Under the pieces are notes generated by a model that was not told where the DNA came from, did no database searches, and saw nothing but the letters and a program-made list of their open reading frames with translations. A program made the position numbers and the translations under genes. Of a stretch of 64,000 bases of DNA, positions 1 through 64,000 are shown piece after piece (within the stretch, counting starts at the first letter, position 1; the number at the start of each line of letters is the position of its first letter). This DNA comes from Candidatus Anstonellales archaeon. Lineage in GTDB: Archaea; Micrarchaeota; Micrarchaeia; Anstonellales; J096. The stretch covers positions 32,001-96,000 of the forward strand of contig JAWAFD010000002.1 in the NCBI GenBank assembly GCA_038890745.1, read 5' to 3'.

Positions 1-3
1 GAG

Positions 4-1326
4 CTATAGTTTTTTCAGCTCCATCCCAACCTCTAACAAAAACCTATTCAATTTGTCTTTTGGAATCTCTGCACCTGCAGCTAGATGATGCCCACCCCCT
101 ATCCCTCCAACCCTTTCAGCTGCCACTCTCATCACACCCCCAAGGTTCAGTCCCCTCTCAAGCATCCTCCTATTCCCTCTCGAGCTTACCTTTATTCCTC
201 CCTCTTCGCTATTGCTTATCCCAATAACTGGCTTATCATAACTTACCCTCATAACCATTCCACAAACAATCCCGATTATCCCTTCGTATATCTTTTCCCT
301 CCCATCTATAAAATAGAAACTACCCATATCTACAAAATTATTCCTAGCAAACATGATCCCTTCCCTTATTGCGTTTTTATGCATCCGCAGAAGCCCCTCT
401 GCTTTTTTGTATGCTTCTCTGTTTCCTAGCGCAGCCTCAATCCCAACATCCGGCTCATGATGCCTTCCGCACGCATTGAGCATGGTAGAAAATTCATGCG
501 CATCATACATTATTGTTTTTTCATCGTAATTCGGCAAAGAATAAACATTCCCAACAAGCTCGCCAACGTCCTGATCATACTCAACCATTATACTCGCAAG
601 CGCAGAGATAAGCTTTTTTTTCTCTTCCTCCCTCAAATCCGAATAAGTCTTCCATCCATTCTCCTTCATTTCTATTCCAATTTCGGTGAGGAGTCTTATT
701 GCACTATCCTCATTATAACTTATTGTTGGTATGTATGGCTCATCAGAATACGCAAGGAAAGCATGCAATGGTCTGGAATGTCTCCCATAAAGGGTAATAT
801 CATACTCTTCCTTAACCTCACCCATTTTCTTTCCTTCCTCAACAATATACCTATTTGCGCTTTCAAATGGGTATTGCATATCCCCAAGCGCTCCAACAAT
901 CGCCAGGTCTCTTCTGCAACCGAAAACAATACTCGCAACCCCGCTTGAAGAAACCTCCCTTCCCCCATCCATCCCAAACATCCATGGGTTTATCTGCGGT
1001 TTTTCTATTTTGACCGGCTGGTGGTGGTCTATTATTATCACATCCCCGAGTTCATTCACCCTCTCATTCCCACTTCCCAAATCAACAAAAATTATTTCCC
1101 TCTCTTTCCTTAATCTCTCTATTGCATTATCATCCAGTTTTTTTATTGAAACTGCCCTGTATTTTTTCCACTCCCTTCTAAGCGCATACTCAACTATCGC
1201 TCGCGCCGCCAATCCATCGCAATCATAATGGGAAACTATCAATGGATTCTCAAAACTGAGAGCAATCCTCCGCATCTCCTCTCCATGTTCCAGCATCCTT
1301 TCTGTTTTCTCTTCCACGCCTTTCAT
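4..1326 (-). CDS. recJ: RecJ/GAN-like DHH phosphoesterase (ssDNA exonuclease)
   Basis: Motifs SHYDCDG, DLG, IIDHH and C-terminal DHHA1 GGGHHLAAG. Start moved to ATG 1326, which has AAGGAGG upstream. Confidence 0.9.
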   Translation of the reverse strand: MKGVEEKTERMLEHGEEMRRIALSFENPLIVSHYDCDGLAARAIVEYALRREWKKYRAVSIKKLDDNAIERLRKEREIIFVDLGSGNERVNELGDVIIIDHHQPVKIEKPQINPWMFGMDGGREVSSSGVASIVFGCRRDLAIVGALGDMQYPFESANRYIVEEGKKMGEVKEEYDITLYGRHSRPLHAFLAYSDEPYIPTISYNEDSAIRLLTEIGIEMKENGWKTYSDLREEEKKKLISALASIMVEYDQDVGELVGNVYSLPNYDEKTIMYDAHEFSTMLNACGRHHEPDVGIEAALGNREAYKKAEGLLRMHKNAIREGIMFARNNFVDMGSFYFIDGREKIYEGIIGIVCGMVMRVSYDKPVIGISNSEEGGIKVSSRGNRRMLERGLNLGGVMRVAAERVGGIGGGHHLAAGAEIPKDKLNRFLLEVGMELKKL

Positions 1327-1401
1327 TCTCTCCTCCTTAATAAAAATATTTGCTCGCTTCACCGCCAAATTTTAAAAACATTTTTATTTATAAAAAACAA
1401 C

Positions 1402-1929
1402 ATGCAGTTTAGGCAGGCGTTCAGGGAATTTGGAAAATTTTCAAAAAGAACAGCAGCCGCGCTTTTCCTCTCCATTGGTTTAGCATACGCTCAGGAGATT
1501 CAAATGAACCAAAAAACCCAATCAAATAACCCAGCCTACACAGCCGTGATGGACAGCATTTCTACATACAGCTCCAATTCTTTTTCTGTTGATACCTCGC
1601 AGATAGATTCTATTATTGCAAAGATTAAAGCAGGAGGATATGCAGCAATCAAAACTTCATATTTGAATGTTGTTGAATACGGAACTGCCGCCGATCCTTT
1701 TGGTGGGGGCTCCTACTCCTATGCAAGCGACCCTTTCAACTGCAAGATTTATAGAATACTAAAGGATGGTGAAGTTGTTGGGTGGATTGTTGATAAGGAA
1801 ACAAAACATTATTCTATGAACGAATTCGGCCAACCAGACCCTTTTAATTATTACATAGACCGCTCCATCTTGCTATTTTTTGCAAAAACACAAAAAGGAG
1901 AAGAACTTAAAAAATTTTTAGGATACTAG
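1402..1929 (+). CDS. Hypothetical secreted protein
   Basis: ATG 1402 follows an AT-rich TATA region. Signal-peptide-like N-terminus (KRTAAALFLSIGLAYA). No recognised domain. Confidence 0.6.
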   Translation: MQFRQAFREFGKFSKRTAAALFLSIGLAYAQEIQMNQKTQSNNPAYTAVMDSISTYSSNSFSVDTSQIDSIIAKIKAGGYAAIKTSYLNVVEYGTAADPFGGGSYSYASDPFNCKIYRILKDGEVVGWIVDKETKHYSMNEFGQPDPFNYYIDRSILLFFAKTQKGEELKKFLGY

Positions 1930-2162
1930 ATCTCCCTAACCCCATCCTTTTCCACATGGATGCAGTTTACAGGACAGCTTTGGGCGGCAGTAAGATTGCA
2001 TCCCTCTTCTTTTGCATTAAGCTTGAAAACTCCTCCCTCATTTTTCGCTCCCTTTAACTTACTCTTCCCATCATTAGCCATCTCCCAGTATGCAGAGCAG
2101 ACAGCAGCGCAAGCACCGCATCCTATGCACTTGTCCCTTTCATGAATTATGATGACTGTCAT
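1926..2162 (-). CDS. Ferredoxin (single 3Fe-4S/4Fe-4S cluster type)
   Basis: CIGCGACAAVC and AAQSCPVNCI motifs. Start at MTVIII. Confidence 0.88.
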   Translation of the reverse strand: MTVIIIHERDKCIGCGACAAVCSAYWEMANDGKSKLKGAKNEGGVFKLNAKEEGCNLTAAQSCPVNCIHVEKDGVREI

Positions 2163-2192
2163 ACCATCACGCAAAGAATTCGCACGCAAACT

Positions 2193-2708
2193 TTAAAACT
2201 GTTTCCTCCTCTTTTTTCCGCTCTTTTTCTTTTTGATTGTCTCGTTTAGTAGTGGAAAGGCGATGATAAAGAGTATGAAAGCAAAAAGCCCTATCGGGAT
2301 AATAATATCCCAAGAAAACCCTCCCCCTTCATCCTCATCCCCTTCTTCATACGGCGCTACAACAACCTTTTCATAATCTGTTTCATCGCTAGTATACTCC
2401 CCATCCCCGTTCATGTCCAAGCATGCAAAATATTCATGCGTTCCTATGGACGGAATGTTGAAATAGCATTCACCCTGGCTTAGTTCAAAAGAGCAAACAA
2501 CATTCCCTTTGCACGACCCTTCACTTATGTTTATCTCCCCTATGCAGTTTTCCAACCCGCTTACCTTAGCAACTATTTTTTTACCGCTTACATCAATAGT
2601 TAGGTCCATGTCTCCGTAGCATTGGGTTGTTTGTTCTTCTTTCTGTTCAGCATAAAAAATAGGAATAATGAAAAGCATGAGTAGAACTGCTAAAATTTTT
2701 TTATGCAT
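2193..2708 (-). CDS. Hypothetical secreted, C-terminally membrane-anchored protein
   Basis: Signal peptide, Cys-containing ectodomain, C-terminal TM helix followed by a Lys/Arg tail. Confidence 0.7.
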   Translation of the reverse strand: MHKKILAVLLMLFIIPIFYAEQKEEQTTQCYGDMDLTIDVSGKKIVAKVSGLENCIGEINISEGSCKGNVVCSFELSQGECYFNIPSIGTHEYFACLDMNGDGEYTSDETDYEKVVVAPYEEGDEDEGGGFSWDIIIPIGLFAFILFIIAFPLLNETIKKKKSGKKRRKQF

Positions 2709-2732
2709 GGCTTAATTTTTCAGATAAAAAAT

Positions 2733-3254
2733 TTAAATGTATGCCAATGCAAAGTTTCCAATATACGCAACCGCAATAAACTTCAAAATTTTTCCAGCCC
2801 CGACCGCGAGCAGGAATCTCCAAACAGGAATCTTCAACGCCCCAGCAGCTATTCCTGCAACATCGAATATTGGGTTTGGAAGGGCTGCAAGGACAAAGAG
2901 CACGATCACATCCGCATTCCTCAACCATTCTTTCTGCCTTTTATATTCCGGAAGTTTTTTGCTATCAACAACCTCCCTTCCCCCATACCCTATCATATAT
3001 CCTGTAAGCTCCCCAAATGCAGACCCAATCCCCGCGCATACCCCAAGAATGAAGGGGTTGAGAAATGAAGCCATACCCGCAACAATAGCCCAACCAGGCG
3101 CAGGAAGAATAACTGTTGCAGAAGAAACGAGCGCAACAAAAAAACCACCCGCATACCCCCATTCTTGTAAGAAGGTAAGCTGGGAAGAAAGATAGAATGC
3201 AACAACCGCGACCACAGCACCTAAAACCATACCAAAGATTTCCTTTTTTCTCAT
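2733..3254 (-). CDS. DedA/VTT (SNARE-associated) membrane protein
   Basis: GSAFGELTGYMIGYGG and LPNPIFDVAGIAAG are typical of DedA/YdjX proteins. Confidence 0.85.
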   Translation of the reverse strand: MRKKEIFGMVLGAVVAVVAFYLSSQLTFLQEWGYAGGFFVALVSSATVILPAPGWAIVAGMASFLNPFILGVCAGIGSAFGELTGYMIGYGGREVVDSKKLPEYKRQKEWLRNADVIVLFVLAALPNPIFDVAGIAAGALKIPVWRFLLAVGAGKILKFIAVAYIGNFALAYI

Positions 3255-3883
3255 CCTTCAACCTTTTCCATTATCTGCTCAGCAGTCCTAAACCCAGTAA
3301 GCTTGTATTTTTCATCTATCACTATTGTAGGATAGTGTACTACGTTATGCTCTTTTTTCAGTGCTCTTACGATGCTGCTTTCGCTCGACCCATCAAAGGA
3401 AAACACCTTCAAACTCCAATTGCTCTTTTCTCTAGCAAGCGTAAGTTCCTTTCCCTGTTTTTCACATTCCGGGCAGTCCTTTGAATAAAAATAAAGCGCG
3501 AGCGAAAAGTTCCCCCCGCACATCTCTTTAACTTTTTTAGCCATAAGATAGTTCCTAAGCTCAAGGGAGAAATATTTATTTTTTAGTTCCGGGTCGTAAA
3601 CCTGTTTCTGCTTCTCAAGGTATTCAAGCTCCTGCCCGAGCGCCTCTGTTTCTCCAAATGCTTTCGCCAGTCCCTCCTCATAAACCGGACAGAAAGATGG
3701 GGATTTTTCAATAAGAAGTATGAGCTGCACATCGCTGATCCTCCCCATCGACTCCTCGATGGATGAGCGAATGCTTTTTGCTGCCTCCTGTTCAATTACT
3801 ATCCCTAGATACAACCCTGCTCCGAATATGAATGTTGCAATCAAAAACGCAGCAACATAAAGCGGAAAATTTATCTTTCGCAT
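3251..3883 (-). CDS. Membrane-anchored thioredoxin-fold protein
   Basis: N-terminal TM helix, CPEC (CxxC) motif and HYPTIVI cis-Pro motif. Confidence 0.75.
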   Translation of the reverse strand: MRKINFPLYVAAFLIATFIFGAGLYLGIVIEQEAAKSIRSSIEESMGRISDVQLILLIEKSPSFCPVYEEGLAKAFGETEALGQELEYLEKQKQVYDPELKNKYFSLELRNYLMAKKVKEMCGGNFSLALYFYSKDCPECEKQGKELTLAREKSNWSLKVFSFDGSSESSIVRALKKEHNVVHYPTIVIDEKYKLTGFRTAEQIMEKVEG

Positions 3884-3884
3884 A

Positions 3885-5084
3885 TCACCACCTCAATTTT
3901 TCAAACCTTAGCTCTTTTGCTATCGCGCTTATCCAAAATATTGTTATGAGATATGCATAGCTAAAAATATAAATCAGTATCATCGGCATGTCTATTTTTT
4001 CATTCCTGAAAACCTTTAGCCCAAAATATATCCACACGAGATTCAGTATGAAAAGCATAACCCCGATTATTATGGCGGGTGTAAGCGCAAGAAGAATAAA
4101 ATGCTGTGTTAAAGGAATCTGCTCTGAATAAAACCTCCCGTATATAAGAATGAAGAATATCGCAAATATCGCGAGGACGGATAGAAAGCCTATGGGAAGA
4201 ACGATCAGCCCTAAGTCACCATATTTCGGGCTTATCAGGTGCAGGTATTTGTAAGAATTTCTTAACCCTCCCCTGTGCCATCTTATTCTTTGCTTGAGCA
4301 GAGAACCAAAAGTTCTGGGTACTTCTGTGTAAACATCAGCATCCAAGCTAGACCTTATCTTGTAGTTGTAGCTTTGTATCCGCATCGCCATTTCCTGATC
4401 CTCTAAAATGTTGTTTCTGTCAAACCCACCTATCTTCTTGAACAACTCTGCTTTGAACATGCTGAAAGGACCGGGCGTTACATATATTGCATCTATAAAT
4501 TCCATCACCTTTCTTGAAAAAAGGGTATAGATGTACTCAACCGCCTGCAGCCTCTCCAAAAAACCCTCCCTGTTCGCGGCTTTAACCGCAGCGGTTACTG
4601 CCATCACCCCCTCTTCTTTAAAATACGGAAGCATTTTCACTATTGCTTTTGGGGTGATGTATGAATCAGCGTCCAGCGTGGCTATTATCTCTCCGCTCGC
4701 TTTCTCTATCCCCATATTCACGCTGTCAGCTTTCCCAGAGTTTTTCTTCCTGAAAACCCTTATGTTTTCTGGGTGTTCTTTTTGCAAATTCTTTGCAATC
4801 TTATACGTTCTGTCCGTGCTCCCATCATCCACTATTATGATTTCTATTTTGTTTTTTGGGTAATCTGCATTTAGAACAGACATTACGCACCTTTCCAGGT
4901 TTTTCTCCTCATTATAAGCTGGAACAATCACACTTATTTTCGGCTTCCATTTTTTATCCGGCCTTGGCTTTTTCAGTATTTTTTCTCTATTTTGTATAAG
5001 TACAAGCATGAAGAATACCATTATGAATAATGCAAGGTAAAGGATGAACAGCTCAATAACAACCTTTATGTTGAACTCCATCAA
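3885..5084 (-). CDS. Processive GT2 glycosyltransferase (cellulose synthase/PgaC-like)
   Basis: VPAYNEE, DDGSTD, LDADS, LEDQE, KQRIRW (QxxRW) and multiple TM helices. Confidence 0.9.
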   Translation of the reverse strand: MMEFNIKVVIELFILYLALFIMVFFMLVLIQNREKILKKPRPDKKWKPKISVIVPAYNEEKNLERCVMSVLNADYPKNKIEIIIVDDGSTDRTYKIAKNLQKEHPENIRVFRKKNSGKADSVNMGIEKASGEIIATLDADSYITPKAIVKMLPYFKEEGVMAVTAAVKAANREGFLERLQAVEYIYTLFSRKVMEFIDAIYVTPGPFSMFKAELFKKIGGFDRNNILEDQEMAMRIQSYNYKIRSSLDADVYTEVPRTFGSLLKQRIRWHRGGLRNSYKYLHLISPKYGDLGLIVLPIGFLSVLAIFAIFFILIYGRFYSEQIPLTQHFILLALTPAIIIGVMLFILNLVWIYFGLKVFRNEKIDMPMILIYIFSYAYLITIFWISAIAKELRFEKLRW

Positions 5085-5133
5085 AGGAGATTTGTTGCTA
5101 AGTTTTTAAAACACTGCTTGCGCAAACAAAACC

Positions 5134-6183
5134 ATGCTTTTCGAGATTGGAATATTCGGGCTTCTGCTTACAATCCTTCTCTCCCTCCCTCTCATCCTTT
5201 CCCCTCCCCTTAGCCAAAAAATAAAAAAATCAAGACCCAAGCAGGTTGATGTTGTTCTCTTTGCCCTCAACGAGCCGGAGGGTATAGTGAAAGACAGTCT
5301 CCTTTCCCTAAAAAAACTAAAAGGAAAAAAGAGGGTTTTTTTGATAAAGGGCGGGGCGGATAGCAGGGAACTGAGAAAATTCTGCGAGAAAAACAAAATA
5401 AATTATATTTTTGATGAGAGTCAGGGAAAAGCAAAAGCCCTAAACAATTTTATAAAAACCAAAGCAGGCGAATACATCGCAGTTTTCGATTGTGATGAGC
5501 GTGTTATAAACAAAAATTTTCTGCTCGATGCGCTCGCTTTTTTGGATGAGCGGGCGGCCTATGTCCAAACAGTGAAGAGCTTTCCAGCAGAAAACATTTT
5601 TGAAAAATCCATGCGCATAACAAACGAAACGTTCCTTGCAAAGGTTCAGGAAACTGAGGGAAAAAAGGAAACCGCGCTTTTTGCTGGAAGTGTTGCGGTG
5701 TTAAGAAAAAAAGCAATAATAAATTCTGGCTTTTTCAGCGAGGACGCGGCAGTTGAGGACATAGATTTTTCTTTTAAGGCTTTCAAGAATGGCTACCGCG
5801 GTAGGTTCATTCCAAAACTCTACGCCATTGGCAGAACCCCCTCTTTCTTGGGTTTTGTGAAGCAACATTTAAGGTATGTGTATGGGAACGGCCAACTCGT
5901 AAGAAAATTCGGTATAACCAGAATCCTTCTAACCCTCCCTGCCCTTAGTTTTTTCAATTCCCTCCTTCTTCTCTCCCTCACCCCTTCCGGGTATGCAGCA
6001 ATTTTCTTGGAGATTGTTTTCGCTGCAGTCATAGGAAAATTGCTATTCAGGGAATTTTTTGCGTCCTTCCTCTCAGCATTCATCAATTTTGTTCTTCTTC
6101 CCATCCCGCGCTCCCTTTATTTCCTTTTTGGTCTTCTCAGCATTAATGTGATTTTCGGACCGACCCATGAACACACGCCATGA
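5134..6183 (+). CDS. GT2 glycosyltransferase, divergent (QxxRW appears as QHLRY)
   Basis: GKAKALN, FDCDE, AVEDIDF, KQHLRYVYG and TM helices. Confidence 0.8.
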   Translation: MLFEIGIFGLLLTILLSLPLILSPPLSQKIKKSRPKQVDVVLFALNEPEGIVKDSLLSLKKLKGKKRVFLIKGGADSRELRKFCEKNKINYIFDESQGKAKALNNFIKTKAGEYIAVFDCDERVINKNFLLDALAFLDERAAYVQTVKSFPAENIFEKSMRITNETFLAKVQETEGKKETALFAGSVAVLRKKAIINSGFFSEDAAVEDIDFSFKAFKNGYRGRFIPKLYAIGRTPSFLGFVKQHLRYVYGNGQLVRKFGITRILLTLPALSFFNSLLLLSLTPSGYAAIFLEIVFAAVIGKLLFREFFASFLSAFINFVLLPIPRSLYFLFGLLSINVIFGPTHEHTP

Positions 6184-6189
6184 GTGCTG

Positions 6190-6248
6190 ATGCATTTTGT
6201 AAATTATTTTTTACAAAATGCATGCGGATTGTAAATTTAGATTTACAA
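6190..6248. promoter_or_regulatory. Two tandem palindromes TTGTAAA-N6-TTTACAA upstream of the thermosome gene
   Basis: ATGCATTTTGTAAA-TTATTT-TTTACAAAATGCAT (6190-6223) and TTGTAAAT-TTAG-ATTTACAA (6229-6248). Cores are 32 bp apart. Confidence 0.55.
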
Positions 6249-6380
6249 AATGAAGACTCTCGGTTGAAAAACCGCACCTTAAGATAATTTTAAAAATTTT
6301 TCGCGCATAAGAAAAGGACACCATTAATTTTTTCAGCAAGAATAACATAAATACTTCTGAAAAAATAAAAGGGTGAGAAT

Positions 6381-8033
6381 ATGGCAAAAATAAGTGGAGA
6401 AGGAGGAAATATAATGGGCGAAGGAGCCCAGAGGATAATAGGAAGGGACGCGATGCGCCTGAACATAGCAATCGGCTATGCAATGGCGAACATAATAAAG
6501 ACAACGCTTGGGCCAAAGGGAATGGACAAGATGCTGGTCAGCGACCTTGGGGATATTGTAATAACAAACGATGGCGCAACAATTCTTGAAGAGATGAACG
6601 TGGACCATCCAACAGCAAAGATAATGGTTGAGATTGCGAAAACGCAGGATAAGGAGGTTGGGGATGGAACAACAACGAGCGTGGTTATAGCCGGTTATCT
6701 TCTGAAAAACGCAGGTCAGCTTCTTGACAAGAACATCCATCCGACAACCATAATAAAAGGTTTTGAGCTTGCAGAAGCAAAATGCATGGAAGCGCTTTCA
6801 AAAATATCCGAACCAGTCACTCCTAAAGACACAAAGATACTTAAGCAGATTGCGATGGTTGCGATGGGAAGCAAGGGAATAGGAAGTCAGAAGGAGAAGG
6901 AAAAGATTGCTGACATTGTTGTTGAAGCAGTCGGGCAGGTTGCCGAACAGATAAATGGAAAAACAGTAATAGATACTGATTTCATACAGATTGAGAAAAA
7001 GGCAGGCGGCGAAATAATGGATACCTCCCTGATAAAAGGCGTGGTTGTGGATAAGGAAATTGTAAATGCAAGCATGCCGAAGAAGGTTGATAACGCAAAA
7101 ATTGCCCTTCTTGATGCGGCGCTGGAAATAGAGAAAACAGAAACCGATGCAAAAATAGAGATAACCTCTCCGGACCAGTTGGAGGCATTTTTGAGGCAGG
7201 AGGAAAAGATGCTGAAAGATATGGTGGATAAGATAAAGAAAACCGGAGCAAACGTTGTTTTTGTGCAGAAAGGAATAGATGACTTAGCTCAACACTACCT
7301 TGCAAAAGAGGGGATAGTTGCTGTACGAAGAGTGAAAAAGAGCGATATGGAAAAATTGGCAAAGGCAACCGGCGCAACAATAGTCTCAAGCATAGATAGC
7401 TTGAGCCCGAATGACCTTGGAAATGCTGGGTCTGTGACAGAGAAAAAGATTGCAGGCGAAGCGATGGTTTTTGTTGAGAAGTGCAAAGACCCGAAGAGCG
7501 TATCCATATTTGTAAGGGGAGGAACAGAGCATGTTGTGAATGAAGTTGAAAGGGCCATAAAGGATGCGATCGGTTCGGTTTCCTCTGCTCTTGAAGAAGG
7601 GAGCTATGTAACCGGGGGAGGGAGCGCAGAGATGGCGATTGCAAAAATGCTCAAAGATTATGCAACGGAGGTTGGCGGAAGGGAGCAGTTAGCGATTGAA
7701 GGTTTTGCGGATGCGCTTGAATCCATCCCAATTACTCTTGCTGAGAACGGTGGGATGGATGCCATAGACACGATTGTTGAGCTGAGAACAAAGCATGGAA
7801 AGAAGGGAACAACATGGGGGGTTGATGTTATAAACGGAAAGATTGCTGATATGAAAACCCTTGGCGTTCTTGAACCAACAAAAGTAAAAAAGCAGGCGAT
7901 CTCTTCAGCAACAGAGGCGGCGAGGCTTATACTTAGGATTGATGATATAATAAGCTCAAAAGGAAAATCTAGTGGAGGAAGCTCTGGAAAGGGCGGTAGC
8001 GAGACTGGTGAGATGGGCGGGGATATAGACTAA
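6381..8033 (+). CDS. ths: Thermosome subunit (group II chaperonin)
   Basis: [34 protein letters not shown]. Confidence 0.97.
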
Positions 8034-8034
8034 G

Positions 8035-10968
8035 CTAAACCATTCTTCTTATTTTTCCTATTCCTCTGCTTTCTTCTGTAAAAAAAGATATTGTTACTTT
8101 TCTTCTAGAACCAAGCCTTATTTCTACGTCTTTTTTACCACTCCCAAGATGTATTGCAGCTGTTACTATGATTTGGTCAAGCGTTCTTATATCCTCCGGT
8201 TTCCATATATTCTTAACCGCTTCTCTTACCTCATTCAATTTTCTAAACAAGCTTCCAAAATAGAATTCCCTTATTTCAGGGATTTTCATTTTTTCTTCCG
8301 ATACCTTATTTCCTATCATTCTCTGAATCGTGTAGAGTAAGAAATTGATATCATGCGAGGGTGTTTTCAGAGAGTCTATAATCTTAAACAGCTGATCATG
8401 GTATTTATTACTTGCGTATATTAGGTAGAATTCGTTTTCAGTATATTTTGAAACAACCTCCATTATGCCACCTAGCATCAGCAGATCATCTTCTGTTCGT
8501 TGGATCTTTTTCTTCTCTTGTTCTGTTTCAATTTCTATTACTCTATTGCCTATGTATCTAACCACGTCTGCGACCTCTTTCATCAGTTCTTTATTATCAC
8601 CAACCAAGTGATCAATGGTATTGATGACAGTATGGGCGTCTTCAATAGTTTGGATTGAGCTGCAGAGCGCTTCTTCTACTATTCTCTTCATCGCTATCCT
8701 TGTTTCAGTTTCATAGTTATAGTAAGGTACGCGTATCTTTCCCCATTTTTTCAAGACATCGAGGAAGTTTATCAACATTCCTATCATAAAAATGCTTTCA
8801 GCATATTTTAGCTTTCTCTCAACCCGACCCTTTTCATTCTCATCTAAAACATACGGTACTTGAAATCTTATCACAAACTTTGAGATTAGAGCAGCAGCCG
8901 CCTCAAAAAGAATCTCTAGGTCTCGCATATAATTTTTGTACTCATCCTCTTCTATCATTCTTATAATCTGTCTCATATGGGCTATAAGGGGATAGGCTTT
9001 ATCCCTTGCTCCTTTCAGCAAGACTTTATCATGGTCTATCCCGTCGACTTCAAAAAGTTTATCTATCTGTTCATCGCTAAGCCGTTTAAAGATCGGATCT
9101 TTTTTCATTATAATGTCTTCTACTAGTATGCTAATGCCATCACTTATATCCACAACTGTTTTAACATAATCCTCCCGTTCTTTTCTGAATCTTACGATAT
9201 TCTGTCTCTTTGTTTCTAGATACAGATCGTACATTCTCTCCATCAGTTTAAACGCAGAGGTCTTTGCAACATCATTGCTGGTTTCCATACCCTCAAGATA
9301 CCTTATAGTTGTAATAATCTTTTGGGCTATCTCATCTGACTTAATTGCGAACTCATCAATTCCAGACTCATCAGTTTCGTTTTTAAGCTCTTTTTCTTTC
9401 TTAAACTTTTTTTCCAGCTTTTCCCAAACAATTTCTAACAGTGCAATCAATCCTTCGTGCTGATCCTGTTGGTTAAAAATCAATCTTCTTCCTATGTTTT
9501 CTAACAACTCTCCAAGCTCTTTGCTATCCAGATTCTCTACATCCTTCTGTAAAGATTTTTTCATTTCCTTAAATGCCCATTCTCTCTGAATGCTTATCTC
9601 CTTTGCTATAAGCTCTCTCTCTTCATCAATGTTCCCTAATTTTATTTCTTGCTCATCCACGTTCCAGAATTTTTTATGTGGATTTTTAAGGTATACAATT
9701 CCGTTTCTTATCTCCCAAAAATCTCTCCTATGCTCCTGAGTAATTATTCCTGTTTTTATGATGTGTAGGAGCTCTAGCGATTGGGTGATGGAGGCATACC
9801 GCATCTTTGTTTCATCGCTTAATCTCATTCTTTCTACCTGTTTCATCAGTCTTCTCATTACGCTCATGTCCTCAACAGCACCATTCAACCCCCTAAGAAC
9901 CTTTGTTTTATCCATTTTTTCAATTTTTTTGAGCTGTTTTTCTGCTTTTTGCTCTTCTCTTTTTTGAAGGTACGTATAAAACAAATCCTCCATTCTCTTT
10001 TTGTTTTCTTCCAATTTTTTCATCACCATTTCCTTTTTTACCTTTTCTTCTTGTTCAAGTGTATCGAATTCAGCCACACTTTTTTCACTATCCTCAGTAC
10101 CAAATATCTTGCTCAGTGTTGCAAAAGCTTCCTTTAATAGTCCTTCACCATCTTTAATACTAATACTCTCCAAAGCTAGACCGCTCTCGATTTTCCTTTT
10201 TAAAACTCCATTCTCATCGGTGAAAAAATCCGGCATGTTTGCGTAAACATCATCCCACGTACCCAACATATCTTTTTGTAGCATTTCTTCAAAAATTCTG
10301 TTGCTCTTGGTTGTTTCATATTTTATGTAATTCTCATTTGCTTTTCTAATCTGATCATCTACCTCATCATCAAATTCCTCAGGGTTATTTTGGTACTCAT
10401 TTTCTATTTTTGACTTTAAAATTTTATATACTAACTTAAGGCCAGTCCCCTGTTCCTGTTCATTGAAAAGTAATCTTTCAGATACATTTCTCAAAAGAAT
10501 TGCCAATGTGTGTATATCCATCTGCATTTTTTCATGCATCTCAAATATTTCTTTTTTTTCTTCACTACTTGATGCATTCTCATCCAAAGCCTCTATGTTT
10601 AGAGTACTAAAAATACTCACTAAGTCGAGTACGATCTTCTCTCTTAATTTGATAAGTTCCTGGATTGTGTCATAGTTTGTTACAATCCCTATTCTTTTCC
10701 ATCCTCCATCAATTTTTACGTACGCCACACCTCTTTTTATTTTTGTGTATTCAGATTCATAATCCCTCGGAGCGTTTTCTACCATGTTCGCTGTTTTAAG
10801 CATACTAAGAAGCTCCATACTCTCTATCATTTTATTCAGTTCCGTCCTTACTTCACTCGGAATATTCAATCGGTCTATTTCTTCATAAAGTTCATGTATT
10901 TTTGCTACATCTTCAACTATTCTCGCAATTCTCAAAATATTCTCATGTGGCATCTCACCATTATTCAT
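8035..10968 (-). CDS. Large hypothetical helical protein with an internal duplication
   Basis: 977-aa uninterrupted ORF. aa ~11-192 and ~357-522 align by eye. Confidence 0.75.
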   Translation of the reverse strand: MNNGEMPHENILRIARIVEDVAKIHELYEEIDRLNIPSEVRTELNKMIESMELLSMLKTANMVENAPRDYESEYTKIKRGVAYVKIDGGWKRIGIVTNYDTIQELIKLREKIVLDLVSIFSTLNIEALDENASSSEEKKEIFEMHEKMQMDIHTLAILLRNVSERLLFNEQEQGTGLKLVYKILKSKIENEYQNNPEEFDDEVDDQIRKANENYIKYETTKSNRIFEEMLQKDMLGTWDDVYANMPDFFTDENGVLKRKIESGLALESISIKDGEGLLKEAFATLSKIFGTEDSEKSVAEFDTLEQEEKVKKEMVMKKLEENKKRMEDLFYTYLQKREEQKAEKQLKKIEKMDKTKVLRGLNGAVEDMSVMRRLMKQVERMRLSDETKMRYASITQSLELLHIIKTGIITQEHRRDFWEIRNGIVYLKNPHKKFWNVDEQEIKLGNIDEERELIAKEISIQREWAFKEMKKSLQKDVENLDSKELGELLENIGRRLIFNQQDQHEGLIALLEIVWEKLEKKFKKEKELKNETDESGIDEFAIKSDEIAQKIITTIRYLEGMETSNDVAKTSAFKLMERMYDLYLETKRQNIVRFRKEREDYVKTVVDISDGISILVEDIIMKKDPIFKRLSDEQIDKLFEVDGIDHDKVLLKGARDKAYPLIAHMRQIIRMIEEDEYKNYMRDLEILFEAAAALISKFVIRFQVPYVLDENEKGRVERKLKYAESIFMIGMLINFLDVLKKWGKIRVPYYNYETETRIAMKRIVEEALCSSIQTIEDAHTVINTIDHLVGDNKELMKEVADVVRYIGNRVIEIETEQEKKKIQRTEDDLLMLGGIMEVVSKYTENEFYLIYASNKYHDQLFKIIDSLKTPSHDINFLLYTIQRMIGNKVSEEKMKIPEIREFYFGSLFRKLNEVREAVKNIWKPEDIRTLDQIIVTAAIHLGSGKKDVEIRLGSRRKVTISFFTEESRGIGKIRRMV

Positions 10969-11045
10969 AGTTGTAGTTTATAATTAAAAGTGTTTTTAAA
11001 CTTTTCTCTAAAACCTTTTATTCCTTTTCCATGAAAAAGTTGTAG

Positions 11046-12350
11046 ATGATAGAGCCTCTTACACTATACGCGTTTTTGTTCATATCCGGTGCACTTTTTG
11101 CTTCGTTCATAGGAGATCTTATATACAGAGCAACCAATATACCAAGTATACTTTGGCTCATGATTATTGGATTTATCCTAGGCCCATACATGGGAATCCT
11201 TGACCCAGTTGCAATGAGAGAAATCCAACCTATAGTTGGACCCATCGCCCTTTCCCTTGTTTTTTTCGATGCAGGTTTAGTGTTGGATATTTTCAAATTC
11301 TTTTTCCGTTCTGTAAGACCCCTTTTTTTCAGTTTTGTTGTTGTTGGATTCACAATGATTGGTGTTGCTGTTGTAGCAAACGCCATATTTGGTTGGAATT
11401 ACCTAGTTGGTGCAACGTTAGGGGCGATTTTTGGTGGAACCGGAACCGCCATAGTCATATCGCTCTCAAAAAAACTCCCAGTTATAGAAGAGGTTAATCA
11501 GTTCTTAACTGTCGAGGGTGCGATCACGGGTGTTTTGGCGGTTGTTTTAACAGCAACACTTACGGACGCTCTAATTTTTGGAACAGCAGATGTACACAGC
11601 GCAGGTATGCAGATAGCTTTCTCACTTGGCAAAGGTCTTGGGCTTGGGTTTGTTATTGGGGTTGGATGGATGATGGTTCTTTACATTTTGAGAGACCTTG
11701 AATACTCCTACATGATAACCCTAGCCGTTAATTTTCTTACTTATGCTGGGTCTGATTACATTGGTGGAAATGGACCGCTCTCAGCCCTTATTTTTGGTAT
11801 GGTTATGGGAAACAACCCGACCATTGCAAAAATGCTGAGGCTCAAACATACCCCAATGCCTATTGAGAAGCTAAAGGAATTTCAAAGCGAGATTATGTTC
11901 TTCTTAAAAGCATTCTTTTTCATCTACTTGGGAACCCTCATAAATCTTGGAGAAGACAAAACTCTTCTTATAAGCGGCATTCTTGTGCTTGTTATACTTG
12001 TGGCGAGGATATTTGCGGTGTTTGTGAGCACTGTTGCAGCAGGGCCTCTTTCATACTACCGGCTTATAATATCCCTCATGTTTACGAGAGGTCTTAAAAG
12101 TGCTGTTCTTTCTACCTTGCCACTAACAATCGTCCATAACTATATGAAAACCCAGCCGTACATCCCTCAACTCTATCCACTTGCTTATGTTTTCAGGCAG
12201 TTTCCGGACATAGTTTTTGTGGTCGTAGGGGTTTCGATTATTCTTACAACTTTTCTTGTTACCCTCTGGTCACTAACGCATAAACAAAAAAAGGAAGCGC
12301 ATCTCCCTCTTCAATCAAAAATAATCCATGAAACGGAGTTGTTTGAATGA
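11046..12350 (+). CDS. Cation:proton antiporter (CPA1/NhaP-like)
   Basis: About 12 TM helices; IPSILWLMIIGFILGP, FFDAGL, FFFIYLG, RGLKSAVL. Confidence 0.85.
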   Translation: MIEPLTLYAFLFISGALFASFIGDLIYRATNIPSILWLMIIGFILGPYMGILDPVAMREIQPIVGPIALSLVFFDAGLVLDIFKFFFRSVRPLFFSFVVVGFTMIGVAVVANAIFGWNYLVGATLGAIFGGTGTAIVISLSKKLPVIEEVNQFLTVEGAITGVLAVVLTATLTDALIFGTADVHSAGMQIAFSLGKGLGLGFVIGVGWMMVLYILRDLEYSYMITLAVNFLTYAGSDYIGGNGPLSALIFGMVMGNNPTIAKMLRLKHTPMPIEKLKEFQSEIMFFLKAFFFIYLGTLINLGEDKTLLISGILVLVILVARIFAVFVSTVAAGPLSYYRLIISLMFTRGLKSAVLSTLPLTIVHNYMKTQPYIPQLYPLAYVFRQFPDIVFVVVGVSIILTTFLVTLWSLTHKQKKEAHLPLQSKIIHETELFE

Positions 12351-12736
12351 TCATATACACAGATGGTGCTTGTTTCGGGAACCCAGGGCCGATGGGAATT
12401 GGGATAGTTTTTGTGAAAAACAACCGGGTAGTAAAAAAAATAAGCATGCTTATCGGAAAAGGAACAAACAACATAGCGGAATACACCGCTGTTCTTGTCG
12501 CGTTGCAGGAAGCAAAGAAAATTGGGGAGAGAAACATAGTCCTGCGCGCAGACAGCCAGCTTCTTATAAAACAGCTAAACGGCGAATACAAAGTGAAAGC
12601 AAAACATCTCAAGCAGCTTCATGCTGCGGTTGTTTCTCTTGCAAAGGAATTGAATGTAAGATTTGAGTGGGTGGAGAGGGAAAAGAATAAAATTGCAGAC
12701 TGGTTGAGCAAAAAAGCAATAGAAAATAAAAGTTAA
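12347..12736 (+). CDS. rnhA: Ribonuclease HI
   Basis: YTDGACFGNPG, TNNIAEY, DSQL, NKIADWLS. Confidence 0.95.
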   Translation: MIIYTDGACFGNPGPMGIGIVFVKNNRVVKKISMLIGKGTNNIAEYTAVLVALQEAKKIGERNIVLRADSQLLIKQLNGEYKVKAKHLKQLHAAVVSLAKELNVRFEWVEREKNKIADWLSKKAIENKS

Positions 12737-13368
12737 AAAACAGATGCAAACTCCCTTAAAAATTCTTTTGGGTTTTCAGCTTTCACAAATGCAGACGCGA
12801 GAAGCACCCCTTTTGCACCTAATCTAAGCGCAACCTCCACATCCTCTTTACTGCTTACCCCAGCACCTGCGAGAACAGTCCCTTCTATTTCTTTAACCGC
12901 ATTCTCTATCAGCTCAGGCCTGTACTTGCTTATGCTCCTTCCTGAACCTATTAGCTCTGGTGGCTCTATTGCTATGAATTCAGGTTTAACTTTTGCAACC
13001 TCCTTTCCTTCCTCAACCTTTTCAACGCACACAACACTTTCCAATCCATACCTTTTCATACTCTCAACAGTTTCCTTCGCCTTTTCCACCCCCACCCTTT
13101 TCTCAGAGTGGTTTATCATGCTTCCCTTTACCCCTATTTCTTTAAGAGCAAAAGGAATGACTGCTCCGGTATTCGCACCCGGCTCGAAAGGGTCAGCGTG
13201 CTGAGCAAAAACATCAGAGTAGATTTTTCTTCCGTCTTTCAGAATTACTGCTGGAAGCGCAACCGCAATCCTTACCCCGCTCTCTTTGCTAACCTCTTTT
13301 GCTGCCTTCAGATACTTTGCAGGCTCTCTTATGCTCTGCTCATAATTCTTCAAGTTTAGCAAAATCAT
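12733..13368 (-). CDS. tpiA: Triosephosphate isomerase (archaeal type)
   Basis: NLKNY, NHSEKR, IEPPELIGSG, GAGV, GVLLASA. Confidence 0.95.
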   Translation of the reverse strand: MILLNLKNYEQSIREPAKYLKAAKEVSKESGVRIAVALPAVILKDGRKIYSDVFAQHADPFEPGANTGAVIPFALKEIGVKGSMINHSEKRVGVEKAKETVESMKRYGLESVVCVEKVEEGKEVAKVKPEFIAIEPPELIGSGRSISKYRPELIENAVKEIEGTVLAGAGVSSKEDVEVALRLGAKGVLLASAFVKAENPKEFLREFASVF

Positions 13369-13448
13369 AAGCTTTTAATTAGTTGCTTACATTTAAAATA
13401 TTTATCTATCGCCGAGGTCGCATAATCCGGTAGTGCGTCGGTCTCGAA

Positions 13449-13496
13449 TAGCCCTTTTTCGCCTTTGGCGAAAAAGCATTTAATCGGAAAAGAGAA
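13449..13496 (+). other. Canonical 37/38 tRNA intron, 48 nt (shared family B)
   Basis: Relaxed BHB (CTCG/AGAG, 3 of 4 pairs). 32/36-nt core identical to the tRNA-Glu intron. Confidence 0.88.
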
Positions 13497-13527
13497 AACC
13501 GATCCCGCAAGGGATTGCAGGTTCAAA

Positions 13528-13663
13528 ACCAAACCTAGGGGGAAGTTTCCCCCTAGGTTCCAGGTCTCCTCCTTAACCCCCTCATTTTTGCTCGTATAAG
13601 ATAGGAGGGTTGGAGTTAGGGGGCTCATCTAATAAGCTGAGCTCCCCCCCTGGCTGGTGGAAA
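13528..13663 (+). other. T-loop 59/60 tRNA intron, 136 nt (shared family A)
   Basis: BHB: central helix TTCA/TGGA, bulges AAA and AAT, intron helix CCA/TGG. Near-identical to 16472-16607. Confidence 0.9.
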
Positions 13664-13759
13664 TCCTGCCCTCGGCGTTTAATATCTTATCTAAAGCACA
13701 CGCAGGGCCAAAATGATAGGGGGTGAATGGCATGCATATCCCCCGCTATTCTTGAGATA

Positions 13760-14326
13760 TTAACTTAACAAACTGAATAAACCAAACAGGATGAATAGGA
13801 TAGAGGTGATTGCGTTTATCGCTTTGCTTGGAATTCTCTCTGCAAGTTTTGTGCCTATCGAAACATATATTGCGATCACTAATGCAAGCGCTGAAATCAA
13901 TCCTAGTAGAACAAGGATGGGAGACTGGTATCTAGCAGCCAATAGACCCGAGGTTATTTGTGTCTTGTCTCCAAATTCACTAATAAAAACTGTTAGAAAT
14001 AAAGTTGCCAATGGCAGTTTGGTTGAAATCTTCTTTTTATTTCTTTTGACTCTAATGAGATATGGCTGAGCAAAAGTCCATAATCCAAAAAGAATAAACA
14101 AAACAGCAATTAATATTTTGATTAGATCAAATGGTAGATAAAAACTAAAAAGGGCACCAACCAAAATACCAAGCACATCCATCAGCACCTGAGCAGATAA
14201 CCCAATAAGAAAAATCTTGACTGGTGATTTATATTTTAATGCTAAGCCCAGGATTACCAGTTGGGATTTATCAGCGATCTCTGAGATTAATACTAATACA
14301 AAGGTAGCGATTAATGGTTCAAGCAT
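13760..14326 (-). CDS. GDT1/TMEM165 (UPF0016) Mn2+/Ca2+ transporter
   Basis: Two E-x-G/A-D-K-S/T-Q motifs (EIADKSQ, EFGDKTQ). Start at MLEPL. Confidence 0.9.
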   Translation of the reverse strand: MLEPLIATFVLVLISEIADKSQLVILGLALKYKSPVKIFLIGLSAQVLMDVLGILVGALFSFYLPFDLIKILIAVLFILFGLWTFAQPYLIRVKRNKKKISTKLPLATLFLTVFISEFGDKTQITSGLLAARYQSPILVLLGLISALALVIAIYVSIGTKLAERIPSKAINAITSILFILFGLFSLLS

Positions 14327-14434
14327 ATTTTCTAGTTTTGAGTAAGGGTTTAAAAATACCACCGCTAACTTCAGCGAAAAGCCCTAACTCTTTTGCTTGA
14401 TATAATATCCATCATATGCTCTTTTAAGTGTGTA

Positions 14435-15070
14435 TTATAAAAAATTCTTCTTTTCCTCCTCTTTCTCCCTCTTCTCCCTCTCCAACATTTTCAATTTTCT
14501 TTTTAAGAATTTCCTCATCGCTTCCCTGTTGTTTCCTGCGTATTTCGTATAGAGTGCAAGCATCACGAATATTTTGTTCGGCAAAAAACTCAGCTCCTCA
14601 ATGGTTATCTCTCCCTTTGTTTCGAGCATCGCAAGTGCCTTTTTCACAAGCTCTATCCTGCTTGTTCTTTTTCCCTTTCTCTTCTCAAAATACTTAAGCA
14701 ATCTCTCCGGGTTATCTATTTTTTTGAAAAGAAGCCACTCATAAATTTTGAACCTTTTTGCACCTATTCTGTGCAGCCGGTCTATAAGCGCCTCTATCTC
14801 ATAATTCTGCTTTATGTGGTGGAAGTGCGAGTATATTATCTGCTCTTTTTCATGCTTTCTCAATTCTAAATAGTGCTCATAATTCATTGGGATGAGAAGC
14901 TGGTGCTTCTCCATCTCCAGCTCAACTTTACTGAGTTTTCTTATCTCCTCTTCTACGGGCTGGGTGATCTGTAAGGTAAGAGGTTGCTTTTCTTCCTCTA
15001 GTATTGTCACCAACGCATCTAACCTAGAGGGCTTTAGCCCTGATGCGTTGACGGGGGAGTGACTGAACAC
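14435..15070 (-). CDS. Hypothetical protein
   Basis: 211-aa charged ORF with a TATA-like TTTAAAAA ~25 nt upstream. No motif recognised. Confidence 0.6.
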   Translation of the reverse strand: MFSHSPVNASGLKPSRLDALVTILEEEKQPLTLQITQPVEEEIRKLSKVELEMEKHQLLIPMNYEHYLELRKHEKEQIIYSHFHHIKQNYEIEALIDRLHRIGAKRFKIYEWLLFKKIDNPERLLKYFEKRKGKRTSRIELVKKALAMLETKGEITIEELSFLPNKIFVMLALYTKYAGNNREAMRKFLKRKLKMLEREKREKEEEKKNFL

Positions 15071-15108
15071 ATTAAGTATTCAATGAGAATTTTTTTAAAC
15101 CCTTCTTT

Positions 15109-16359
15109 TTAGCCCTTCTCCCTTTTACCTCTCTCAACATACCTTATCTCGTTCTTTTCAATCGGCATTATCGTATCCATGGCCGATTTTTCTATCTCCT
15201 TTATTTTCTTACTGGAGTGAAACAATAGCCGCGTATAGTCATACTGCAGCGCACCTGGCACCACCCATGTTAAGAGGGATGAGAGGAAAACAACCCCGGC
15301 GGTAAAACTTAGGATATCAATCGTGAATGCCGGTGAAAATTCTTTTGCCATGATCATCGAAAACTCTCCAGTCGATATCATCAATAATCCTATGAGCGCA
15401 GATTTTGCCCAGTTATTATTTGTTGCTATCAGCATGAGCGTTGATGAAGAAAGTTTCGCGACGCAGCTTACGAGAGTAATTATTATAATTGCAAAAGCAA
15501 AAACGGGATTCAGGAAAAATAGGATGTTTGCATTCATACCTAATGAAAGGAAGAATATTGTTATAAAAAGCGAGGTGAGGATGTTCATTTTTTCTATTGT
15601 GTTTTTCAACCCCATTTGCGTTGAGGAAAGAATGCCTGCGATGAAAGCACCAATGCTCTCAGGGACTGAGAAAACATGCGCCACAAGAATTACAACAACT
15701 GCGAGCGCTATGTAGAATAGAAAGTATGTTTCATCATTTTCAGGAAGGTGCCTTGCAACCATTCTTGAAATGCCGACTATCAAAAAAAGCGGAATAGCAA
15801 ACATCAGCATGCTTACCAACGCAGAAATCCCAACACTCCCGGTTTTTATGAACGATGTGGTAAAGAGGATAAAAAGAACAGCAAACAGATCCTCCCATAT
15901 AAGTTCTACATACATCGTTGTCGTTTCCCTTCCATAAACTATTCTAAAATCCTGCAATGCCTTGGAAAATATTGCAGTACTTGTAATCGAGAAAATCACG
16001 CCAAAGACTAATGCTTCAAATGGTGATAATGCGAACAGAAGCATTCCAACAGCGCCAACAACAGCCGCTGTAAAACCCATTTTCATAATAGAGATACCAA
16101 GTGAGTTTATCCCAACCTTTTTTATCAAATCCACCCTCATTTCCAAACCTATAAGATACATTAAAAGAATTGCGCCTATGGAAGAAAATATATCTATACT
16201 CTGTTGGTTTATGATTGAGAAACCATTTGGCCCGGCAAGCGCTGCGATTATAAGAAGGAGAGGAACGGATGGAAGCCTGAATTTTGCGGAAATAAAACTC
16301 GCTATGAATGCAAGCGTGAGCGCGATGAGAAAGCCGAGCGGGGTTACGGAAACATCCAT
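15109..16359 (-). CDS. Cation:proton antiporter (CPA2/Kef-like)
   Basis: LLMYLIGLE, SITSTAI, LIWEDL, GAFIAG, FFLSLGM, STGEFS. Confidence 0.88.
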   Translation of the reverse strand: MDVSVTPLGFLIALTLAFIASFISAKFRLPSVPLLLIIAALAGPNGFSIINQQSIDIFSSIGAILLMYLIGLEMRVDLIKKVGINSLGISIMKMGFTAAVVGAVGMLLFALSPFEALVFGVIFSITSTAIFSKALQDFRIVYGRETTTMYVELIWEDLFAVLFILFTTSFIKTGSVGISALVSMLMFAIPLFLIVGISRMVARHLPENDETYFLFYIALAVVVILVAHVFSVPESIGAFIAGILSSTQMGLKNTIEKMNILTSLFITIFFLSLGMNANILFFLNPVFAFAIIIITLVSCVAKLSSSTLMLIATNNNWAKSALIGLLMISTGEFSMIMAKEFSPAFTIDILSFTAGVVFLSSLLTWVVPGALQYDYTRLLFHSSKKIKEIEKSAMDTIMPIEKNEIRYVERGKREKG

Positions 16360-16413
16360 AAACCTAATTCTCTAGTTCAGTTTAAAAATATTCTTTTACA
16401 TTAATTCTATCAC

Positions 16414-16621
16414 GCCCCAGTAGCTCAGTGGTAGAGCGACCGCCTCGTAAGCGGTAGGTCGTGGGTTCAACACCAAACCCAGGGGGAAGTTTCTCCCTAG
16501 GTTCCAGGTCTCCTCCTTAACCCCCTCATTTTTGCTCGTATAAGATAGGGGGGTTGGAGCTAGGGGGGTCTGAGAATAAGTTAAAGTACCCCCTGGTCTG
16601 GTGAGAATCCCATCTGGGGCT
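16414..16621 (+). tRNA. tRNA-Thr(CGT) with a 59/60 intron (16472-16607)
   Basis: Acceptor GCCCCAG/CTGGGGC; D-arm GCTC-AGTGGTA-GAGC; anticodon ACCGC-CT-CGT-AA-GCGGT; T-stem GTGGG/CCCAT with loop TTCAAC^T. Confidence 0.93.
16472..16607 (+). other. T-loop 59/60 tRNA intron, 136 nt (shared family A)
   Basis: BHB: TTCA/TGAG, bulges ACA and AAT, CCA/TGG. 92/96 identity with the tRNA-Ser intron over the first 96 nt. Confidence 0.9.
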
Positions 16622-16690
16622 TATTTTTGCAAAATACCAAAACCGATAACCTTTTATTTGTTTTGTAATATAGTAATTAATGGTGGTAAA

Positions 16691-17170
16691 ATGGCAGAAG
16701 AGCTACATACGAAAAGAGCATTGAAGAAAGAGATGATGGAAAAACCCGGGCTTAGGAAGTTAGTTGAAAACAAACCTCTAGTAGTAGAGCATATAAATAA
16801 GTTTATTAAAGGAAATCTTGGGGTTCGTACACTTTTCAGAGACCTTTCGAATATCGATAAAGATGTAATACCATCTATTTTAAACATCATTCTAAGAAGA
16901 GCAAAAAACAACCTAGCTTTGAGTAATTTGTCTGATCTTCTCTTAAAACTTTATGGTGATAATATAATCGATGATAGATTTTATGAGGATATCCAAAGTA
17001 CCGTGATTTCTATGCTGAATACACATGATTTGGCTAAACTACAACCTATCCCTCCCGGCTCCGATGTGATGGACATATATCATGCATATACCTATTATGA
17101 AGTTCGTACTGGTTTTCCTCCGCAATACCCGCTAGGGGACCTTATCTTTAGAGAGCTTATGAACAAATAA
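16691..17170 (+). CDS. Hypothetical protein
   Basis: ORF from MAEELH with GGTGG upstream. The ORF-track start (16601) lies inside the tRNA and is spurious. Confidence 0.6.
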   Translation: MAEELHTKRALKKEMMEKPGLRKLVENKPLVVEHINKFIKGNLGVRTLFRDLSNIDKDVIPSILNIILRRAKNNLALSNLSDLLLKLYGDNIIDDRFYEDIQSTVISMLNTHDLAKLQPIPPGSDVMDIYHAYTYYEVRTGFPPQYPLGDLIFRELMNK

Positions 17171-17211
17171 GAATACCAAATCATTTTAAACAGTTTATTA
17201 TAATCCTTTAC

Positions 17212-18000
17212 ATGCACCCCATAATCATTTTTTCCTCAAAAAACATCGCGAGCAAAAACATAGCCGAGCATCTTATTAAACTTGGTTTTGAAAAAACAGG
17301 AGAAAACGAATGGAAATACAAAAACATTCGCATGATTGATACGAAGGTTGATTCTATTCTTAGTGTGCCAACAGATTTTGAGGAGGATTACATAATTGTT
17401 TTGAGCTCTCATAAAAGCGAGATGTCCCTACCTACCTTAACCGTTCATATTCCTGGCAACTGGGATTCTGCTGATTTTGGAGGCGAGCCAAGAACCCTGA
17501 ACGTAGCCTATGCAGGAAAGATGCTGCAGATTTTGAAGGGTTTGAAAAAATACGGATCCGAACTAGAAAAACAGGGATGGTATATTTGCTATGAAGTAGA
17601 CCATCATGGGCCTACCTGCAAAAAACCTATAATGTTTGTTGAGATAGGGAGTATGGAAAAGGAATGGATAAACGAACATGCCGGTGAGGTGGTTGCGAAA
17701 TCTGTTTTTGATGCAATAAGCAAAGATGAGGATCAAGCGTTTTGCTATTTTGGGGTTGGGGGAGGGCACTATGCACCTAAGTTTACAAAACTTGCCCTAG
17801 AAAAAAATTTTGCTTTTGGCCATATGCTTCCAAAATCTCGGGCGGGCAGCGTAGGAGAGGACACCTTCAAACAAGCAATAGAAAAAAATGTTGAAAAACT
17901 AAAGGCGATTGTTCTGGATTGGAAAGGGTTGAATAAGGAACAAAAAGATAGAGTTATTGAGTTGGCAAAAAAGTTCAATCTTGAGGTAATACGGGAATAA
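17212..18000 (+). CDS. dtdA: D-aminoacyl-tRNA deacylase (archaeal DTD2)
   Basis: SSHKS, LTVHIPGN, EVDHHGP, FVEIGS, GGGHYAPKF. Confidence 0.92.
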   Translation: MHPIIIFSSKNIASKNIAEHLIKLGFEKTGENEWKYKNIRMIDTKVDSILSVPTDFEEDYIIVLSSHKSEMSLPTLTVHIPGNWDSADFGGEPRTLNVAYAGKMLQILKGLKKYGSELEKQGWYICYEVDHHGPTCKKPIMFVEIGSMEKEWINEHAGEVVAKSVFDAISKDEDQAFCYFGVGGGHYAPKFTKLALEKNFAFGHMLPKSRAGSVGEDTFKQAIEKNVEKLKAIVLDWKGLNKEQKDRVIELAKKFNLEVIRE

Positions 18001-18056
18001 ACTAAAAATAAAGAAAGTGTTTTAATATTTGCCATGCTCATATTTTTGGTGAGAAA

Positions 18057-19163
18057 ATGAGAAACCCGGCAGTATTGTTTATTTTGTTGATGCTTTTTTC
18101 CGGATGTATCCAGCAGAGCGGGAATGTTTACATGACTTACGATATAACAGAGTGCAGCAAGGAAGAGCCTACTGGGATGAGTGTTGAGAAAGCCGGTGAT
18201 GTGATATACATAAAACAGGTTGAGAGCTATGTTTGCTGCGCTAATATTACTCTTGCAATGAACACAACTGGAAAAACAATAAAGATTTATGAAGAGAATG
18301 TCGGGGAGATGTGCAGGTGCATCTGCCCATTCAGAGCAAATATTTATCTCTACAACGCAACCGATTTTGAGAACATAGAAATCTATGGAATAAAATTCAG
18401 GGATGTCTATGGGTATGAACTTATGCACAACTATTCGCTTTTGCAAAACATAAGTAAGAATGAATCAGAAGAAAACAAAACAGATGAAAAGTTCTGCAAT
18501 GTTGATAGCGATTGCGCATGCGGTGTCCATAAGATTAGTGGGGAATGTTTTTTTGGAAACAAAAAATATGTTGATGAAACAATCCAATGTCCTGATTTCT
18601 GCACAGGGATAGCTGGAAACCTTGAGATAAGATGCGAAAATAACATGTGCGTGCAAAAGCAAAAACGCGTCATCGGGATTCCGAACCCGGCTTCTGTTTA
18701 TTGCGAGGAACATGGCGGAACCCTTGAAATAAGAAAGGATGAGAAAGGCGGCGAGTATGGCGTTTGTATTTTTGGTGATGGGAGCGAATGCGAAGAGTGG
18801 GCTTTTTACAGGGGGGAGTGCCATCCCGGAGAAAGGTTCTGCAAGGACATGTGCGGGGATGGAACATGCCAGGAGGTTGTTTGCATGGCTGTTGGCTGTC
18901 CATGTCCAGAGACGCCAGAAACATGCCCGCAGGATTGCAGAAGCAGCATCATAGCAGAGTGCAGTTCTGATTTGGATTGTGTTCATGTTCCTTCATGCTG
19001 CCATCAGCAATCCACGGAATGCGTTCCTAGATTTCAAGTTAAAGAATATCCAAATTGCGATGGGGTTGCATGCACTTTGGAGTGCAGGCAGTGCACAGAA
19101 TGCAGGTGTGTAGGTGGAAGATGCGAAACCATTCCTTTACCCATCGATATGTGCTGCGGCTGA
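18057..19163 (+). CDS. Cys-rich surface lipoprotein with a DUF333 domain
   Basis: Lipobox LFSGC; NPASVYCEEHGG...CEEWAFYRGEC (DUF333); several additional Cys clusters. Confidence 0.8.
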   Translation: MRNPAVLFILLMLFSGCIQQSGNVYMTYDITECSKEEPTGMSVEKAGDVIYIKQVESYVCCANITLAMNTTGKTIKIYEENVGEMCRCICPFRANIYLYNATDFENIEIYGIKFRDVYGYELMHNYSLLQNISKNESEENKTDEKFCNVDSDCACGVHKISGECFFGNKKYVDETIQCPDFCTGIAGNLEIRCENNMCVQKQKRVIGIPNPASVYCEEHGGTLEIRKDEKGGEYGVCIFGDGSECEEWAFYRGECHPGERFCKDMCGDGTCQEVVCMAVGCPCPETPETCPQDCRSSIIAECSSDLDCVHVPSCCHQQSTECVPRFQVKEYPNCDGVACTLECRQCTECRCVGGRCETIPLPIDMCCG

Positions 19164-19664
19164 GCTGGTTTCAAATCTACTAGAAAGAAAATAGACCAGC
19201 TTGTGGTCGTATCTAGAGAACATTTTGATTATCTCCTCCTTGTTTTTTAATCTTATGAACCCGCTGCTTAAGTAAAGTTTAATAGCACGGCGGTTATTCC
19301 TATGGGATGCTATAACAGCAGTTTTATTTTTTTTCGAAGCAATCTTCTGCAAATGATCAAGTATGAGCTTGCCGATTCCTCTTCCCCACAGATCGCTCCT
19401 TACCCATAGGCTCAGCTCTGCAAAGTGTTCTTTAATTTTTATACCTCCAAACCCAACCACTCCCATACCCTTTTTTCGATAAACGTAATAGCAGCTTTTA
19501 TCTTTACTCATTTCTCTGATTAGCTTAATTAGATATCTCTTTTCTTCTTCTAGGCTTTTAGGATATGGTGATTTAAGATACAAAAAAATCTCTGGAGAAA
19601 GGGCCGTATATAGTTCCTTAGCATCCGTTACCTTCAATCTCCTTGGCCTTATTTTTATCTGCAT
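19137..19664 (-). CDS. GNAT N-acetyltransferase (RimJ/RimL-like)
   Basis: AELSLWVRSDLWGRGIGK acetyl-CoA motif and NRRAIKLYLSSGF. Confidence 0.85.
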   Translation of the reverse strand: MQIKIRPRRLKVTDAKELYTALSPEIFLYLKSPYPKSLEEEKRYLIKLIREMSKDKSCYYVYRKKGMGVVGFGGIKIKEHFAELSLWVRSDLWGRGIGKLILDHLQKIASKKNKTAVIASHRNNRRAIKLYLSSGFIRLKNKEEIIKMFSRYDHKLVYFLSSRFETSSAAAHIDG

Positions 19665-21874
19665 GGTAACCCCTTTTTATACAAATCTGAGATATGGGTT
19701 AAGTTATTCCAATAGAAAAACAATAAATTATTTTCTGTGGTTTCTGGAAGAACTTTCTTTAATGCAGCTCTGGTATAGATAGGATCGATGTCGTAAAGGC
19801 AGTCAATGATTTCATCCGAGAGAGTTGTGTATATCTGGTCATTTTTCGCAAAAAGGTTTTCGAGTCTTAATCGCTGTAGCAGAGCCTTCAGCCCTTCTTT
19901 TTCTAAAAACTGCGTCTTTGGGGGTTTGGAATATTTTAATTTATGAAACATTTGAATACTTCGTTCGACATTCTCTGAGAATTTTATAGCAAATATTTTT
20001 GCAGTTGTATCGTCTAAATCGTCTAATCGGAAATAAAAATTGATGACCTTGATAAAAGCTATGAACTCTTTTTTCGTTAGTTCGGTGTCAATAATTTTAG
20101 ATAAAAGCAGCAAATAATTTTTTATTTCACTTGTCTCAAAGTCTCTTGTCGCTTCGTGCAGGCATTCTAGAACCATTGTCCTTTTGCAAAGTATCTCAAA
20201 AAATTCTGCTTTGAACATTTTATTTGCGAGTTGTCTTCGCTGCTCTAAAAAGAGCTTGTAAAAAGAGAGAACCTCGTTTTCATCAAACAAATTCTTACTA
20301 TGGGCGATTATTGAATACCATCTTAGATAATCTATCGTTCTTTGTAATCCAATGGCTTTTTTAATTAAGTCTGTTGGTAAAACTTTTGTTTTGTCTATGC
20401 TTTTGATCTCTTCTTGAAGTATCTTTTCGAACAGATATCCTTCAAAAAGCCCTTCTATTAAGTATGCCCGTGAAAATTCTGGCGCTAGTCTACTAAGTTT
20501 TTTATATAGTTGTTCTTTTGTCAGATTATCAAGATTAGAATCAAGTAGCATTGAGACAAATTTCATGTTAAGTCCGTAACCAAAATCCTCTTTTGTAAAA
20601 ATCTTTAGATCGACTTTTTTCTCCTGGATTGGCTTGATGAATAAGTTCGCATTATTTTCAATGCCTGGAATTAGAATCATATCTCTGTCCGTGAAGATTG
20701 TACTGGCCGCGGAGGGGCAGACCATTTCGCTTCCAGTGTCGTACAACTTTGTTTTCCTTGGAAAGATTGTATAATCTAACACCGCGCATACTAATCCAAA
20801 CTCAGATATAATCTCATACAAATTATGGAGATTTGTTTTTTTAAAGAGGTCGATAGCTCTGCTTGTTGCTAAAACGATCGCCTTTACCTTGTTAAAATCA
20901 TAGAACACCATATTGTTTAAATTAAGTTTTCGTGAACCTTCAGTAAATGGTGTTGTAAAGTGATAGGGAAAAGTATTATTTATCCAATGCGAGATATTTA
21001 TTATTTTATTGCAAATTTTCATTACTTCCTTTATGTCGCTGTCCGTTATCTTAATTTCCTTACCTTTTGCTTTTGTGGTATAATATAAAGTTAGAACATT
21101 AAAAAATAAAGGCCAGTTTGTTTTATCTAGTGTAGCCGCGTTAAGCAGATCAGTGGTATCTATTCCCTTTCTCCAGATCCCAATCTTTTCTCTATCTAGA
21201 ATTAGTATCGGATGAATAAAAATATTATAATGATCTTGCAGTTTGCCTTTTGAATTTATCAATTTGAGGGCCTTCGTTGGCCATGCACCAATAATGTTTC
21301 CACCTAAAACAAATGTATCAATCTCATCGAATATGCAAGGAAGAGCTATGTCGATAAATTCTTGGGTCACATACAAACCGTCTTCTATTTCAAAAGGCGT
21401 TTGTTTTTTTTTGTTGACTATGTTTAATTTTTGTGCCGTCTCTAAAGAATACCGTAAATCAGATTCGAACTGCCTTCCAAATATTAGGTTTACTTCGATA
21501 TCACCCTCTTGAAGTGGGGTCAGGATCATTGTTTCTCCGTATTTTTTAAAAGAGAGCTCAGCTAACTTTCTAATTTCTTTTATAAAATAAGATTCATTTT
21601 CAACATCCAAAATTTCTGTGTTATGGCATTCGTTTTCTGTTAGAGTTTTTTTAATGGTCTCAACTAATGGATAATCAGAAACTTTTCTGAATGGTAGCAA
21701 TAAACTTTTTCTTGTCATGCGCGCTATTGCTGCAGCATTTTTGAGAGTTAGAAGCTGACCAAGGTGCAATCCAGATATGCTTAGTAAAGTAGGAATAACG
21801 GTCCTCATAACAATATACTGCCTGTTGCGAAATATAAGGGTTTGCATGGCAGTAACTGTGGGGCATAATTCCAA
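19655..21874 (-). CDS. Degenerate class Ia (ValRS-like) aminoacyl-tRNA synthetase paralog with an unknown C-terminal domain
   Basis: VIP..SGLHLGQ (HIGH-like), DTFVLGGNIIGAW, IFIHPIL..REKIGIWRKGID (KMSKS position), GKEIKI..ICNKIINISHWI. Start may be ATG 21847. Confidence 0.7.
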   Translation of the reverse strand: MELCPTVTAMQTLIFRNRQYIVMRTVIPTLLSISGLHLGQLLTLKNAAAIARMTRKSLLLPFRKVSDYPLVETIKKTLTENECHNTEILDVENESYFIKEIRKLAELSFKKYGETMILTPLQEGDIEVNLIFGRQFESDLRYSLETAQKLNIVNKKKQTPFEIEDGLYVTQEFIDIALPCIFDEIDTFVLGGNIIGAWPTKALKLINSKGKLQDHYNIFIHPILILDREKIGIWRKGIDTTDLLNAATLDKTNWPLFFNVLTLYYTTKAKGKEIKITDSDIKEVMKICNKIINISHWINNTFPYHFTTPFTEGSRKLNLNNMVFYDFNKVKAIVLATSRAIDLFKKTNLHNLYEIISEFGLVCAVLDYTIFPRKTKLYDTGSEMVCPSAASTIFTDRDMILIPGIENNANLFIKPIQEKKVDLKIFTKEDFGYGLNMKFVSMLLDSNLDNLTKEQLYKKLSRLAPEFSRAYLIEGLFEGYLFEKILQEEIKSIDKTKVLPTDLIKKAIGLQRTIDYLRWYSIIAHSKNLFDENEVLSFYKLFLEQRRQLANKMFKAEFFEILCKRTMVLECLHEATRDFETSEIKNYLLLLSKIIDTELTKKEFIAFIKVINFYFRLDDLDDTTAKIFAIKFSENVERSIQMFHKLKYSKPPKTQFLEKEGLKALLQRLRLENLFAKNDQIYTTLSDEIIDCLYDIDPIYTRAALKKVLPETTENNLLFFYWNNLTHISDLYKKGLPCR

Positions 21875-21952
21875 TTAAAAAGATGCTTGGTTGGGAGTTG
21901 CATAGATGTTGCCTTGGCGAGTAGATTGTGCATTTATCTGTGTAGACCTATG

Positions 21953-22783
21953 CTACGTAATCTGCTCAAACTCGATCCGGACTAAATTTACCTCACAGCC
22001 TGTTATCAGAATGGAAACCCCGAGTGCAAAGCAATACACCCCAAACCACCAAAACCTTCCTTCCTTTATCATCCCAATCAAAAACTTCATAGAGAGATAT
22101 CCAACAATCGCAGAAACAAAAAACCCAGCAAGAACAGAAATTAGATTCTGCTGAATAAATTCAACTGAAGCACTCTCCATTCCCTCAAAAATTCCTGCTC
22201 CTACTATTGCAGGTATGGAGAGTAAGAACGAAAATCTAGCAATGTTTGTTTTGTCATTTCCTAGCAGCATTCCCGCTGCAATGGTAGAGCCGCTTCTTGA
22301 AATACCGGGCGCAACAGCAAAGCCCTGGAACATCCCCATGATAAGCGCATCAAAATAGGAGGGTTTTTTTCCTTTTATTGTTTTTGCTTTTTCGCCTACA
22401 AACAGAAGCAGGGCGGTTATCATTAGCGCAATCCCAACATATCTTATCTCAAAAAACATTCCCTCAAAAAAGTTCTTAAACGCAAAACCTATCACTGCGG
22501 TTGGGATGGAGGCAATAATGGTCATGAAAAATAGTTTTATTCCATAATTAATTTTCTTTGTTTTTACCCCATCAATAATCCCGGAAATAATTTGAAAAAT
22601 CTCATCTTTCAAAAAAACAACCGCCGCGAGTAAGGTGCCGATATGCAAAACAATATCAAACATTACAGGAACTTCCAAACCAAAAAAATTCTGAGCTATC
22701 GCAAGATGGCCTGAGGAGCTAACTGGAAGCCATTCCGTAATTCCCTGCAAAACCCCAAGCAAGATCGCGTAAAGAACATCCAT
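21953..22783 (-). CDS. uppP: Undecaprenyl/polyprenyl-diphosphate phosphatase (BacA family)
   Basis: QGITEWLPVSSSGHL, PGISRSGSTI, FSFLLSIP. Confidence 0.95.
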   Translation of the reverse strand: MDVLYAILLGVLQGITEWLPVSSSGHLAIAQNFFGLEVPVMFDIVLHIGTLLAAVVFLKDEIFQIISGIIDGVKTKKINYGIKLFFMTIIASIPTAVIGFAFKNFFEGMFFEIRYVGIALMITALLLFVGEKAKTIKGKKPSYFDALIMGMFQGFAVAPGISRSGSTIAAGMLLGNDKTNIARFSFLLSIPAIVGAGIFEGMESASVEFIQQNLISVLAGFFVSAIVGYLSMKFLIGMIKEGRFWWFGVYCFALGVSILITGCEVNLVRIEFEQIT

Positions 22784-22786
22784 GCT

Positions 22787-23797
22787 CTATATCCCCAACG
22801 GATTATCCATCTTTCTTTTTTCAAGAAATTTTTCTATCCCAAAAATTTTTAGTATGTTTACTCCAAAATTGAACATTTCTGTTGGGAGGGTTTCATTTAT
22901 TTTTTGCAAAACATTAAACTGCGTAAGCGCCAGTCCATACCTTCTTCTCCACTCTCTTTCATACCCCTCCGGTCTTTCAATATATTGCGCAGAAAGCTCA
23001 GCAGTTCTCAAACCATACGCAAGCCCTCCTCCGCTGAATGCCTTCACATGCCCAGCAGCATCCCCTACAAGCAGAACATTCCTTCCATTTTTTTTCATTC
23101 CAGTTTTTCTCCTAACGGCTATGGGAATTATTGCGCTTTCCTCCACTCTTGTTTTTATTCCGATTTCTTTTGTGAATTTTTCAAATGCTGCATTCACGTT
23201 GTTTGGCAAAACAACCCCACACCCAACCTCCTGCATTTTTCCTTGGTCAACAATCCAAGAAAAAAACCCTTTTGTGTATTCATTAAAATAGAGATGGACG
23301 CTTTCTTTATCTATAATCTCCTCATTTACTTTTGCTATCGCTGCTGAAACAAACTTTTCAATCTTCGGAAACCCAAAATTTTTTGCAACAACAGAGTTCG
23401 CCCCATCTGCGCCGATAATATTTTTTGATTTGTACTGCGACAATCTTTCGATTCTTCTTCCGTATTCTACTGTCGCGCCCCGCCTTTCAGCCTCCTTTGC
23501 CAGCAAAAAATCCATCTTTTTTCTATCGATTACGTAAGCTCCTTCCCTATGTTTTATTTCTAATTTTGTTTTTCCAAAATGGAAAACCGCCTTTTTTATT
23601 CTCTGCAGACCTATTCTTTCAGTTTTTATGTATTTTTGCAAGAATTCGAGGGTCTCTTTTGAGACAAGCCCGGTGCATATAGTGTTCGCACCAGGTTTTT
23701 TCTCCTGCTCGGAAGCATAAACCTCATACCCATTACGGAGTGCGGAGAGGGCAGCAACAGAACCAGAACAACCAAGCCCAACGATATGTACATTCAT
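22787..23797 (-). CDS. Geranylgeranyl reductase-family FAD oxidoreductase
   Basis: GLGCSG Rossmann motif, IGADGANS, FFSWIV, LVGDAAG..GGG. Confidence 0.82.
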   Translation of the reverse strand: MNVHIVGLGCSGSVAALSALRNGYEVYASEQEKKPGANTICTGLVSKETLEFLQKYIKTERIGLQRIKKAVFHFGKTKLEIKHREGAYVIDRKKMDFLLAKEAERRGATVEYGRRIERLSQYKSKNIIGADGANSVVAKNFGFPKIEKFVSAAIAKVNEEIIDKESVHLYFNEYTKGFFSWIVDQGKMQEVGCGVVLPNNVNAAFEKFTKEIGIKTRVEESAIIPIAVRRKTGMKKNGRNVLLVGDAAGHVKAFSGGGLAYGLRTAELSAQYIERPEGYEREWRRRYGLALTQFNVLQKINETLPTEMFNFGVNILKIFGIEKFLEKRKMDNPLGI

Positions 23798-24189
23798 TTT
23801 TTCATCCTTTTCAACGCATCCATTAAGATTTTATTATGGTCAAAAGCAAGCTTAATTTTTTTCGCTTTCTCAACATCAAACCATCTCACTTCCTCAGCAT
23901 CATCGCTTGCTTTTAATTTCCCGCCGGTAATCCGGCATAAAAACGCAACCCCAACAATTTTTCTTGGGTCCCTTTTTGGGTCAGAATAAACCCCAACTAA
24001 TTTTTGTAATTTTACCCTAAGCCCGGTTTCTTCCATACATTCCCTTTTTGCGCATTCCTCTATTGTTTCGTTCTCCTCTAGCCTCCCCCCGGGAAAGGCC
24101 CACATTCCTTTGAATGGTTCATTTTTTCTTTTAACCAAAAGCACAGAATTATCTTTTATTATTATAATATCAGCGGCTATGGGGCGCAT
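23794..24189 (-). CDS. NUDIX hydrolase
   Basis: Nudix box GGRLEENETIEECAKRECMEETGL; LAFDH. Confidence 0.92.
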   Translation of the reverse strand: MRPIAADIIIIKDNSVLLVKRKNEPFKGMWAFPGGRLEENETIEECAKRECMEETGLRVKLQKLVGVYSDPKRDPRKIVGVAFLCRITGGKLKASDDAEEVRWFDVEKAKKIKLAFDHNKILMDALKRMKK

Positions 24190-24238
24190 GGGGAGTGTAG
24201 AGCAACATAATTTTTAAATTTGCAGGGCATATACACAC

Positions 24239-25465
24239 ATGCGAGTTTTTTATTTTGCTGCTCTCCTTCTCATTTTTTCATTTGCGTTTTGCGCAGATGC
24301 AGAAAATGTTCCATCAGAGGAGGAGCTTATAAAAATTTATGAAGAGAATTTTGCCGACGCGAGCATAGAGGATTTTATAGTTGTTGAGGGAAGCGGCCTG
24401 AGCACAGCAGAGGTTGCGGCCATTGAGTATATAAAATCGCAGTATCCTGAGTTTGTGCCATACTACCATCCTCTCAATGATAGTGAACACTCATTTCAGG
24501 TTGTTAAAAATGCCCCGCAGGATAAGATAATCATCCTCGTTGGTGGGCCCAGCCAGAATAGAGTATCAGAAAAAATTATTTCCTTGGGCTGGGTGAAAGA
24601 AGAGAGCAAGGCAACATACTATACTCAGCTGGTTGTTCAGAATGGAACAAACCCAAATGGAGCAAAAATATTCATCTTTTCAGATAAAAAAGGGTACAGC
24701 AATCTTCCGAGAAAAAGTGTGGAGTACTCTCCTCTTTCAAAAGTTATTCCGCCGGAATACGTGCCCCCAGCAGCAACTGGAATAAGCGCAATCCTCCTCC
24801 ATGTTTTCAACCTCGGCCAGACCATGCTTGAAGAGTCTCTGGAGGAGTTTGGAAAGAAAAAAAAGAAAAAAGGGAAGAAAAAAGAGAGCTTGATAAAAAA
24901 ATATGGGATGGAAATCCTTTCTTTTCTCCTAGCCTCATTCATCCTTGCGATTGGGGTGACATGGACCTTTGTCGGGGCGAGTTTGATGTTTATCCCATAT
25001 CTTATCCTTAATATGGCAGTGTGTTTCTTCATCATCCTAACCTACGATGGTTTTAGATGGGTTGCAGCAAAAATACTCGGAATACCCGCAGAGTATATTT
25101 TCTGGCCTGCAGGTGCATTAATAACGCTCGTAAGTAGTTTCCTTGGAAATCCTTTCGGGCTTTCGGGCGTTTTGGTTGAGGAGACAGAAAAAATAAAAGC
25201 AAAATGGAAGGTTGGAATAATGAATCTGGCGGCATCCTTTTTCAGCATTTTTATAGCAGCTGTTTTTTTCTTAATAAACTTCCTTTTTCCATTCGAACTT
25301 TTCCAGATGGTATTTAGCGCCTCCTCAACGATAGCTATGGTCAGCATGCTTCCTATCGGTTCGCTCGGTGGAAATGAGATAAGGAAGTGGAATTTATTTG
25401 TATGGTTTTTTGGATTTGTTTTTGTTTTCGGGGTTTATGCTGTGATTACTTTCTTGATCATCTAG
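24239..25465 (+). CDS. S-layer-like ectodomain fused to a catalytically degenerate M50 (site-2 protease) domain
   Basis: Signal peptide; IILVGGPSQN. The C-terminal region follows the archaeal M50 layout, but HExxH reads YDGFR and NxxPxxxLDG reads SMLPIGSLGG. Confidence 0.7.
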   Translation: MRVFYFAALLLIFSFAFCADAENVPSEEELIKIYEENFADASIEDFIVVEGSGLSTAEVAAIEYIKSQYPEFVPYYHPLNDSEHSFQVVKNAPQDKIIILVGGPSQNRVSEKIISLGWVKEESKATYYTQLVVQNGTNPNGAKIFIFSDKKGYSNLPRKSVEYSPLSKVIPPEYVPPAATGISAILLHVFNLGQTMLEESLEEFGKKKKKKGKKKESLIKKYGMEILSFLLASFILAIGVTWTFVGASLMFIPYLILNMAVCFFIILTYDGFRWVAAKILGIPAEYIFWPAGALITLVSSFLGNPFGLSGVLVEETEKIKAKWKVGIMNLAASFFSIFIAAVFFLINFLFPFELFQMVFSASSTIAMVSMLPIGSLGGNEIRKWNLFVWFFGFVFVFGVYAVITFLII

Positions 25466-25512
25466 CCTCTCTAAACAAAACCATTAAAAACATTAATTCC
25501 TAAGTTATCATC

Positions 25513-25761
25513 ATGCTGTTTGAGATAGTAGCATTCATTCTTGCCCTTCTGCTCGTTGCGGCCGTATTCAAATTTATATACGAGTTCAGCTGGAAAAAAC
25601 TTATTCTGAATGCAATAGCCGGCTTTCTTTCTCTCCTCATACTCAATCTCTTTGGAATCGGAATCCCGATAAATCTCCTTACGATATTCATAATTGCAGT
25701 AACAGGAATGGTCGGGCTGATCATAATCCTCCTTTTTCATTTTTTTGGCATTGCGTTCTGA
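25513..25761 (+). CDS. BofA-like small membrane protein
   Basis: KLILNAIAG..LNLFGIGIPINLLT..AVTGMVG pattern of the pro-sigmaK inhibitor BofA family. Confidence 0.75.
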   Translation: MLFEIVAFILALLLVAAVFKFIYEFSWKKLILNAIAGFLSLLILNLFGIGIPINLLTIFIIAVTGMVGLIIILLFHFFGIAF

Positions 25762-25773
25762 AAGGGGAGAGGT

Positions 25774-27075
25774 ATGGATTTAGGAAAAGGGCTTAGGGAT
25801 GCGCTGAAAAGGTTTGCTGGCAAATCTGTTATTGATGAAAAGGCGGTTAAATCCCTAGTGAAGGAGTTGCAGAGAATTCTGATTGCAAGCGATGTTAATG
25901 TAAAACTGGTTTTTGAACTTAGCAAAAGAATAGAGAAAAGGGCGCTGGAAAGCGAAAAATTGGAAGGGCTTACTTTGAGAGAGCATGTGCTCAAGGTTGT
26001 TTATGATGAGCTCGTTTCCTTTCTGGGTGAGGGATACGAACCAAAGCTATCTCCTCACAAAATTCTTCTTGTTGGTTTGTATGGAAGCGGTAAAACAACA
26101 ACAGCAGGAAAGCTTGCATACTTCTATAAGAAAAAAGGTCTTAGGGTCGCTCTCGTTGGTGCGGATGTAGATAGACCGGCTGCAAGGGAACAGCTTAAAC
26201 AATTGGCTGAAAAAACAGGTGTTTCGTTTTATTCCGAAGGAAAAAAGGAAAACGAGATCATAAAGAATGCGCTTGCAAAAGCGAAGGAGGATATTATAAT
26301 TGTAGATTCAGCTGGGAGGAGTGCTTTTGATGAGGAGCTTGCGCGAGAGCTCGCATCGATATATAAAATGGTCAAGCCAGAAGAGGTTTATCTGGTGATA
26401 AGCGCGGATATAGGCCAGGTTGCAAAGAAACAATCCGAAGAGTTTTCGAAAATCTCCCCGCTTACAGGGGTGATAATTACAAAGATGGATGGCTCTGGGA
26501 AAGGAGGAGGGGCTCTGAGCGCGGTTGCAGCGACAGGAGCAAAGATTGCGTTCATAGGAACAGGGGAAAAAATAGATGCGTTTGAGGTTTATGATGCAAA
26601 AAGATTCGTCTCCCGCCTTCTCGGAATGCCGGACATAAAATCCCTGATTGAAAAGGTTGAGGAGCTGAAAAAAGAAGAGGGAATGGAGGAATTGGTTGAA
26701 GAGGAGTTTACAATAGAGGCATTCTACAAGCAGATGAAGGCGGCCAAAAAAATGGGTCCTTTGAGTTCTATTCTGAGTATGATAGGAATGCAGGACCTAC
26801 CTAAGGAGATGGTGGAGAAAAGCCAGGAGCAGCTGAAAAAATACGAGGCCATGATAAACTCCATGACCCCGGAGGAGAGAAAGGATGCCCTTCTTGTAAG
26901 AAAAAGCAGGGAGAGAATAGAAAGGATTGCAAGAGGTTCGGGTACGAAACCAGAAGAGGTGCGCGCATTCCTAAACCAGTTCAACAGAATGAAAACCATG
27001 GTGGAGAGGTTCAAGCATGATAGAAGCTTCAAGAAAAAAATAGAAAAACTTATGGGCGGAAAACTACCAACTTAA
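25774..27075 (+). CDS. srp54: Signal recognition particle protein SRP54
   Basis: GLYGSGKTTT, DSAGR, TKMDGSGKGGG and M domain (SMTPEER, RIARGSG). Confidence 0.97.
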   Translation: MDLGKGLRDALKRFAGKSVIDEKAVKSLVKELQRILIASDVNVKLVFELSKRIEKRALESEKLEGLTLREHVLKVVYDELVSFLGEGYEPKLSPHKILLVGLYGSGKTTTAGKLAYFYKKKGLRVALVGADVDRPAAREQLKQLAEKTGVSFYSEGKKENEIIKNALAKAKEDIIIVDSAGRSAFDEELARELASIYKMVKPEEVYLVISADIGQVAKKQSEEFSKISPLTGVIITKMDGSGKGGGALSAVAATGAKIAFIGTGEKIDAFEVYDAKRFVSRLLGMPDIKSLIEKVEELKKEEGMEELVEEEFTIEAFYKQMKAAKKMGPLSSILSMIGMQDLPKEMVEKSQEQLKKYEAMINSMTPEERKDALLVRKSRERIERIARGSGTKPEEVRAFLNQFNRMKTMVERFKHDRSFKKKIEKLMGGKLPT

Positions 27076-27515
27076 AAAACCCCCGCCGGCTCCTTTACTA
27101 TTGTTAGTACTGTTGCTGTGTTTGTTTTTTTCACGCCCGGACTTGTTGCTATTGTATGTATTATCTCCTTAAAATTGCTTCTGTTTTTCGCAACAACCAA
27201 GCAAATAGCATCATATTCGCCGGTTATCTCATAAACGCCAATAACCCCGCTTATTTTACCAAGCTCTTCGAGGGCATACTTCCCAAATTCATACTGAACA
27301 AAAACAAAAGCAGTTATGGTATAACCAAGCTTTTCGTAATCAACATTTATTGTATATTTTTTTATTACCTTCTCCCTTTCCATCTCTTTTATTTTTTTTA
27401 TCACGGTTGCGGGGTGCATCCTCAGCAAACTCGCTATCTCCCTGCACGAAAGCCTCGAGTCCTTGCTCAGAAGTCTTAGGATGTACAAACTTTTTTCATC
27501 AATTTCTTCCACCAT
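27072..27515 (-). CDS. Lrp/AsnC transcriptional regulator
   Basis: N-terminal HTH (DSRLSCREIA) and RAM domain (ITGEYD). Confidence 0.92.
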   Translation of the reverse strand: MVEEIDEKSLYILRLLSKDSRLSCREIASLLRMHPATVIKKIKEMEREKVIKKYTINVDYEKLGYTITAFVFVQYEFGKYALEELGKISGVIGVYEITGEYDAICLVVAKNRSNFKEIIHTIATSPGVKKTNTATVLTIVKEPAGVF

Positions 27516-27629
27516 ATCCTAAATCATTAGGACAAAATATTTAAATACTTTTGTTTTTTTATATCAAATGTTATAGTTTTCTTGCGAAACATATAAAAAT
27601 ATAACTAGTGATATACTCCTGGTGGGCTT

Positions 27630-27962
27630 ATGGTGAGAGAGAAGGAGAGTAAAATTAGAAAGAAGGGTGAGGAAAAAAAGCCTGCTATACGGGTGGATGA
27701 ACACACGCTGATCCTGAAAATAATAAGCGATGCGAGCAAAGAGCTGAACAAACAGAATAATAAAAATTTTCTGGAGATGGCATATGCCCTGAGAGATAAC
27801 ATAAACAAGGCAAATGGCGCTGGCTTTTCCGAAAATGAGAAAAAGGAAGTGAAGGAATTTTTGAGGAAGGCCAAGATTACAATGCTTTTGAACGATAAGG
27901 AGGAGGAGTTCAAGGCGCTTTCACAAATAGAGAAGGATATACTGAAAGCATTGAGAGGGTAA
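27630..27962 (+). CDS. Hypothetical protein
   Basis: 110-aa charged ORF with TATA upstream. No motif recognised. Confidence 0.55.
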   Translation: MVREKESKIRKKGEEKKPAIRVDEHTLILKIISDASKELNKQNNKNFLEMAYALRDNINKANGAGFSENEKKEVKEFLRKAKITMLLNDKEEEFKALSQIEKDILKALRG

Positions 27963-28030
27963 AATTTAATCACCAGCAATAGCAGCAATCAGCGATATTT
28001 TTTTAAATATATAAGTTTAAACTAATATTC

Positions 28031-28279
28031 GTGAAAACTAAAATTATAAAAGCAATCAGCGATGGAACAAGGCTTGGGTTGCTCGGAATTATAAGAAAAA
28101 AAGAGATTTGCGCATGCGAGCTTCCACATTTCGTAAAAGTAACCCAGCCTGCGGTTTCCCAGCATCTAAAAGTTCTTCTGAAAGCAGGGCTGGTGAAGGT
28201 TCGAAAAAAAGGCACAAAAAGATTGTATTCCCTCTCTCCTCTTGGCAGAAGGGTGATTAAGGATATTTCAGGATGGTGA
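28031..28279 (+). CDS. ArsR/SmtB transcriptional regulator
   Basis: KAISDGTRL, CACEL, QPAVSQHLKVL..AGLV. Confidence 0.9.
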   Translation: MKTKIIKAISDGTRLGLLGIIRKKEICACELPHFVKVTQPAVSQHLKVLLKAGLVKVRKKGTKRLYSLSPLGRRVIKDISGW

Positions 28280-28283
28280 TGGA

Positions 28284-29063
28284 ATGATAGAGTATATAAT
28301 ATATTTTGTTGTTGGGATTTTTGCTGGCGTAATCGGTGGACTGCTTGGTACTGGTGGTTGCGCGTTGATGATGCCAGTTTTGCGTTTTGGCTTTGATTTT
28401 CCAGCGGCGTTTGCTGTAGGAACAACCTTAACCGCAGTGGTTTTCACGGCCGCATCCGGGGCGATTCAGCACATGAAAATGGGCAATGTTGATAAGCAAA
28501 CTGCGATATTTACCGGCATTTCTGGAATTTTGGGTGTGATCATTGGTTCAATCATTTTTATGTACATAAGCAGTCAAAGCGCAATGATAGACCTTATTGT
28601 AGGGGTCGCTTTTTTGGTTGTTTCTATCCGCATGATCTATGAAGGGGTAGTTCTAAAACAACCGGCTGTATCAAAGTCAAAAAACATTCCGGGCAAGCCG
28701 GTTTCGAAAGGAATTCTTGGAGCCGGGGTGGGTATGCTGACTGGGGTAATAGGTTTGGGCGGTGGCTATGCTCTTGTACCATCATATATCCTTCTTTTTA
28801 AGGCTCCAGTAAAACTCGCAATTGGAACATCCATGGCGGCATTTTTTTGGATTGCTCTTGTGGGGGCGCTTTTCAAGATCTACAATGGAGTTGTAGACCT
28901 CCCAGTGGCAGTGGCTTTAGGTTTTGGGGCTCTTATAGGTGCGATATACGGTGCAAAACTTGTTGCAAGGTTTAAGCCAAATATACTGAAAACATTGTTC
29001 GGTATTTTATTTTTCTATGTTTCCCTAAAATACATTTTGGTTTACTTTAATATCTATATCTAA
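28284..29063 (+). CDS. Sulfite exporter TauE/SafE family
   Basis: Duplicated GLLGTGG / GVIGLGGG..P and AVGT/AIGTS motifs; about 8 TM helices. Confidence 0.9.
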   Translation: MIEYIIYFVVGIFAGVIGGLLGTGGCALMMPVLRFGFDFPAAFAVGTTLTAVVFTAASGAIQHMKMGNVDKQTAIFTGISGILGVIIGSIIFMYISSQSAMIDLIVGVAFLVVSIRMIYEGVVLKQPAVSKSKNIPGKPVSKGILGAGVGMLTGVIGLGGGYALVPSYILLFKAPVKLAIGTSMAAFFWIALVGALFKIYNGVVDLPVAVALGFGALIGAIYGAKLVARFKPNILKTLFGILFFYVSLKYILVYFNIYI

Positions 29064-29074
29064 TATCTAACCTT

Positions 29075-29257
29075 ATGGCAAAAGGAATGGCTGTTGGCAC
29101 AGCCCTTGTCCTCATGATGTCCATTACCGCGCTTTCATTTCCACAGCTCCTAATACTCAGAAGGGTTGTGAAAATAAAGCTCCTGGCCGTTCTTGTGGCG
29201 GTACTTGCGGTTTCGTTCATTTTTATTGGGTATGTGTTGAATTTTATTCTGCAATAG
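29075..29257 (+). pseudogene. C-terminal remnant of an ArsP/DUF318 permease
   Basis: LMAKGMAVGTALVLMMSITALSFPQLLILRRV matches the permease C-terminus. Only ~60 aa remain, with an in-frame stop at 29048. Confidence 0.7.
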
Positions 29258-29308
29258 GCTATTCAGCAAACTACAATCAATTTAAACATTTTGTTTTTTA
29301 TTTTCCCC

Positions 29309-29521
29309 ATGGCTGTTAAAATAAATTATGAGGGATGCATTCTCTGCGCTGGCTGCGCTGCTGTATGCCCAAAGAGCGCACTAGAACTTGTTGGTACAAG
29401 GATAGAGCACTACCCAGAAAAATGCATAAGCTGTGGAATATGCGTGAAGGCATGCCCTGCGAATGTGATCTCGCTCGTTAAGGCGAGCGAAAAAATAAAA
29501 AAACCAAAGAAGAGAAAGTGA
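29309..29521 (+). CDS. 2x[4Fe-4S] ferredoxin
   Basis: CILCAGCAAVCP and CISCGICVKACP. Confidence 0.9.
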   Translation: MAVKINYEGCILCAGCAAVCPKSALELVGTRIEHYPEKCISCGICVKACPANVISLVKASEKIKKPKKRK

Positions 29522-29525
29522 TCTT

Positions 29526-30734
29526 ATGGAAGAGTATGACATTCTCGTTATAGGTTCTGGACCAGCAGGCTCAACATTTGCGAGGATTGTTGCATCTGAA
29601 AGAGAGGTTCTCGTCGTGGATAAGAGAAAGCAGGTTGGGGTGCCGGTAAGATGCGGGGAAGGGCTTGGTGCAAGGGAGGTTTTGGCCCAAGGTCTTGAAC
29701 TTCCAAAGCATGTTATTTCAACAGAAATTTTGGGTGCGAAGGTTGTTGGGCCAAGAGGGGAAAAAATAGTATGGAAGGATGAAGAGACAAAGGGCTGGGT
29801 TCTTGAAAGAAAGGCATTTGACCAATGGCTCGCAGAACTCGCAACAAAAAAAGGAGCAAAAATAAAGGTTTACACGCGCGCCCTTGATATCAAAAGGGAT
29901 GGTGATGGATTTGTTGTAAAGCTTCAGCACGGCGCGGACGAGCCATACGAGGTAAAAGCAAAACTTGTGGTTTCTGCAGAAGGGATGGAAGCCCACATTG
30001 CAAGAAAGATGGGTTTTAATGCTATTCACTCTCTTTATGATGTTGATACATGCTACGAGTATGAGATGGCGCCATACAATCATGAAAACCTGATTGAGTT
30101 GTATTTTGGAAATAATGTCGCACCGAGAGGATATGTGTGGATTTTCCCAAAAGCGGATAAGAAGGCAAATGTTGGAATAGGAATAGGCGCGCATCTTGTA
30201 ACAGGAAAAAAACGCGGGGGGCTTGATGGCGCAACCCCAAGAACTTTTCTGGATAGATTTATACAAGAGCATTCTGAGCTAAGGGATGCAAGTGTATACA
30301 ACGATTTTGGAGGGATTATAAGCGTGGGTGCTCCGATGGATTCTTTTGTGAAGGACAATTTCCTTGTTGTTGGTACCGCAGCAAAGCAGGTTGATCCGAT
30401 ACATGGCGGAGGAATCGCGCTTGCGATGGAGGCTGCTGCCCTTGCAGGAAACGCGGCGTTGCGAGGATTCCATGAGAAAAATCTTTCAGCTGATTTTCTC
30501 TACAGGTACTATGAAAAGCCGTGGAGGGAAACAGCGGGTAAGAAGATGGCAAAGAGGCTCCTTCTGAGAAAGGTATTGGAAAAACTGAACGATGATGATT
30601 TGAGCCACATTTTCTCAACCATAGCAGATTCAGATTTAAACCAGGTTATGAAGGGGAATTTTGCAGGGCCTGTTGCAAAGGCGGTTGCAGGAAGGCCGCA
30701 GCTACTTAAAGTGCTTTCTGCTCTGTTGGGTTAA
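29526..30734 (+). CDS. Digeranylgeranylglycerophospholipid reductase (GGR)
   Basis: GSGPAG, PVRCGEG, GYVWIFPK, DPIHGGGI; adjacent to a ferredoxin. Confidence 0.9.
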   Translation: MEEYDILVIGSGPAGSTFARIVASEREVLVVDKRKQVGVPVRCGEGLGAREVLAQGLELPKHVISTEILGAKVVGPRGEKIVWKDEETKGWVLERKAFDQWLAELATKKGAKIKVYTRALDIKRDGDGFVVKLQHGADEPYEVKAKLVVSAEGMEAHIARKMGFNAIHSLYDVDTCYEYEMAPYNHENLIELYFGNNVAPRGYVWIFPKADKKANVGIGIGAHLVTGKKRGGLDGATPRTFLDRFIQEHSELRDASVYNDFGGIISVGAPMDSFVKDNFLVVGTAAKQVDPIHGGGIALAMEAAALAGNAALRGFHEKNLSADFLYRYYEKPWRETAGKKMAKRLLLRKVLEKLNDDDLSHIFSTIADSDLNQVMKGNFAGPVAKAVAGRPQLLKVLSALLG

Positions 30735-30765
30735 GATTTAAAAATTTGCACTCCCCATTCTGTCT

Positions 30766-32064
30766 ATGAGTGTGATCGAGACGCGGTATAGAACTGAGAT
30801 GGCGGATATTTTTAGCGATGAGAACAGAATAAGAAAATGGGCTGAGGTTGAGCTTGCCCTTCTGAAGGCACATGCAAAACTTGGAAATGTTCCAAAGGAA
30901 GCTGTTCCTGCTGTTGAAAAAGCGGTGAAGGAGATCTCGCTGAAGCGAGTCGAAGAAATTGAAAAAGAGACCCATCATGACCTAATGGCGGTCGTAAAGG
31001 CGATTGCTGAAAAAAGCGGAAAATATGGCGAGTATATCCATCTTGGTGCAACAAGCTATGATATTGAGGACACCGCAACTGCGTTGATTTTCCGTGAAGC
31101 GTTTGACCTTATTGAAAAAAGAATGCTTCTTTTAGGAAAAGAACTGAAGGCAAAGGCGCTGAAATATAAAAATAATGTTTGCATAGGAAGAACGCATGGC
31201 CAGCATGCAATCCCAACAACCATAGGAATGAAGTTTGCCCTTTACTACTCCGATAACAAAAGAAATCTTGAGCGATTGAAGGAACTTAGGAGGAGGGTTG
31301 AGGTGGGGAAGATAAGGGGAGCGGTCGGGAACTACGCTAGCTTTGAGAATTATGGTTTTGAGAAAGTTGAGGAACTCGTTCTGAAAGAGCTTAAGCTTGG
31401 AAAAGCAGATGTTTCAAACCAGATAATCCAAAGGGATGTGCATGCAAGCGCCATGTTTTTCTTGGCCGTTGTTGCATCCAATCTTGAGAAGATTGCGAAG
31501 GAGATAAGGAATTTAAGCAGGACAGAGATTGCAGAATGGTTTGAGCCATTTGGGAAAAAGCAGGTTGGTTCTTCAACCATGCCCCAGAAAAGAAACCCGC
31601 ACAAAAGTGAGAGGATATGCTCCCTTGCAAGGGTTGTTCGCGCGAATGTTCAGGTGGCTCTTGAGAACATCGCGCTGGAGCATGAAAGGGATTTGACCAA
31701 CTCAGCAAACGAAAGGATAATCTGGCCAACGAGTTTTTGTATTACTGACTACATGCTCAAGCAAATGATAGAACTGATGAGCGGGCTTGAGGTTGATGTT
31801 AAGAAGGCAAGGGAGAACGTAGATATCACAAAGGGCGGCGTTTATGCTGAAAGGCTTATGCTCGCGCTTTCAAAGAAAATAGGAAGGCAGAGGGCGCATG
31901 AGGTTGTAAGGGAGCTTACGCTTTCAGGAAAAGGGAAAAACCTTCAGGAGATTTTTGAAAAGAGCAGATATGGAAAACTGATCGATAAGAAAGAAATAGA
32001 AAGAATATTCAAAACAGAGTATGTTGGAAAGGCAAAGGAGATTGTGGAGAAGGTGTGCAAATAG
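30766..32064 (+). CDS. purB: Adenylosuccinate lyase
   Basis: HLGATSYDI, GRTHGQHA, GSSTMPQKRNP, HERDLTNS. Confidence 0.96.
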   Translation: MSVIETRYRTEMADIFSDENRIRKWAEVELALLKAHAKLGNVPKEAVPAVEKAVKEISLKRVEEIEKETHHDLMAVVKAIAEKSGKYGEYIHLGATSYDIEDTATALIFREAFDLIEKRMLLLGKELKAKALKYKNNVCIGRTHGQHAIPTTIGMKFALYYSDNKRNLERLKELRRRVEVGKIRGAVGNYASFENYGFEKVEELVLKELKLGKADVSNQIIQRDVHASAMFFLAVVASNLEKIAKEIRNLSRTEIAEWFEPFGKKQVGSSTMPQKRNPHKSERICSLARVVRANVQVALENIALEHERDLTNSANERIIWPTSFCITDYMLKQMIELMSGLEVDVKKARENVDITKGGVYAERLMLALSKKIGRQRAHEVVRELTLSGKGKNLQEIFEKSRYGKLIDKKEIERIFKTEYVGKAKEIVEKVCK

Positions 32065-32096
32065 TTTTTTAAACCTCATCTTCTAATTCTCTCTCT

Positions 32097-32912
32097 ATGG
32101 TTGAGATAAGCAACAAGCAACTTGCGTACGGCTCTCTAGTCATCGGATTGTTCGCAACCCTTGTCGCAATAGCGAGCGGAGGGGGGATATTCACAATGCT
32201 AGGTGCTGCGATAGCCGGCATATCCACCCTTTCAGCCATTCTGTTTCTTAAATACGGTTATCTGATCGTCCCGCTTTTCACGCAGAAGGGAAACATCCTT
32301 CTGGTTACGGATACTGGATACGAAATTCCGCCTAGCCAGGATGTTATTGTGAAAAAAGCGCCAAATGGGATCTTCTATGCTTCAGCCTACCTTGCGATAA
32401 AAATATATGAATCCATGCTTGAAAAAACCGAAGAAGAGGTTACAAACTACTCAAAGTTTTTTGAAAGGGCGATCTCAAACATAAAATATGTTACAAAGGT
32501 TTCATACCTTCTTTATGCTGAGGATATAAGCGAGAAGAGAAAGATACTTGAAACAAAAAAGGCAGAGGCGCAGTTGAGGCTTGCTAGGGAAAGGGAAAAG
32601 TCAGAGCCTGATGTTCTTAAAATAGACAGGTATGAGAGGGAGGTTGCGATGTGGGCGGCCCAGCTTGATTCTCTTACAAAAGGAGTAAAACCAATGGGCG
32701 TTGTTGCTTATGTCATGACCACCGCATCTGGTATAACAAAGGAGGAGGCGATCACAAAGGTAAAATCCCAAGCCTCTGAGCTGAAGGCAACCCTCTCAAA
32801 TGCCTTGAATGTTGAAGTTGAGCCCCTTACAGCAGATGAAATGCTCAGGGTGGTTGAGTGGGAGAGGGCCCTACCCACAACACCAGAGGAGCTTGAGAAT
32901 CAGGTAATCTAG
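32097..32912 (+). CDS. Membrane protein resembling a VirB3/PrgI-like element plus VirB4 N-terminal domain
   Basis: Two N-terminal TM helices, coiled coil, and a C-terminal YVMTTA..EEA..L...LNVEVEPL pattern. First gene of the operon. Confidence 0.55.
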   Translation: MVEISNKQLAYGSLVIGLFATLVAIASGGGIFTMLGAAIAGISTLSAILFLKYGYLIVPLFTQKGNILLVTDTGYEIPPSQDVIVKKAPNGIFYASAYLAIKIYESMLEKTEEEVTNYSKFFERAISNIKYVTKVSYLLYAEDISEKRKILETKKAEAQLRLAREREKSEPDVLKIDRYEREVAMWAAQLDSLTKGVKPMGVVAYVMTTASGITKEEAITKVKSQASELKATLSNALNVEVEPLTADEMLRVVEWERALPTTPEELENQVI

Positions 32913-32919
32913 AATTAAG

Positions 32920-34488
32920 GTGAGAGGAGTGGGAAGACTCAGTGTGATGAAGGTTTCCAATGTTGCTATTGCGATGAGGAACATCCTTGTCCACCCACCC
33001 GAGCCACCCGGATACGTGCTTTTTAAAGACCCTACGAAATCGATATATGTAGGTAGAACAGCCATCCTCCACTCTCCTTTTTATTGGAGTTTTGAGGATG
33101 TAACAAACCCGCACATGGCAATTGTTGGAATTACCGGGAGCGGAAAAAGCTACTGGATAAAAACATACCTCATGAGGGCAAGCTTTGTGTGGAACTCGAA
33201 CGCGCTCATAATTGACTGGGCTGGAGAGTATAAAGATTGGGTATTGCAAACAGGTGGAAAGGTGATCGCACTCGCAAAAGGAAGTTACATAAACCTTCTT
33301 GACCTTGGAGGAATGAAGCCGTATGATAGGATAAAACAGATAATGAGAACGCTTGAGATACTCACGGATATTGGTCAGTATCCTGAGCAAAGAAGACTTA
33401 CTGAGGAGGCAATAGAGCAAGCGTATGTAAAAGCTAAATTTCGAATGGACAGCAGGGACCAGAGGGATGAGTTAGGAAGACAGCTCACCCCCCCAACGCT
33501 TAAGGATGTGGTGAGGATACTAGAGGAGCAGGCAGAGCTTGGAACGTATGAGTTTCCGGCAGAGTTGGAGAACGCAATCTATCGTTTGAAGCAATTCACA
33601 AGGCCGGGGGAGGACTATTTTGCTCAGCAGAGCACAATAAGTTTGGACGAGCTTACAAATTCCGGGCTCGTGAGCCTGGATTTAAGCGGCCTACCGGACG
33701 AGAGATTTAGAGCTCTCGGCGCTCTTAGTATTCTTCAATTCATAAAGGAAAAAATGCGCGCAACAGGATGGGCAAGGGAGAAAGGCATAAGGTTGATTGT
33801 TGTTCTGGATGAGGCGTGGAAGATCGCAAAAGAAGAGAACAGCGATGCGGTTATGATCGTCCGGGAAGGAAGAAAGTATAACTTTCAGCTGATCGTTGCG
33901 AGCCAGAACCCAACAGACATAAGCGAAAGCATATTCAGCAATGTGGGTACAACATTCATACTAAAAGTGAAGTTTGCCCAATTTTTGGATTACCTTCAAT
34001 CCACATTGAATTTCAGCAATTTCATGCGCGAGCAGATTTCCGGGTTCGGTGTTGGGCAGGCAGCAGTAAACCTTGCTTTCCACACAGCAGAAAAATACCC
34101 CTCCACATTCCTCCTTGAAAAGATTGCTGGAGAGGAGCCTTTAAAAGACCTTTTCCTTGATTTAAAAGATGTAGCCGGTGAAAACATGCCAAAAAGTATT
34201 CCGTTTAAAAGGGAGGAGCTTAGGGCTAGGTTGAGGGAGTTCGGGCTGAGCGAGGAAAAGGTGCAGGAGATAAGCCAGCTTTTTGACAAGAAAAGCAGGC
34301 ACATGGATGTCATAAGCTTTGTTATTCTGCTTGAACGGTATGGGGTTGAGAGAAGGGAGATAACATCATTCCTAAAAGAGCTGGGTGTTGATGATGCCAC
34401 AATAATAAACATTTTTACAAAAGCAGATTTCAAGAAAAACCAGATAGGCGATAGGGAAATAACGCAGGTAATATTGGAGGAGGATTAG
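32920..34488 (+). CDS. VirB4/HerA-family P-loop ATPase
   Basis: NPHMAIVGITGSGKS (Walker A), IID..GEY, INLLD, VVLDEAW (Walker B), REGRKY, ASQ. Confidence 0.88.
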   Translation: MRGVGRLSVMKVSNVAIAMRNILVHPPEPPGYVLFKDPTKSIYVGRTAILHSPFYWSFEDVTNPHMAIVGITGSGKSYWIKTYLMRASFVWNSNALIIDWAGEYKDWVLQTGGKVIALAKGSYINLLDLGGMKPYDRIKQIMRTLEILTDIGQYPEQRRLTEEAIEQAYVKAKFRMDSRDQRDELGRQLTPPTLKDVVRILEEQAELGTYEFPAELENAIYRLKQFTRPGEDYFAQQSTISLDELTNSGLVSLDLSGLPDERFRALGALSILQFIKEKMRATGWAREKGIRLIVVLDEAWKIAKEENSDAVMIVREGRKYNFQLIVASQNPTDISESIFSNVGTTFILKVKFAQFLDYLQSTLNFSNFMREQISGFGVGQAAVNLAFHTAEKYPSTFLLEKIAGEEPLKDLFLDLKDVAGENMPKSIPFKREELRARLREFGLSEEKVQEISQLFDKKSRHMDVISFVILLERYGVERREITSFLKELGVDDATIINIFTKADFKKNQIGDREITQVILEED

Positions 34489-34890
34489 ATGGCGAAGATG
34501 TGTATTATTTGCGGGAATGAAATAAAGGGAAAAGATGCCTATAGGGTTAAGGAGGATATCGTGATAGAGTCGATTAGAAAGATAAAGAAAAAACTAAACA
34601 TGGCAAAGAACAATGAACTTTTTGTGTGCAGGGAGGATTATGAAAAATACAAAGAAAAGAGGAAGCAGTTTGAAAGAAACTTTACATTCGCTTCAGCGCT
34701 CGCAGCAGCCATCCTGCTGCTTCTTATAATAGTCCCGATTTTTTTTGGCTCCCTTCCAAGCATAGGCAGCATACTATTTGGTATTGTTGTTGGCATTTTC
34801 CTCATTTTCATGGCTCTCATCTCTTACCTCCCGGCTCTTGAGGAGGAGGTGGAGAGAATCGAGGGAGAGCAAAAAAAGAAAAAGCGGTGA
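34489..34890 (+). CDS. Small membrane protein with an N-terminal CxxC (Zn-ribbon-like) motif
   Basis: CIICG...VCRED and two C-terminal TM helices. Confidence 0.7.
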   Translation: MAKMCIICGNEIKGKDAYRVKEDIVIESIRKIKKKLNMAKNNELFVCREDYEKYKEKRKQFERNFTFASALAAAILLLLIIVPIFFGSLPSIGSILFGIVVGIFLIFMALISYLPALEEEVERIEGEQKKKKR

Positions 34891-34894
34891 ATGA

Positions 34895-35641
34895 ATGGCA
34901 ATACCGGTAAAAACAGGAGAGGGTGAAAAGCCATCTACTCCTGATGTCGGTGCGCTGAGAATAAATGCCAAGCTCAATGTCAGCTTTGATGATGTAGAAA
35001 GGGCGATCCTTCCTGTTGAGAAGGGAGAGGTTGCAAAAACAAAAGAGGGGGTTTCCTTCGCTTATGTGGAAACAAGGGATTTGAACGGTGTTCCTATTTC
35101 ATTTTTTATAATAAATTTTAAGAAAGATGGAATGGACGTGCTTTACTCCATCCCTCAGAATACAACCCCATCAAAGAGGAAATGGGAGGTTACGAAAAAA
35201 CTTTTGACCATTCTGATGCTTCTAAGAGATGCCTACACGATAGACACGAAGGATATTATAGGGCTTGTGGATATGGTCATAAAAGATTTGGATGCATACG
35301 CCACGCAGGATTATGGCCGGCTTTATTCCGAATACGATAAACTGAAGAATGAAATAAAAAGGCTGAACAGAAAGGTTGTCGTTCTTTCCGAGGAAAACGA
35401 GCGCTTGGTTAAGGAAAACTACGAGCTGAACAGCAGGAATGATGAGCTGATCCTAAAGATAAAAAAACTTGAAACGCTTTCTCCGGAAACCTTGAGGGAA
35501 AGAATACAGGACTGGCTCAGGGAGCACAATGGTGAGATAAACATTGGGGAGTTTGCGAGAATATACAGCGTGCCTGAGGCTCTTGTTGAGGAGCAGCTTA
35601 ACAAACTCGTTAAAGAAGGATTCATAACCCCAATTCAGTAG
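34895..35641 (+). CDS. Coiled-coil protein with a C-terminal winged helix
   Basis: Heptad coiled coil, then WLREHNGEINIGEFARIYSVPEALVEEQLNKLVKEGFI. Confidence 0.7.
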   Translation: MAIPVKTGEGEKPSTPDVGALRINAKLNVSFDDVERAILPVEKGEVAKTKEGVSFAYVETRDLNGVPISFFIINFKKDGMDVLYSIPQNTTPSKRKWEVTKKLLTILMLLRDAYTIDTKDIIGLVDMVIKDLDAYATQDYGRLYSEYDKLKNEIKRLNRKVVVLSEENERLVKENYELNSRNDELILKIKKLETLSPETLRERIQDWLREHNGEINIGEFARIYSVPEALVEEQLNKLVKEGFITPIQ

Positions 35642-35648
35642 TGGTTTT

Positions 35649-38063
35649 ATGGCTGCGATAAAGAGAAGGCAATTCAAGTTTGAGGTTGAGAAGAAGTATA
35701 CGCATGTAAAAAGGTTTAAGGAGATAAAAAAATCAGAGCTTCAGCTTTTTCTAGAGGCGCTGTTTAAAAAAAAGGAAGAGAAAAAACCAGAATTACGGGA
35801 AGAGGAAAAAAAAGAGGAAAAACCATCAGCCGTGAAGATAATTGTGATTGGTTTGTTTGTATTCATCCTGATTCTCGCAGGAATAATTTTTTACATACTA
35901 AGCCTTCCACCTATTGTTCCTCCTGCTGAAGAGAAGATTCCGGCACACTTCATAAATGTTCTGAAGACTGGGACTGCCAGCTATGGTGCCGAATTCTCCC
36001 CAAGAACCGTTGCCTACTCAATAGTGGAGACAAACGCAACAAACATAAAACTTAACTTTTACACCTCCCCGGTTTCCAATCAAGTTTTCATACTTGAATG
36101 TGGTAAATACCAATCCCAGAATAACTATCCTTACTTTGAGGGTGTTTTGAAAAACTCTTTGGAAGAAAAAGGTTTTTCTGTTGGAAAAATAAGCGCAGAA
36201 GAAGCACTTTCTATCCCGGAAGGGGCGGTGGTAATCGCGCCCTGCGGAAAATTTCCAAAAGAGCTGATGGTGCCAGAATTTAGCAGTTTTGTCAGAAGAG
36301 GAAATACGTTTGTTTATATAGGATTAGAGCCGAATCAAGCAATAGATCTGGACGGTTCTTTGACCTCAGTTCCATCCTCTTTCTGGAAAACATTTAATAT
36401 AAATTTTGAAAGAGTTGGGATGACTTGCAACGCATCCTTAAAAGACCCTCTTTACAAGGCTGGGTCTCTTATAAGAGGGTGCATAAGCGTTGTGGATTAC
36501 GGAAAAGGAAGTATAATTTTTGTTCCGCAAGCTCTGGATGTTGGATGGGACAGCGGAACGCATGCTGCGGAAGATGTTGAGAAAATACTTTCCGGCACAG
36601 AATGGTTAAAACCTAAATATGAAAGTTCTTTCACAACGAATCAAACGAACATTCTTGTTTTTGTTGATTCTGAAAAAACCGGCTATCTAAAAGTCTATTC
36701 TACAGCAGATAAAGGTGAGCTTACGTACGCTGTTTTTAGGCAGATTTTTACCGATGTTGCCGGCGAACTCTATGTAAGCGAGGGACCTGCTGTTCTTTCA
36801 CCAACGCTCTCCGGCGCGCCCCTTAACTTCCACGCGTTCATAAACGATGGTGGGGAGCAGAGATCGCTTTTCTTAGATGTTGTGAATTTGCAGGGGGAGA
36901 ACGTAGAAAAAATTTCCTTAGGCGTCCACCCACTCTCTTCGGATTTCATATTCTCCTACACAGGCACCCTTCCGGAAGGCACATACCTTTGTGAGATAAA
37001 CGATGGGCAGAAGGCATACGCGAGAGGAATTTTTTCCATCTCTCCGATTGAGATAAAAACGCAGACAAATTTCATGGAATCGAAATACACATTCAGCTTT
37101 TTTGTGGGTGATAAAAAAGTTTCTCTTAGGAATGTTAAAATAAAATTCCGTGATAAAACATATCAGTATAGCAATGTAAATTCTGTTGAACTTGACTTGA
37201 ATAGAGAGTTTGGTGGGCCGACCCCCACTGGTTCGTATGATTTTATTTTCACAATAGGCGGGGAACAGAAAACAGTTACCGTTGTAAGGAGAGAAACAGG
37301 AGGACTTTCGACAATTTTTACTCCACTAAACATCCTTCTATTTTCCATCGCGCTGGCCATTGTAGCAATAGGAGTGTACTTCGCAAGGAAGGAGGAAGCT
37401 CCGTATGCGCTCGATATTCCGGCCTTCCCGCCAATAGAAAAAATAAAAATTCCAATAAAGAGAAAAGAGGTACTTGAAATATTCAAAAAAGTTAATGATT
37501 TCTACAAATGGAAATACACCCCGCTGAAGCTTTCTGAGATAAAGGGAGGGTTTAAGAGCATATACTACCAGGGGAAACCGATATACCTCAGCGACTACAA
37601 CCTCGAATTCATATTGGATAAGCTTGAGAGGAGAGGGGATGTGAAGAGCTATCTTGAATACTATGGGCTTACGGAATGGGAAAAGGAAAGCGGAAGAAGT
37701 ATTCCTGCGCTCTGCATGTTCAGGGCAATAAGGGATATATGTGTAGTGAACGCGATTCCGTTTAGCGATCTGGGAAGGGCAAAGGACTGTGATACGAAAT
37801 TAAAGGTTATCGGCCAGGATTTCTACATAAATTTCTACGAGAAGGGGAGGATGGCTGAGGTGATGAAGAATTCAACAGAGTGTGCGAAAAAAGGGGTTTC
37901 CATAATACTTTTTGGGAGTCAGGAGGAAAAGGAAAGTTTTATCCCATATGTATACTCCCCAAACAGGCTTTCTGGTATTTTAAAGTTTTATGTTGAAAGC
38001 GGGGATGTCCTCCTCCTTACTGTTGATGAGTTGAGGAAGAAAATAAAGGAAATAAAGGGATGA
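35649..38063 (+). CDS. Large two-TM membrane protein with a ~490-aa ectodomain and cytoplasmic C-terminal domain
   Basis: 804 aa; TM helices near aa 62-85 and ~560-580. Confidence 0.75.
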   Translation: MAAIKRRQFKFEVEKKYTHVKRFKEIKKSELQLFLEALFKKKEEKKPELREEEKKEEKPSAVKIIVIGLFVFILILAGIIFYILSLPPIVPPAEEKIPAHFINVLKTGTASYGAEFSPRTVAYSIVETNATNIKLNFYTSPVSNQVFILECGKYQSQNNYPYFEGVLKNSLEEKGFSVGKISAEEALSIPEGAVVIAPCGKFPKELMVPEFSSFVRRGNTFVYIGLEPNQAIDLDGSLTSVPSSFWKTFNINFERVGMTCNASLKDPLYKAGSLIRGCISVVDYGKGSIIFVPQALDVGWDSGTHAAEDVEKILSGTEWLKPKYESSFTTNQTNILVFVDSEKTGYLKVYSTADKGELTYAVFRQIFTDVAGELYVSEGPAVLSPTLSGAPLNFHAFINDGGEQRSLFLDVVNLQGENVEKISLGVHPLSSDFIFSYTGTLPEGTYLCEINDGQKAYARGIFSISPIEIKTQTNFMESKYTFSFFVGDKKVSLRNVKIKFRDKTYQYSNVNSVELDLNREFGGPTPTGSYDFIFTIGGEQKTVTVVRRETGGLSTIFTPLNILLFSIALAIVAIGVYFARKEEAPYALDIPAFPPIEKIKIPIKRKEVLEIFKKVNDFYKWKYTPLKLSEIKGGFKSIYYQGKPIYLSDYNLEFILDKLERRGDVKSYLEYYGLTEWEKESGRSIPALCMFRAIRDICVVNAIPFSDLGRAKDCDTKLKVIGQDFYINFYEKGRMAEVMKNSTECAKKGVSIILFGSQEEKESFIPYVYSPNRLSGILKFYVESGDVLLLTVDELRKKIKEIKG

Positions 38064-38065
38064 TT

Positions 38066-39193
38066 CTATTTTTTGAGGAGGGATTGGTAGAGTTCTATGT
38101 ATTTTTTCGCAACCTTTTTTATATCATACTCTTTCGCGGCATTTTTTGCATTCTCACCTATTTTTTTCTTGCATTCCAATGCTTGGATCACCTTTTCAGG
38201 GAATTCTTTCTCGTCCCTGAATAAAAATCCCGTTTCACCTTCTTTCACGAACTCTGCCGGTGCGGAGTTTGCCGGAACAACCGGAGCGCATCCGCATGCC
38301 ATACTTTCCAGAACGCTTAACCCTTGCGTATCAAACGAAGATGGGAATAGAAATGCCTTTGCTGAATTATAATACACAGGAAGCTCCTCATCCTCAACAA
38401 ACCCGGGCATCAAAACATTATCTTCAACCCCTAGCATCTTTATCTTGTTCCTTACATCATCCTCATAAGGCCCCTTTCCAACAAGAATGAATGTTGCTTT
38501 CTTTCTGTTTATCACAGAAGGAATGGAATCTATTATCAGGTCCACATTCTTTTCCTTCACTATTCTACCAACATAAAGTGCAAACGGCCCTCTTTTTCCG
38601 TTTATTTTTGCTTTCTTATTCTTTACCCTTGCGAATCTGTTATACTCTATTCCGTTTGGCATTACTACGCAATTTTCAATTCCGATCTCTCTTAGTGCAT
38701 TTTTCGCGTAGTTGCTTGGTGTGGTTACAACCCTAAACTGCTTGTAATACCATCTTAGATATTTTACAGCAACATCCTCCAGGATATTTTTTAGGCTCGG
38801 GTTCTGAGAGAGGTAATAGGTTGCTTTATGCACCATGGTATGAAAGGAAGCTATGGCCGGGATTTTTAATTTTTGTGAGCACTGGATAGCAGCAAGTCCA
38901 GTTGTTGCTATTCCATGGCTGTGTATAATGTCGATGTGCATCTCCTGCACCAATTTTACAGCAGAGATGAACGGAAATAGAGCAATCCGATAATCAGGGT
39001 AGGGTTTGAAAACAGCAGAGCTGAAATAATACACCCTTTTATCCTTATTCTCTTCCTTTTGTTTTTTTGTTCCCGGAGTAAACATAAAAACCTCATGCCC
39101 TTCTTTTTCGAGTTCATTCCTTAGGTTAAGCATCGCTGTAACCACACCATCCCTCTGCGGAAGATAGGTATCTGTGAAGAATGCTATTCTCAT
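38066..39193 (-). CDS. GT4 glycosyltransferase
   Basis: FTDTYLPQRDGV, YVGRIVKEKN, DTQGLSVLESMACG. Confidence 0.92.
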   Translation of the reverse strand: MRIAFFTDTYLPQRDGVVTAMLNLRNELEKEGHEVFMFTPGTKKQKEENKDKRVYYFSSAVFKPYPDYRIALFPFISAVKLVQEMHIDIIHSHGIATTGLAAIQCSQKLKIPAIASFHTMVHKATYYLSQNPSLKNILEDVAVKYLRWYYKQFRVVTTPSNYAKNALREIGIENCVVMPNGIEYNRFARVKNKKAKINGKRGPFALYVGRIVKEKNVDLIIDSIPSVINRKKATFILVGKGPYEDDVRNKIKMLGVEDNVLMPGFVEDEELPVYYNSAKAFLFPSSFDTQGLSVLESMACGCAPVVPANSAPAEFVKEGETGFLFRDEKEFPEKVIQALECKKKIGENAKNAAKEYDIKKVAKKYIELYQSLLKK

Positions 39194-40017
39194 CAGAGCG
39201 CCTCCATAAAATTTATTTTTGCATACTTATTCGGAATGGTGTTTGAGGTAATTATATAATCCGCTGAGCCTTCTATCCTTTGCAAACTATCCTTCAAAAA
39301 GAATGCATGCACGGTTGCGACCCCAACCTTTCTCGCACCTGCTTTTTTTACGTTTTCCAGAGCCCTAACCATCGTGCCGCCGGTACTTATCATATCATCA
39401 ATTATGAGTACATCCCTGCCCATTACTTCCTGCACACCTTCTACCTTTTCAATTTTCCTATACGCCTCCTTCCCTTTAACATACTCCCCTCTTACTTTTT
39501 TCATCGATTTCTCAGCCATGTATCCCGCTCCTTCATCAGGGCTTATTGTAATAAGGTTTTTTGAGAATTCTTCTTTTGCTTTTTCAATCAACTTCCCTCC
39601 AAGTGAAATGTTCTTGATTTTCATCCCTGCCCTTTCGTACTCTCCGCTCCCGGTTTTTATAAAATGACAATCAAATGTTATTATTTTTTCTACCCCGCTC
39701 TCTCTCAGCATGCTCAGCAAGATATCTATGCTCAGCGCTTCTCCTTCCAAAAATGTTTTATCCTGCCTTGAATACGGAAGGTATGGAATGACAGCGGCCT
39801 GTATTTTTGCACCCATTTTTCTCAGGGTTCTTGAGGCTAAGATTAGCTCAAAAATTCTTGAATTCTGCTCAGGCCAGAGCCTGGCATATATTGTTACTTC
39901 CTTTCCTTTGAATTTTTCCGGCTCAAGAATTCTCACGTAGCTGTCCCCATCCGGAAAGTTTTTTACTTCTATGTTTGGGTTTAGCAGGTCTGAGAAATTC
40001 GGCATTACGGCTTCCAT
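39193..40017 (-). CDS. prs: Ribose-phosphate pyrophosphokinase
   Basis: FPDGDSY, PYLPYSRQDK, SPDEGA, IIDDMISTGGT. Confidence 0.93.
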   Translation of the reverse strand: MEAVMPNFSDLLNPNIEVKNFPDGDSYVRILEPEKFKGKEVTIYARLWPEQNSRIFELILASRTLRKMGAKIQAAVIPYLPYSRQDKTFLEGEALSIDILLSMLRESGVEKIITFDCHFIKTGSGEYERAGMKIKNISLGGKLIEKAKEEFSKNLITISPDEGAGYMAEKSMKKVRGEYVKGKEAYRKIEKVEGVQEVMGRDVLIIDDMISTGGTMVRALENVKKAGARKVGVATVHAFFLKDSLQRIEGSADYIITSNTIPNKYAKINFMEAL

Positions 40018-40133
40018 GTTTTTATACTAACCGAAAGGATTTAAATCTGTTTGGGGGCAGATCAGCTACTCTATTTAATAAGCGCAAGCCCAACCCCAAT
40101 TATTATCAGGAAATCCTTCCATATCGAACAGGT

Positions 40134-40562
40134 TTAGACGAGTTCTTCGGGTGCAAAAACCCTCTCGCAATATATGCACCTATACCTTTCCCCTTCCTTT
40201 TTGAAGTGCTTGTGCATCTCTTCATTATTCGTGATGCAGCTTGGGTTTGGGCAATGGCCTATCCTTAAATCATCGGGCATTTCAACGCTCTTTTTCTCAA
40301 CGACCTTTGAATCCCTTATTATGTTTATGGTTGTTTCTGGAGAAACGAGCGCAATTAGGTTCAGCTTTTCATCAGAAAGAAAAACACCCTCAATCTTTAC
40401 AATATCTTTCTTCCCAAGCTTTTTGCTCTTTACGTTTGAAAGAAGGGCTATGCTTCCCTCATGTTTCTCATCCAACCCAAGAAGCTTCAATATCTTTGTC
40501 CCTTTCCCGGCCCTTATATGGTCTATCACAGTTCCTTCCTTTATTGCCTCAACCTTAAGCAT
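40134..40562 (-). CDS. pyrI: Aspartate carbamoyltransferase regulatory subunit
   Basis: GTVIDHI, KKDIVKIE, CPNPSCIT, CIYCE. Confidence 0.96.
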   Translation of the reverse strand: MLKVEAIKEGTVIDHIRAGKGTKILKLLGLDEKHEGSIALLSNVKSKKLGKKDIVKIEGVFLSDEKLNLIALVSPETTINIIRDSKVVEKKSVEMPDDLRIGHCPNPSCITNNEEMHKHFKKEGERYRCIYCERVFAPEELV

Positions 40563-41460
40563 GTTCTCCCTCCAAAATATATTTTATCAATCCCATGCGA
40601 ACAGGAATCCCGTTTTTCGCCTGCTCAAAGTATTTTGCATGAGGGGTTTTGTCTATCTCCAAATCTATTTCATTGACCCTTGGAAGCGGATGCATTATTA
40701 TCATATCCTTCTTTGCATTCTTTATAGCTTCCTTTGTTATTCTGAATTTTTCCATTATCCTTTTCGCTTCAAGAGGGTCAGCAAACCTCTCCTGCTGTAT
40801 TCTTGTTACATAAAGAACATCATCCTTGCTGAAGTCCGGCTCATCCTCAACGCTTATTTTTGTGTTGAACTTTTTCTCAACCTCTTCTATAAAATCAACC
40901 GGAACCTCAAGCCCTGCTGGGGATGTGACAGCGATTTTTGCACCAAACATAGCGAGCGCGTATATTAAAGAATGCATTGTCCTCGCATGCTTCAGGTCGC
41001 CCATCATCCTTACATTCAGCCCTTTTATCGTTCCCTTCTCTTTTAGTATTGTATAAAGGTCTAGCATTGTTTGCGTGGGATGCTGGTTTCCTCCATCCCC
41101 ACCGTTTATTATGGATGCATCGGCAATCTCAGCAGCATATCGCGCAGCACCCTCATACTTATGTCTTATGACTATAATATCCGAATATCCATCAAGCATC
41201 CTCACAGTGTCTGCAAAGCTTTCCCCTTTTTTTACAGAACTAAGCTCGCTTATGAAATCAATGTACCTTAGCCCGAGCCTCAGGGATGCGCTCTGGAAAC
41301 TGAGCTTTGTCCTCGTCGAGGGTTCAAAGAACAGCGTTGCAACAACCCCATCAAGCTTTTCCACCCTACCGCTCTTCAACTGCCTATCCATTTCCTTTGC
41401 GATCTCAAAAATTTCTTCAAACATTTTTTTGTTTATATCACGAACAGATATTACATCCAT
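40555..41460 (-). CDS. pyrB: Aspartate carbamoyltransferase catalytic subunit
   Basis: FFEPSTRT, HPTQ, RIQQER, HPLPR. Confidence 0.97.
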   Translation of the reverse strand: MDVISVRDINKKMFEEIFEIAKEMDRQLKSGRVEKLDGVVATLFFEPSTRTKLSFQSASLRLGLRYIDFISELSSVKKGESFADTVRMLDGYSDIIVIRHKYEGAARYAAEIADASIINGGDGGNQHPTQTMLDLYTILKEKGTIKGLNVRMMGDLKHARTMHSLIYALAMFGAKIAVTSPAGLEVPVDFIEEVEKKFNTKISVEDEPDFSKDDVLYVTRIQQERFADPLEAKRIMEKFRITKEAIKNAKKDMIIMHPLPRVNEIDLEIDKTPHAKYFEQAKNGIPVRMGLIKYILEGEHA

Positions 41461-41520
41461 AAAACCCCCTTGTTGAATTTGGCAAAAAAATATTTAAACC
41501 TTTTGAGGGAAGGGAATTCC

Positions 41521-42096
41521 ATGCTGATTGTTTTTGAGGGTATAGATGGATGCGGGAAGAATACGCACATCACCCTTCTTCAAGGGGAATATGATTTTGA
41601 GGTTTTAAAGTTTCCGCGAGAAAAATATTCCATACTCGGTGATTTTCTGCGCGGGAATGTTGAGATAAACAGAAAAGCGCTTTTCCTCCTTTTTCTTTCC
41701 GATATAACAGATGGGATATCTGAAATTTCAAAAATAAACAAGCCGGTGTTTTTGGACAGGTATTTTTTCTCAACGATTGCGTATGAGGTTGATGGAGTAG
41801 AGTATGAAACGGCAAAAAATATTGTAAACTCCCTTTCCCTTCCAAAACCGGATGGAGTTGTTCTGCTTGACATCCCACCTGAAATTTCGTATGAAAGGAA
41901 AGTTGCCCAAAAAGGATTGGACAGATACGAGAGGGACGTTGAATACCTTCGGAGGGTGAGAGGGAACTTTCTGAAACTTTACGAGGAAAAGTTCTATACT
42001 GAAAATTGGTTTTTGATAGATGGGAACCGGCCGATAATGGAAGTTTATAAGGATGTGAAAGAAGTAATAGAGAAACTTGGCATAAGAAAGGGTTAA
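41521..42096 (+). CDS. tmk: Thymidylate kinase
   Basis: FEGIDGCGKNT, LDRYFFSTIAY, LPKPD. Start at MLIVF. Confidence 0.92.
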   Translation: MLIVFEGIDGCGKNTHITLLQGEYDFEVLKFPREKYSILGDFLRGNVEINRKALFLLFLSDITDGISEISKINKPVFLDRYFFSTIAYEVDGVEYETAKNIVNSLSLPKPDGVVLLDIPPEISYERKVAQKGLDRYERDVEYLRRVRGNFLKLYEEKFYTENWFLIDGNRPIMEVYKDVKEVIEKLGIRKG

Positions 42097-42136
42097 AAAA
42101 AGTTCCGCATAGTTTAAAAAATCTTCATTTCCATTT

Positions 42137-42259
42137 GCTCCGATCGTCTAGTGGACAAGGATACTGGCCTTTCGAGGAACCTTTTCGCCTTCGGCGTAAA
42201 AGCGTTTCATCGGAAAATGAAGAAAGCCAGTGACCCGGGTTCGAATCCCGGTCGGAGCA
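42137..42259 (+). tRNA. tRNA-Glu(TTC) with a 37/38 intron (42175-42224)
   Basis: Acceptor GCTCCGA/TCGGAGC; anticodon CTGGC-CT-TTC-G^A-GCCAG; T-arm CCGGG-TTCGAAT-CCCGG. Confidence 0.94.
42175..42224 (+). other. Canonical 37/38 tRNA intron, 50 nt (shared family B)
   Basis: BHB central helix CTTT/GAAG with bulges CGA and AAA. Core homologous to 13449-13496. Confidence 0.9.
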
Positions 42260-42278
42260 ATATACTAAGGGTAATATT

Positions 42279-43370
42279 ATGTTGCCGAACATATACAAAG
42301 GGAATTATTTTCTTGCGCTGATTCCCCCACTTCTACTCATAATTCTATCACTCTATTTTATTTTTTCCAATGGGATAGATTTAGGGGTTGATTTTCAGGG
42401 AGGGACGCTTGTTACCCTGCAAATGAAAAACAGCGTAGATGGGCCATGGTTAGAATCGCAGCTTTCTAATGAGGGTTTTGCAAACCCAAAGGTTAACGTT
42501 TTCCAGACGACTTATGGGTACAAGGCTGAGATAGAGTTTGCGCAGAGCGAAGAGATAAAAAAAGCAGAGGAGCTGAAATCAGAATTTCAAACCCTTCTTC
42601 CTGAGGTTTCAAACCTTGAGGTGAGATATCTATCAAGCGGAGAAGGGAAAGAGGAGTATGAGCAGAAGAAAGAGCACCTCTACTCTATTGCTAAGGAGAT
42701 GATAAACGACCTTGCGGGGATGAACGAGAGTGTTTCTAGCAAAGACCTCAACGAGCTTAATTCTCTATTCTCTTCTTCCTACAACCAGGTTTACAAGAAT
42801 TATGAGCAAAAGGTTGGAAACGCGATCAGAAAGTATATATCCTATGATGTCATTTCTGTGCAAACCGTGAGCCCCGCGCTCAGTGCGCAGTTTATAGAGA
42901 AAGCAGGGAATGTTGTGCTTTTCTCGGCTATCCTTAGCATGATTTTTGTTTTTGTTGTTTTTAGAACATTGGTTCCGAGCGCCGCTGTTTTAATAGGGGC
43001 TTTTAGCGATGTTGTGATCGCGTTGGGTGCGATGAGCTTTTTCGGAATTCCATTGACCCTCGCGAGCTTCGCAGCCCTCATAATGCTTGTTGGTTACTCC
43101 TTGGACACTGATGTTCTTCTTACCATGAGAATGCTCAAGAGGGCTGGCGACCCAAGGGAAAAGGCTTACGATGCAATGAAAACTGGAATAACAATGAGCA
43201 TCACTTCAATAGTTGCATTCTCGGCCCTTTTCGCCCTTGCGTATTTTACGAGAATTTCAACTTATTATGAGATTTCTTCTGTAGTGGTGTGCGGGCTTAT
43301 TGGCGATATATTCGCAACCTGGGGCATAAATGCCGTTATACTTCTTCACCATATCCTAGGAAGGCGATAG
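42279..43370 (+). CDS. secF: Protein translocase subunit SecF
   Basis: LGVDFQGGT, AALIMLVGYSLDTDVLL, GLIGD. Confidence 0.92.
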   Translation: MLPNIYKGNYFLALIPPLLLIILSLYFIFSNGIDLGVDFQGGTLVTLQMKNSVDGPWLESQLSNEGFANPKVNVFQTTYGYKAEIEFAQSEEIKKAEELKSEFQTLLPEVSNLEVRYLSSGEGKEEYEQKKEHLYSIAKEMINDLAGMNESVSSKDLNELNSLFSSSYNQVYKNYEQKVGNAIRKYISYDVISVQTVSPALSAQFIEKAGNVVLFSAILSMIFVFVVFRTLVPSAAVLIGAFSDVVIALGAMSFFGIPLTLASFAALIMLVGYSLDTDVLLTMRMLKRAGDPREKAYDAMKTGITMSITSIVAFSALFALAYFTRISTYYEISSVVVCGLIGDIFATWGINAVILLHHILGRR

Positions 43371-43372
43371 GA

Positions 43373-45052
43373 ATGTTTGAAAAATTCCCATCTGTTAATG
43401 AACTAAAAAATGACAGAAAATTCCTGTTTCTTCTACTACTCGGCATTCTGATGCTTGCGGGCATATTTATGTATCCTGTTTATGTTGGCTTCCTACTCAT
43501 ACTTAGTCTTCTTATTTTTGGAACCCTTTCCAGCGTATGGAAGGAGAGCCATATAAGGCTATCCGCTCTTTTTGCTCTGATCATTCTTGCTATTTCTGCG
43601 ATCGCTGTGCATGGAATAAAATTTGGAATAGATTTTGAGGGCGGAACAAGAATTCCAATAGTGCTGGAATACCCAGTCAATCAGATTACTATGCAGGAGA
43701 TGGTTGAGACAATAAAGAAGAGGGCATCCGTTCTTGGGCTTACAGAAGTGAAGGTAAAAGCAGTCGGGAACAGCGAGATATATGTTGAGCTTCCGAGCGC
43801 AGATGAGGAGATGGTGAAGAGGGTGGAGGGGATACTGGAAAAGCAGGGGGTTTATTTAGGTGTTGTGGATGGAAAAGTAGCGATAACCGGGCAGGACATC
43901 CTTCCGGGAACGATATACAGGATTCCTACTCAATACCTACAAGGGCATGACTGGGGGGTTGGTTTTTCCATCACAAAAACCGGCGCGGAACGTTTTGCAG
44001 AAACAGTAAAGGGTAAGGCAAACTATCCACTCTACATGTTTTTGGACAGACCGAGGAATGCTTTTGTTGTTGTGAACAGCGAGCAGCTTAAGCAATCCCT
44101 CGCTGAGAGTTTGGAAATTGAGGATGCGCTCTCTGCTATGAAAGAGGCGTTGGAGCTTGAAGGGGATAACACAGTAATCATTTTTGAGGAGGATGTTCTT
44201 CCTGGTATGAACCTTTCAAACAGGACATATGTTGTTTTGAGGAAGAATGCACCCCAAAGCGTAAAGGACATTTTCTCTTCAGCTGGCATGATGATAAAAG
44301 AGGTTGAGGACAGCGAGATGATTCCGGAAATTTCCTATGGGAGCGCGGGCACTCCTGTTGTTGCAAAATGGGAGGGGGTCGGGCTTCTTTCCTCCCCATT
44401 CCTTTCTCCTCAAATTACGGATGGAATCCCAAGCTATTCCTATTCTATTACAGGTCCTGCTTCTGGAGTTGGGCAGGAGAAAGTACTTAATGCCGAGAGA
44501 AGGGTTAAAGAAATAGAGTCCATTTTGAAGGGCGGGGCTTTACCAGTTAGGATAACGCTCGGAAGCAAAACTACTATTCCTGCGCCTCTTGGGCAGGAGT
44601 TTCTCCGACTTAGTTTGCTCGGGCTTGTTTTTGCTTTTATCATTGTTTCTGCGGTGATCTTTATTACTTATAGAAAGCTGCGCGTTATCCTTCCGATAAT
44701 TCTTATAACGTTGGCTGAGATAACCATTCTTATTGCAATCACCGGCTCGTTTACGATAGATCTGGCAACAATGGCCGGTATAATAGCAGCAGTTGGCGTA
44801 AGCATAGATGCACAGATAATAATTACAGATGAGCTTCTGAAAAAAACCGGCTCAAAGGAGGAAAAGCTGGACAGGGCGATGTCTATTATAAACACAAATG
44901 TTACTGTTGCAATCCTTGCGATGCTCCCCCTTCTCTTTTCTGGTATGGTTGAGATTATTGGTTTTGCTGTTGCTACAATCTTGGGTGCTCTTCTTGGAGC
45001 CCTTATCTCAAGACCAGCTTATGCTACAATAGCAGGAGAGTTAGTAGCATGA
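43373..45052 (+). CDS. secD: Protein translocase subunit SecD
   Basis: FGIDFEGGT, LKGGALPV, AGIIAAVGVSIDAQIIITDE, SRPAY. Start at MFEKF. Confidence 0.92.
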   Translation: MFEKFPSVNELKNDRKFLFLLLLGILMLAGIFMYPVYVGFLLILSLLIFGTLSSVWKESHIRLSALFALIILAISAIAVHGIKFGIDFEGGTRIPIVLEYPVNQITMQEMVETIKKRASVLGLTEVKVKAVGNSEIYVELPSADEEMVKRVEGILEKQGVYLGVVDGKVAITGQDILPGTIYRIPTQYLQGHDWGVGFSITKTGAERFAETVKGKANYPLYMFLDRPRNAFVVVNSEQLKQSLAESLEIEDALSAMKEALELEGDNTVIIFEEDVLPGMNLSNRTYVVLRKNAPQSVKDIFSSAGMMIKEVEDSEMIPEISYGSAGTPVVAKWEGVGLLSSPFLSPQITDGIPSYSYSITGPASGVGQEKVLNAERRVKEIESILKGGALPVRITLGSKTTIPAPLGQEFLRLSLLGLVFAFIIVSAVIFITYRKLRVILPIILITLAEITILIAITGSFTIDLATMAGIIAAVGVSIDAQIIITDELLKKTGSKEEKLDRAMSIINTNVTVAILAMLPLLFSGMVEIIGFAVATILGALLGALISRPAYATIAGELVA

Positions 45053-45570
45053 AAAAAATAGAAGAGTATCTTCTGAAAAAAGAAAGAATAATGGACGGAT
45101 TTCTGGTGATGCAGAGAGAGTTGGTTAGGGAATGCTCAAAAGCTATAAAAGAAATCCATGAGGGAAAGGTTTCAGATGCTGAAAAGAGAATAAAGAAGGC
45201 GGAAGAAGAGTTCAAAAACCTCCCCAAAGAGCCTTTTGTCTATCCATACTATTTACATGTTGCTCAGGAATTTTTTGAAGCAAAGATTCTTCTCAGCGTT
45301 GTTAAAACCAAAGAGATTCCCAAGCCTGAAGAGCCGTACGAGGCTTTTTTGACAGGTATGCTGGATGCAGCCGGCGAGTTGAAAAGGGAGATGTATGAAG
45401 CGTTAAGAAAAGGAGACAAAAGGGTTGCAGAAAAATACTTCAAGCTCATGGAGAAAATATATGATGAATCCCTGCATTTCAAGTTCTCAGAGTCGGTCCT
45501 TCCGGGTTTTAGAAGAAAGCAGGACGTTTTGAGAATACAGCTTGAGCAGGCGAGAGGAGAGCTTTTGTAA
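45049..45570 (+). CDS. Translin-family protein
   Basis: QEFFEA, FLTGMLDAAGELKR, FRRKQDV. Confidence 0.82.
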   Translation: MKKIEEYLLKKERIMDGFLVMQRELVRECSKAIKEIHEGKVSDAEKRIKKAEEEFKNLPKEPFVYPYYLHVAQEFFEAKILLSVVKTKEIPKPEEPYEAFLTGMLDAAGELKREMYEALRKGDKRVAEKYFKLMEKIYDESLHFKFSESVLPGFRRKQDVLRIQLEQARGELL

Positions 45571-45590
45571 CTATAGTTACAACGATTACC

Positions 45591-45616
45591 AATAAAAACC
45601 CTTCTGCTCTTTTTTT
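45591..45616 (+). repeat. 26-bp direct repeat, copy 1 (promoter-like)
   Basis: AATAAAAACCCTTCTGCTCTTTTTTT, identical to 46137-46162. Confidence 0.9.
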
Positions 45617-45619
45617 ATC

Positions 45620-45757
45620 GTGGCTAGAATAAAAAAGAAAAGCATATTTGATTTTTCCAGCAAGGAAGAGGTAGAGGAAGAAATAAAAAATTTTTATGCC
45701 ATTCTCAAAAAGGATGCGAATCTCAGGAGGTTATTTAAAGTCCTTGCGGAGATGTAG
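45620..45757 (+). CDS. Putative small antitoxin of Doc (45 aa, absent from the ORF track)
   Basis: GTG..TAG ORF MARIKKKSIFDFSSKEEVEEEIKNFYAILKKDANLRRLFKVLAEM, ending 2 nt before the toxin ATG. Confidence 0.65.
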   Translation: MARIKKKSIFDFSSKEEVEEEIKNFYAILKKDANLRRLFKVLAEM

Positions 45758-45759
45758 GT

Positions 45760-46128
45760 ATGAAAGAGCTAACCGTTGATATATTAATCCACTTCAACAA
45801 AACCCTTCATAGACATGGAATCCCAAAGCCAACCGAGCAGAGGATGAAGCAACATCTGTTTCACATCCTTAATTCATGCAAAAATGATCTCTGTATCCTC
45901 TCTTGGCTTCTCGCGTACATACTCCAAGAGCATCCGTTCGTTGATGGAAACAAAAGAACAGCGGCATTTCTCTTAGAATACTATCTCCAAAGAAAAAAAC
46001 TGTTCCTTGATAATTCAACAAAGCTTCAGCTTTTGTTGAAATACACGAATCATGCATATAGACCAAGTAAAATATATCGCGAACTTTTTAACCTCCTTGG
46101 AAAATATAACCCAAACTTTACTCCTTAG
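45760..46128 (+). CDS. Fic/Doc family toxin (Doc type)
   Basis: Intact HPFVDGNKRTA motif; 122 aa. Confidence 0.9.
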   Translation: MKELTVDILIHFNKTLHRHGIPKPTEQRMKQHLFHILNSCKNDLCILSWLLAYILQEHPFVDGNKRTAAFLLEYYLQRKKLFLDNSTKLQLLLKYTNHAYRPSKIYRELFNLLGKYNPNFTP

Positions 46129-46136
46129 CCACTACT

Positions 46137-46162
46137 AATAAAAACCCTTCTGCTCTTTTTTT
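46137..46162 (+). repeat. 26-bp direct repeat, copy 2 (promoter region of the downstream gene)
   Basis: Identical to 45591-45616; ends 3 nt before ATG 46166. Confidence 0.9.
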
Positions 46163-46165
46163 GTT

Positions 46166-47161
46166 ATGAGAGCGTATATTGTTTTGTTCTTGGTTGGTTT
46201 GTTGTTGTTTGCAGGGTGCATAGACCTTGGACCAAAGCAAACCACCACGGGGGGAAACAAAACAGAACAAAAGCCACCAGTGATCATAGTAAAGGAAAAC
46301 GAGACCAAATGGGAGGAGGAGAAGCCAATCTACCCGCCCGCCGGCGAGTACACCGCAAACCCGAACGATGTTTTCAGAATGTACTTTTTTAATGTTGGGT
46401 ATGAGAAGAAGCAGGGGGAAGCCATCCTTGTACAGAAGGGAAATTTTGACATGCTCATAGACACAGGCCCGAGCGAAACAACAGACAAACTCATCAACCT
46501 TCTTTATCCAAGGGTGGATGACATAGAGGTTCTTGTGATTACAAATGGATTGAATGGGACTGTTGAGGGAGCAAAAAGAATAATGGACTATTTCAGGGTG
46601 GGAGAGGTTTGGTGGAACGGAAACGAAAATGATGAGAGGCTTGTTGAAGCAATAAACTATGCGAAAAGCAAGGGAATACAAACAAGGGTTGTGCAGAGGC
46701 CAGACAAGTTTTCTTATGCCGGCATAAACATAGAGGTTATGCAGCCGGGTGCTGAGGATAAAAATCTAGTTAGCATCCCTGATAGAGGACTTGTTCTTAG
46801 GTTTAAGGATAGGAATTCCTGTTTCATAACAACCTCAACGCTTTTGGCAGCAGGCCAGGCAAACCTTGTTGACAAATACACAAACAAACTCCAATGCGAT
46901 GTTTTCCAGGTTCCGGGCTTTTCAGAAGGATGGGGGATTACGGGCACTCTACTCACTTCCACCGGTGGACAGCTGATTACTCAGGTTTCTCCAAAATTGG
47001 GAATATTTACAGGCTCAACATACGACCCGGATAATAGCCGGGAAACATTGAGAATCTATTTAAACCTGAAGAAAGCGCAGGTTTATGAAGCGTATGCTTA
47101 CACAAACGGTTTGGTTGTTGAGTATGATGGCCAAGAGTATAATGTAAGGGGCGTGGGATGA
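46166..47161 (+). CDS. ComEC/Rec2-like metallo-beta-lactamase-fold lipoprotein lacking metal ligands
   Basis: Lipobox LFAGC; FFNVG..QGEAIL, MLIDTG. HxHxDH is replaced by TNGLNGT and HHGS by PGFS. Confidence 0.75.
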   Translation: MRAYIVLFLVGLLLFAGCIDLGPKQTTTGGNKTEQKPPVIIVKENETKWEEEKPIYPPAGEYTANPNDVFRMYFFNVGYEKKQGEAILVQKGNFDMLIDTGPSETTDKLINLLYPRVDDIEVLVITNGLNGTVEGAKRIMDYFRVGEVWWNGNENDERLVEAINYAKSKGIQTRVVQRPDKFSYAGINIEVMQPGAEDKNLVSIPDRGLVLRFKDRNSCFITTSTLLAAGQANLVDKYTNKLQCDVFQVPGFSEGWGITGTLLTSTGGQLITQVSPKLGIFTGSTYDPDNSRETLRIYLNLKKAQVYEAYAYTNGLVVEYDGQEYNVRGVG

Positions 47162-47832
47162 TGGTTGTTACACTCTCTTTGGGCGGGAGCGTGGTGAATC
47201 CGGAAAAACCTTCTCTTGAGAACATAAGGAGAATTGCCAGGATTTTTGAAGAGAGCAAAGAAAAGCTTGTCATAGTTGTTGGAGGGGGGGCGTATGCAAG
47301 GGAGTATGCAGAGATAATTAGGAAGCTTGCGGGAAATGAGTTTTATGCCGATGCGGTTGCGACGATGGAGACAAAGCAGAACGCTATGCTTCTCCTCTCA
47401 GCTTTGAAAAATGCATACCCAAAAATCCCAAGCACTTTTGAAAGCGCCGCCGCTGCTATAAAAAATTATCAGTATGTTGTGATGGGCGGAACTATTCCCG
47501 GCATTACCACGGATACTGATGCTGTTCTTTTGGCGGAGGCAACATCCTCAGCGAGGCTTGTCAACATAAGCAATGTTTCGGGGGTGTATGATAAGGACCC
47601 ATCAAAATATAAAGATGCGAAAAAATATTCAAGGATGAGCCATGATCAGCTCGTTGAGCTGGCTGTTGAAAGCGATAGGAGAAAAGCGGGCGAGCACTTT
47701 GTTTTTGATATGATTGCATGCAAGCTCGCTGCAAGGAGCAAGCTGGAACTCCATTTTGTCTCATGGAAGAATGATAGTGATGTTCTAAATGCGATAAAAG
47801 GAAAACCTCACAGTGGGACGGTTGTGAAGTAA
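47158..47832 (+). CDS. pyrH: UMP kinase
   Basis: SLGGS, VVGGG, GGTIPGITTD, NVSGVYDKDP. Confidence 0.94.
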   Translation: MMVVTLSLGGSVVNPEKPSLENIRRIARIFEESKEKLVIVVGGGAYAREYAEIIRKLAGNEFYADAVATMETKQNAMLLLSALKNAYPKIPSTFESAAAAIKNYQYVVMGGTIPGITTDTDAVLLAEATSSARLVNISNVSGVYDKDPSKYKDAKKYSRMSHDQLVELAVESDRRKAGEHFVFDMIACKLAARSKLELHFVSWKNDSDVLNAIKGKPHSGTVVK

Positions 47833-47854
47833 AAATAAAACATAAAAATAAAAA

Positions 47855-48559
47855 TTACAGAAATGCTTTTATCTCATTTTCTCCAAGAACCCTAAATTTC
47901 TTTTCTCCCTTTACCATGTACGCAATCTCCAACTCTTCCTCGGTTATTTTTGTTTCAGAAGTTTTTTTGAGCGCATCCACCCCAATCCTTATTGCATCCT
48001 CTATTTTCATTTTTTCATCATAGTGTTTCTCTAAATAAGCGTCTACTTCCTTTTTTGCGCTTCCTATCGAATCAGCATAATACCCTGTCATCGCCCCGCT
48101 TGGCTCTGCCTCAAAAAGCTCTGGCTTTTCGTTTATGCCCGCAATGAGCAAAGAAACCCCAAAAGGTCTTGTCCCCCCATATTGAGTGTAAAGCTGCATG
48201 ATATCGCAGACATACCTAGCGACGCTCTCGACCGGTGCGGGTTCGTTGTAAAGTAGACGATGCCTGTGCGCTTCGGTTCTTGCGATATCAACAAGTTTTC
48301 TTGCATCTGCTATTAAACCAGATGCAGTTACGAATATGTGATTGTCTATTTCGAATATCTTTTTTATGGATTCCGGCAGGATGAGTTTTGAATGTCTTGA
48401 TTTTGAGGCTATCAGCGCCACCCCATCCTTTGTAGTTATTCCTATACTCGTTGCACCTTTTTTTACAGCCTCTTTTGCATACTCTACCTGAAACAGCCGC
48501 CCATCAGGGCTGAAAACCGTTATTGCCCTATCGTAAGCCTGTGGGGATACACCATACAT
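47855..48559 (-). CDS. psmA: Proteasome alpha subunit
   Basis: YDRAITVFSPDGRLFQVEYA; RPFGVSLL. Confidence 0.97.
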   Translation of the reverse strand: MYGVSPQAYDRAITVFSPDGRLFQVEYAKEAVKKGATSIGITTKDGVALIASKSRHSKLILPESIKKIFEIDNHIFVTASGLIADARKLVDIARTEAHRHRLLYNEPAPVESVARYVCDIMQLYTQYGGTRPFGVSLLIAGINEKPELFEAEPSGAMTGYYADSIGSAKKEVDAYLEKHYDEKMKIEDAIRIGVDALKKTSETKITEEELEIAYMVKGEKKFRVLGENEIKAFL

Positions 48560-48630
48560 AATTTCACCCGACTAAAATTGAATGCATATATTTATAAACA
48601 TTATAAGCGAGCGCCTTATCATTACCATGT

Positions 48631-49812
48631 GTGTTTTTATTCTTTTTTACATTGAATAACATTATGGTAAACATCATACGCATGCTTAGAAAGCCAGAAC
48701 CCATCGTTCCGTATGACTGCCCAAGGGCGATCACAAGAATGCGTATTTCTGAGCAAGAGGAGAGGATTGCGGTATTTAAAAAACCCCTCCTAGACCATAG
48801 GCAAACAGATTTTTTTGGAAGAGTGGACAAAACCAGAGCAGTAAAGTTGAAGGAAGGGGATGGAAGGATTTTTGTTGTTATGAGCGGTGCTGGCCAGAGG
48901 TTTTGGGCATACCTAGGTTTTCTTCAAGCTCTTGACCAGCATAACATTCCTATAAGCGTATACATAGGGACGAGTGGAGGGGCGCTTGCATCCATGCTCG
49001 CTGCTTTAGAATATTACTATGAAGATGTAATAGAAAAGCTTGATGGCCATATGGAATACCTATTCTATGATTTTGATTTTGGAGCGCTTTTAAAAGGAAA
49101 AAACATCCACAGAGGAGAGAGAATAATAAATTATATAAGAGAGAGCCTTCCTGAAAGGACGAGATATTTTTCTTACGCCTCAAATTTCTATGCTGTTGCA
49201 AGCGCGGTAAATGTTTTTCTGCGTCATCCAAACGGAGCCTTGGAGTATAAAAAAATTGCACCGGTTGTTTTTGGAGCTGGGTTTACAGAAGACTTCCCGA
49301 TTGAAGAGGGAGTGTATGCGAGCATGTGCCTTCCAAACTTCGAGCCCGTAGTTGTTGAAGAGAATAAAAAACTGTTTGGTGTGAGCGAGGCAGGAAAAAA
49401 ATACGAGCTCATATCTGGAAATAAAGAGCTTGGGATGACCTATCTGGTAGATGGTGGATACACGAGCCATAAACCACTGGAGGTTGCCGTAAACCTCTAC
49501 GATCCAGAAAAGGATGTGATTCTCTTCCTAACTCCATCTGCCGATTTCAAACCTCTAAACATTAACCTTATAAACAGCCTTTTCACCCTCCCGCTTACCG
49601 TTGATATGGAAGGGGAGTTCAGCAGAAAAATAAAAAATTTTGCAGATGAGAACATAATGATCGTTTATCTGCAGGATTGGGTTGTGGACAAGTGTGATAT
49701 AACGAATATCAAGCCGAACGATTTCTCAAAAATAAGAATGCTGTACAATGCAGGAAAATCAGCGGCTGAGGGATGGATGTACCACTATTGGGGGATCTCC
49801 TTATTCATTTGA
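48631..49812 (+). CDS. Patatin-like phospholipase
   Basis: SGAGQR oxyanion motif, GTSGG catalytic Ser, LVDGG catalytic Asp. True start uncertain. Confidence 0.85.
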   Translation: MFLFFFTLNNIMVNIIRMLRKPEPIVPYDCPRAITRMRISEQEERIAVFKKPLLDHRQTDFFGRVDKTRAVKLKEGDGRIFVVMSGAGQRFWAYLGFLQALDQHNIPISVYIGTSGGALASMLAALEYYYEDVIEKLDGHMEYLFYDFDFGALLKGKNIHRGERIINYIRESLPERTRYFSYASNFYAVASAVNVFLRHPNGALEYKKIAPVVFGAGFTEDFPIEEGVYASMCLPNFEPVVVEENKKLFGVSEAGKKYELISGNKELGMTYLVDGGYTSHKPLEVAVNLYDPEKDVILFLTPSADFKPLNINLINSLFTLPLTVDMEGEFSRKIKNFADENIMIVYLQDWVVDKCDITNIKPNDFSKIRMLYNAGKSAAEGWMYHYWGISLFI

Positions 49813-50259
49813 TTCAACTGCTTTTATCGCAGCATCAGCCCTTACGCCTTGAATAATCATATGTTTTATCCTATCCTTTTTCTCCTCATCAAAATGAAGC
49901 TTATCTATCTGCCTAAATCTGTTTGCATACTCCCTGTATGCCTTCATTGTCGCAGAGTATGCATCCCTTAGATGAGGGTCCTGTATGTTTCTTCCGATTT
50001 CATCCTTTTCCTCCTGCATCAAGGAGCGGGAAGGGTAAAAAAGTTTTGCGTTAAAACGAGCAGCGATCTTTTCAACCATATGAGGGGCCGGTGAAACATC
50101 CGTAGCGATTATGGATGGAACGCCGGTTTTTCTTATTATCTCAACTATTTTCTCCTCTCCAACGTCCCTATCTACAAACTTAAGAACAACATTTCCTTTC
50201 AAATCAATCGCAACTATTGCAGTGTATAGACCCGGGTCTATTCCAACTATAATATGGAT
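49801..50259 (-). CDS. DUF460-like RNase H-fold protein with an apparent non-AUG start
   Basis: The frame extends upstream of TTG 50202 to ATC-CAT-ATT-ATA-GTT-GGA-ATA-GAC-CCG-GGT (xHIIVGIDPG). Also IIATDVSPAP and HLRDA. Confidence 0.75.
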   Translation of the reverse strand: MHIIVGIDPGLYTAIVAIDLKGNVVLKFVDRDVGEEKIVEIIRKTGVPSIIATDVSPAPHMVEKIAARFNAKLFYPSRSLMQEEKDEIGRNIQDPHLRDAYSATMKAYREYANRFRQIDKLHFDEEKKDRIKHMIIQGVRADAAIKAVESNE

Positions 50260-50260
50260 A

Positions 50261-53720
<3,460 letters not shown>

Positions 53721-53752
53721 GTTAGAATTTATGAATAAAAATGTTTATAAAT

Positions 53753-55960
53753 CTAGAGCTCCATGAAGTGTTCGGCAGTTGGGGGCTCAGGAGGTAGCCC
53801 TTTCCTCTCCCTTATCTGTTTCACTATTTTTGCTGTGAGCTCTTTCGGAAGCTTGAAATATCCAGCATACTCTTGATACCATATTGCCCTTCCTTGAGTT
53901 GCCCCTCTCAAAGCATTGCTGAAACCGAACATTTCTGCAACAGGCATTATGTAGTTCAATGTTGCGGTTTCCCCTTCCTGTAATATCTCTATCATTTGCC
54001 CTCTCCTTCCGTTGCATGCATTCATAACTTCAGCGGTGTATTCCTGCGGGGTTTGGACAAGAACCTTCTGTTTTGGCTCTAATAAATATGTCCCTCCCCT
54101 GATCATTGAAGCGTATATCGCTCTTTTTACAGCAGGGATTACCTGCGCAGGTCCTCTGTGAACATTATCCTCATGCAAAGTGGCATCTGTGAGAACAACC
54201 TTTACACCGAGACATTTTTCCTGCGCAAGAGGTCCTTTGTCCATCGCTTCCTCAAATGCCTGTAAGACCAATTCCTGCACTTCGTTTAAATACTGCACAC
54301 CTTTGGTTGCATCCACAAACATGTTCTTTTTGTATATATGCCATATCCCCTTTGCTTCCTCTCTATCCATTCCCAACTCAACGAGCCGGTCTATCATTTC
54401 CTGAGCCTTTCCCTTCACCCGGCCCTCTCTTATCTCCCCTCTGTCTATGGCATCTATTATCTCCTGTGAAAGAGGCTCGGCATAGATATAAAATTTGTTA
54501 TGCTTGTTCGGTGATTTTCCTTCTATCACATCCCCCTTGTTTTCTATGCTTTCTCTATAAACTACTATTGGCGGTGAGGTAACTATATCCACTCCTTTCT
54601 CTTTTGTTATTTTATATTCTATGATTTCTAAGTGAAGCTCACCCATTCCGCTTATGAGATGCTCGCCGGTCTCCTGGTTCAGCTCAACTTTAAGCGTCGG
54701 GTCCTCCTTTGCAATCCCCCTCAAAACCTCAATAAGCTTGCTCAAATCCTTGCTGTTCTTTGCCTCTATACTTTTCGTGACAACCGGCTCAGAATAGTGT
54801 TTTATTTCTTCGAATGGCTCAACGGGTTCGCTGCTTATTGTTTCTCCTACATAAACATCCTTTAAGCCAACAAGCGCACCTATGTTTCCGGCGCTGACCT
54901 TTTCTGCATTCACCCTGTCAGGACCCATATAGATGGCAACCTGCTGTACTTTCATGTAGTTTAGTTTTGATGCAAGGTAGAGTGAATCCCCCTTTTTTAT
55001 TGTTCCAGAAAACAACCTCACAACAGCAACCTCTCCTGCATGCTCATCGTGCACAACCCCAAACACAACCCCAACTGTTTTTGCATTCGGGTTGCATTCA
55101 AGCATCGCCTTCCCAACCTCGCTGTTCAAGTCCCCTTTCCACAACCTCGGAACCCTGTACCTTTGTGCACGCCTTGGGTCCGGAAGGTGTCTTATGACCA
55201 TCTCAAGGATAACCTCATCAAGTGGAGCCCTTTCTGTTAGTTCCTTGTGCTTTTGAGCAACAACAAGTTCATATATCTCCTTGAATGAAATCTTATGCCT
55301 CTGCATAGAGGCAAGGCTTATCGCCCATTTATAGAAAGCACTTCCTATTGCAACCTTTCCATTCTCAACAGAAACCAACCATTCTTTTTTGAATTCATCT
55401 GGCGCATTCTGTTCTATGATTCTGTTTACACCAGCTATTATTTTAGCTATCTTTTCCTGCATCTGCGCAGAATTCAGTTTCAACTGCGTGATCAGTCTAT
55501 CAACTTTGTTTATGAAAACAACCGGTTTTGCCCTTTCCTTTATTGCCTGCCTCAGAACAGTTTCCGTTTGGGGCATTACCCCTTCAACCGCATCTATTAC
55601 GAGAACAACACCGTCCACAGCCCTCATCGCCCTTGTAACATGGCCTCCGAAATCCACGTGGCCTGGCGTATCTATTAAGTTGATCAGATAATCCTTCCCA
55701 TCATACTTAAAACCCAAGCTTATGTTTGCTGCCTTTATCGTAATCCCTCGCGCCTGCTCCAGCTCCTCAAAGTCCATAACCCTCTGCTCCCCAGCAAGCT
55801 CCTTGGAAATCAGGCCTGCTCTCGCGACTAGGGAGTCCGTCATTGTTGTCTTTCCATGATCCACATGGGCAACGATGGCAACATTTCTTACAGTTTCCAA
55901 GGTATCCATCAATCGCTGAACATCTTCAACTACAGCTTCTTTCCTAACCACAAAAATCAC
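53753..55960 (-). CDS. fusA: Elongation factor 2
   Basis: AHVDHGKTT, RGITI, DTPGHVDF and diphthamide loop LHEDNVHRG. Confidence 0.98.
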   Translation of the reverse strand: MIFVVRKEAVVEDVQRLMDTLETVRNVAIVAHVDHGKTTMTDSLVARAGLISKELAGEQRVMDFEELEQARGITIKAANISLGFKYDGKDYLINLIDTPGHVDFGGHVTRAMRAVDGVVLVIDAVEGVMPQTETVLRQAIKERAKPVVFINKVDRLITQLKLNSAQMQEKIAKIIAGVNRIIEQNAPDEFKKEWLVSVENGKVAIGSAFYKWAISLASMQRHKISFKEIYELVVAQKHKELTERAPLDEVILEMVIRHLPDPRRAQRYRVPRLWKGDLNSEVGKAMLECNPNAKTVGVVFGVVHDEHAGEVAVVRLFSGTIKKGDSLYLASKLNYMKVQQVAIYMGPDRVNAEKVSAGNIGALVGLKDVYVGETISSEPVEPFEEIKHYSEPVVTKSIEAKNSKDLSKLIEVLRGIAKEDPTLKVELNQETGEHLISGMGELHLEIIEYKITKEKGVDIVTSPPIVVYRESIENKGDVIEGKSPNKHNKFYIYAEPLSQEIIDAIDRGEIREGRVKGKAQEMIDRLVELGMDREEAKGIWHIYKKNMFVDATKGVQYLNEVQELVLQAFEEAMDKGPLAQEKCLGVKVVLTDATLHEDNVHRGPAQVIPAVKRAIYASMIRGGTYLLEPKQKVLVQTPQEYTAEVMNACNGRRGQMIEILQEGETATLNYIMPVAEMFGFSNALRGATQGRAIWYQEYAGYFKLPKELTAKIVKQIRERKGLPPEPPTAEHFMEL

Positions 55961-56559
55961 CTTGCGCTCCTTGCGATTCTTTCTATCTCATCCCTTTTCT
56001 TCATTGCGTAGCTGTTCTGCACATCCCCTTTTGCAGTATTTATTATTTCATCAGCCAGCGTTTCCGAAAGAGACTTTTTGCTGTTGAACGCACGCATCAG
56101 TGCAGCGAGCGTAATATTTCTCAGCGCCATATCCAACCTTCTTGTTGAGGATACATCAACGCTTACTTGGTAGGTTACTCCTCCGAATGCAACCCTCGTA
56201 ACATCCTCCCTAGGCGCAGAGTTTTCAATCGCCCTTACGAGAACTTGAATTGGGTTTTCTTTTGTTCTTTCATAAACCATATCAAAAGCCTTTTCAACTG
56301 TTTTTATAATCCGTAGTTTTTTTCCCTGCAACCGCCCATGGGTCCTTATCACTTTTCCAGCAGTTTTTTCTCCCGTACCCCCTCTCATAAACTTGTTTAT
56401 CAATCTCTCAACAATGTTCATCTTAGTTTTTTGGAGGGGTTTTTTTGTAAGCCTTCCGAAAGTATGCGGAACCTTAACTTCATTAAGCATTATTACCTGC
56501 TTTAAGCTTGGGTCTTTTACTTCAATATTCTTCCATTCCCATTTGTTAAAAAGTTTCAT
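55957..56559 (-). CDS. rps7: 30S ribosomal protein uS7
   Basis: IVERLINK, AIENSAPRED, ERIARSAR. Confidence 0.96.
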   Translation of the reverse strand: MKLFNKWEWKNIEVKDPSLKQVIMLNEVKVPHTFGRLTKKPLQKTKMNIVERLINKFMRGGTGEKTAGKVIRTHGRLQGKKLRIIKTVEKAFDMVYERTKENPIQVLVRAIENSAPREDVTRVAFGGVTYQVSVDVSSTRRLDMALRNITLAALMRAFNSKKSLSETLADEIINTAKGDVQNSYAMKKRDEIERIARSAR

Positions 56560-56569
56560 CTCCTCACCT

Positions 56570-57007
56570 TTATCTCTTCGGTTTCTCCTTCTTTCCGTGC
56601 CTTAGCGCTTGGAGGTCAACCCCATTAACAGCAACTATTTTATACCTTACTCCCGGGATGGAGCCCATCTGCCCCCTCTGCGAACCACCGAGGCCCGATA
56701 TCAGGACCTCATCGTGCTCGTTTATGAAGTTTATTGCTTTATCCCTTACTGCATGGGCAGTGACAATCTTCCCGTTCTTCTTCAACTGAACCCTTACGCA
56801 TTTTATAAGCCCAGAGTGCGGCTGCTTTTGTTCTAACACAACCTTTTCTATAACTATGCCTGAAGCTAGTGGCGCACCCCGAGTGGGGTCATACTTAAGC
56901 TTCAACTTAAGCTTCTTTGCCTTCCACCTCTTGCTCAGCCACCTGTATTTTTTCCTTTTTCTCTGCAGGTTCCTTCCTGCAAACTCTCCATTTGCTCCCT
57001 TACCCAT
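56570..57007 (-). CDS. rps12: 30S ribosomal protein uS12
   Basis: KCVRVQL.KNGK, IPGVRYK, GKKEKP; position in the str cluster. Confidence 0.95.
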   Translation of the reverse strand: MGKGANGEFAGRNLQRKRKKYRWLSKRWKAKKLKLKLKYDPTRGAPLASGIVIEKVVLEQKQPHSGLIKCVRVQLKKNGKIVTAHAVRDKAINFINEHDEVLISGLGGSQRGQMGSIPGVRYKIVAVNGVDLQALRHGKKEKPKR

Positions 57008-57066
57008 TCTATCACTCCGTTTGTATGTTTAGGAAATTATTTTTCTGTTGCCAATTATTTAAAAAC

Positions 57067-57834
57067 CTATTGGATGGAAACCTGCGAATTCGGAAGAACG
57101 CCTTTTGCATCAAAAATTCTGCTGCTGTCAACTTGGCCGGAAAAAATAATTTTTATACTTCTGCCGGAGGTGTCGATTTCTCGAAGGTATGCTAGCGTGC
57201 TGTCCCATCCTGCTTCATTATGAACGATAAAATGTGCGCCTGAGGAGTCTTTTTCCATTATAAACGGATCCGGCTCAACAACAACCTGCGCGGTCTGCTC
57301 AACATTCCTTACTGTTTTTTCTGAGGAGTTTGAAAGAAAATACATGGCGCCAGCCATTCCAACTGACGCAGTAAAAACAGAGCTCATTAACTTTACCCTC
57401 CAGGGATATTCAACATAAAACCTCCAATCTATATACTCTGATTTTATGAAAAATTCAGGTTCATCTTTCTCAAACCTTCTATTTTTTATTCTGTAAGCAA
57501 TCGAAACCCCAACGCCGGCAATCCCCAACGCGCCCAATCCCATCAAACCAATCCCGAGCCAAAAAGGAATTTCCTTTCTTTTTGTTTCTTCAATCGGAAC
57601 TGTGATTAGCGTGTCCTTTGTTTGAACCTCTGGTTTTACAAACTCTACCCTGATTAGGTACTCCTCTTTCCTCTTTTTTATTCTTTTCTTATTCTCATTC
57701 TCCTGAGTTTTTACCTCCACGTTTCTTTCTTCGATCGGAACCCCCTCATACTTCCACTGGTTTGCACGTGCGTTAGTTGTAAGGAAAGCGAGCAAAAAAG
57801 TTCCGGTGAAAACGGCTGCTTTTAGTTTTTTCAT
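57067..57834 (-). CDS. Hypothetical membrane protein (paralog 1)
   Basis: Signal peptide, two TM helices, IPFWLGIGLMGLGA. Confidence 0.7.
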   Translation of the reverse strand: MKKLKAAVFTGTFLLAFLTTNARANQWKYEGVPIEERNVEVKTQENENKKRIKKRKEEYLIRVEFVKPEVQTKDTLITVPIEETKRKEIPFWLGIGLMGLGALGIAGVGVSIAYRIKNRRFEKDEPEFFIKSEYIDWRFYVEYPWRVKLMSSVFTASVGMAGAMYFLSNSSEKTVRNVEQTAQVVVEPDPFIMEKDSSGAHFIVHNEAGWDSTLAYLREIDTSGRSIKIIFSGQVDSSRIFDAKGVLPNSQVSIQ

Positions 57835-57858
57835 ACTATTATTATACGCAAAAAAATA

Positions 57859-57918
57859 TTTAAATGTTTATTTTTGTGTTTTTTATTGGGTTTCAAAAAA
57901 AGCTGCTTTTTTTGTTTT
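57859..57918. repeat. ~60-bp direct repeat, copy 1 (nusA 3' end plus downstream promoter)
   Basis: TTTAAATGTTTATTTTTGTGTTTTTTATTGGGTTTC-A7-GCTGCTTTTTTTGTTTT; differs from copy 2 by one A. Confidence 0.9.
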
Positions 57919-57938
57919 AAAGATAATGTATGGATCGT

Positions 57939-58361
57939 TCATTTGAATAAGATAAGCGTCGGATCAATAATTTTATAAATCTGATAACTTGCTAGTGCTG
58001 TACCCATAAGCCCTGTAATGAGTTGGATTCTGAGTATAAGTTCCACATCAGCCCCGCCGTCTACACCGCAACCATCCCTATCTTTTCCACGCGCTGCCCA
58101 AAGCCCCACGCTACCCCCCATTGCACCGATTCCCACTAACCCAATCGCAAGCCAAAAAGGAATGTCTCCCATGTTTTTGTCTCTCCTCCTTTCCTCTTCT
58201 TGAGGCTTTCTACCCTTAAAATATTCATCATTCAAATGCACCGTCTGCTGTTTTCTCTCTCCCATATTTTTTGTTAATGCTCGACATGTAGCTAGTAAAA
58301 AGCCCATTCCTACAAGAATCGTCTCTGCCAATACAATGGTACGACACACTTTTTCTCCCAT
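57939..58361 (-). CDS. Hypothetical membrane protein (paralog 2)
   Basis: IPFWLAIGLVGIGA, shared with 57067-57834. Confidence 0.65.
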   Translation of the reverse strand: MGEKVCRTIVLAETILVGMGFLLATCRALTKNMGERKQQTVHLNDEYFKGRKPQEEERRRDKNMGDIPFWLAIGLVGIGAMGGSVGLWAARGKDRDGCGVDGGADVELILRIQLITGLMGTALASYQIYKIIDPTLILFK

Positions 58362-58395
58362 ATTAATCCAATATTATACATTGTGTGGAAAAGTT

Positions 58396-58456
58396 TTTAA
58401 ATGTTTATTTTTGTGTTTTTTATTGGGTTTCAAAAAAAAGCTGCTTTTTTTGTTTT
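58396..58456. repeat. ~60-bp direct repeat, copy 2 (overlaps the nusA stop)
   Basis: Same sequence as 57859-57918 with A8 instead of A7. Confidence 0.9.
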
Positions 58457-58864
58457 CAAATAAAGTTTTGCGTTGAATTTTTTCTCCACAAACTTCCTTG
58501 CCGCCTTTATTCTGCACCCGCCTTTTCCGAGAGCGATTCCCCTCTCTGCCTCGCTTACTGAGAAAAATATACCCCTTTCCCCCATCGCATCCCGTACTTC
58601 AATCTCCATAGGTTTTACGTTGTTGAAGAAATTTTTTATGAACTCCTCAGGGTTTTCGCTATCCGCAAAAATCAAAACCTTCTTCTTAAATTTCTTTTCT
58701 AGTTTTGGAATCATGAAGCCTTTTTTCCCTATCGCCTTTCCTAAGAGGTTTTTAGGAACAAGAAAGAAAAGCGTCTCGTTAACCTCTGCAACATCGGATG
58801 GCATTACATGTGTTATCTTTTCAAATTCGCTTAAATAAAAAAGCTCGGTTTCCCCTATTTCCAT
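58430..58864 (-). CDS. nusA: Archaeal NusA (two KH domains)
   Basis: GKAIGKKG and GIALGKGG KH motifs; lies between L30e and S12. Confidence 0.9.
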   Translation of the reverse strand: MEIGETELFYLSEFEKITHVMPSDVAEVNETLFFLVPKNLLGKAIGKKGFMIPKLEKKFKKKVLIFADSENPEEFIKNFFNNVKPMEIEVRDAMGERGIFFSVSEAERGIALGKGGCRIKAARKFVEKKFNAKLYLKTKKAAFF

Positions 58865-58873
58865 GCGCTCACT

Positions 58874-59266
58874 CTATTTTTTTCCTTTCCTGCCAGCTAT
58901 TTTAAGAATGTTTGATTCTCCCTCGTCATATATAGAGATTACAGAAACAGGATGCGGTCTTCCGCATATTGAACCTAGCTCCAGGCTTGTTTTATCCACA
59001 ACAAAAACAGGAATTCCTGAAAGCCTTGCGTAGTGCTGTATGTCAGCTGCGTTTATTGGAGGGGTGTTTTTTGCTAGCACGATGGCCTTAGCCTTTCCGA
59101 GAAGCGCATCTGCCTGCCCTCTTCTGAATCCCATCTCGTACTTTCCAGTTTCAACCATGAGCTTCAGCGCGCCTTCTATCTCTCCCTCGCCCTCTTTTTT
59201 CTTCCTCTTTCTTGTAACCTTTGCCCCTTTTTTATCTCTTTTTTTCTTCAGTTCTTCTTCAGCCAT
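58874..59266 (-). CDS. rpl30e: 50S ribosomal protein eL30
   Basis: ETGKYEMG, ELGSICGRPH, DEGESNI. Confidence 0.93.
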   Translation of the reverse strand: MAEEELKKKRDKKGAKVTRKRKKKEGEGEIEGALKLMVETGKYEMGFRRGQADALLGKAKAIVLAKNTPPINAADIQHYARLSGIPVFVVDKTSLELGSICGRPHPVSVISIYDEGESNILKIAGRKGKK

Positions 59267-59275
59267 TTAAATCAC

Positions 59276-61720
59276 TCACTTTTTTGGTTTTGTAGTGCTA
59301 AATTCGAGCATAACATTACCGGTTCCTATGGGGACGGTTTGACCAACTATTATATTTTCAGTTACCCCTACAAGCTTGTCCTCCTCTCCTTTTGCAGCTG
59401 CGTTTACAAGGTGTTTCACTGTTTCCTCAAACGCAGCCCGGGCAAGAACGCCGGGTTTTTTTCCACTCAGCCCATGCCGCCCTATGTTTACAATCTTTCC
59501 TTCTGAGCACATCCCATCAGCGACGAGCATGATATGTCTTATGTCAACAGCCAGCTTTTGCATGTCCATAACCTGCTTCATCTCCCTGACTAGCGCAGCC
59601 CTTCCTGCCTCTATTCCGTATATCCTTTCTATCTCCTTTACATTGTTTGTGTATATCCTTAGCGGGTCCACATAGCTATTTTTCAGAACCCCTTCGATAT
59701 TCGAGCCACTCGCCCTTACAAAATACTCTCCGTTTTCATCCTTAACGACTACTGCCCTCGTAATGCCGGCAACTCCTTTCACAATGGTTTTCTTTACGGT
59801 CTCGTAAGTTTTTCTTACGGTCCTTAGCACTCCTCCCTTATGCTTCTTTTCTTCAGCAATCACAGTGATTGTTTTGCTTCGTTTGTCAACCCTTTTTCTC
59901 ATTCCCTCAAGCGCCTTTACCATCTGGTCAAAAGTTACGCGGTAGCTTTTTCCGAGCTTCTCATCATAAGTAATTTTCACAACCTTCTCAGACATTTGCT
60001 CCTTGACTTTTGCAATCTGCTCAACAGTAATACTCTCAACTTGATGCGCGACCTTTTCTGCTATTTCTCTCTTTCTTGAGAATTCTTTTTTTAGGTAGAT
60101 ATCTATGGTTGGCTTTTTCGGCTCCTTCCTTACATCAACAAGCTCTATCAACCTTGGCAGGCCGGTTGGCACATGTTCGGCTACACCGGCGTAGTGGAAG
60201 GTACGCATTGTGTTGTGTGTAATCAATCCATCAAAAGTGGCGAATGTGTGTGCATCATTAACAGTCAGGTCATAAACGTATGGGGTGGTTGGCGGTGCGT
60301 ATTCTATTCTTACGATTTCATCCCATACAACATCTGAGTTGTACATTCTTTCCATCAGCGTGATCTCTTTAGAGATGTCAACATTTTTTTCTTTTGAAAT
60401 CTTTGTGAATGTGTTTATGTATCGAAGCAATGTTGTTCGCCCTATTTTCTGTCTTTTTGTGAAGTTGTTTACCCTCCTTGTTGGATAGCGAAGTTTTTTT
60501 GCAGCTGTGTGCAGAACATCCCCAAATCCACACACCATATCGGTGTAATCCTGGGATTTGGATTTTAAAAGTTTCCCAGCAACCAGTGCAAGCTTTTGCA
60601 GCATCACCCCTTTTTTCTCCACACTGGAACCTATTTTTTGTGAAAATATCGGCGCATATTTATATGGGATGGTAAGCCAAAACTGTTTTCTATCCTTCTT
60701 TTTGCTTGCAAATATCCCGAACCTTGCAAGCAAAAGTTTAATCCCATCCACGAGCTCTTCAGAATTCGAGCTAACCCTAATCATTTTTCTATTTAGCGTG
60801 ATGTTTCCATCGCCATCAAAATAAGCTCTAAGGAGACCTGAAACAAAGGCTTCATTTGCGCTGTACGCAAACTCAGGCACACGTTTGCCAGCAGATCCCT
60901 CTCCGCATGTATTTTTTACGAGTTTGTGGAGGAGTGTTGAGCGTATTCTTAGGTCATTGCTCCACGCAAATCCCCGATGATGCTTGAATTCTTTGAAATG
61001 GAGGTTCGCTCTTTGCGCGAAGGTTTTTATTTTGGAAATAAAGCCTTCATCTGTGTTTGAGATGCTCACCTCGCTATTACTCAAGCTACCTTCTGAGAGG
61101 TATGCGCCAATAAAATAACCAAATATTTCATCAAGCTCGAATGTTTGAGGAATGGGCAGACTTCTCTTTGTTGAAACAGATCCTGCGCTGCAGTTTACTT
61201 TGCCCTGCTCATGCTCTGGCAAAAGCTCCAACGTTTGTATGCTATGCACACAGTTTTCCGGAAGATATTTCAATGCTGGTATCCTATCTCCAACTTTTAG
61301 CATCTTTCCAGCCACAGGAACAATCCTATTGTCTTTCCGGATTACGAAAGAGTGAAAATCTGTGGCAAAAATTTTCCTGCCTGAAGCAGTCCTTACCAGC
61401 ATGAGTTTTGCCGGTGCTTTGCTTCTGTTGCATGAAATAAGCCTATTCCATTTAACTTTCTCATCCGCATCCAGGACAGGAACATACACCTCTTCTCCTA
61501 TCTCCACAATTTCATATGGCCCTTCTTTTTTACACCCGAAATTTTCTATCCCATAGTTAGTAAATTCATCGATACGCCATATCTCAATCCTTCCATTTCT
61601 TTTTATTATTATCCGTTCGCTACCGTCTATGCACATCTGCGTACCTGGTTCACCTAGGCTCTGCGCAGCCACAACCCCAACAGCATCGTGCGGGCATATT
61701 TTGTTCGATTCTTTCATCAT
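59276..61720 (-). CDS. rpoA2: DNA-directed RNA polymerase subunit A'' (Rpo1C), intein-containing
   Basis: AAQSLGEPGTQM-[intein]-TMRTFHYAGV, GLPRLIE, DIRHIMLVAD, ARAAFE, ENIIVGQ. Confidence 0.96.
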   Translation of the reverse strand: MMKESNKICPHDAVGVVAAQSLGEPGTQMCIDGSERIIIKRNGRIEIWRIDEFTNYGIENFGCKKEGPYEIVEIGEEVYVPVLDADEKVKWNRLISCNRSKAPAKLMLVRTASGRKIFATDFHSFVIRKDNRIVPVAGKMLKVGDRIPALKYLPENCVHSIQTLELLPEHEQGKVNCSAGSVSTKRSLPIPQTFELDEIFGYFIGAYLSEGSLSNSEVSISNTDEGFISKIKTFAQRANLHFKEFKHHRGFAWSNDLRIRSTLLHKLVKNTCGEGSAGKRVPEFAYSANEAFVSGLLRAYFDGDGNITLNRKMIRVSSNSEELVDGIKLLLARFGIFASKKKDRKQFWLTIPYKYAPIFSQKIGSSVEKKGVMLQKLALVAGKLLKSKSQDYTDMVCGFGDVLHTAAKKLRYPTRRVNNFTKRQKIGRTTLLRYINTFTKISKEKNVDISKEITLMERMYNSDVVWDEIVRIEYAPPTTPYVYDLTVNDAHTFATFDGLITHNTMRTFHYAGVAEHVPTGLPRLIELVDVRKEPKKPTIDIYLKKEFSRKREIAEKVAHQVESITVEQIAKVKEQMSEKVVKITYDEKLGKSYRVTFDQMVKALEGMRKRVDKRSKTITVIAEEKKHKGGVLRTVRKTYETVKKTIVKGVAGITRAVVVKDENGEYFVRASGSNIEGVLKNSYVDPLRIYTNNVKEIERIYGIEAGRAALVREMKQVMDMQKLAVDIRHIMLVADGMCSEGKIVNIGRHGLSGKKPGVLARAAFEETVKHLVNAAAKGEEDKLVGVTENIIVGQTVPIGTGNVMLEFSTTKPKK
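60212..61633 (-). mobile_element. 474-aa intein with LAGLIDADG homing endonuclease
   Basis: Starts at Cys (CIDGSE), block B ATDFHSF, LAGLIDADG blocks FIGAYLSEG and LLRAYFDGDG, ends ITHN before Thr+1. Confidence 0.95.
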
Positions 61721-61734
61721 ATTCTTTCCACCTT

Positions 61735-64000
61735 CTACACAGTGTCAACATCATCCTCTTTTGGGGCGATGTCGTAGATTTCTGTTTTTGCGAGCATTGG
61801 GTCCTTCCCATCGCCCCCATAAATGTACTGGATAACTTTTCCGTCTGCATCCCTTACACTCAGGTCGCTGGCAACCGTAAGGTCCTGTAGCGCATTTATA
61901 AGCCTTCTCTGCATGTATCCGCTCCTTGCTGTTCTTATTGCAGTATTCACCAACGATTCCCTTCCTCCCATTGCGTGGTGGAAGAACTCATCCGGCTCAA
62001 GCCCTTTTCTAAATCCGTTTGCCACAAACCCGCGCTCTCTCGCAGTAAGCTCTCCGGGCTTGAAGAATACGAGGGTTCTCTTATTGTACCCTCTCTTTAG
62101 TCTTTTATTCCTCACTGCCTGTTGCCCTAGAAGGGCACTCATTTGTATAGCATTCAGTAGAGAACCCCTTGATCCGATTTTGGCCATGATTATGGATGGG
62201 TTCTCCTTTCCAAGAGACTTCTCCACAACCTCACCCACAGCGTCTCTTGTTTTAGAGCCGAGCGACATGATCTGGCTTTCCAGCGTTTCTCTCAAAGTAA
62301 GCCCCGGGCTTCTTTCCAGCGTTCCGTTCTTGTATTGTACTATCAGGTTTTCTATCTCTCTTCTCATTTTTTCAACAAGTTTGTTTACTTCAGCCCTCGC
62401 TTCAGGGCTGAGCTTGTAGCTTCTTAATGAAACACTGAGCCCATGCATTGTAAGACATTCAAGTGCCATCTTTGTAAGCGAATCCAAAAACCATTTTGTA
62501 TATTCCGGCCCTTTTGTAAGGAATATTTTTTCTAGCAACTCGCCCTCGGCCCCTTTGCTTTCCACAGCTCCTTTGATGAGCTCGCCGTTTTTTATTACGA
62601 CCCTCTCCCCAAGCCTTGAGGTATAGGAAACATTAAGGTCTTTTGGGAGCAGGCAGGAAAAAATACTTCTTCCAGAATAATTTTTACCTCTATCTGGTTT
62701 GGGAAGTTTATCTATCCCAGCGAGGTAGAGAAGTTTTGCTGCCTCATCCTTTGTGAATTCCGCATCCTCTCTTGTCAAAAAATAGATTCCAGAGACATGA
62801 TCCTCCTGCGGTTTTATGATGGCATGTCCGTGCCTTGGTGATATTATCTGCTTCTCAACCTTTGCAAGCTCCAATGCCTCAGCTCTTGCCTCTTCTGTTT
62901 GTATGGCATGAAGGTTCATCTCATCGCCATCAAAATCAGCGTTATAAGGAGGGCACACGGCTGGGTTAAGCCTAAATGTTTTTCCAGGGATTACTTTTAC
63001 CCTGTGAGCCATCATACTGATTCTATGCAGGGATGGCTGCCTGTTGAACAGTACAATATCCCCATCTTTTATATTCCTTTCTACAACCCACCCAACTTTT
63101 ACCTCCTCAAGAACTTTTTCTCTTGTCTGCTCCCCTACCTTTATTTTTCTTCCATCACTCCTTATCACATACAGAGCCCTCGGGTAGTCTGTTCTTTTTA
63201 TCAGCTCCTTTGCATACTCAATGTTCCATTCAGTAATCGGAACAGGAACGGTGAGTTCGTTCGCGACAGCTTGAGGAACTCCAACCTCATCTATGGATAT
63301 TCTCGGGTCTGGAGAGATCACCGTTCTTGCCGAAAAGTTTACTCTCTTCCCGCTGAGGTTGTATCTAAATCTCCCCTCCTTCCCCTTCAATCTCTGCGCA
63401 AGCGTTTTGAGCGGTCTCCCACTCCTGTGTCTGGCCGGAGGGATGTTTGCTGTTTCATTATCAAAAAAAGTTGTGATGTGATACTGAAGAAGCTGCCACA
63501 GGTCCTCTATAATCAACTGCGGCGCGCCGGCGTTTATGTTTGCCTCCAATTTCTGGTTTATTCTAATAATATCAACGAGCTTGTGCGTTAGATCATCCTC
63601 GCTCTTCTCTCCACTCTCAAGAGTGATGGATGGTCTTACTGTTACCGGAGGAACCGGAAGAACTGTCAGAACCATCCACTCAGGCCTTGCTGCCTCAGGG
63701 TCTATTCCCAGTTCTCTTACATCTTCGTTGCTTATCCCCGCCAACCAGTCCCGTACTTCGCTAGGAAGAAGCTCCTTTTTCCCAAGATAAAATGAGGTCG
63801 GCTTAACGAATTTAAGCTCCTCAACTTCTGCCCCACACTCAGGGCATTTGTTCGGCCTTTCCCCCTTTTTCGTGAGAATAATTTTATGGCACTTTGGGCA
63901 TGTTGCCTTCAGTATGTAATATATTATTTTAGCGAATTGGACATGCACAACTGGCCTTACAAGCTCTATGTACCCAAAATGACCATGGCATTCTTTTATG
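61735..64000 (-). CDS. rpoA1: DNA-directed RNA polymerase subunit A' (Rpo1N), 5' end outside the window
   Basis: NADFDGDEMN, LFNRQPSLH, SGYMQRRL; the frame stays open to the window edge (GHFGYIEL). Confidence 0.97.
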   Translation of the reverse strand, partial: IKECHGHFGYIELVRPVVHVQFAKIIYYILKATCPKCHKIILTKKGERPNKCPECGAEVEELKFVKPTSFYLGKKELLPSEVRDWLAGISNEDVRELGIDPEAARPEWMVLTVLPVPPVTVRPSITLESGEKSEDDLTHKLVDIIRINQKLEANINAGAPQLIIEDLWQLLQYHITTFFDNETANIPPARHRSGRPLKTLAQRLKGKEGRFRYNLSGKRVNFSARTVISPDPRISIDEVGVPQAVANELTVPVPITEWNIEYAKELIKRTDYPRALYVIRSDGRKIKVGEQTREKVLEEVKVGWVVERNIKDGDIVLFNRQPSLHRISMMAHRVKVIPGKTFRLNPAVCPPYNADFDGDEMNLHAIQTEEARAEALELAKVEKQIISPRHGHAIIKPQEDHVSGIYFLTREDAEFTKDEAAKLLYLAGIDKLPKPDRGKNYSGRSIFSCLLPKDLNVSYTSRLGERVVIKNGELIKGAVESKGAEGELLEKIFLTKGPEYTKWFLDSLTKMALECLTMHGLSVSLRSYKLSPEARAEVNKLVEKMRREIENLIVQYKNGTLERSPGLTLRETLESQIMSLGSKTRDAVGEVVEKSLGKENPSIIMAKIGSRGSLLNAIQMSALLGQQAVRNKRLKRGYNKRTLVFFKPGELTARERGFVANGFRKGLEPDEFFHHAMGGRESLVNTAIRTARSGYMQRRLINALQDLTVASDLSVRDADGKVIQYIYGGDGKDPMLAKTEIYDIAPKEDDVDTV

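Follow-up and report, generated by a model that had tools for sequence, protein, structure and literature searches.

Two tRNA genes in the 64,000-nucleotide stretch of archaeal DNA analysed here (the window), tRNA-Ser(CGA) and tRNA-Thr(CGT), are interrupted at T-loop position 59/60 by inserts of equal length (136 nt) and closely similar sequence. The inserts match at 117/136 positions overall, and a first-pass annotation had correctly noted how unevenly the identity is spread, with 92/96 in the first 96 nt and divergence in the last 40; these last 40 nt match at 25/40. How did one sequence come to lie in two different tRNAs, and was it copied as RNA or as DNA? Both inserts are, as judged from sequence, archaeal bulge-helix-bulge (BHB) tRNA introns at 59/60, and their splicing is predicted. 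Each shows 3-nt bulges, a central helix with 4/4 pairs (one of them G-U in each insert) and a 3-bp outer helix, a combination passed by 0.11% of random 136-nt pieces of the genome. Once the inserts are removed in silico, ARAGORN recognizes an 83-nt tRNA-Ser(CGA) as well as a complete tRNA-Thr(CGT), and each gene is single-copy and the sole gene for its anticodon in the genome, so that the annotation's two complete BHB introns stand. Its proposed co-variation of the central helix does not, since the exon side reads TTCA in both genes and the difference is a shifted G-U wobble.

Features of the two interrupted tRNA genes (positions in the window)
Feature	Position	Strand	Remarks
tRNA-Ser(CGA) gene, two introns	13411..13677	+	exons 13411-13448, 13497-13527, 13664-13677; ARAGORN on in-silico spliced sequence
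Ser(CGA) 37/38 intron, 48 nt	13449..13496	+	short-class kin; relaxed central helix, 3/4 pairs (by eye)
Ser(CGA) class A intron at 59/60, 136 nt	13528..13663	+	strict BHB ends
Ser(CGA) intron 5' hairpin (module H), 12-bp stem	13532..13559	+	
Ser(CGA) intron central C-run/G-run stem and 3' G-run/C-run hairpin (module G)	13569..13655	+	
tRNA-Thr(CGT) gene	16414..16621	+	exons 16414-16471, 16608-16621
Thr(CGT) class A intron at 59/60, 136 nt	16472..16607	+	

The inserts had been described as highly paired RNA, and their sense strands do fold well (z of -3.4 for Ser and -2.1 for Thr); the antisense strand of the Ser insert folds equally well (z -4.2), while that of the Thr insert does not (z -0.8). 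The RUGAUGA C box of C/D guide RNAs is absent from both strands of both inserts, as the annotation had said, and an Rfam search of the window region and 10 loci gave tRNA alone above the gathering cut-off, with no group I or II intron, no ribozyme and no family already described. An 87-aa open reading frame on the minus strand overlies the Ser(CGA) gene (13365-13628) and was taken as incidental.

The two inserts belong to a larger family. In the Micrarchaeota-type genome of the window (G000), 59/60 introns occupy 26 tRNA genes: 7 are of the same class as the two inserts (class A) and lie in 7 different tRNAs, as in a transposed intron family, 4 contain the same modules reversed, and 15 are short. 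Introns of the long classes measure 131-407 nt; the 407-nt intron of tRNA-Trp stood outside the identity test, and introns above 150 nt outside the covariation alignment. The distribution is patchy among the sister species of the same genus (G001 and G002): the intron state differs between G000 and G002 at 12/25 tRNAs, G002 has precise intron-free states (for example in Gly-CCC and Asp), and G001 has one class A copy among the 12 introns seen. At the orthologous, syntenic Thr(CGT) site each of three sister species has an intron of a different class, and in one species it is the cassette in antisense. The annotation's idea of a recently mobile intron family without an open reading frame is thus supported on a larger scale than the two real copies that it described, and its proposed genome-wide search for copies revealed other host tRNAs as well as copies behind tRNA genes that are not introns. 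In their 5' 70 nt, class A introns are 93% identical within genomes and 84% between them, with the nearest neighbour in the same genome for 12/14 class A introns and for only 22/33 short ones, and the 5' 60 nt of class A introns are conserved across four genomes or populations. Several short introns of G000 are 100% identical, ends included, and the 37/38 intron of Ser(CGA), which the annotation had left unmentioned, matches a short 59/60 intron of G002 at 36/41 positions. The short-intron pattern occurs in 3/19 genomes of the family, all in genus g1. The introns also matter for annotation, as ARAGORN finds 12-14 of about 45 tRNA loci in G000. Dropped from the comparison were spurious 59/60 predictions that fell in coding DNA or in a shifted register, a candidate that is not a tRNA (C1:33970), L095 (identical with L094) and L096, L098 and L099 (G002 intron sequences); the set of 54 introns also leaves out a partial Glu(CTC) intron of G002.

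The modules of these introns are not confined to introns. Whole cassettes lacking BHB ends, 79-84% identical, lie behind tRNA-Leu(GAG), Val(GAC) and Ala(TGC), and cassette modules form arrays behind tRNA genes. Positions 93-128 of the Thr(CGT) intron recur exactly in five other places (four in arrays behind tRNA genes and one in the Trp intron), and the nearest variant of module G of the Ser(CGA) intron is found in the Glu(CTC) intron. Altogether, these short palindromes, non-coding and multi-copy as in REP/REPIN systems, were found at 29 loci, 22 of them no more than 250 bp from a tRNA T-arm (a zone covering 2.3% of the genome) and 3 of the remaining 7 within 100 bp of contig ends. Duplicates of the 3' ends of tRNA-Ala, of tRNA-Thr(GGT) and of a C/D-box-like RNA border the units. 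Module H also lies behind tRNA 3' ends in G000 and, elsewhere in the order, in two further families (f9 and f11; G157 and G028); the order-wide figure of 3/176 is a lower bound, the pattern having been strict enough to miss G000 and G001. In G000 it lies on the tRNA strand in 11/11 copies. An origin of module H from the 3' end of 16S rRNA was rejected (score 12, with 777/1000 shuffles as good). Module X is non-coding and MITE-like, with 15 full copies and 16-bp terminal inverted repeats; its insertions sit in G runs and, by eye, show no consistent target-site duplication.

Modules change strand, and intron ends stay with their genes. The Thr(CGT) intron of G001 matches the window intron only in antisense (score 49 against 18, with 0/1000 shuffles reaching 49), and the introns of Leu(GAG) and Ser(GCT) agree at 128/169 positions directly, rising to 167/169 once the 81-nt module X is flipped; L093 and L097 also contain a homologue of this module, which by eye points one way in the one and the other way in the other. 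A 3' bulge TA is found in 4/4 Ser(GGA) introns, two of class A and two short, and in 0/50 others, and Thr(CGT) keeps TGA in all three of its intron classes where the class A consensus is TGGA. Since these locus-specific ends survive a switch of class, the boundary of the swap must lie inside the intron. Whole-intron copying also happens, to judge from the unusual AG bulge common to two class A introns in L093 and L097 and from the fully identical short introns of G000.

Enzymes predicted to process such introns are present. The splicing endonuclease (EndA) of G000 is of the epsilon2 type of ARMAN-2 (375 aa; 4fz2, E 2e-88), with catalytic and ASL residues aligned; the genome thus has an EndA of the broad-specificity type, and RtcB is present too. 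In the text available to us, the ARMAN-2 enzyme is reported to cleave a 59/60 intron in vitro (PMC3239211). Epsilon2-like EndA occurs in 17/19 genomes of the family (with shorter, partial matches in genus g4), and a second EndA-like protein of 147 aa in 13/19. A change of enzyme was rejected as the cause of the spread: because EndA is far more widespread than the short introns (3/19), the enzyme permits the spread and does not explain it.

We consider it probable, on these comparisons, that conversion or template switching at the DNA level refills T-loop intron frames with hairpin repeats linked to tRNA genes. Both inserts would be excised by the epsilon2 endonuclease, and their interiors would come from the repeats behind tRNA genes. 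The short hairpin intron would have had a single origin in the genus, probably when the palindromic strand of the T-arm folded back and was duplicated, an event that would build a BHB unaided. In 29/33 short introns GGTT, a copy of the exon, precedes the 3' helix; this sharing may go back to one ancestral event, and so gives weak support to the fold-back origin. Gene conversion or replication template switching, guided by microhomology of the shared T-arm and intron ends together with G/C runs, would then spread the short intron among tRNA genes, delete it from some, and swap intron interiors for neighbouring hairpin repeats in either orientation. Since the BHB is all that splicing recognizes, self-folding interiors would be nearly neutral, and the excised RNA would most likely be a by-product, a functional circular RNA being unlikely. 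Several observations fit such refilling less well: homology at the left swap boundaries does not exceed about 7 bp, little for ordinary homologous recombination, and Thr keeps its own C59; whole introns are copied as well; only 22/33 short introns have their nearest neighbour in the same genome; copying that is blind to orientation does not predict the constant strand of module H; the precise intron-free states of G002 would fit cDNA-mediated loss equally; and the terminal inverted repeats of module X resemble a MITE.

Those inverted repeats raise the alternative of a non-autonomous REP/MITE-like DNA element whose mobility would depend in trans on a dedicated transposase or recombinase, one recognizing the hairpins and directed to the T-arms of tRNA genes and to the 3' ends of genes for stable RNAs. 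The extreme preference for tRNA genes, the duplicated RNA 3' ends beside the units, the copy number of module X and the recurrence of module H in families f9 and f11 all speak for it, yet we regard it as unlikely. Seven transposase, integrase and reverse-transcriptase families were scanned in G000, G001 and G002 (82-94% complete), and PF00589, PF01797, PF02371, PF01609 and PF00239 were not found in these three; PF01797, the Y1 HUH transposase (RAYT) of REP/REPIN systems, thus scored 0/3. PF07282 gave a weak match in G000 and one TnpB in G002, which was rejected as parent element, its locus being unlike all 54 introns. By eye, no regular target-site duplication was seen at module X, and viral contigs gave 10 short pattern matches, none adjacent to a tRNA by eye and judged to be chance, with no BLAST match of these contigs to G000 at E 1e-20. 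CRISPR targeting was rejected as well (best local score 25 for the 60 spacers of the C3 array against the 54 introns, no real match). A broader and rather unlikely reading along these lines is that selfish elements of an undescribed family seek out the 3' region of genes for stable RNAs throughout the order and entered the T-loop in one genus, where the host splicing endonuclease would erase it from essential tRNAs; the strand-fixed 5' hairpin would be the signal for a mobilizing enzyme outside the searched families, and the trailer, intron and inverted states would form one cycle. If so, a single element cycle would create, swap and remove tRNA introns.

Movement as RNA is, in our estimate, quite improbable. 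Excised introns or circles would be reverse-spliced by EndA and RtcB into other pre-tRNAs, reverse-transcribed by an outside enzyme and recombined into the gene, as would suit the invariable 59/60 site with its intact BHB, the precise intron-free alleles, the invariably sense module H and the reverse transcriptases of 3/19 family genomes. However, PF00078 is absent from all three genus genomes, and a search of G000 and the fetched loci for the circle-junction 16-mers recovered 0/54. Such a route cannot yield the antisense Thr(CGT) cassette, the flipped module X or the locus-specific intron ends, and is already strained by the strand flips. The annotation had leaned towards a selfish RNA or a functional circular RNA, a suggestion disfavoured by the missing circle junctions and by modules found outside introns, lacking BHB ends and in both orientations. 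That the excised class A intron is a structured, perhaps circular, non-coding RNA hosted by several tRNAs would agree with its strong folding, the conserved 5' 60 nt and, as the one remaining point for a role on the RNA side, the sense orientation of H, and is nevertheless very unlikely. The covariation analysis proposed by the annotation found compensatory change at 0/14 consensus pairs in 11 aligned copies (with low power, as the 5' part hardly varies) and no consensus structure past the 5' hairpin; from copy to copy, unrelated modules take the place of the 3' half, the host tRNAs are not the same in different species, G001 gave only one class A copy among the 12 introns seen, and neither a C box nor an Rfam family was found. 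We can give scarcely any credit to an assembly artefact or to dead, never-spliced tRNA genes. Contigs of run X2, possibly the source sample, bridge 3/4 insert junctions to unique flanks by at least 31 letters on each side with zero differences, and the Ser(CGA) 3' junction with just 26 letters on the intron side; these contigs break within the repeat, none spans a whole intron, and several contig ends of G000 fall within arrays. Against an artefact, neither anticodon has a second gene in the genome, the BHB is kept in introns of four genomes or populations, and independent assemblies contain the same intron class.

Bacterial REP, BIME and REPIN sequences are short palindromes of G and C that make up mosaic tandem arrays, in many cases on the 3' side of genes, and E. 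coli has tRNA-linked tandem repeats whose units include a duplicated tRNA 3' end. The repeats described here resemble both in their G/C palindrome arrays 3' of genes and their tRNA 3'-end units, but differ from the REP-type systems in that no RAYT/Y1 transposase was found and that essential tRNA genes contain them in the form of introns predicted to be spliced. In the literature searched, subscription papers and supplements aside, long T-loop introns derived from repeats are not described for Micrarchaeota. In the available text of a 2014 review the transposition mechanism of archaeal tRNA introns is called unknown (PMC4090602), and a 2026 preprint, as far as its text was accessible, gives no general arrival route in Asgard archaea (bioRxiv 10.64898/2026.10.13.758758). 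The donor repeats outside introns, the three states at one site, the flips and the retained ends discriminate between DNA-level and RNA-level models.

An integrating recombinase element in Caldiarchaeum offers a parallel in intron gain at the level of strains or species and in duplicated tRNA fragments beside the gene (PMC3293823, as far as its text was available); by contrast, no recombinase-coding element is attached here, and no tyrosine or serine recombinase was found in the genus. The 59/60 introns of ARMAN-2 (Ca. Micrarchaeum acidiphilum) are alike in position, BHB geometry, lineage and enzyme type, and there too interruptions affect over half of the genes for tRNA; in the portions of these sources available, the intron tested is 13 nt long, against 131-407 nt for the long classes here, which are modular, occur in both orientations and share sequence with repeats outside introns (PMC3239211; PMC12397907). 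The transposed introns of Thermoproteales (Fujishima 2010) likewise include introns that are nearly the same in several tRNAs within a genome, with gain at the DNA level supposed (PMC4090602, PMC4033280, bioRxiv 10.64898/2026.10.13.758758). Compared with these, as summarised in those sources, the present introns belong to another phylum with another enzyme type, and add a pool of donor repeats beyond the introns themselves, inversion of strand, interior swaps with kept ends and three states at one site. The case is a variant of known tRNA intron transposition, and its cassette family offers a way into the question of how tRNA introns spread in archaea.

By every testable feature, the two window inserts are archaeal bulge-helix-bulge (BHB) introns at a known position, T-loop 59/60. 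The first-pass annotation had described near-identical 136-nt inserts in tRNA-Ser(CGA) and tRNA-Thr(CGT), and these are real: their 5' ends are identical at 92/96 positions and their 3' ends at 25/40, both are bounded by a strict BHB with one G-U per central helix (a test passed by 0.11% of random genome pieces), and normal tRNAs are obtained once all introns are removed in silico, including a 48-nt intron at 37/38 of the Ser gene that the annotation overlooked. The central-helix covariation it claimed is merely a shifted wobble. Neither gene has a second copy, and the codons that the two serve do occur in long ORFs (837 TCG and 1611 ACG). That the inserts are an artefact is very improbable: against the mis-assembly raised by the annotation, contigs of run X2 (which may be the source sample; hot-spring metagenomes gave the best DNA matches among sequencing runs) cross three of the four intron junctions under a 31-letter rule, none covering a whole intron. 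The assembly (G000) comprises 989 kb in five contigs and is 93.8% complete, with the window at G000:C2:32001-96000. One contig of run X4, from another strain or another organism, carries 27 other letters where the Ser gene has its variable arm and 37/38 intron. Roughly 38 nt downstream of tRNA-Ser(CGA) stands a lone hairpin that resembles a decayed module G (the G-run/C-run hairpin module); it is absent from the sister species G002, where the next gene directly follows the tRNA.

Features and their coordinates (window positions unless prefixed by genome or locus)
Feature	Location	Strand	Remark
Class A intron, tRNA-Ser(CGA), 59/60	13528-13663		136 nt
Class A intron, tRNA-Thr(CGT), 59/60	16472-16607		136 nt
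Variant region in X4 contig	13448-13511
Lone hairpin	13715-13751
211-aa ORF	14435-15070	-	no Pfam match; 77-83% DNA identity to G001, G002
Copies of Trp 68-nt module	G000:C4:58533-58700, C2:227760-228060, C3:77090-77520	-	C2: 5' tRNA half not in view; C3: assembly gap within the tRNA's anticodon intron
C/D-box-like small RNA gene	G000:C4:96560-96830	-
tRNA-Ala(GGC) and duplicated 3' end	G000:C2:313720-313900
X-like long hairpin	G000:C2:135130-135163
EndA-like protein	L002:1339-1782 (G000:C1:152186-152626)		147 aa
Ser(CGA) gene of G001 (L031)	G001:C9:3251-3334
Solo TnpB of G002	L205:268-1422		384 aa; TnpA none nearby

Introns at 59/60 occur in 26 tRNA genes of the genome (anticodons assigned partly by eye): seven of class A (the window type, 131-407 nt), four of class B (169-253 nt, with the G-run modules in reverse orientation) and a further 15 that are short hairpin introns (32-51 nt). 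The genome-wide copy-number check proposed by the annotation, run as iterated BLAST, returned many copies, also outside introns: related modules lie at 29 loci, 22 of them within 250 bp of a tRNA T-arm, the zones of the 45 listed T-arms making up 2.3% of the genome. Tandem arrays of modules stand immediately 3' of tRNA genes; some of them include repeats of tRNA 3' ends, and three contain an entire class A cassette that lacks BHB ends. In the Thr(CGT) intron, positions 93-128 have exact copies in five other places, and the nearest relative of the 3' part of the Ser(CGA) intron is the Glu(CTC) intron; on sequence comparison, the window introns are mosaics. Elsewhere, the layout seen at tRNA genes recurs at a C/D-box-like small RNA gene: behind it come a hairpin module and 18 nt that repeat the gene's 3' end. 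Copies of a 68-nt module from the tRNA-Trp anticodon intron occur in antisense orientation upstream of duplicated tRNA 3' halves. tRNA-Ala(GGC) is trailed by the duplicated 3' end of tRNA-Ala(CGC), hence an array unit moved between the Ala paralogues. An intergenic hairpin like module X (an 81-nt sub-module) overlaps what is likely the start of a gene possibly resembling aTrm56.

Intron DNA matches were found in 4/60 relatives: both same-genus genomes (G001, G002) and, weakly, G026 and G028. The short-intron pattern, a search blind to unrelated T-loop introns elsewhere, occurs in 3/19 family genomes, all of this genus. At the syntenic Thr(CGT) gene the genome has class A, G001 a 97-nt class B and G002 a 52-nt short intron; Ser(CGA) has class A here, a short intron in G002, and none in the more divergent gene of G001, which lies at the syntenic site with clearly different sequence, perhaps through gene replacement. 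Intron state differs at 12 of the 25 tRNAs comparable with G002 (counted by eye). Module H, the 5' hairpin, probably predates the introns, as its placement suggests: in G157 and G028, of other families, it directly follows tRNA genes, and in G026 it is intergenic. The anticodon intron of Glu(TTC) in G001 (L051) apparently holds tandem copies of the Leu(TAA) (L063) T-loop intron, and its anticodon loop has the TTCGA word, as in the T-loop (both by eye).

The splicing endonuclease is of the ARMAN-2 type, in line with reading the genome as that of a Micrarchaeota (DPANN) archaeon. The ARMAN-2 enzyme cleaves a 59/60 intron in vitro (PMC3239211); residues Y160, K161, Y236, H251 and K282, named in PMC12397907, align with identical residues (by eye). 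Epsilon2-like EndA has matches in 17/19 family genomes. A second EndA-like protein, without catalytic motif (by eye), has matches in 13/19, alongside the three-unit epsilon2 enzyme. In both sister species the RtcB match is split in two, with about 1.3 kb between the parts (G001:C35, G002:C38), in G002 within one 936-aa frame, which suggests an intein; rtcB is uninterrupted in the genome under study.

The intron frames, their modular make-up, the flips, the retention of intron ends and the enzymes are observed features, and we consider it probable that DNA conversion or template switching refilled BHB frames with neighbouring hairpin repeats. The short intron probably arose in the genus when the palindromic T-arm strand folded back and was duplicated, as proposed because GGTT precedes the 3' helix in 29/33 short introns (possibly one event); conversion or template switching would then have spread it, removed it and refilled it. 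EndA would recognise the BHB alone, so that self-folding interiors would be tolerated. The Thr intron of G001 aligns to that of the window as reverse complement alone (score 49 vs 18; 49 reached by 0/1000 shuffles), and the Leu(GAG) and Ser(GCT) introns agree at 128/169 positions directly and at 167/169 with module X reversed. Among 54 introns, a 3' bulge TA marks 4/4 Ser(GGA) introns, which belong to two classes, and 0/50 others, and Thr retains TGA through three classes. The 5' ends of class A introns show 93% similarity within genomes and 84% between; the nearest neighbour lies in the same genome for 12/14 class A introns (exceptions: Gly(GCC) of G000 and the single copy in G001) and 22/33 short ones. 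G-module ends are on the same strand in 16 cases and opposite in 35 (rough pattern count). Against DNA conversion stand the fixed strand of module H (on the tRNA's strand in 11/11 copies), the entirely common ends of some intron copies, and very little homology at left boundaries.

An element moved by a dedicated transposase is unlikely: the three genus genomes gave no match to PF00589 or PF00239 (recombinases), PF01797 (RAYT/Y1 transposase), or PF02371 or PF01609 (transposases), and PF07282 found an unrelated TnpB in G002, a solo protein unconnected with the repeats, and a weak match here. Transposition at the RNA level seems somewhat less likely still; PF00078 (reverse transcriptase) has no match in the three genus genomes, and circle-junction 16-mers were found for none of the 54 introns. 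A functional non-coding RNA, one of the annotation's two suggestions, is quite improbable: its covariation check gave no compensatory pair and a consensus structure limited to the 5' hairpin, at low power.

In the freely available literature, supplements aside, we found no account of long T-loop introns that derive from repeats and can be inverted. In their workings the modules resemble REP-type repeats, but the RAYT/Y1 transposase has no match in the three genus genomes; the behaviour of the window introns is like that of the transposed intron families of Thermoproteales, as these are presented in PMC4090602, PMC4033280 and bioRxiv 10.64898/2026.10.13.758758.

Follow-up and report, generated by a model that had tools for sequence, protein, structure and literature searches.

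Anticodon-loop introns of an Anstonellales archaeon are short copies of a triplex-patterned repeat seated mainly in T-loop introns

Why two tRNA genes 29 kb apart, tRNA-Ser(CGA) and tRNA-Glu(TTC), carry nearly the same intron at the canonical position 37/38 is the question raised by a stretch of 64,000 nucleotides (the window, to which all positions below refer) from a Candidatus Anstonellales archaeon, a tiny inhabitant of hot springs. The question touches a wider one. The arrival of archaeal tRNA introns is described as an open matter in the pertinent passage of a 2014 review (PMC4090602), and a 2026 census of Asgard archaea, in the portion that bears on the subject, found no general route of arrival (bioRxiv 10.64898/2026.10.13.758758). 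The original prediction took the two introns for an independent mobile family adapted to each host, with a conserved tail that hinted at a guide or protein-binding role. The features on which the argument rests are the following.

13411..13677, + strand: tRNA-Ser(CGA) gene, interrupted at 37/38 and again at 59/60; not detected by ARAGORN or Rfam in the window
13449..13496, + strand: 37/38 intron of tRNA-Ser, 48 nt, a slightly decayed repeat copy in which the element start is the splice site
13454..13476, + strand: hairpin of this intron, with pyrimidine arm (13454-13459), inner stem-loop and purine arm (13471-13476)
13487..13491, + strand: mirror tract GAAAA of this intron, mirroring AAAAG at 13472-13476; predicted third strand
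13491..13496, + strand: 3' end of this intron; AGAG pairs with exon positions 32-34, followed by the 3' bulge of the predicted bulge-helix-bulge
13528..13663, + strand: second intron of tRNA-Ser, at 59/60, 136 nt, from another shared family, of which the genome has 7 copies
16414..16621, + strand: tRNA-Thr(CGT), whose 136-nt 59/60 intron (16472-16607) belongs to the same other family as the tRNA-Ser 59/60 intron
42137..42259, + strand: tRNA-Glu(TTC) gene
42175..42224, + strand: 37/38 intron of tRNA-Glu, 50 nt; the element proper begins 2 nt in, at 42177
42181..42202, + strand: hairpin of this intron, with pyrimidine arm CTTTT (42181-42185), inner stem-loop and purine arm AAAAG (42198-42202)
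42203..42217, + strand: the "conserved tail" of this intron, a 10-nt linker (CG...CG closing a TTCA loop) plus mirror tract GAAAA (42213-42217)
42219..42224, + strand: 3' end of this intron; GAAG pairs with exon positions 32-35, followed by the 3' bulge

Both 37/38 introns are real and lie exactly where they had been placed. Their removal leaves normal tRNAs of 73 nt (Glu) and 83 nt (Ser) that match intron-free orthologues in frame, and tRNA is the sole match type in an Rfam scan of the window. As contigs from runs X3 and X4, further samples within the same study, contain both introns too, they are not assembly artefacts. DNA joints in X3 and X4 that skip the intron were considered as strain polymorphism and rejected, the pieces being short and mismatched with unlike flanks, and so taken to come from other organisms. 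The intron cores are identical at 32 of 36 nucleotides, and because the next-best site on either strand of the 989,524-nt genome has 11 mismatches, this likeness far exceeds chance. The hairpin forms as originally described, and the 3' ends are indeed fitted to their hosts, by three Watson-Crick pairs and one G-U in tRNA-Glu (GAAG with CTTT) and by three of four pairs, with one G.A, in tRNA-Ser (AGAG with CTCG). It also holds that all three tRNAs in the window bear shared introns and that tRNA-Ser bears two families of them.

The two introns represent short copies of a repeat found chiefly in T-loop (59/60) introns. This repeat, 35-60 nt long, consists of a pyrimidine arm, a complementary purine arm, a short linker and a mirror-image purine tract. 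By eye, 15 of the 26 T-loop introns of this genome were assigned to it, and a search for the tail pattern returned ten matches, eight at 59/60 and two at 37/38 (reversed control, 0). Letter-identical introns are shared by two pairs of different tRNAs, and in genomes G000 and G002 the repeat also forms an intron of the 23S rRNA gene, a site seen to be cleanly empty in 7 of the 14 other genomes of the taxonomic family with a 23S match. The prediction of a mobile, recently spreading family fitted to its hosts at the 3' end is supported, but the family is not specific to position 37/38, most of its copies being T-loop introns and others lying in 23S rRNA and outside introns altogether. The refuting possibility, that the motif is a general genomic repeat unrelated to tRNAs, is borne out by half: copies outside tRNAs do exist, but in this genome each of the ten matches to the tail pattern falls within a tRNA intron.

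The variants of the tail follow the purine arm of the hairpin as its mirror image. Among 50 distinct arm sets 26 are perfect mirrors, and the mirror extends to 35 of 47 internal G's, although A-to-A matches are partly built into these counts by the selection of tracts and the copies are related by descent. The 23S copy is a mirror at 12 of 12 positions, one of 220 arrangements. At first the tail was read as a plain tandem duplication of the purine arm, a reading abandoned because the asymmetric variants fit a mirror better: across 13 hand-picked asymmetric pairs, a mirror of fixed centre won 7 times against a direct repeat of free offset, lost once and tied in 5 pairs, which are indecisive. 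The order of pyrimidine arm, purine arm and mirror tract is that of class II triplex repeats in the scheme of Holder et al. 2015, whose relevant sections also state that purine-motif triplexes cannot form in RNA and that the Escherichia coli triplex was seen in vitro while footprinting in vivo gave no support for it (PMC4666352). Long members of the family have room for the six or more triads of a class II triplex stem, twelve of them in the case of the 23S rRNA gene. The copies in the window, having five potential triads each, are likely minimal or decaying forms, their 5-nt tracts lying below the 6-nt floor of the triplex finder. Genome-wide, this finder returned 43 matches against 1-3 in shuffles; since these are mostly in purine-rich coding DNA and the shuffle is a weak null, only the single long match was used.

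The repeat described here is classed as working like the class II repeats rather than as one of them, the comparison being of layout only. As far as the description of BoxC/PIT/TMECO in E. coli and other bacteria goes, those repeats share with it the order of tracts, the multiple copies, the variation among close relatives and the lack of a known mobiliser; unlike them, the archaeal repeat is A/T-rich rather than G/C-rich and has a conserved CG-closed linker (PMC4666352). It further differs in sitting mainly in tRNA and rRNA genes, as introns, and in the 5-nt tracts of its window copies; the word "tRNA" does not occur in the main text of Holder et al. (PMC4666352).

The distribution of the repeat speaks for recent turnover. 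At orthologous 59/60 sites of sister species, 24 of 58 comparisons differ in presence or family, as in the tRNA-Thr(CGT) orthologue of G002, where the mirror-tail repeat occupies 59/60 in place of the other family. tRNA-Glu(TTC) was without an intron at all 13 loci checked in other genera of the taxonomic family, and the T-loop junction pattern occurs in three of its 19 genomes, all three from this genus; the repeat was not found in the other 16 (in G007, 43 tRNAs have 6 introns, none in a T-loop). Near-identical cores turn up in 10 of 176 genomes of the order, across four families (11 matches, one of them a chance match in coding DNA). Copies outside introns include a 36-nt insert upstream of the ribosome-binding site in the 5' UTR of an Sm gene in G001, a site empty in G000 and G002; for this copy, a splice motif sought by eye forms no more than 2-3 of 4 helix pairs, and its use would leave the empty allele unrestored. 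In other relatives the repeat lies behind tRNAs, once antisense (G013), next to a duplicated gene start (G044), between apparent C/D boxes of what is likely a C/D sRNA (G051, G313), and in D-arms and tRNA flanks. Of 57 metagenomic loci and one viral locus, 20 were assigned to the repeat by pattern, to which inspection by eye added about 5, and several of these duplicate copies already counted; the remainder, the viral locus included, were dismissed as chance matches in coding DNA. Matches in G162 and G270, one in G050 and one in G001 were likewise judged to be chance, as were the two bacterial matches to the exact hairpin pattern among all species genomes.

Such copies would be tolerated in a tRNA gene where they can be spliced. 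The EndA gene of this archaeon encodes a 375-aa protein of the epsilon2 type (match to 4FZ2, E 2.3e-88), with the specificity-loop lysine and the catalytic Tyr/His/Lys in register. In the passages on the enzyme of ARMAN-2 (Ca. Micrarchaeum acidiphilum), an EndA of this same type is reported to cut T-loop and anticodon-loop introns, relaxed T-loop motifs among them; those passages treat the enzyme, not repeat families or the source of intron sequence (PMC3488258). At the 37/38 junctions of both tRNA-Glu and tRNA-Ser a bulge-helix-bulge of relaxed form is predicted. By prediction, the splice-ready fold of tRNA-Glu lies above the energy minimum by 5.9 kcal/mol at 37 C and by 3.4 kcal/mol at 65 C, and the constrained fold of tRNA-Ser within 0.2 kcal/mol of it. 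The tail, which the original prediction had as apparently unpaired, is so in the splice-ready fold but is predicted to be paired in the folds of lowest energy.

We favour, as the probable though by no means assured explanation, that a non-autonomous, triplex-patterned DNA repeat has been copied into genes for structured RNAs and has been kept where the epsilon2 EndA can splice it. The repeat would spread as DNA and would survive in those tRNAs whose flanks form a bulge-helix-bulge that this enzyme can cut. Its mirror tail would supply the third strand in an intrastrand triplex of the purine motif, formed in single-stranded DNA and not in RNA, and this fold may stall or redirect DNA synthesis or repair, such that the unit is copied by template switching at short homology. 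The 37/38 copies may derive from T-loop donors, because both 37/38 and 59/60 mark one and the same place in a stem of 5 bp with a loop of 7 nt, and because the loops of tRNA-Glu and tRNA-Ser resemble the T-loop TTCGAA; a few host-specific 3' bases would then restore the splice helix. In keeping with such a register, 9 hosts have a T-loop-like YTCN, and in 7 of them the element begins 6 nt past the beginning of that motif; two rows miss, and two of the seven matches (tRNA-Glu in G000 and G002) are one event. The matches include two different variants at tRNA-Glu(TTC), each with 2 extra bases; one host without the motif has 2 extra bases as well, and the extras could equally be host bases 38-39. 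In tRNA-Ile(GAT) of G001 a near-identical core is present at both 37/38 and 59/60.

It is conceivable instead that the repeat moves as RNA, with excised introns, linear or circular, ligated into other tRNAs or RNAs by the splicing ligase and reverse-transcribed into DNA, the tail being inherited intron sequence. The single, sense orientation of all intron copies in this genome fits such a route, as it fits selection on the transcript, and the route would also account for the element starting at the splice site in 8 of the 19 rows of the 37/38 table and for the tRNA-Glu(TTC) intron of G001, in which a complete T-loop-type unit, 3' end included, precedes a second unit. However, the mirror symmetry is left unexplained, antisense and non-spliceable copies exist, and a reverse transcriptase domain (PF00078) was found neither in G000, which is 94% complete, nor in G001, G002 having a sub-threshold match only; we consider this route unlikely. 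The search for other mobilising enzymes in G000-G002 was similarly negative, with no Y1 transposase (PF01797), no GIY-YIG domain (PF01541) and a single DUF559 match (PF04480) below the cut-off. Delivery from outside is a somewhat poorer prospect still. Integrating viruses or plasmids whose intron-bearing attachment sites overlie the anticodon or T loop, followed by recombination within the genome, would be akin to the model that the relevant part of a study on Caldiarchaeum proposes (PMC3293823). The patchy, near-identical cores suggest lateral movement, and repeated tRNA 3' fragments, some containing the element, lie behind tRNAs. The model does not account for the copies in 23S rRNA, the sRNA and the 5' UTR, and the sole match on a viral contig is the chance one.

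Perhaps the tail is retained for a role in RNA. It could act as a competing partner for pairing, by which the precursor is switched from a splice-ready fold to a blocked one and back: predicted folds have it pairing with the 5' arm in some copies (p about 0.99 in one T-loop copy) and with the host anticodon loop in tRNA-Glu, where the blocked fold is favoured, and the 5' GAR covaries with the linker CGY in 36 of 38 distinct copies, although this mostly marks two subfamilies. Such a switch seems rather improbable to us, as the tails of long copies are worse Watson-Crick partners than the first arm, yet exact mirrors, and hosts acquire, lose and exchange the element freely, which argues against a function for the host. 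Least probable of all is that the excised intron acts through its tail as a guide or protein-binding RNA. The 20-nt unit of arm, linker and tail is letter-identical across distant families, and the splice-ready fold leaves the tail unpaired, as such a role might have it; however, the tail varies with the purine arm and not with any target, and is not found in 16 of the 19 genomes of the taxonomic family. The guide role first suspected finds no echo in the introns, which have neither C nor D boxes and whose tail has at most 8 nt of complement to rRNA or tRNA, a length below the 10 nt or more expected of a C/D guide and equalled in 154-175 of 300 shuffles.

MITE- and REP-type elements are non-autonomous and are moved by HUH (Y1) transposases. 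Like them, the repeat is short and non-coding, has a hairpin with a conserved mismatch and a tail, and is patchily spread; unlike them, it has neither terminal inverted repeats nor a fixed target duplication, and Y1 genes, lacking in G000-G002, are not flanked by the element at the loci inspected in other carriers (4 of 6). A further comparison is with the tRNA intron families that have transposed in Thermoproteales (Fujishima et al. 2010), as summarised in the passages of PMC4090602 and bioRxiv 10.64898/2026.10.13.758758 that deal with them. Here too, similar introns occupy different tRNA types of one genome and were gained after close relatives diverged, within one genus. The present case differs in phylum, in its epsilon2 EndA, in the defined three-tract mirror anatomy of the shared unit, and in the occurrence of that unit in 23S rRNA, the likely sRNA, UTRs and flanks. 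Our literature search returned no paper linking this type of repeat to introns; the supplement of bioRxiv 10.64898/2026.10.13.758758 might list similar repeats.

A bacterial-type triplex-patterned repeat is located inside essential RNA genes of an archaeon, where it offers a testable route for the gain of tRNA introns, likely through spread as DNA combined with tolerance by the splicing enzyme. The filled, empty and swapped alleles, a defined donor with long and short forms, the copies outside introns and the junctions in register make this route of arrival directly testable. It is tempting to go further, though we put this forward as a speculation that may well fail, and to propose that in DPANN archaea new introns of tRNA and rRNA stem in large part from a selfish, protein-free intrastrand-triplex DNA repeat, switching templates into stem-loops of structured-RNA genes, hopping between the structurally equivalent T-loop and anticodon loop by way of TTCGA-like sequence, and being rendered harmless by the epsilon2 EndA. 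If this is true, a concrete mechanism for the birth of archaeal introns has been caught mid-process among sister species. As to the tRNA genes of this archaeon themselves, standard finders miss many: ARAGORN with default settings finds 20, against 43 in the curated set.

The tRNA-Ser(CGA) and tRNA-Glu(TTC) introns at position 37/38 (the anticodon-loop site) lie exactly where the original prediction placed them, and their cores indeed agree, with 4 differences in 36 nt against 11 at the runner-up site in the genome.

13449-13496: 37/38 intron of tRNA-Ser(CGA), 48 nt
42175-42224: 37/38 intron of tRNA-Glu(TTC), 50 nt

Their removal, computed on the sequence, leaves normal tRNAs, and by the sequence properties tested they appear to be bulge-helix-bulge (BHB) introns and members of a transposed intron family. 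The window belongs to contig C2 of the source genome, G000 (990 kb, 94% complete), the DNA sources containing G000 sequence are hot-spring metagenomes, and both introns recur on contigs of two more samples of the same study. The observation is thus real, and it is richer than first described. The two introns do not form a stand-alone 37/38 family, since 8 of the 10 G000 sites with the tail pattern are introns at 59/60, the T-loop site, the window introns being the other two. This 20-nt pattern of purine arm, linker and tail also occurs at 5 sites in G001 and 11 in G002, two sister species of the same genus, while the reversed control pattern gave no site in the three genomes.

Our curated genome-wide catalogue of G000 holds 43 tRNA genes, 36 with at least one intron (59/60 in 26, 37/38 in 18). 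Inspection by eye assigns 15 of the 26 T-loop introns to the repeat family (the pattern assigns 14), some of them short and tail-less, and the others form two further families of 7 and 4 members. The 37/38 introns of His(GTG) and Leu(CAA) are further variants of the repeat, and two pairs of introns, Arg(TCG) with Met and Gly(TCC) with Leu(TAA), are identical to the letter. The longest member is a 23S rRNA intron with a self-complementary splice helix, GTAC.

G000:C1 about 188981-189053 (about 4981-5053 of fetched locus L257): 23S rRNA BHB intron with a perfect 12-nt mirror

About 30 nt upstream of it lies another intron with a 185-aa ORF, which we take to be LAGLIDADG-like, as are presumably two more in the same 23S gene.

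Comparison with orthologues, covering the loci around tRNA matches in G001 and G002 (two G002 Val entries are partial), shows the 59/60 site to differ in presence or family in 24 of 58 cases, with almost identical exons. tRNA-Glu(TTC) carries the window-type intron in G000 and G002 and a different variant in G001, and lacks an intron in all 13 loci compared from outside the genus but within the host's family; two additional loci, Glu(CTC), are intron-free too. The genome G007 has 43 tRNAs with 6 introns, none in a T-loop. G000 and G002 both have the 23S repeat intron. A 23S match exists in 14 further genomes of the host's family; in each the alignment is confined to sequence 3' of the intron, and the seven alignments inspected among them all show a cleanly empty site. 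Read from these comparisons, the repeat family is mobile and moving.

The conserved tail follows the purine arm of the hairpin as a mirror centred on a TTCA-type loop.

Arm and tail of repeat copies
AAAAG/GAAAA: window introns
AAGAAA/AAAGAA: His, Ile(TAT), Thr, Pro and Gly variants
AAAGA/AGAAA: Ser intron of G002
12/12 mirrored: 23S copy

A census of 132 sequences (61 parsed, 50 distinct) contained perfect mirrors in 26 of the 50 distinct arm sets, with mirror partners for 277 of 299 A's and for 35 of 47 internal G's; the weight rests on the G's because the A's partly reflect how the tracts were selected. When 13 asymmetric pairs picked by hand were compared, a mirror with a fixed centre outdid a free-offset direct repeat seven times, lost once and tied five times. 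The order of pyrimidine arm, purine arm and mirror tract is that of the class II intrastrand triplex, as set out in the accessible text of Holder et al. (2015; PMC4666352), which reports formation of the E. coli motif in vitro, no confirmation in vivo, and sites of unusually high strain-to-strain variability. Since purine-motif triplexes cannot form in RNA according to the same text, the constraint on the tail probably acts, by analogy, on single-stranded DNA. Judged by sequence layout, the one property compared, the window introns may also work like BoxC/PIT/TM repeats. Their copies hold five potential triads only, the linker has decayed in the Ser copy, and they are probably remnants of the repeat. 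In RNA, folding predicts a single-stranded tail only in the splice-ready conformer, and elsewhere a tail paired with the 5' arm or the host loop; that the tail is an RNA switch seems very unlikely to us.

How does the repeat reach 37/38? Both intron sites occupy the equivalent place in a 7-nt loop closed by a 5-bp stem, and therefore one intron could be used at either after a four-base change in the 3' helix. The loop end of Ser(CGA), TCGAA, and the loop of Glu(TTC), TTCG, are T-loop-like, and nine hosts among the 19 family copies at 37/38 have YTCN in the anticodon loop. In seven of these nine the element starts in T-loop register (with an offset into the intron of 2 nt for Glu, 1 nt for both Gly(TCC) and Arg(TCG), and 0 for Ser as for Pro), the two misses being a variant with an extra A. 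The register suggests T-loop-like copying, and suggests it only, because of the two misses and because two of the seven hits are one event.

We consider it reasonably probable that the repeat is copied at the DNA level through short homology, and that selection would then act for a splice motif tolerated by the broad epsilon2 splicing endonuclease (EndA). The EndA architecture proved to be of this type: the 375-aa G000 enzyme matches that of ARMAN-2 (4FZ2, E 2.3e-88), from which the host is probably a DPANN archaeon of Micrarchaeota type. A second EndA-like protein of 147 aa is encoded at 1339-1782 of locus L002 (G000:C1). DNA-level copying is favoured by the register, by copies that are antisense, lie in a UTR or duplicate their target, and by the missing reverse transcriptase (PF00078 profile; none in G000 and G001, a sub-threshold match only in G002). 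Profiles for Y1 transposase, GIY-YIG and DUF559 found no mobiliser linked to the repeat in G000-G002, and none of the four Y1 loci inspected, out of six in other carrier genomes, is flanked by it. Spread of the introns through RNA is unlikely given the missing reverse transcriptase and the antisense and UTR copies. Delivery by integrating elements, which the accessible part of a Caldiarchaeum study proposes for intron gain (PMC3293823), has little probability here. The guide role first envisaged for the tail, with the excised intron as guide, is most improbable, as C and D boxes are absent and complementarity to rRNA or tRNA is at chance level.

Far from the genus the repeat is patchy with the same core, which matches in 11 of 176 genomes of the order, ten of them genuine when inspected, and in 11 of 401 genomes of a phylum sample. 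These copies lie at 37/38, at 59/60, in D-arms, 3' of tRNAs and beside duplicated gene starts. G013 has copies 3' of two tRNAs, one antisense, and within the genus, in G001, a 36-nt copy directly precedes the ribosome-binding site of an Sm gene, the site being empty in G000 and G002. At L160 (G044:C87) the element is flanked by duplicated upstream sequence, the start of a NusA-like gene, and at L161 (G050:C62) by the 5' part of a tRNA; an intact gene remains downstream in both, and the duplications span 25-55 nt. By eye, some copies seem to be enclosed by the D' and C' boxes of a small RNA, as at L162 (G051:C18) and L253 (G313:C1); the first guide of the latter seems complementary to the 16S 3' end. 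An Rfam search of the apparent C/D small RNA with the repeat gave no match.

Shared intron families are known between different tRNA types of Thermoproteales, by a mechanism described as unknown in the available text (PMC4090602), and an Asgard census, as far as its accessible text goes, reports almost none and leaves the arrival route open (bioRxiv 10.64898/2026.10.13.758758). The Ser/Glu finding turns this open question into specific experiments. We found no literature linking triplex or mirror repeats to archaeal tRNA introns or DPANN introns in a search that mostly did not extend to subscription journals.

G000 holds other introns and repeats.

Window 13528-13663, 16472-16607: second T-loop family (7 tRNAs genome-wide)
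G000:C2 248980-249320, C1 313723-314184: Leu(TAA), Leu(TAG) 37/38 introns of tandem 79-nt units
G000:C1 179250-179850, C1 252000-252360, C2 313700-314089; G002:C9 11100-11500: tandem tRNA 3' fragments
G000:C1 103867-104018: tRNA-Ile with TAT anticodon, also in G007
G000:C1 37929-38130: tRNA-Met with a 92-nt intron
G000:C1 141697-141808, C4 91661-91774: Val(GAC), Val(TAC), related D-loop introns of ~40 nt, absent from G001 and G002

The second T-loop family consists of G/C-rich hairpin modules, which occur in tandem arrays 3' of tRNAs on either strand as well, and the third occupies 4 T-loops. The 79-nt units have a G/C-rich pyrimidine-purine-mirror layout like the E. coli TM motif and recur in relatives, within the introns of Cys, Thr and iMet tRNAs. 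The Met intron has TGATGA-like boxes and is unlike the repeat family. The tandem fragments (T-arm plus acceptor strand) lie 3' of a tRNA with hairpin modules between them, and two of those in G002 carry the element within the copied T-loop.
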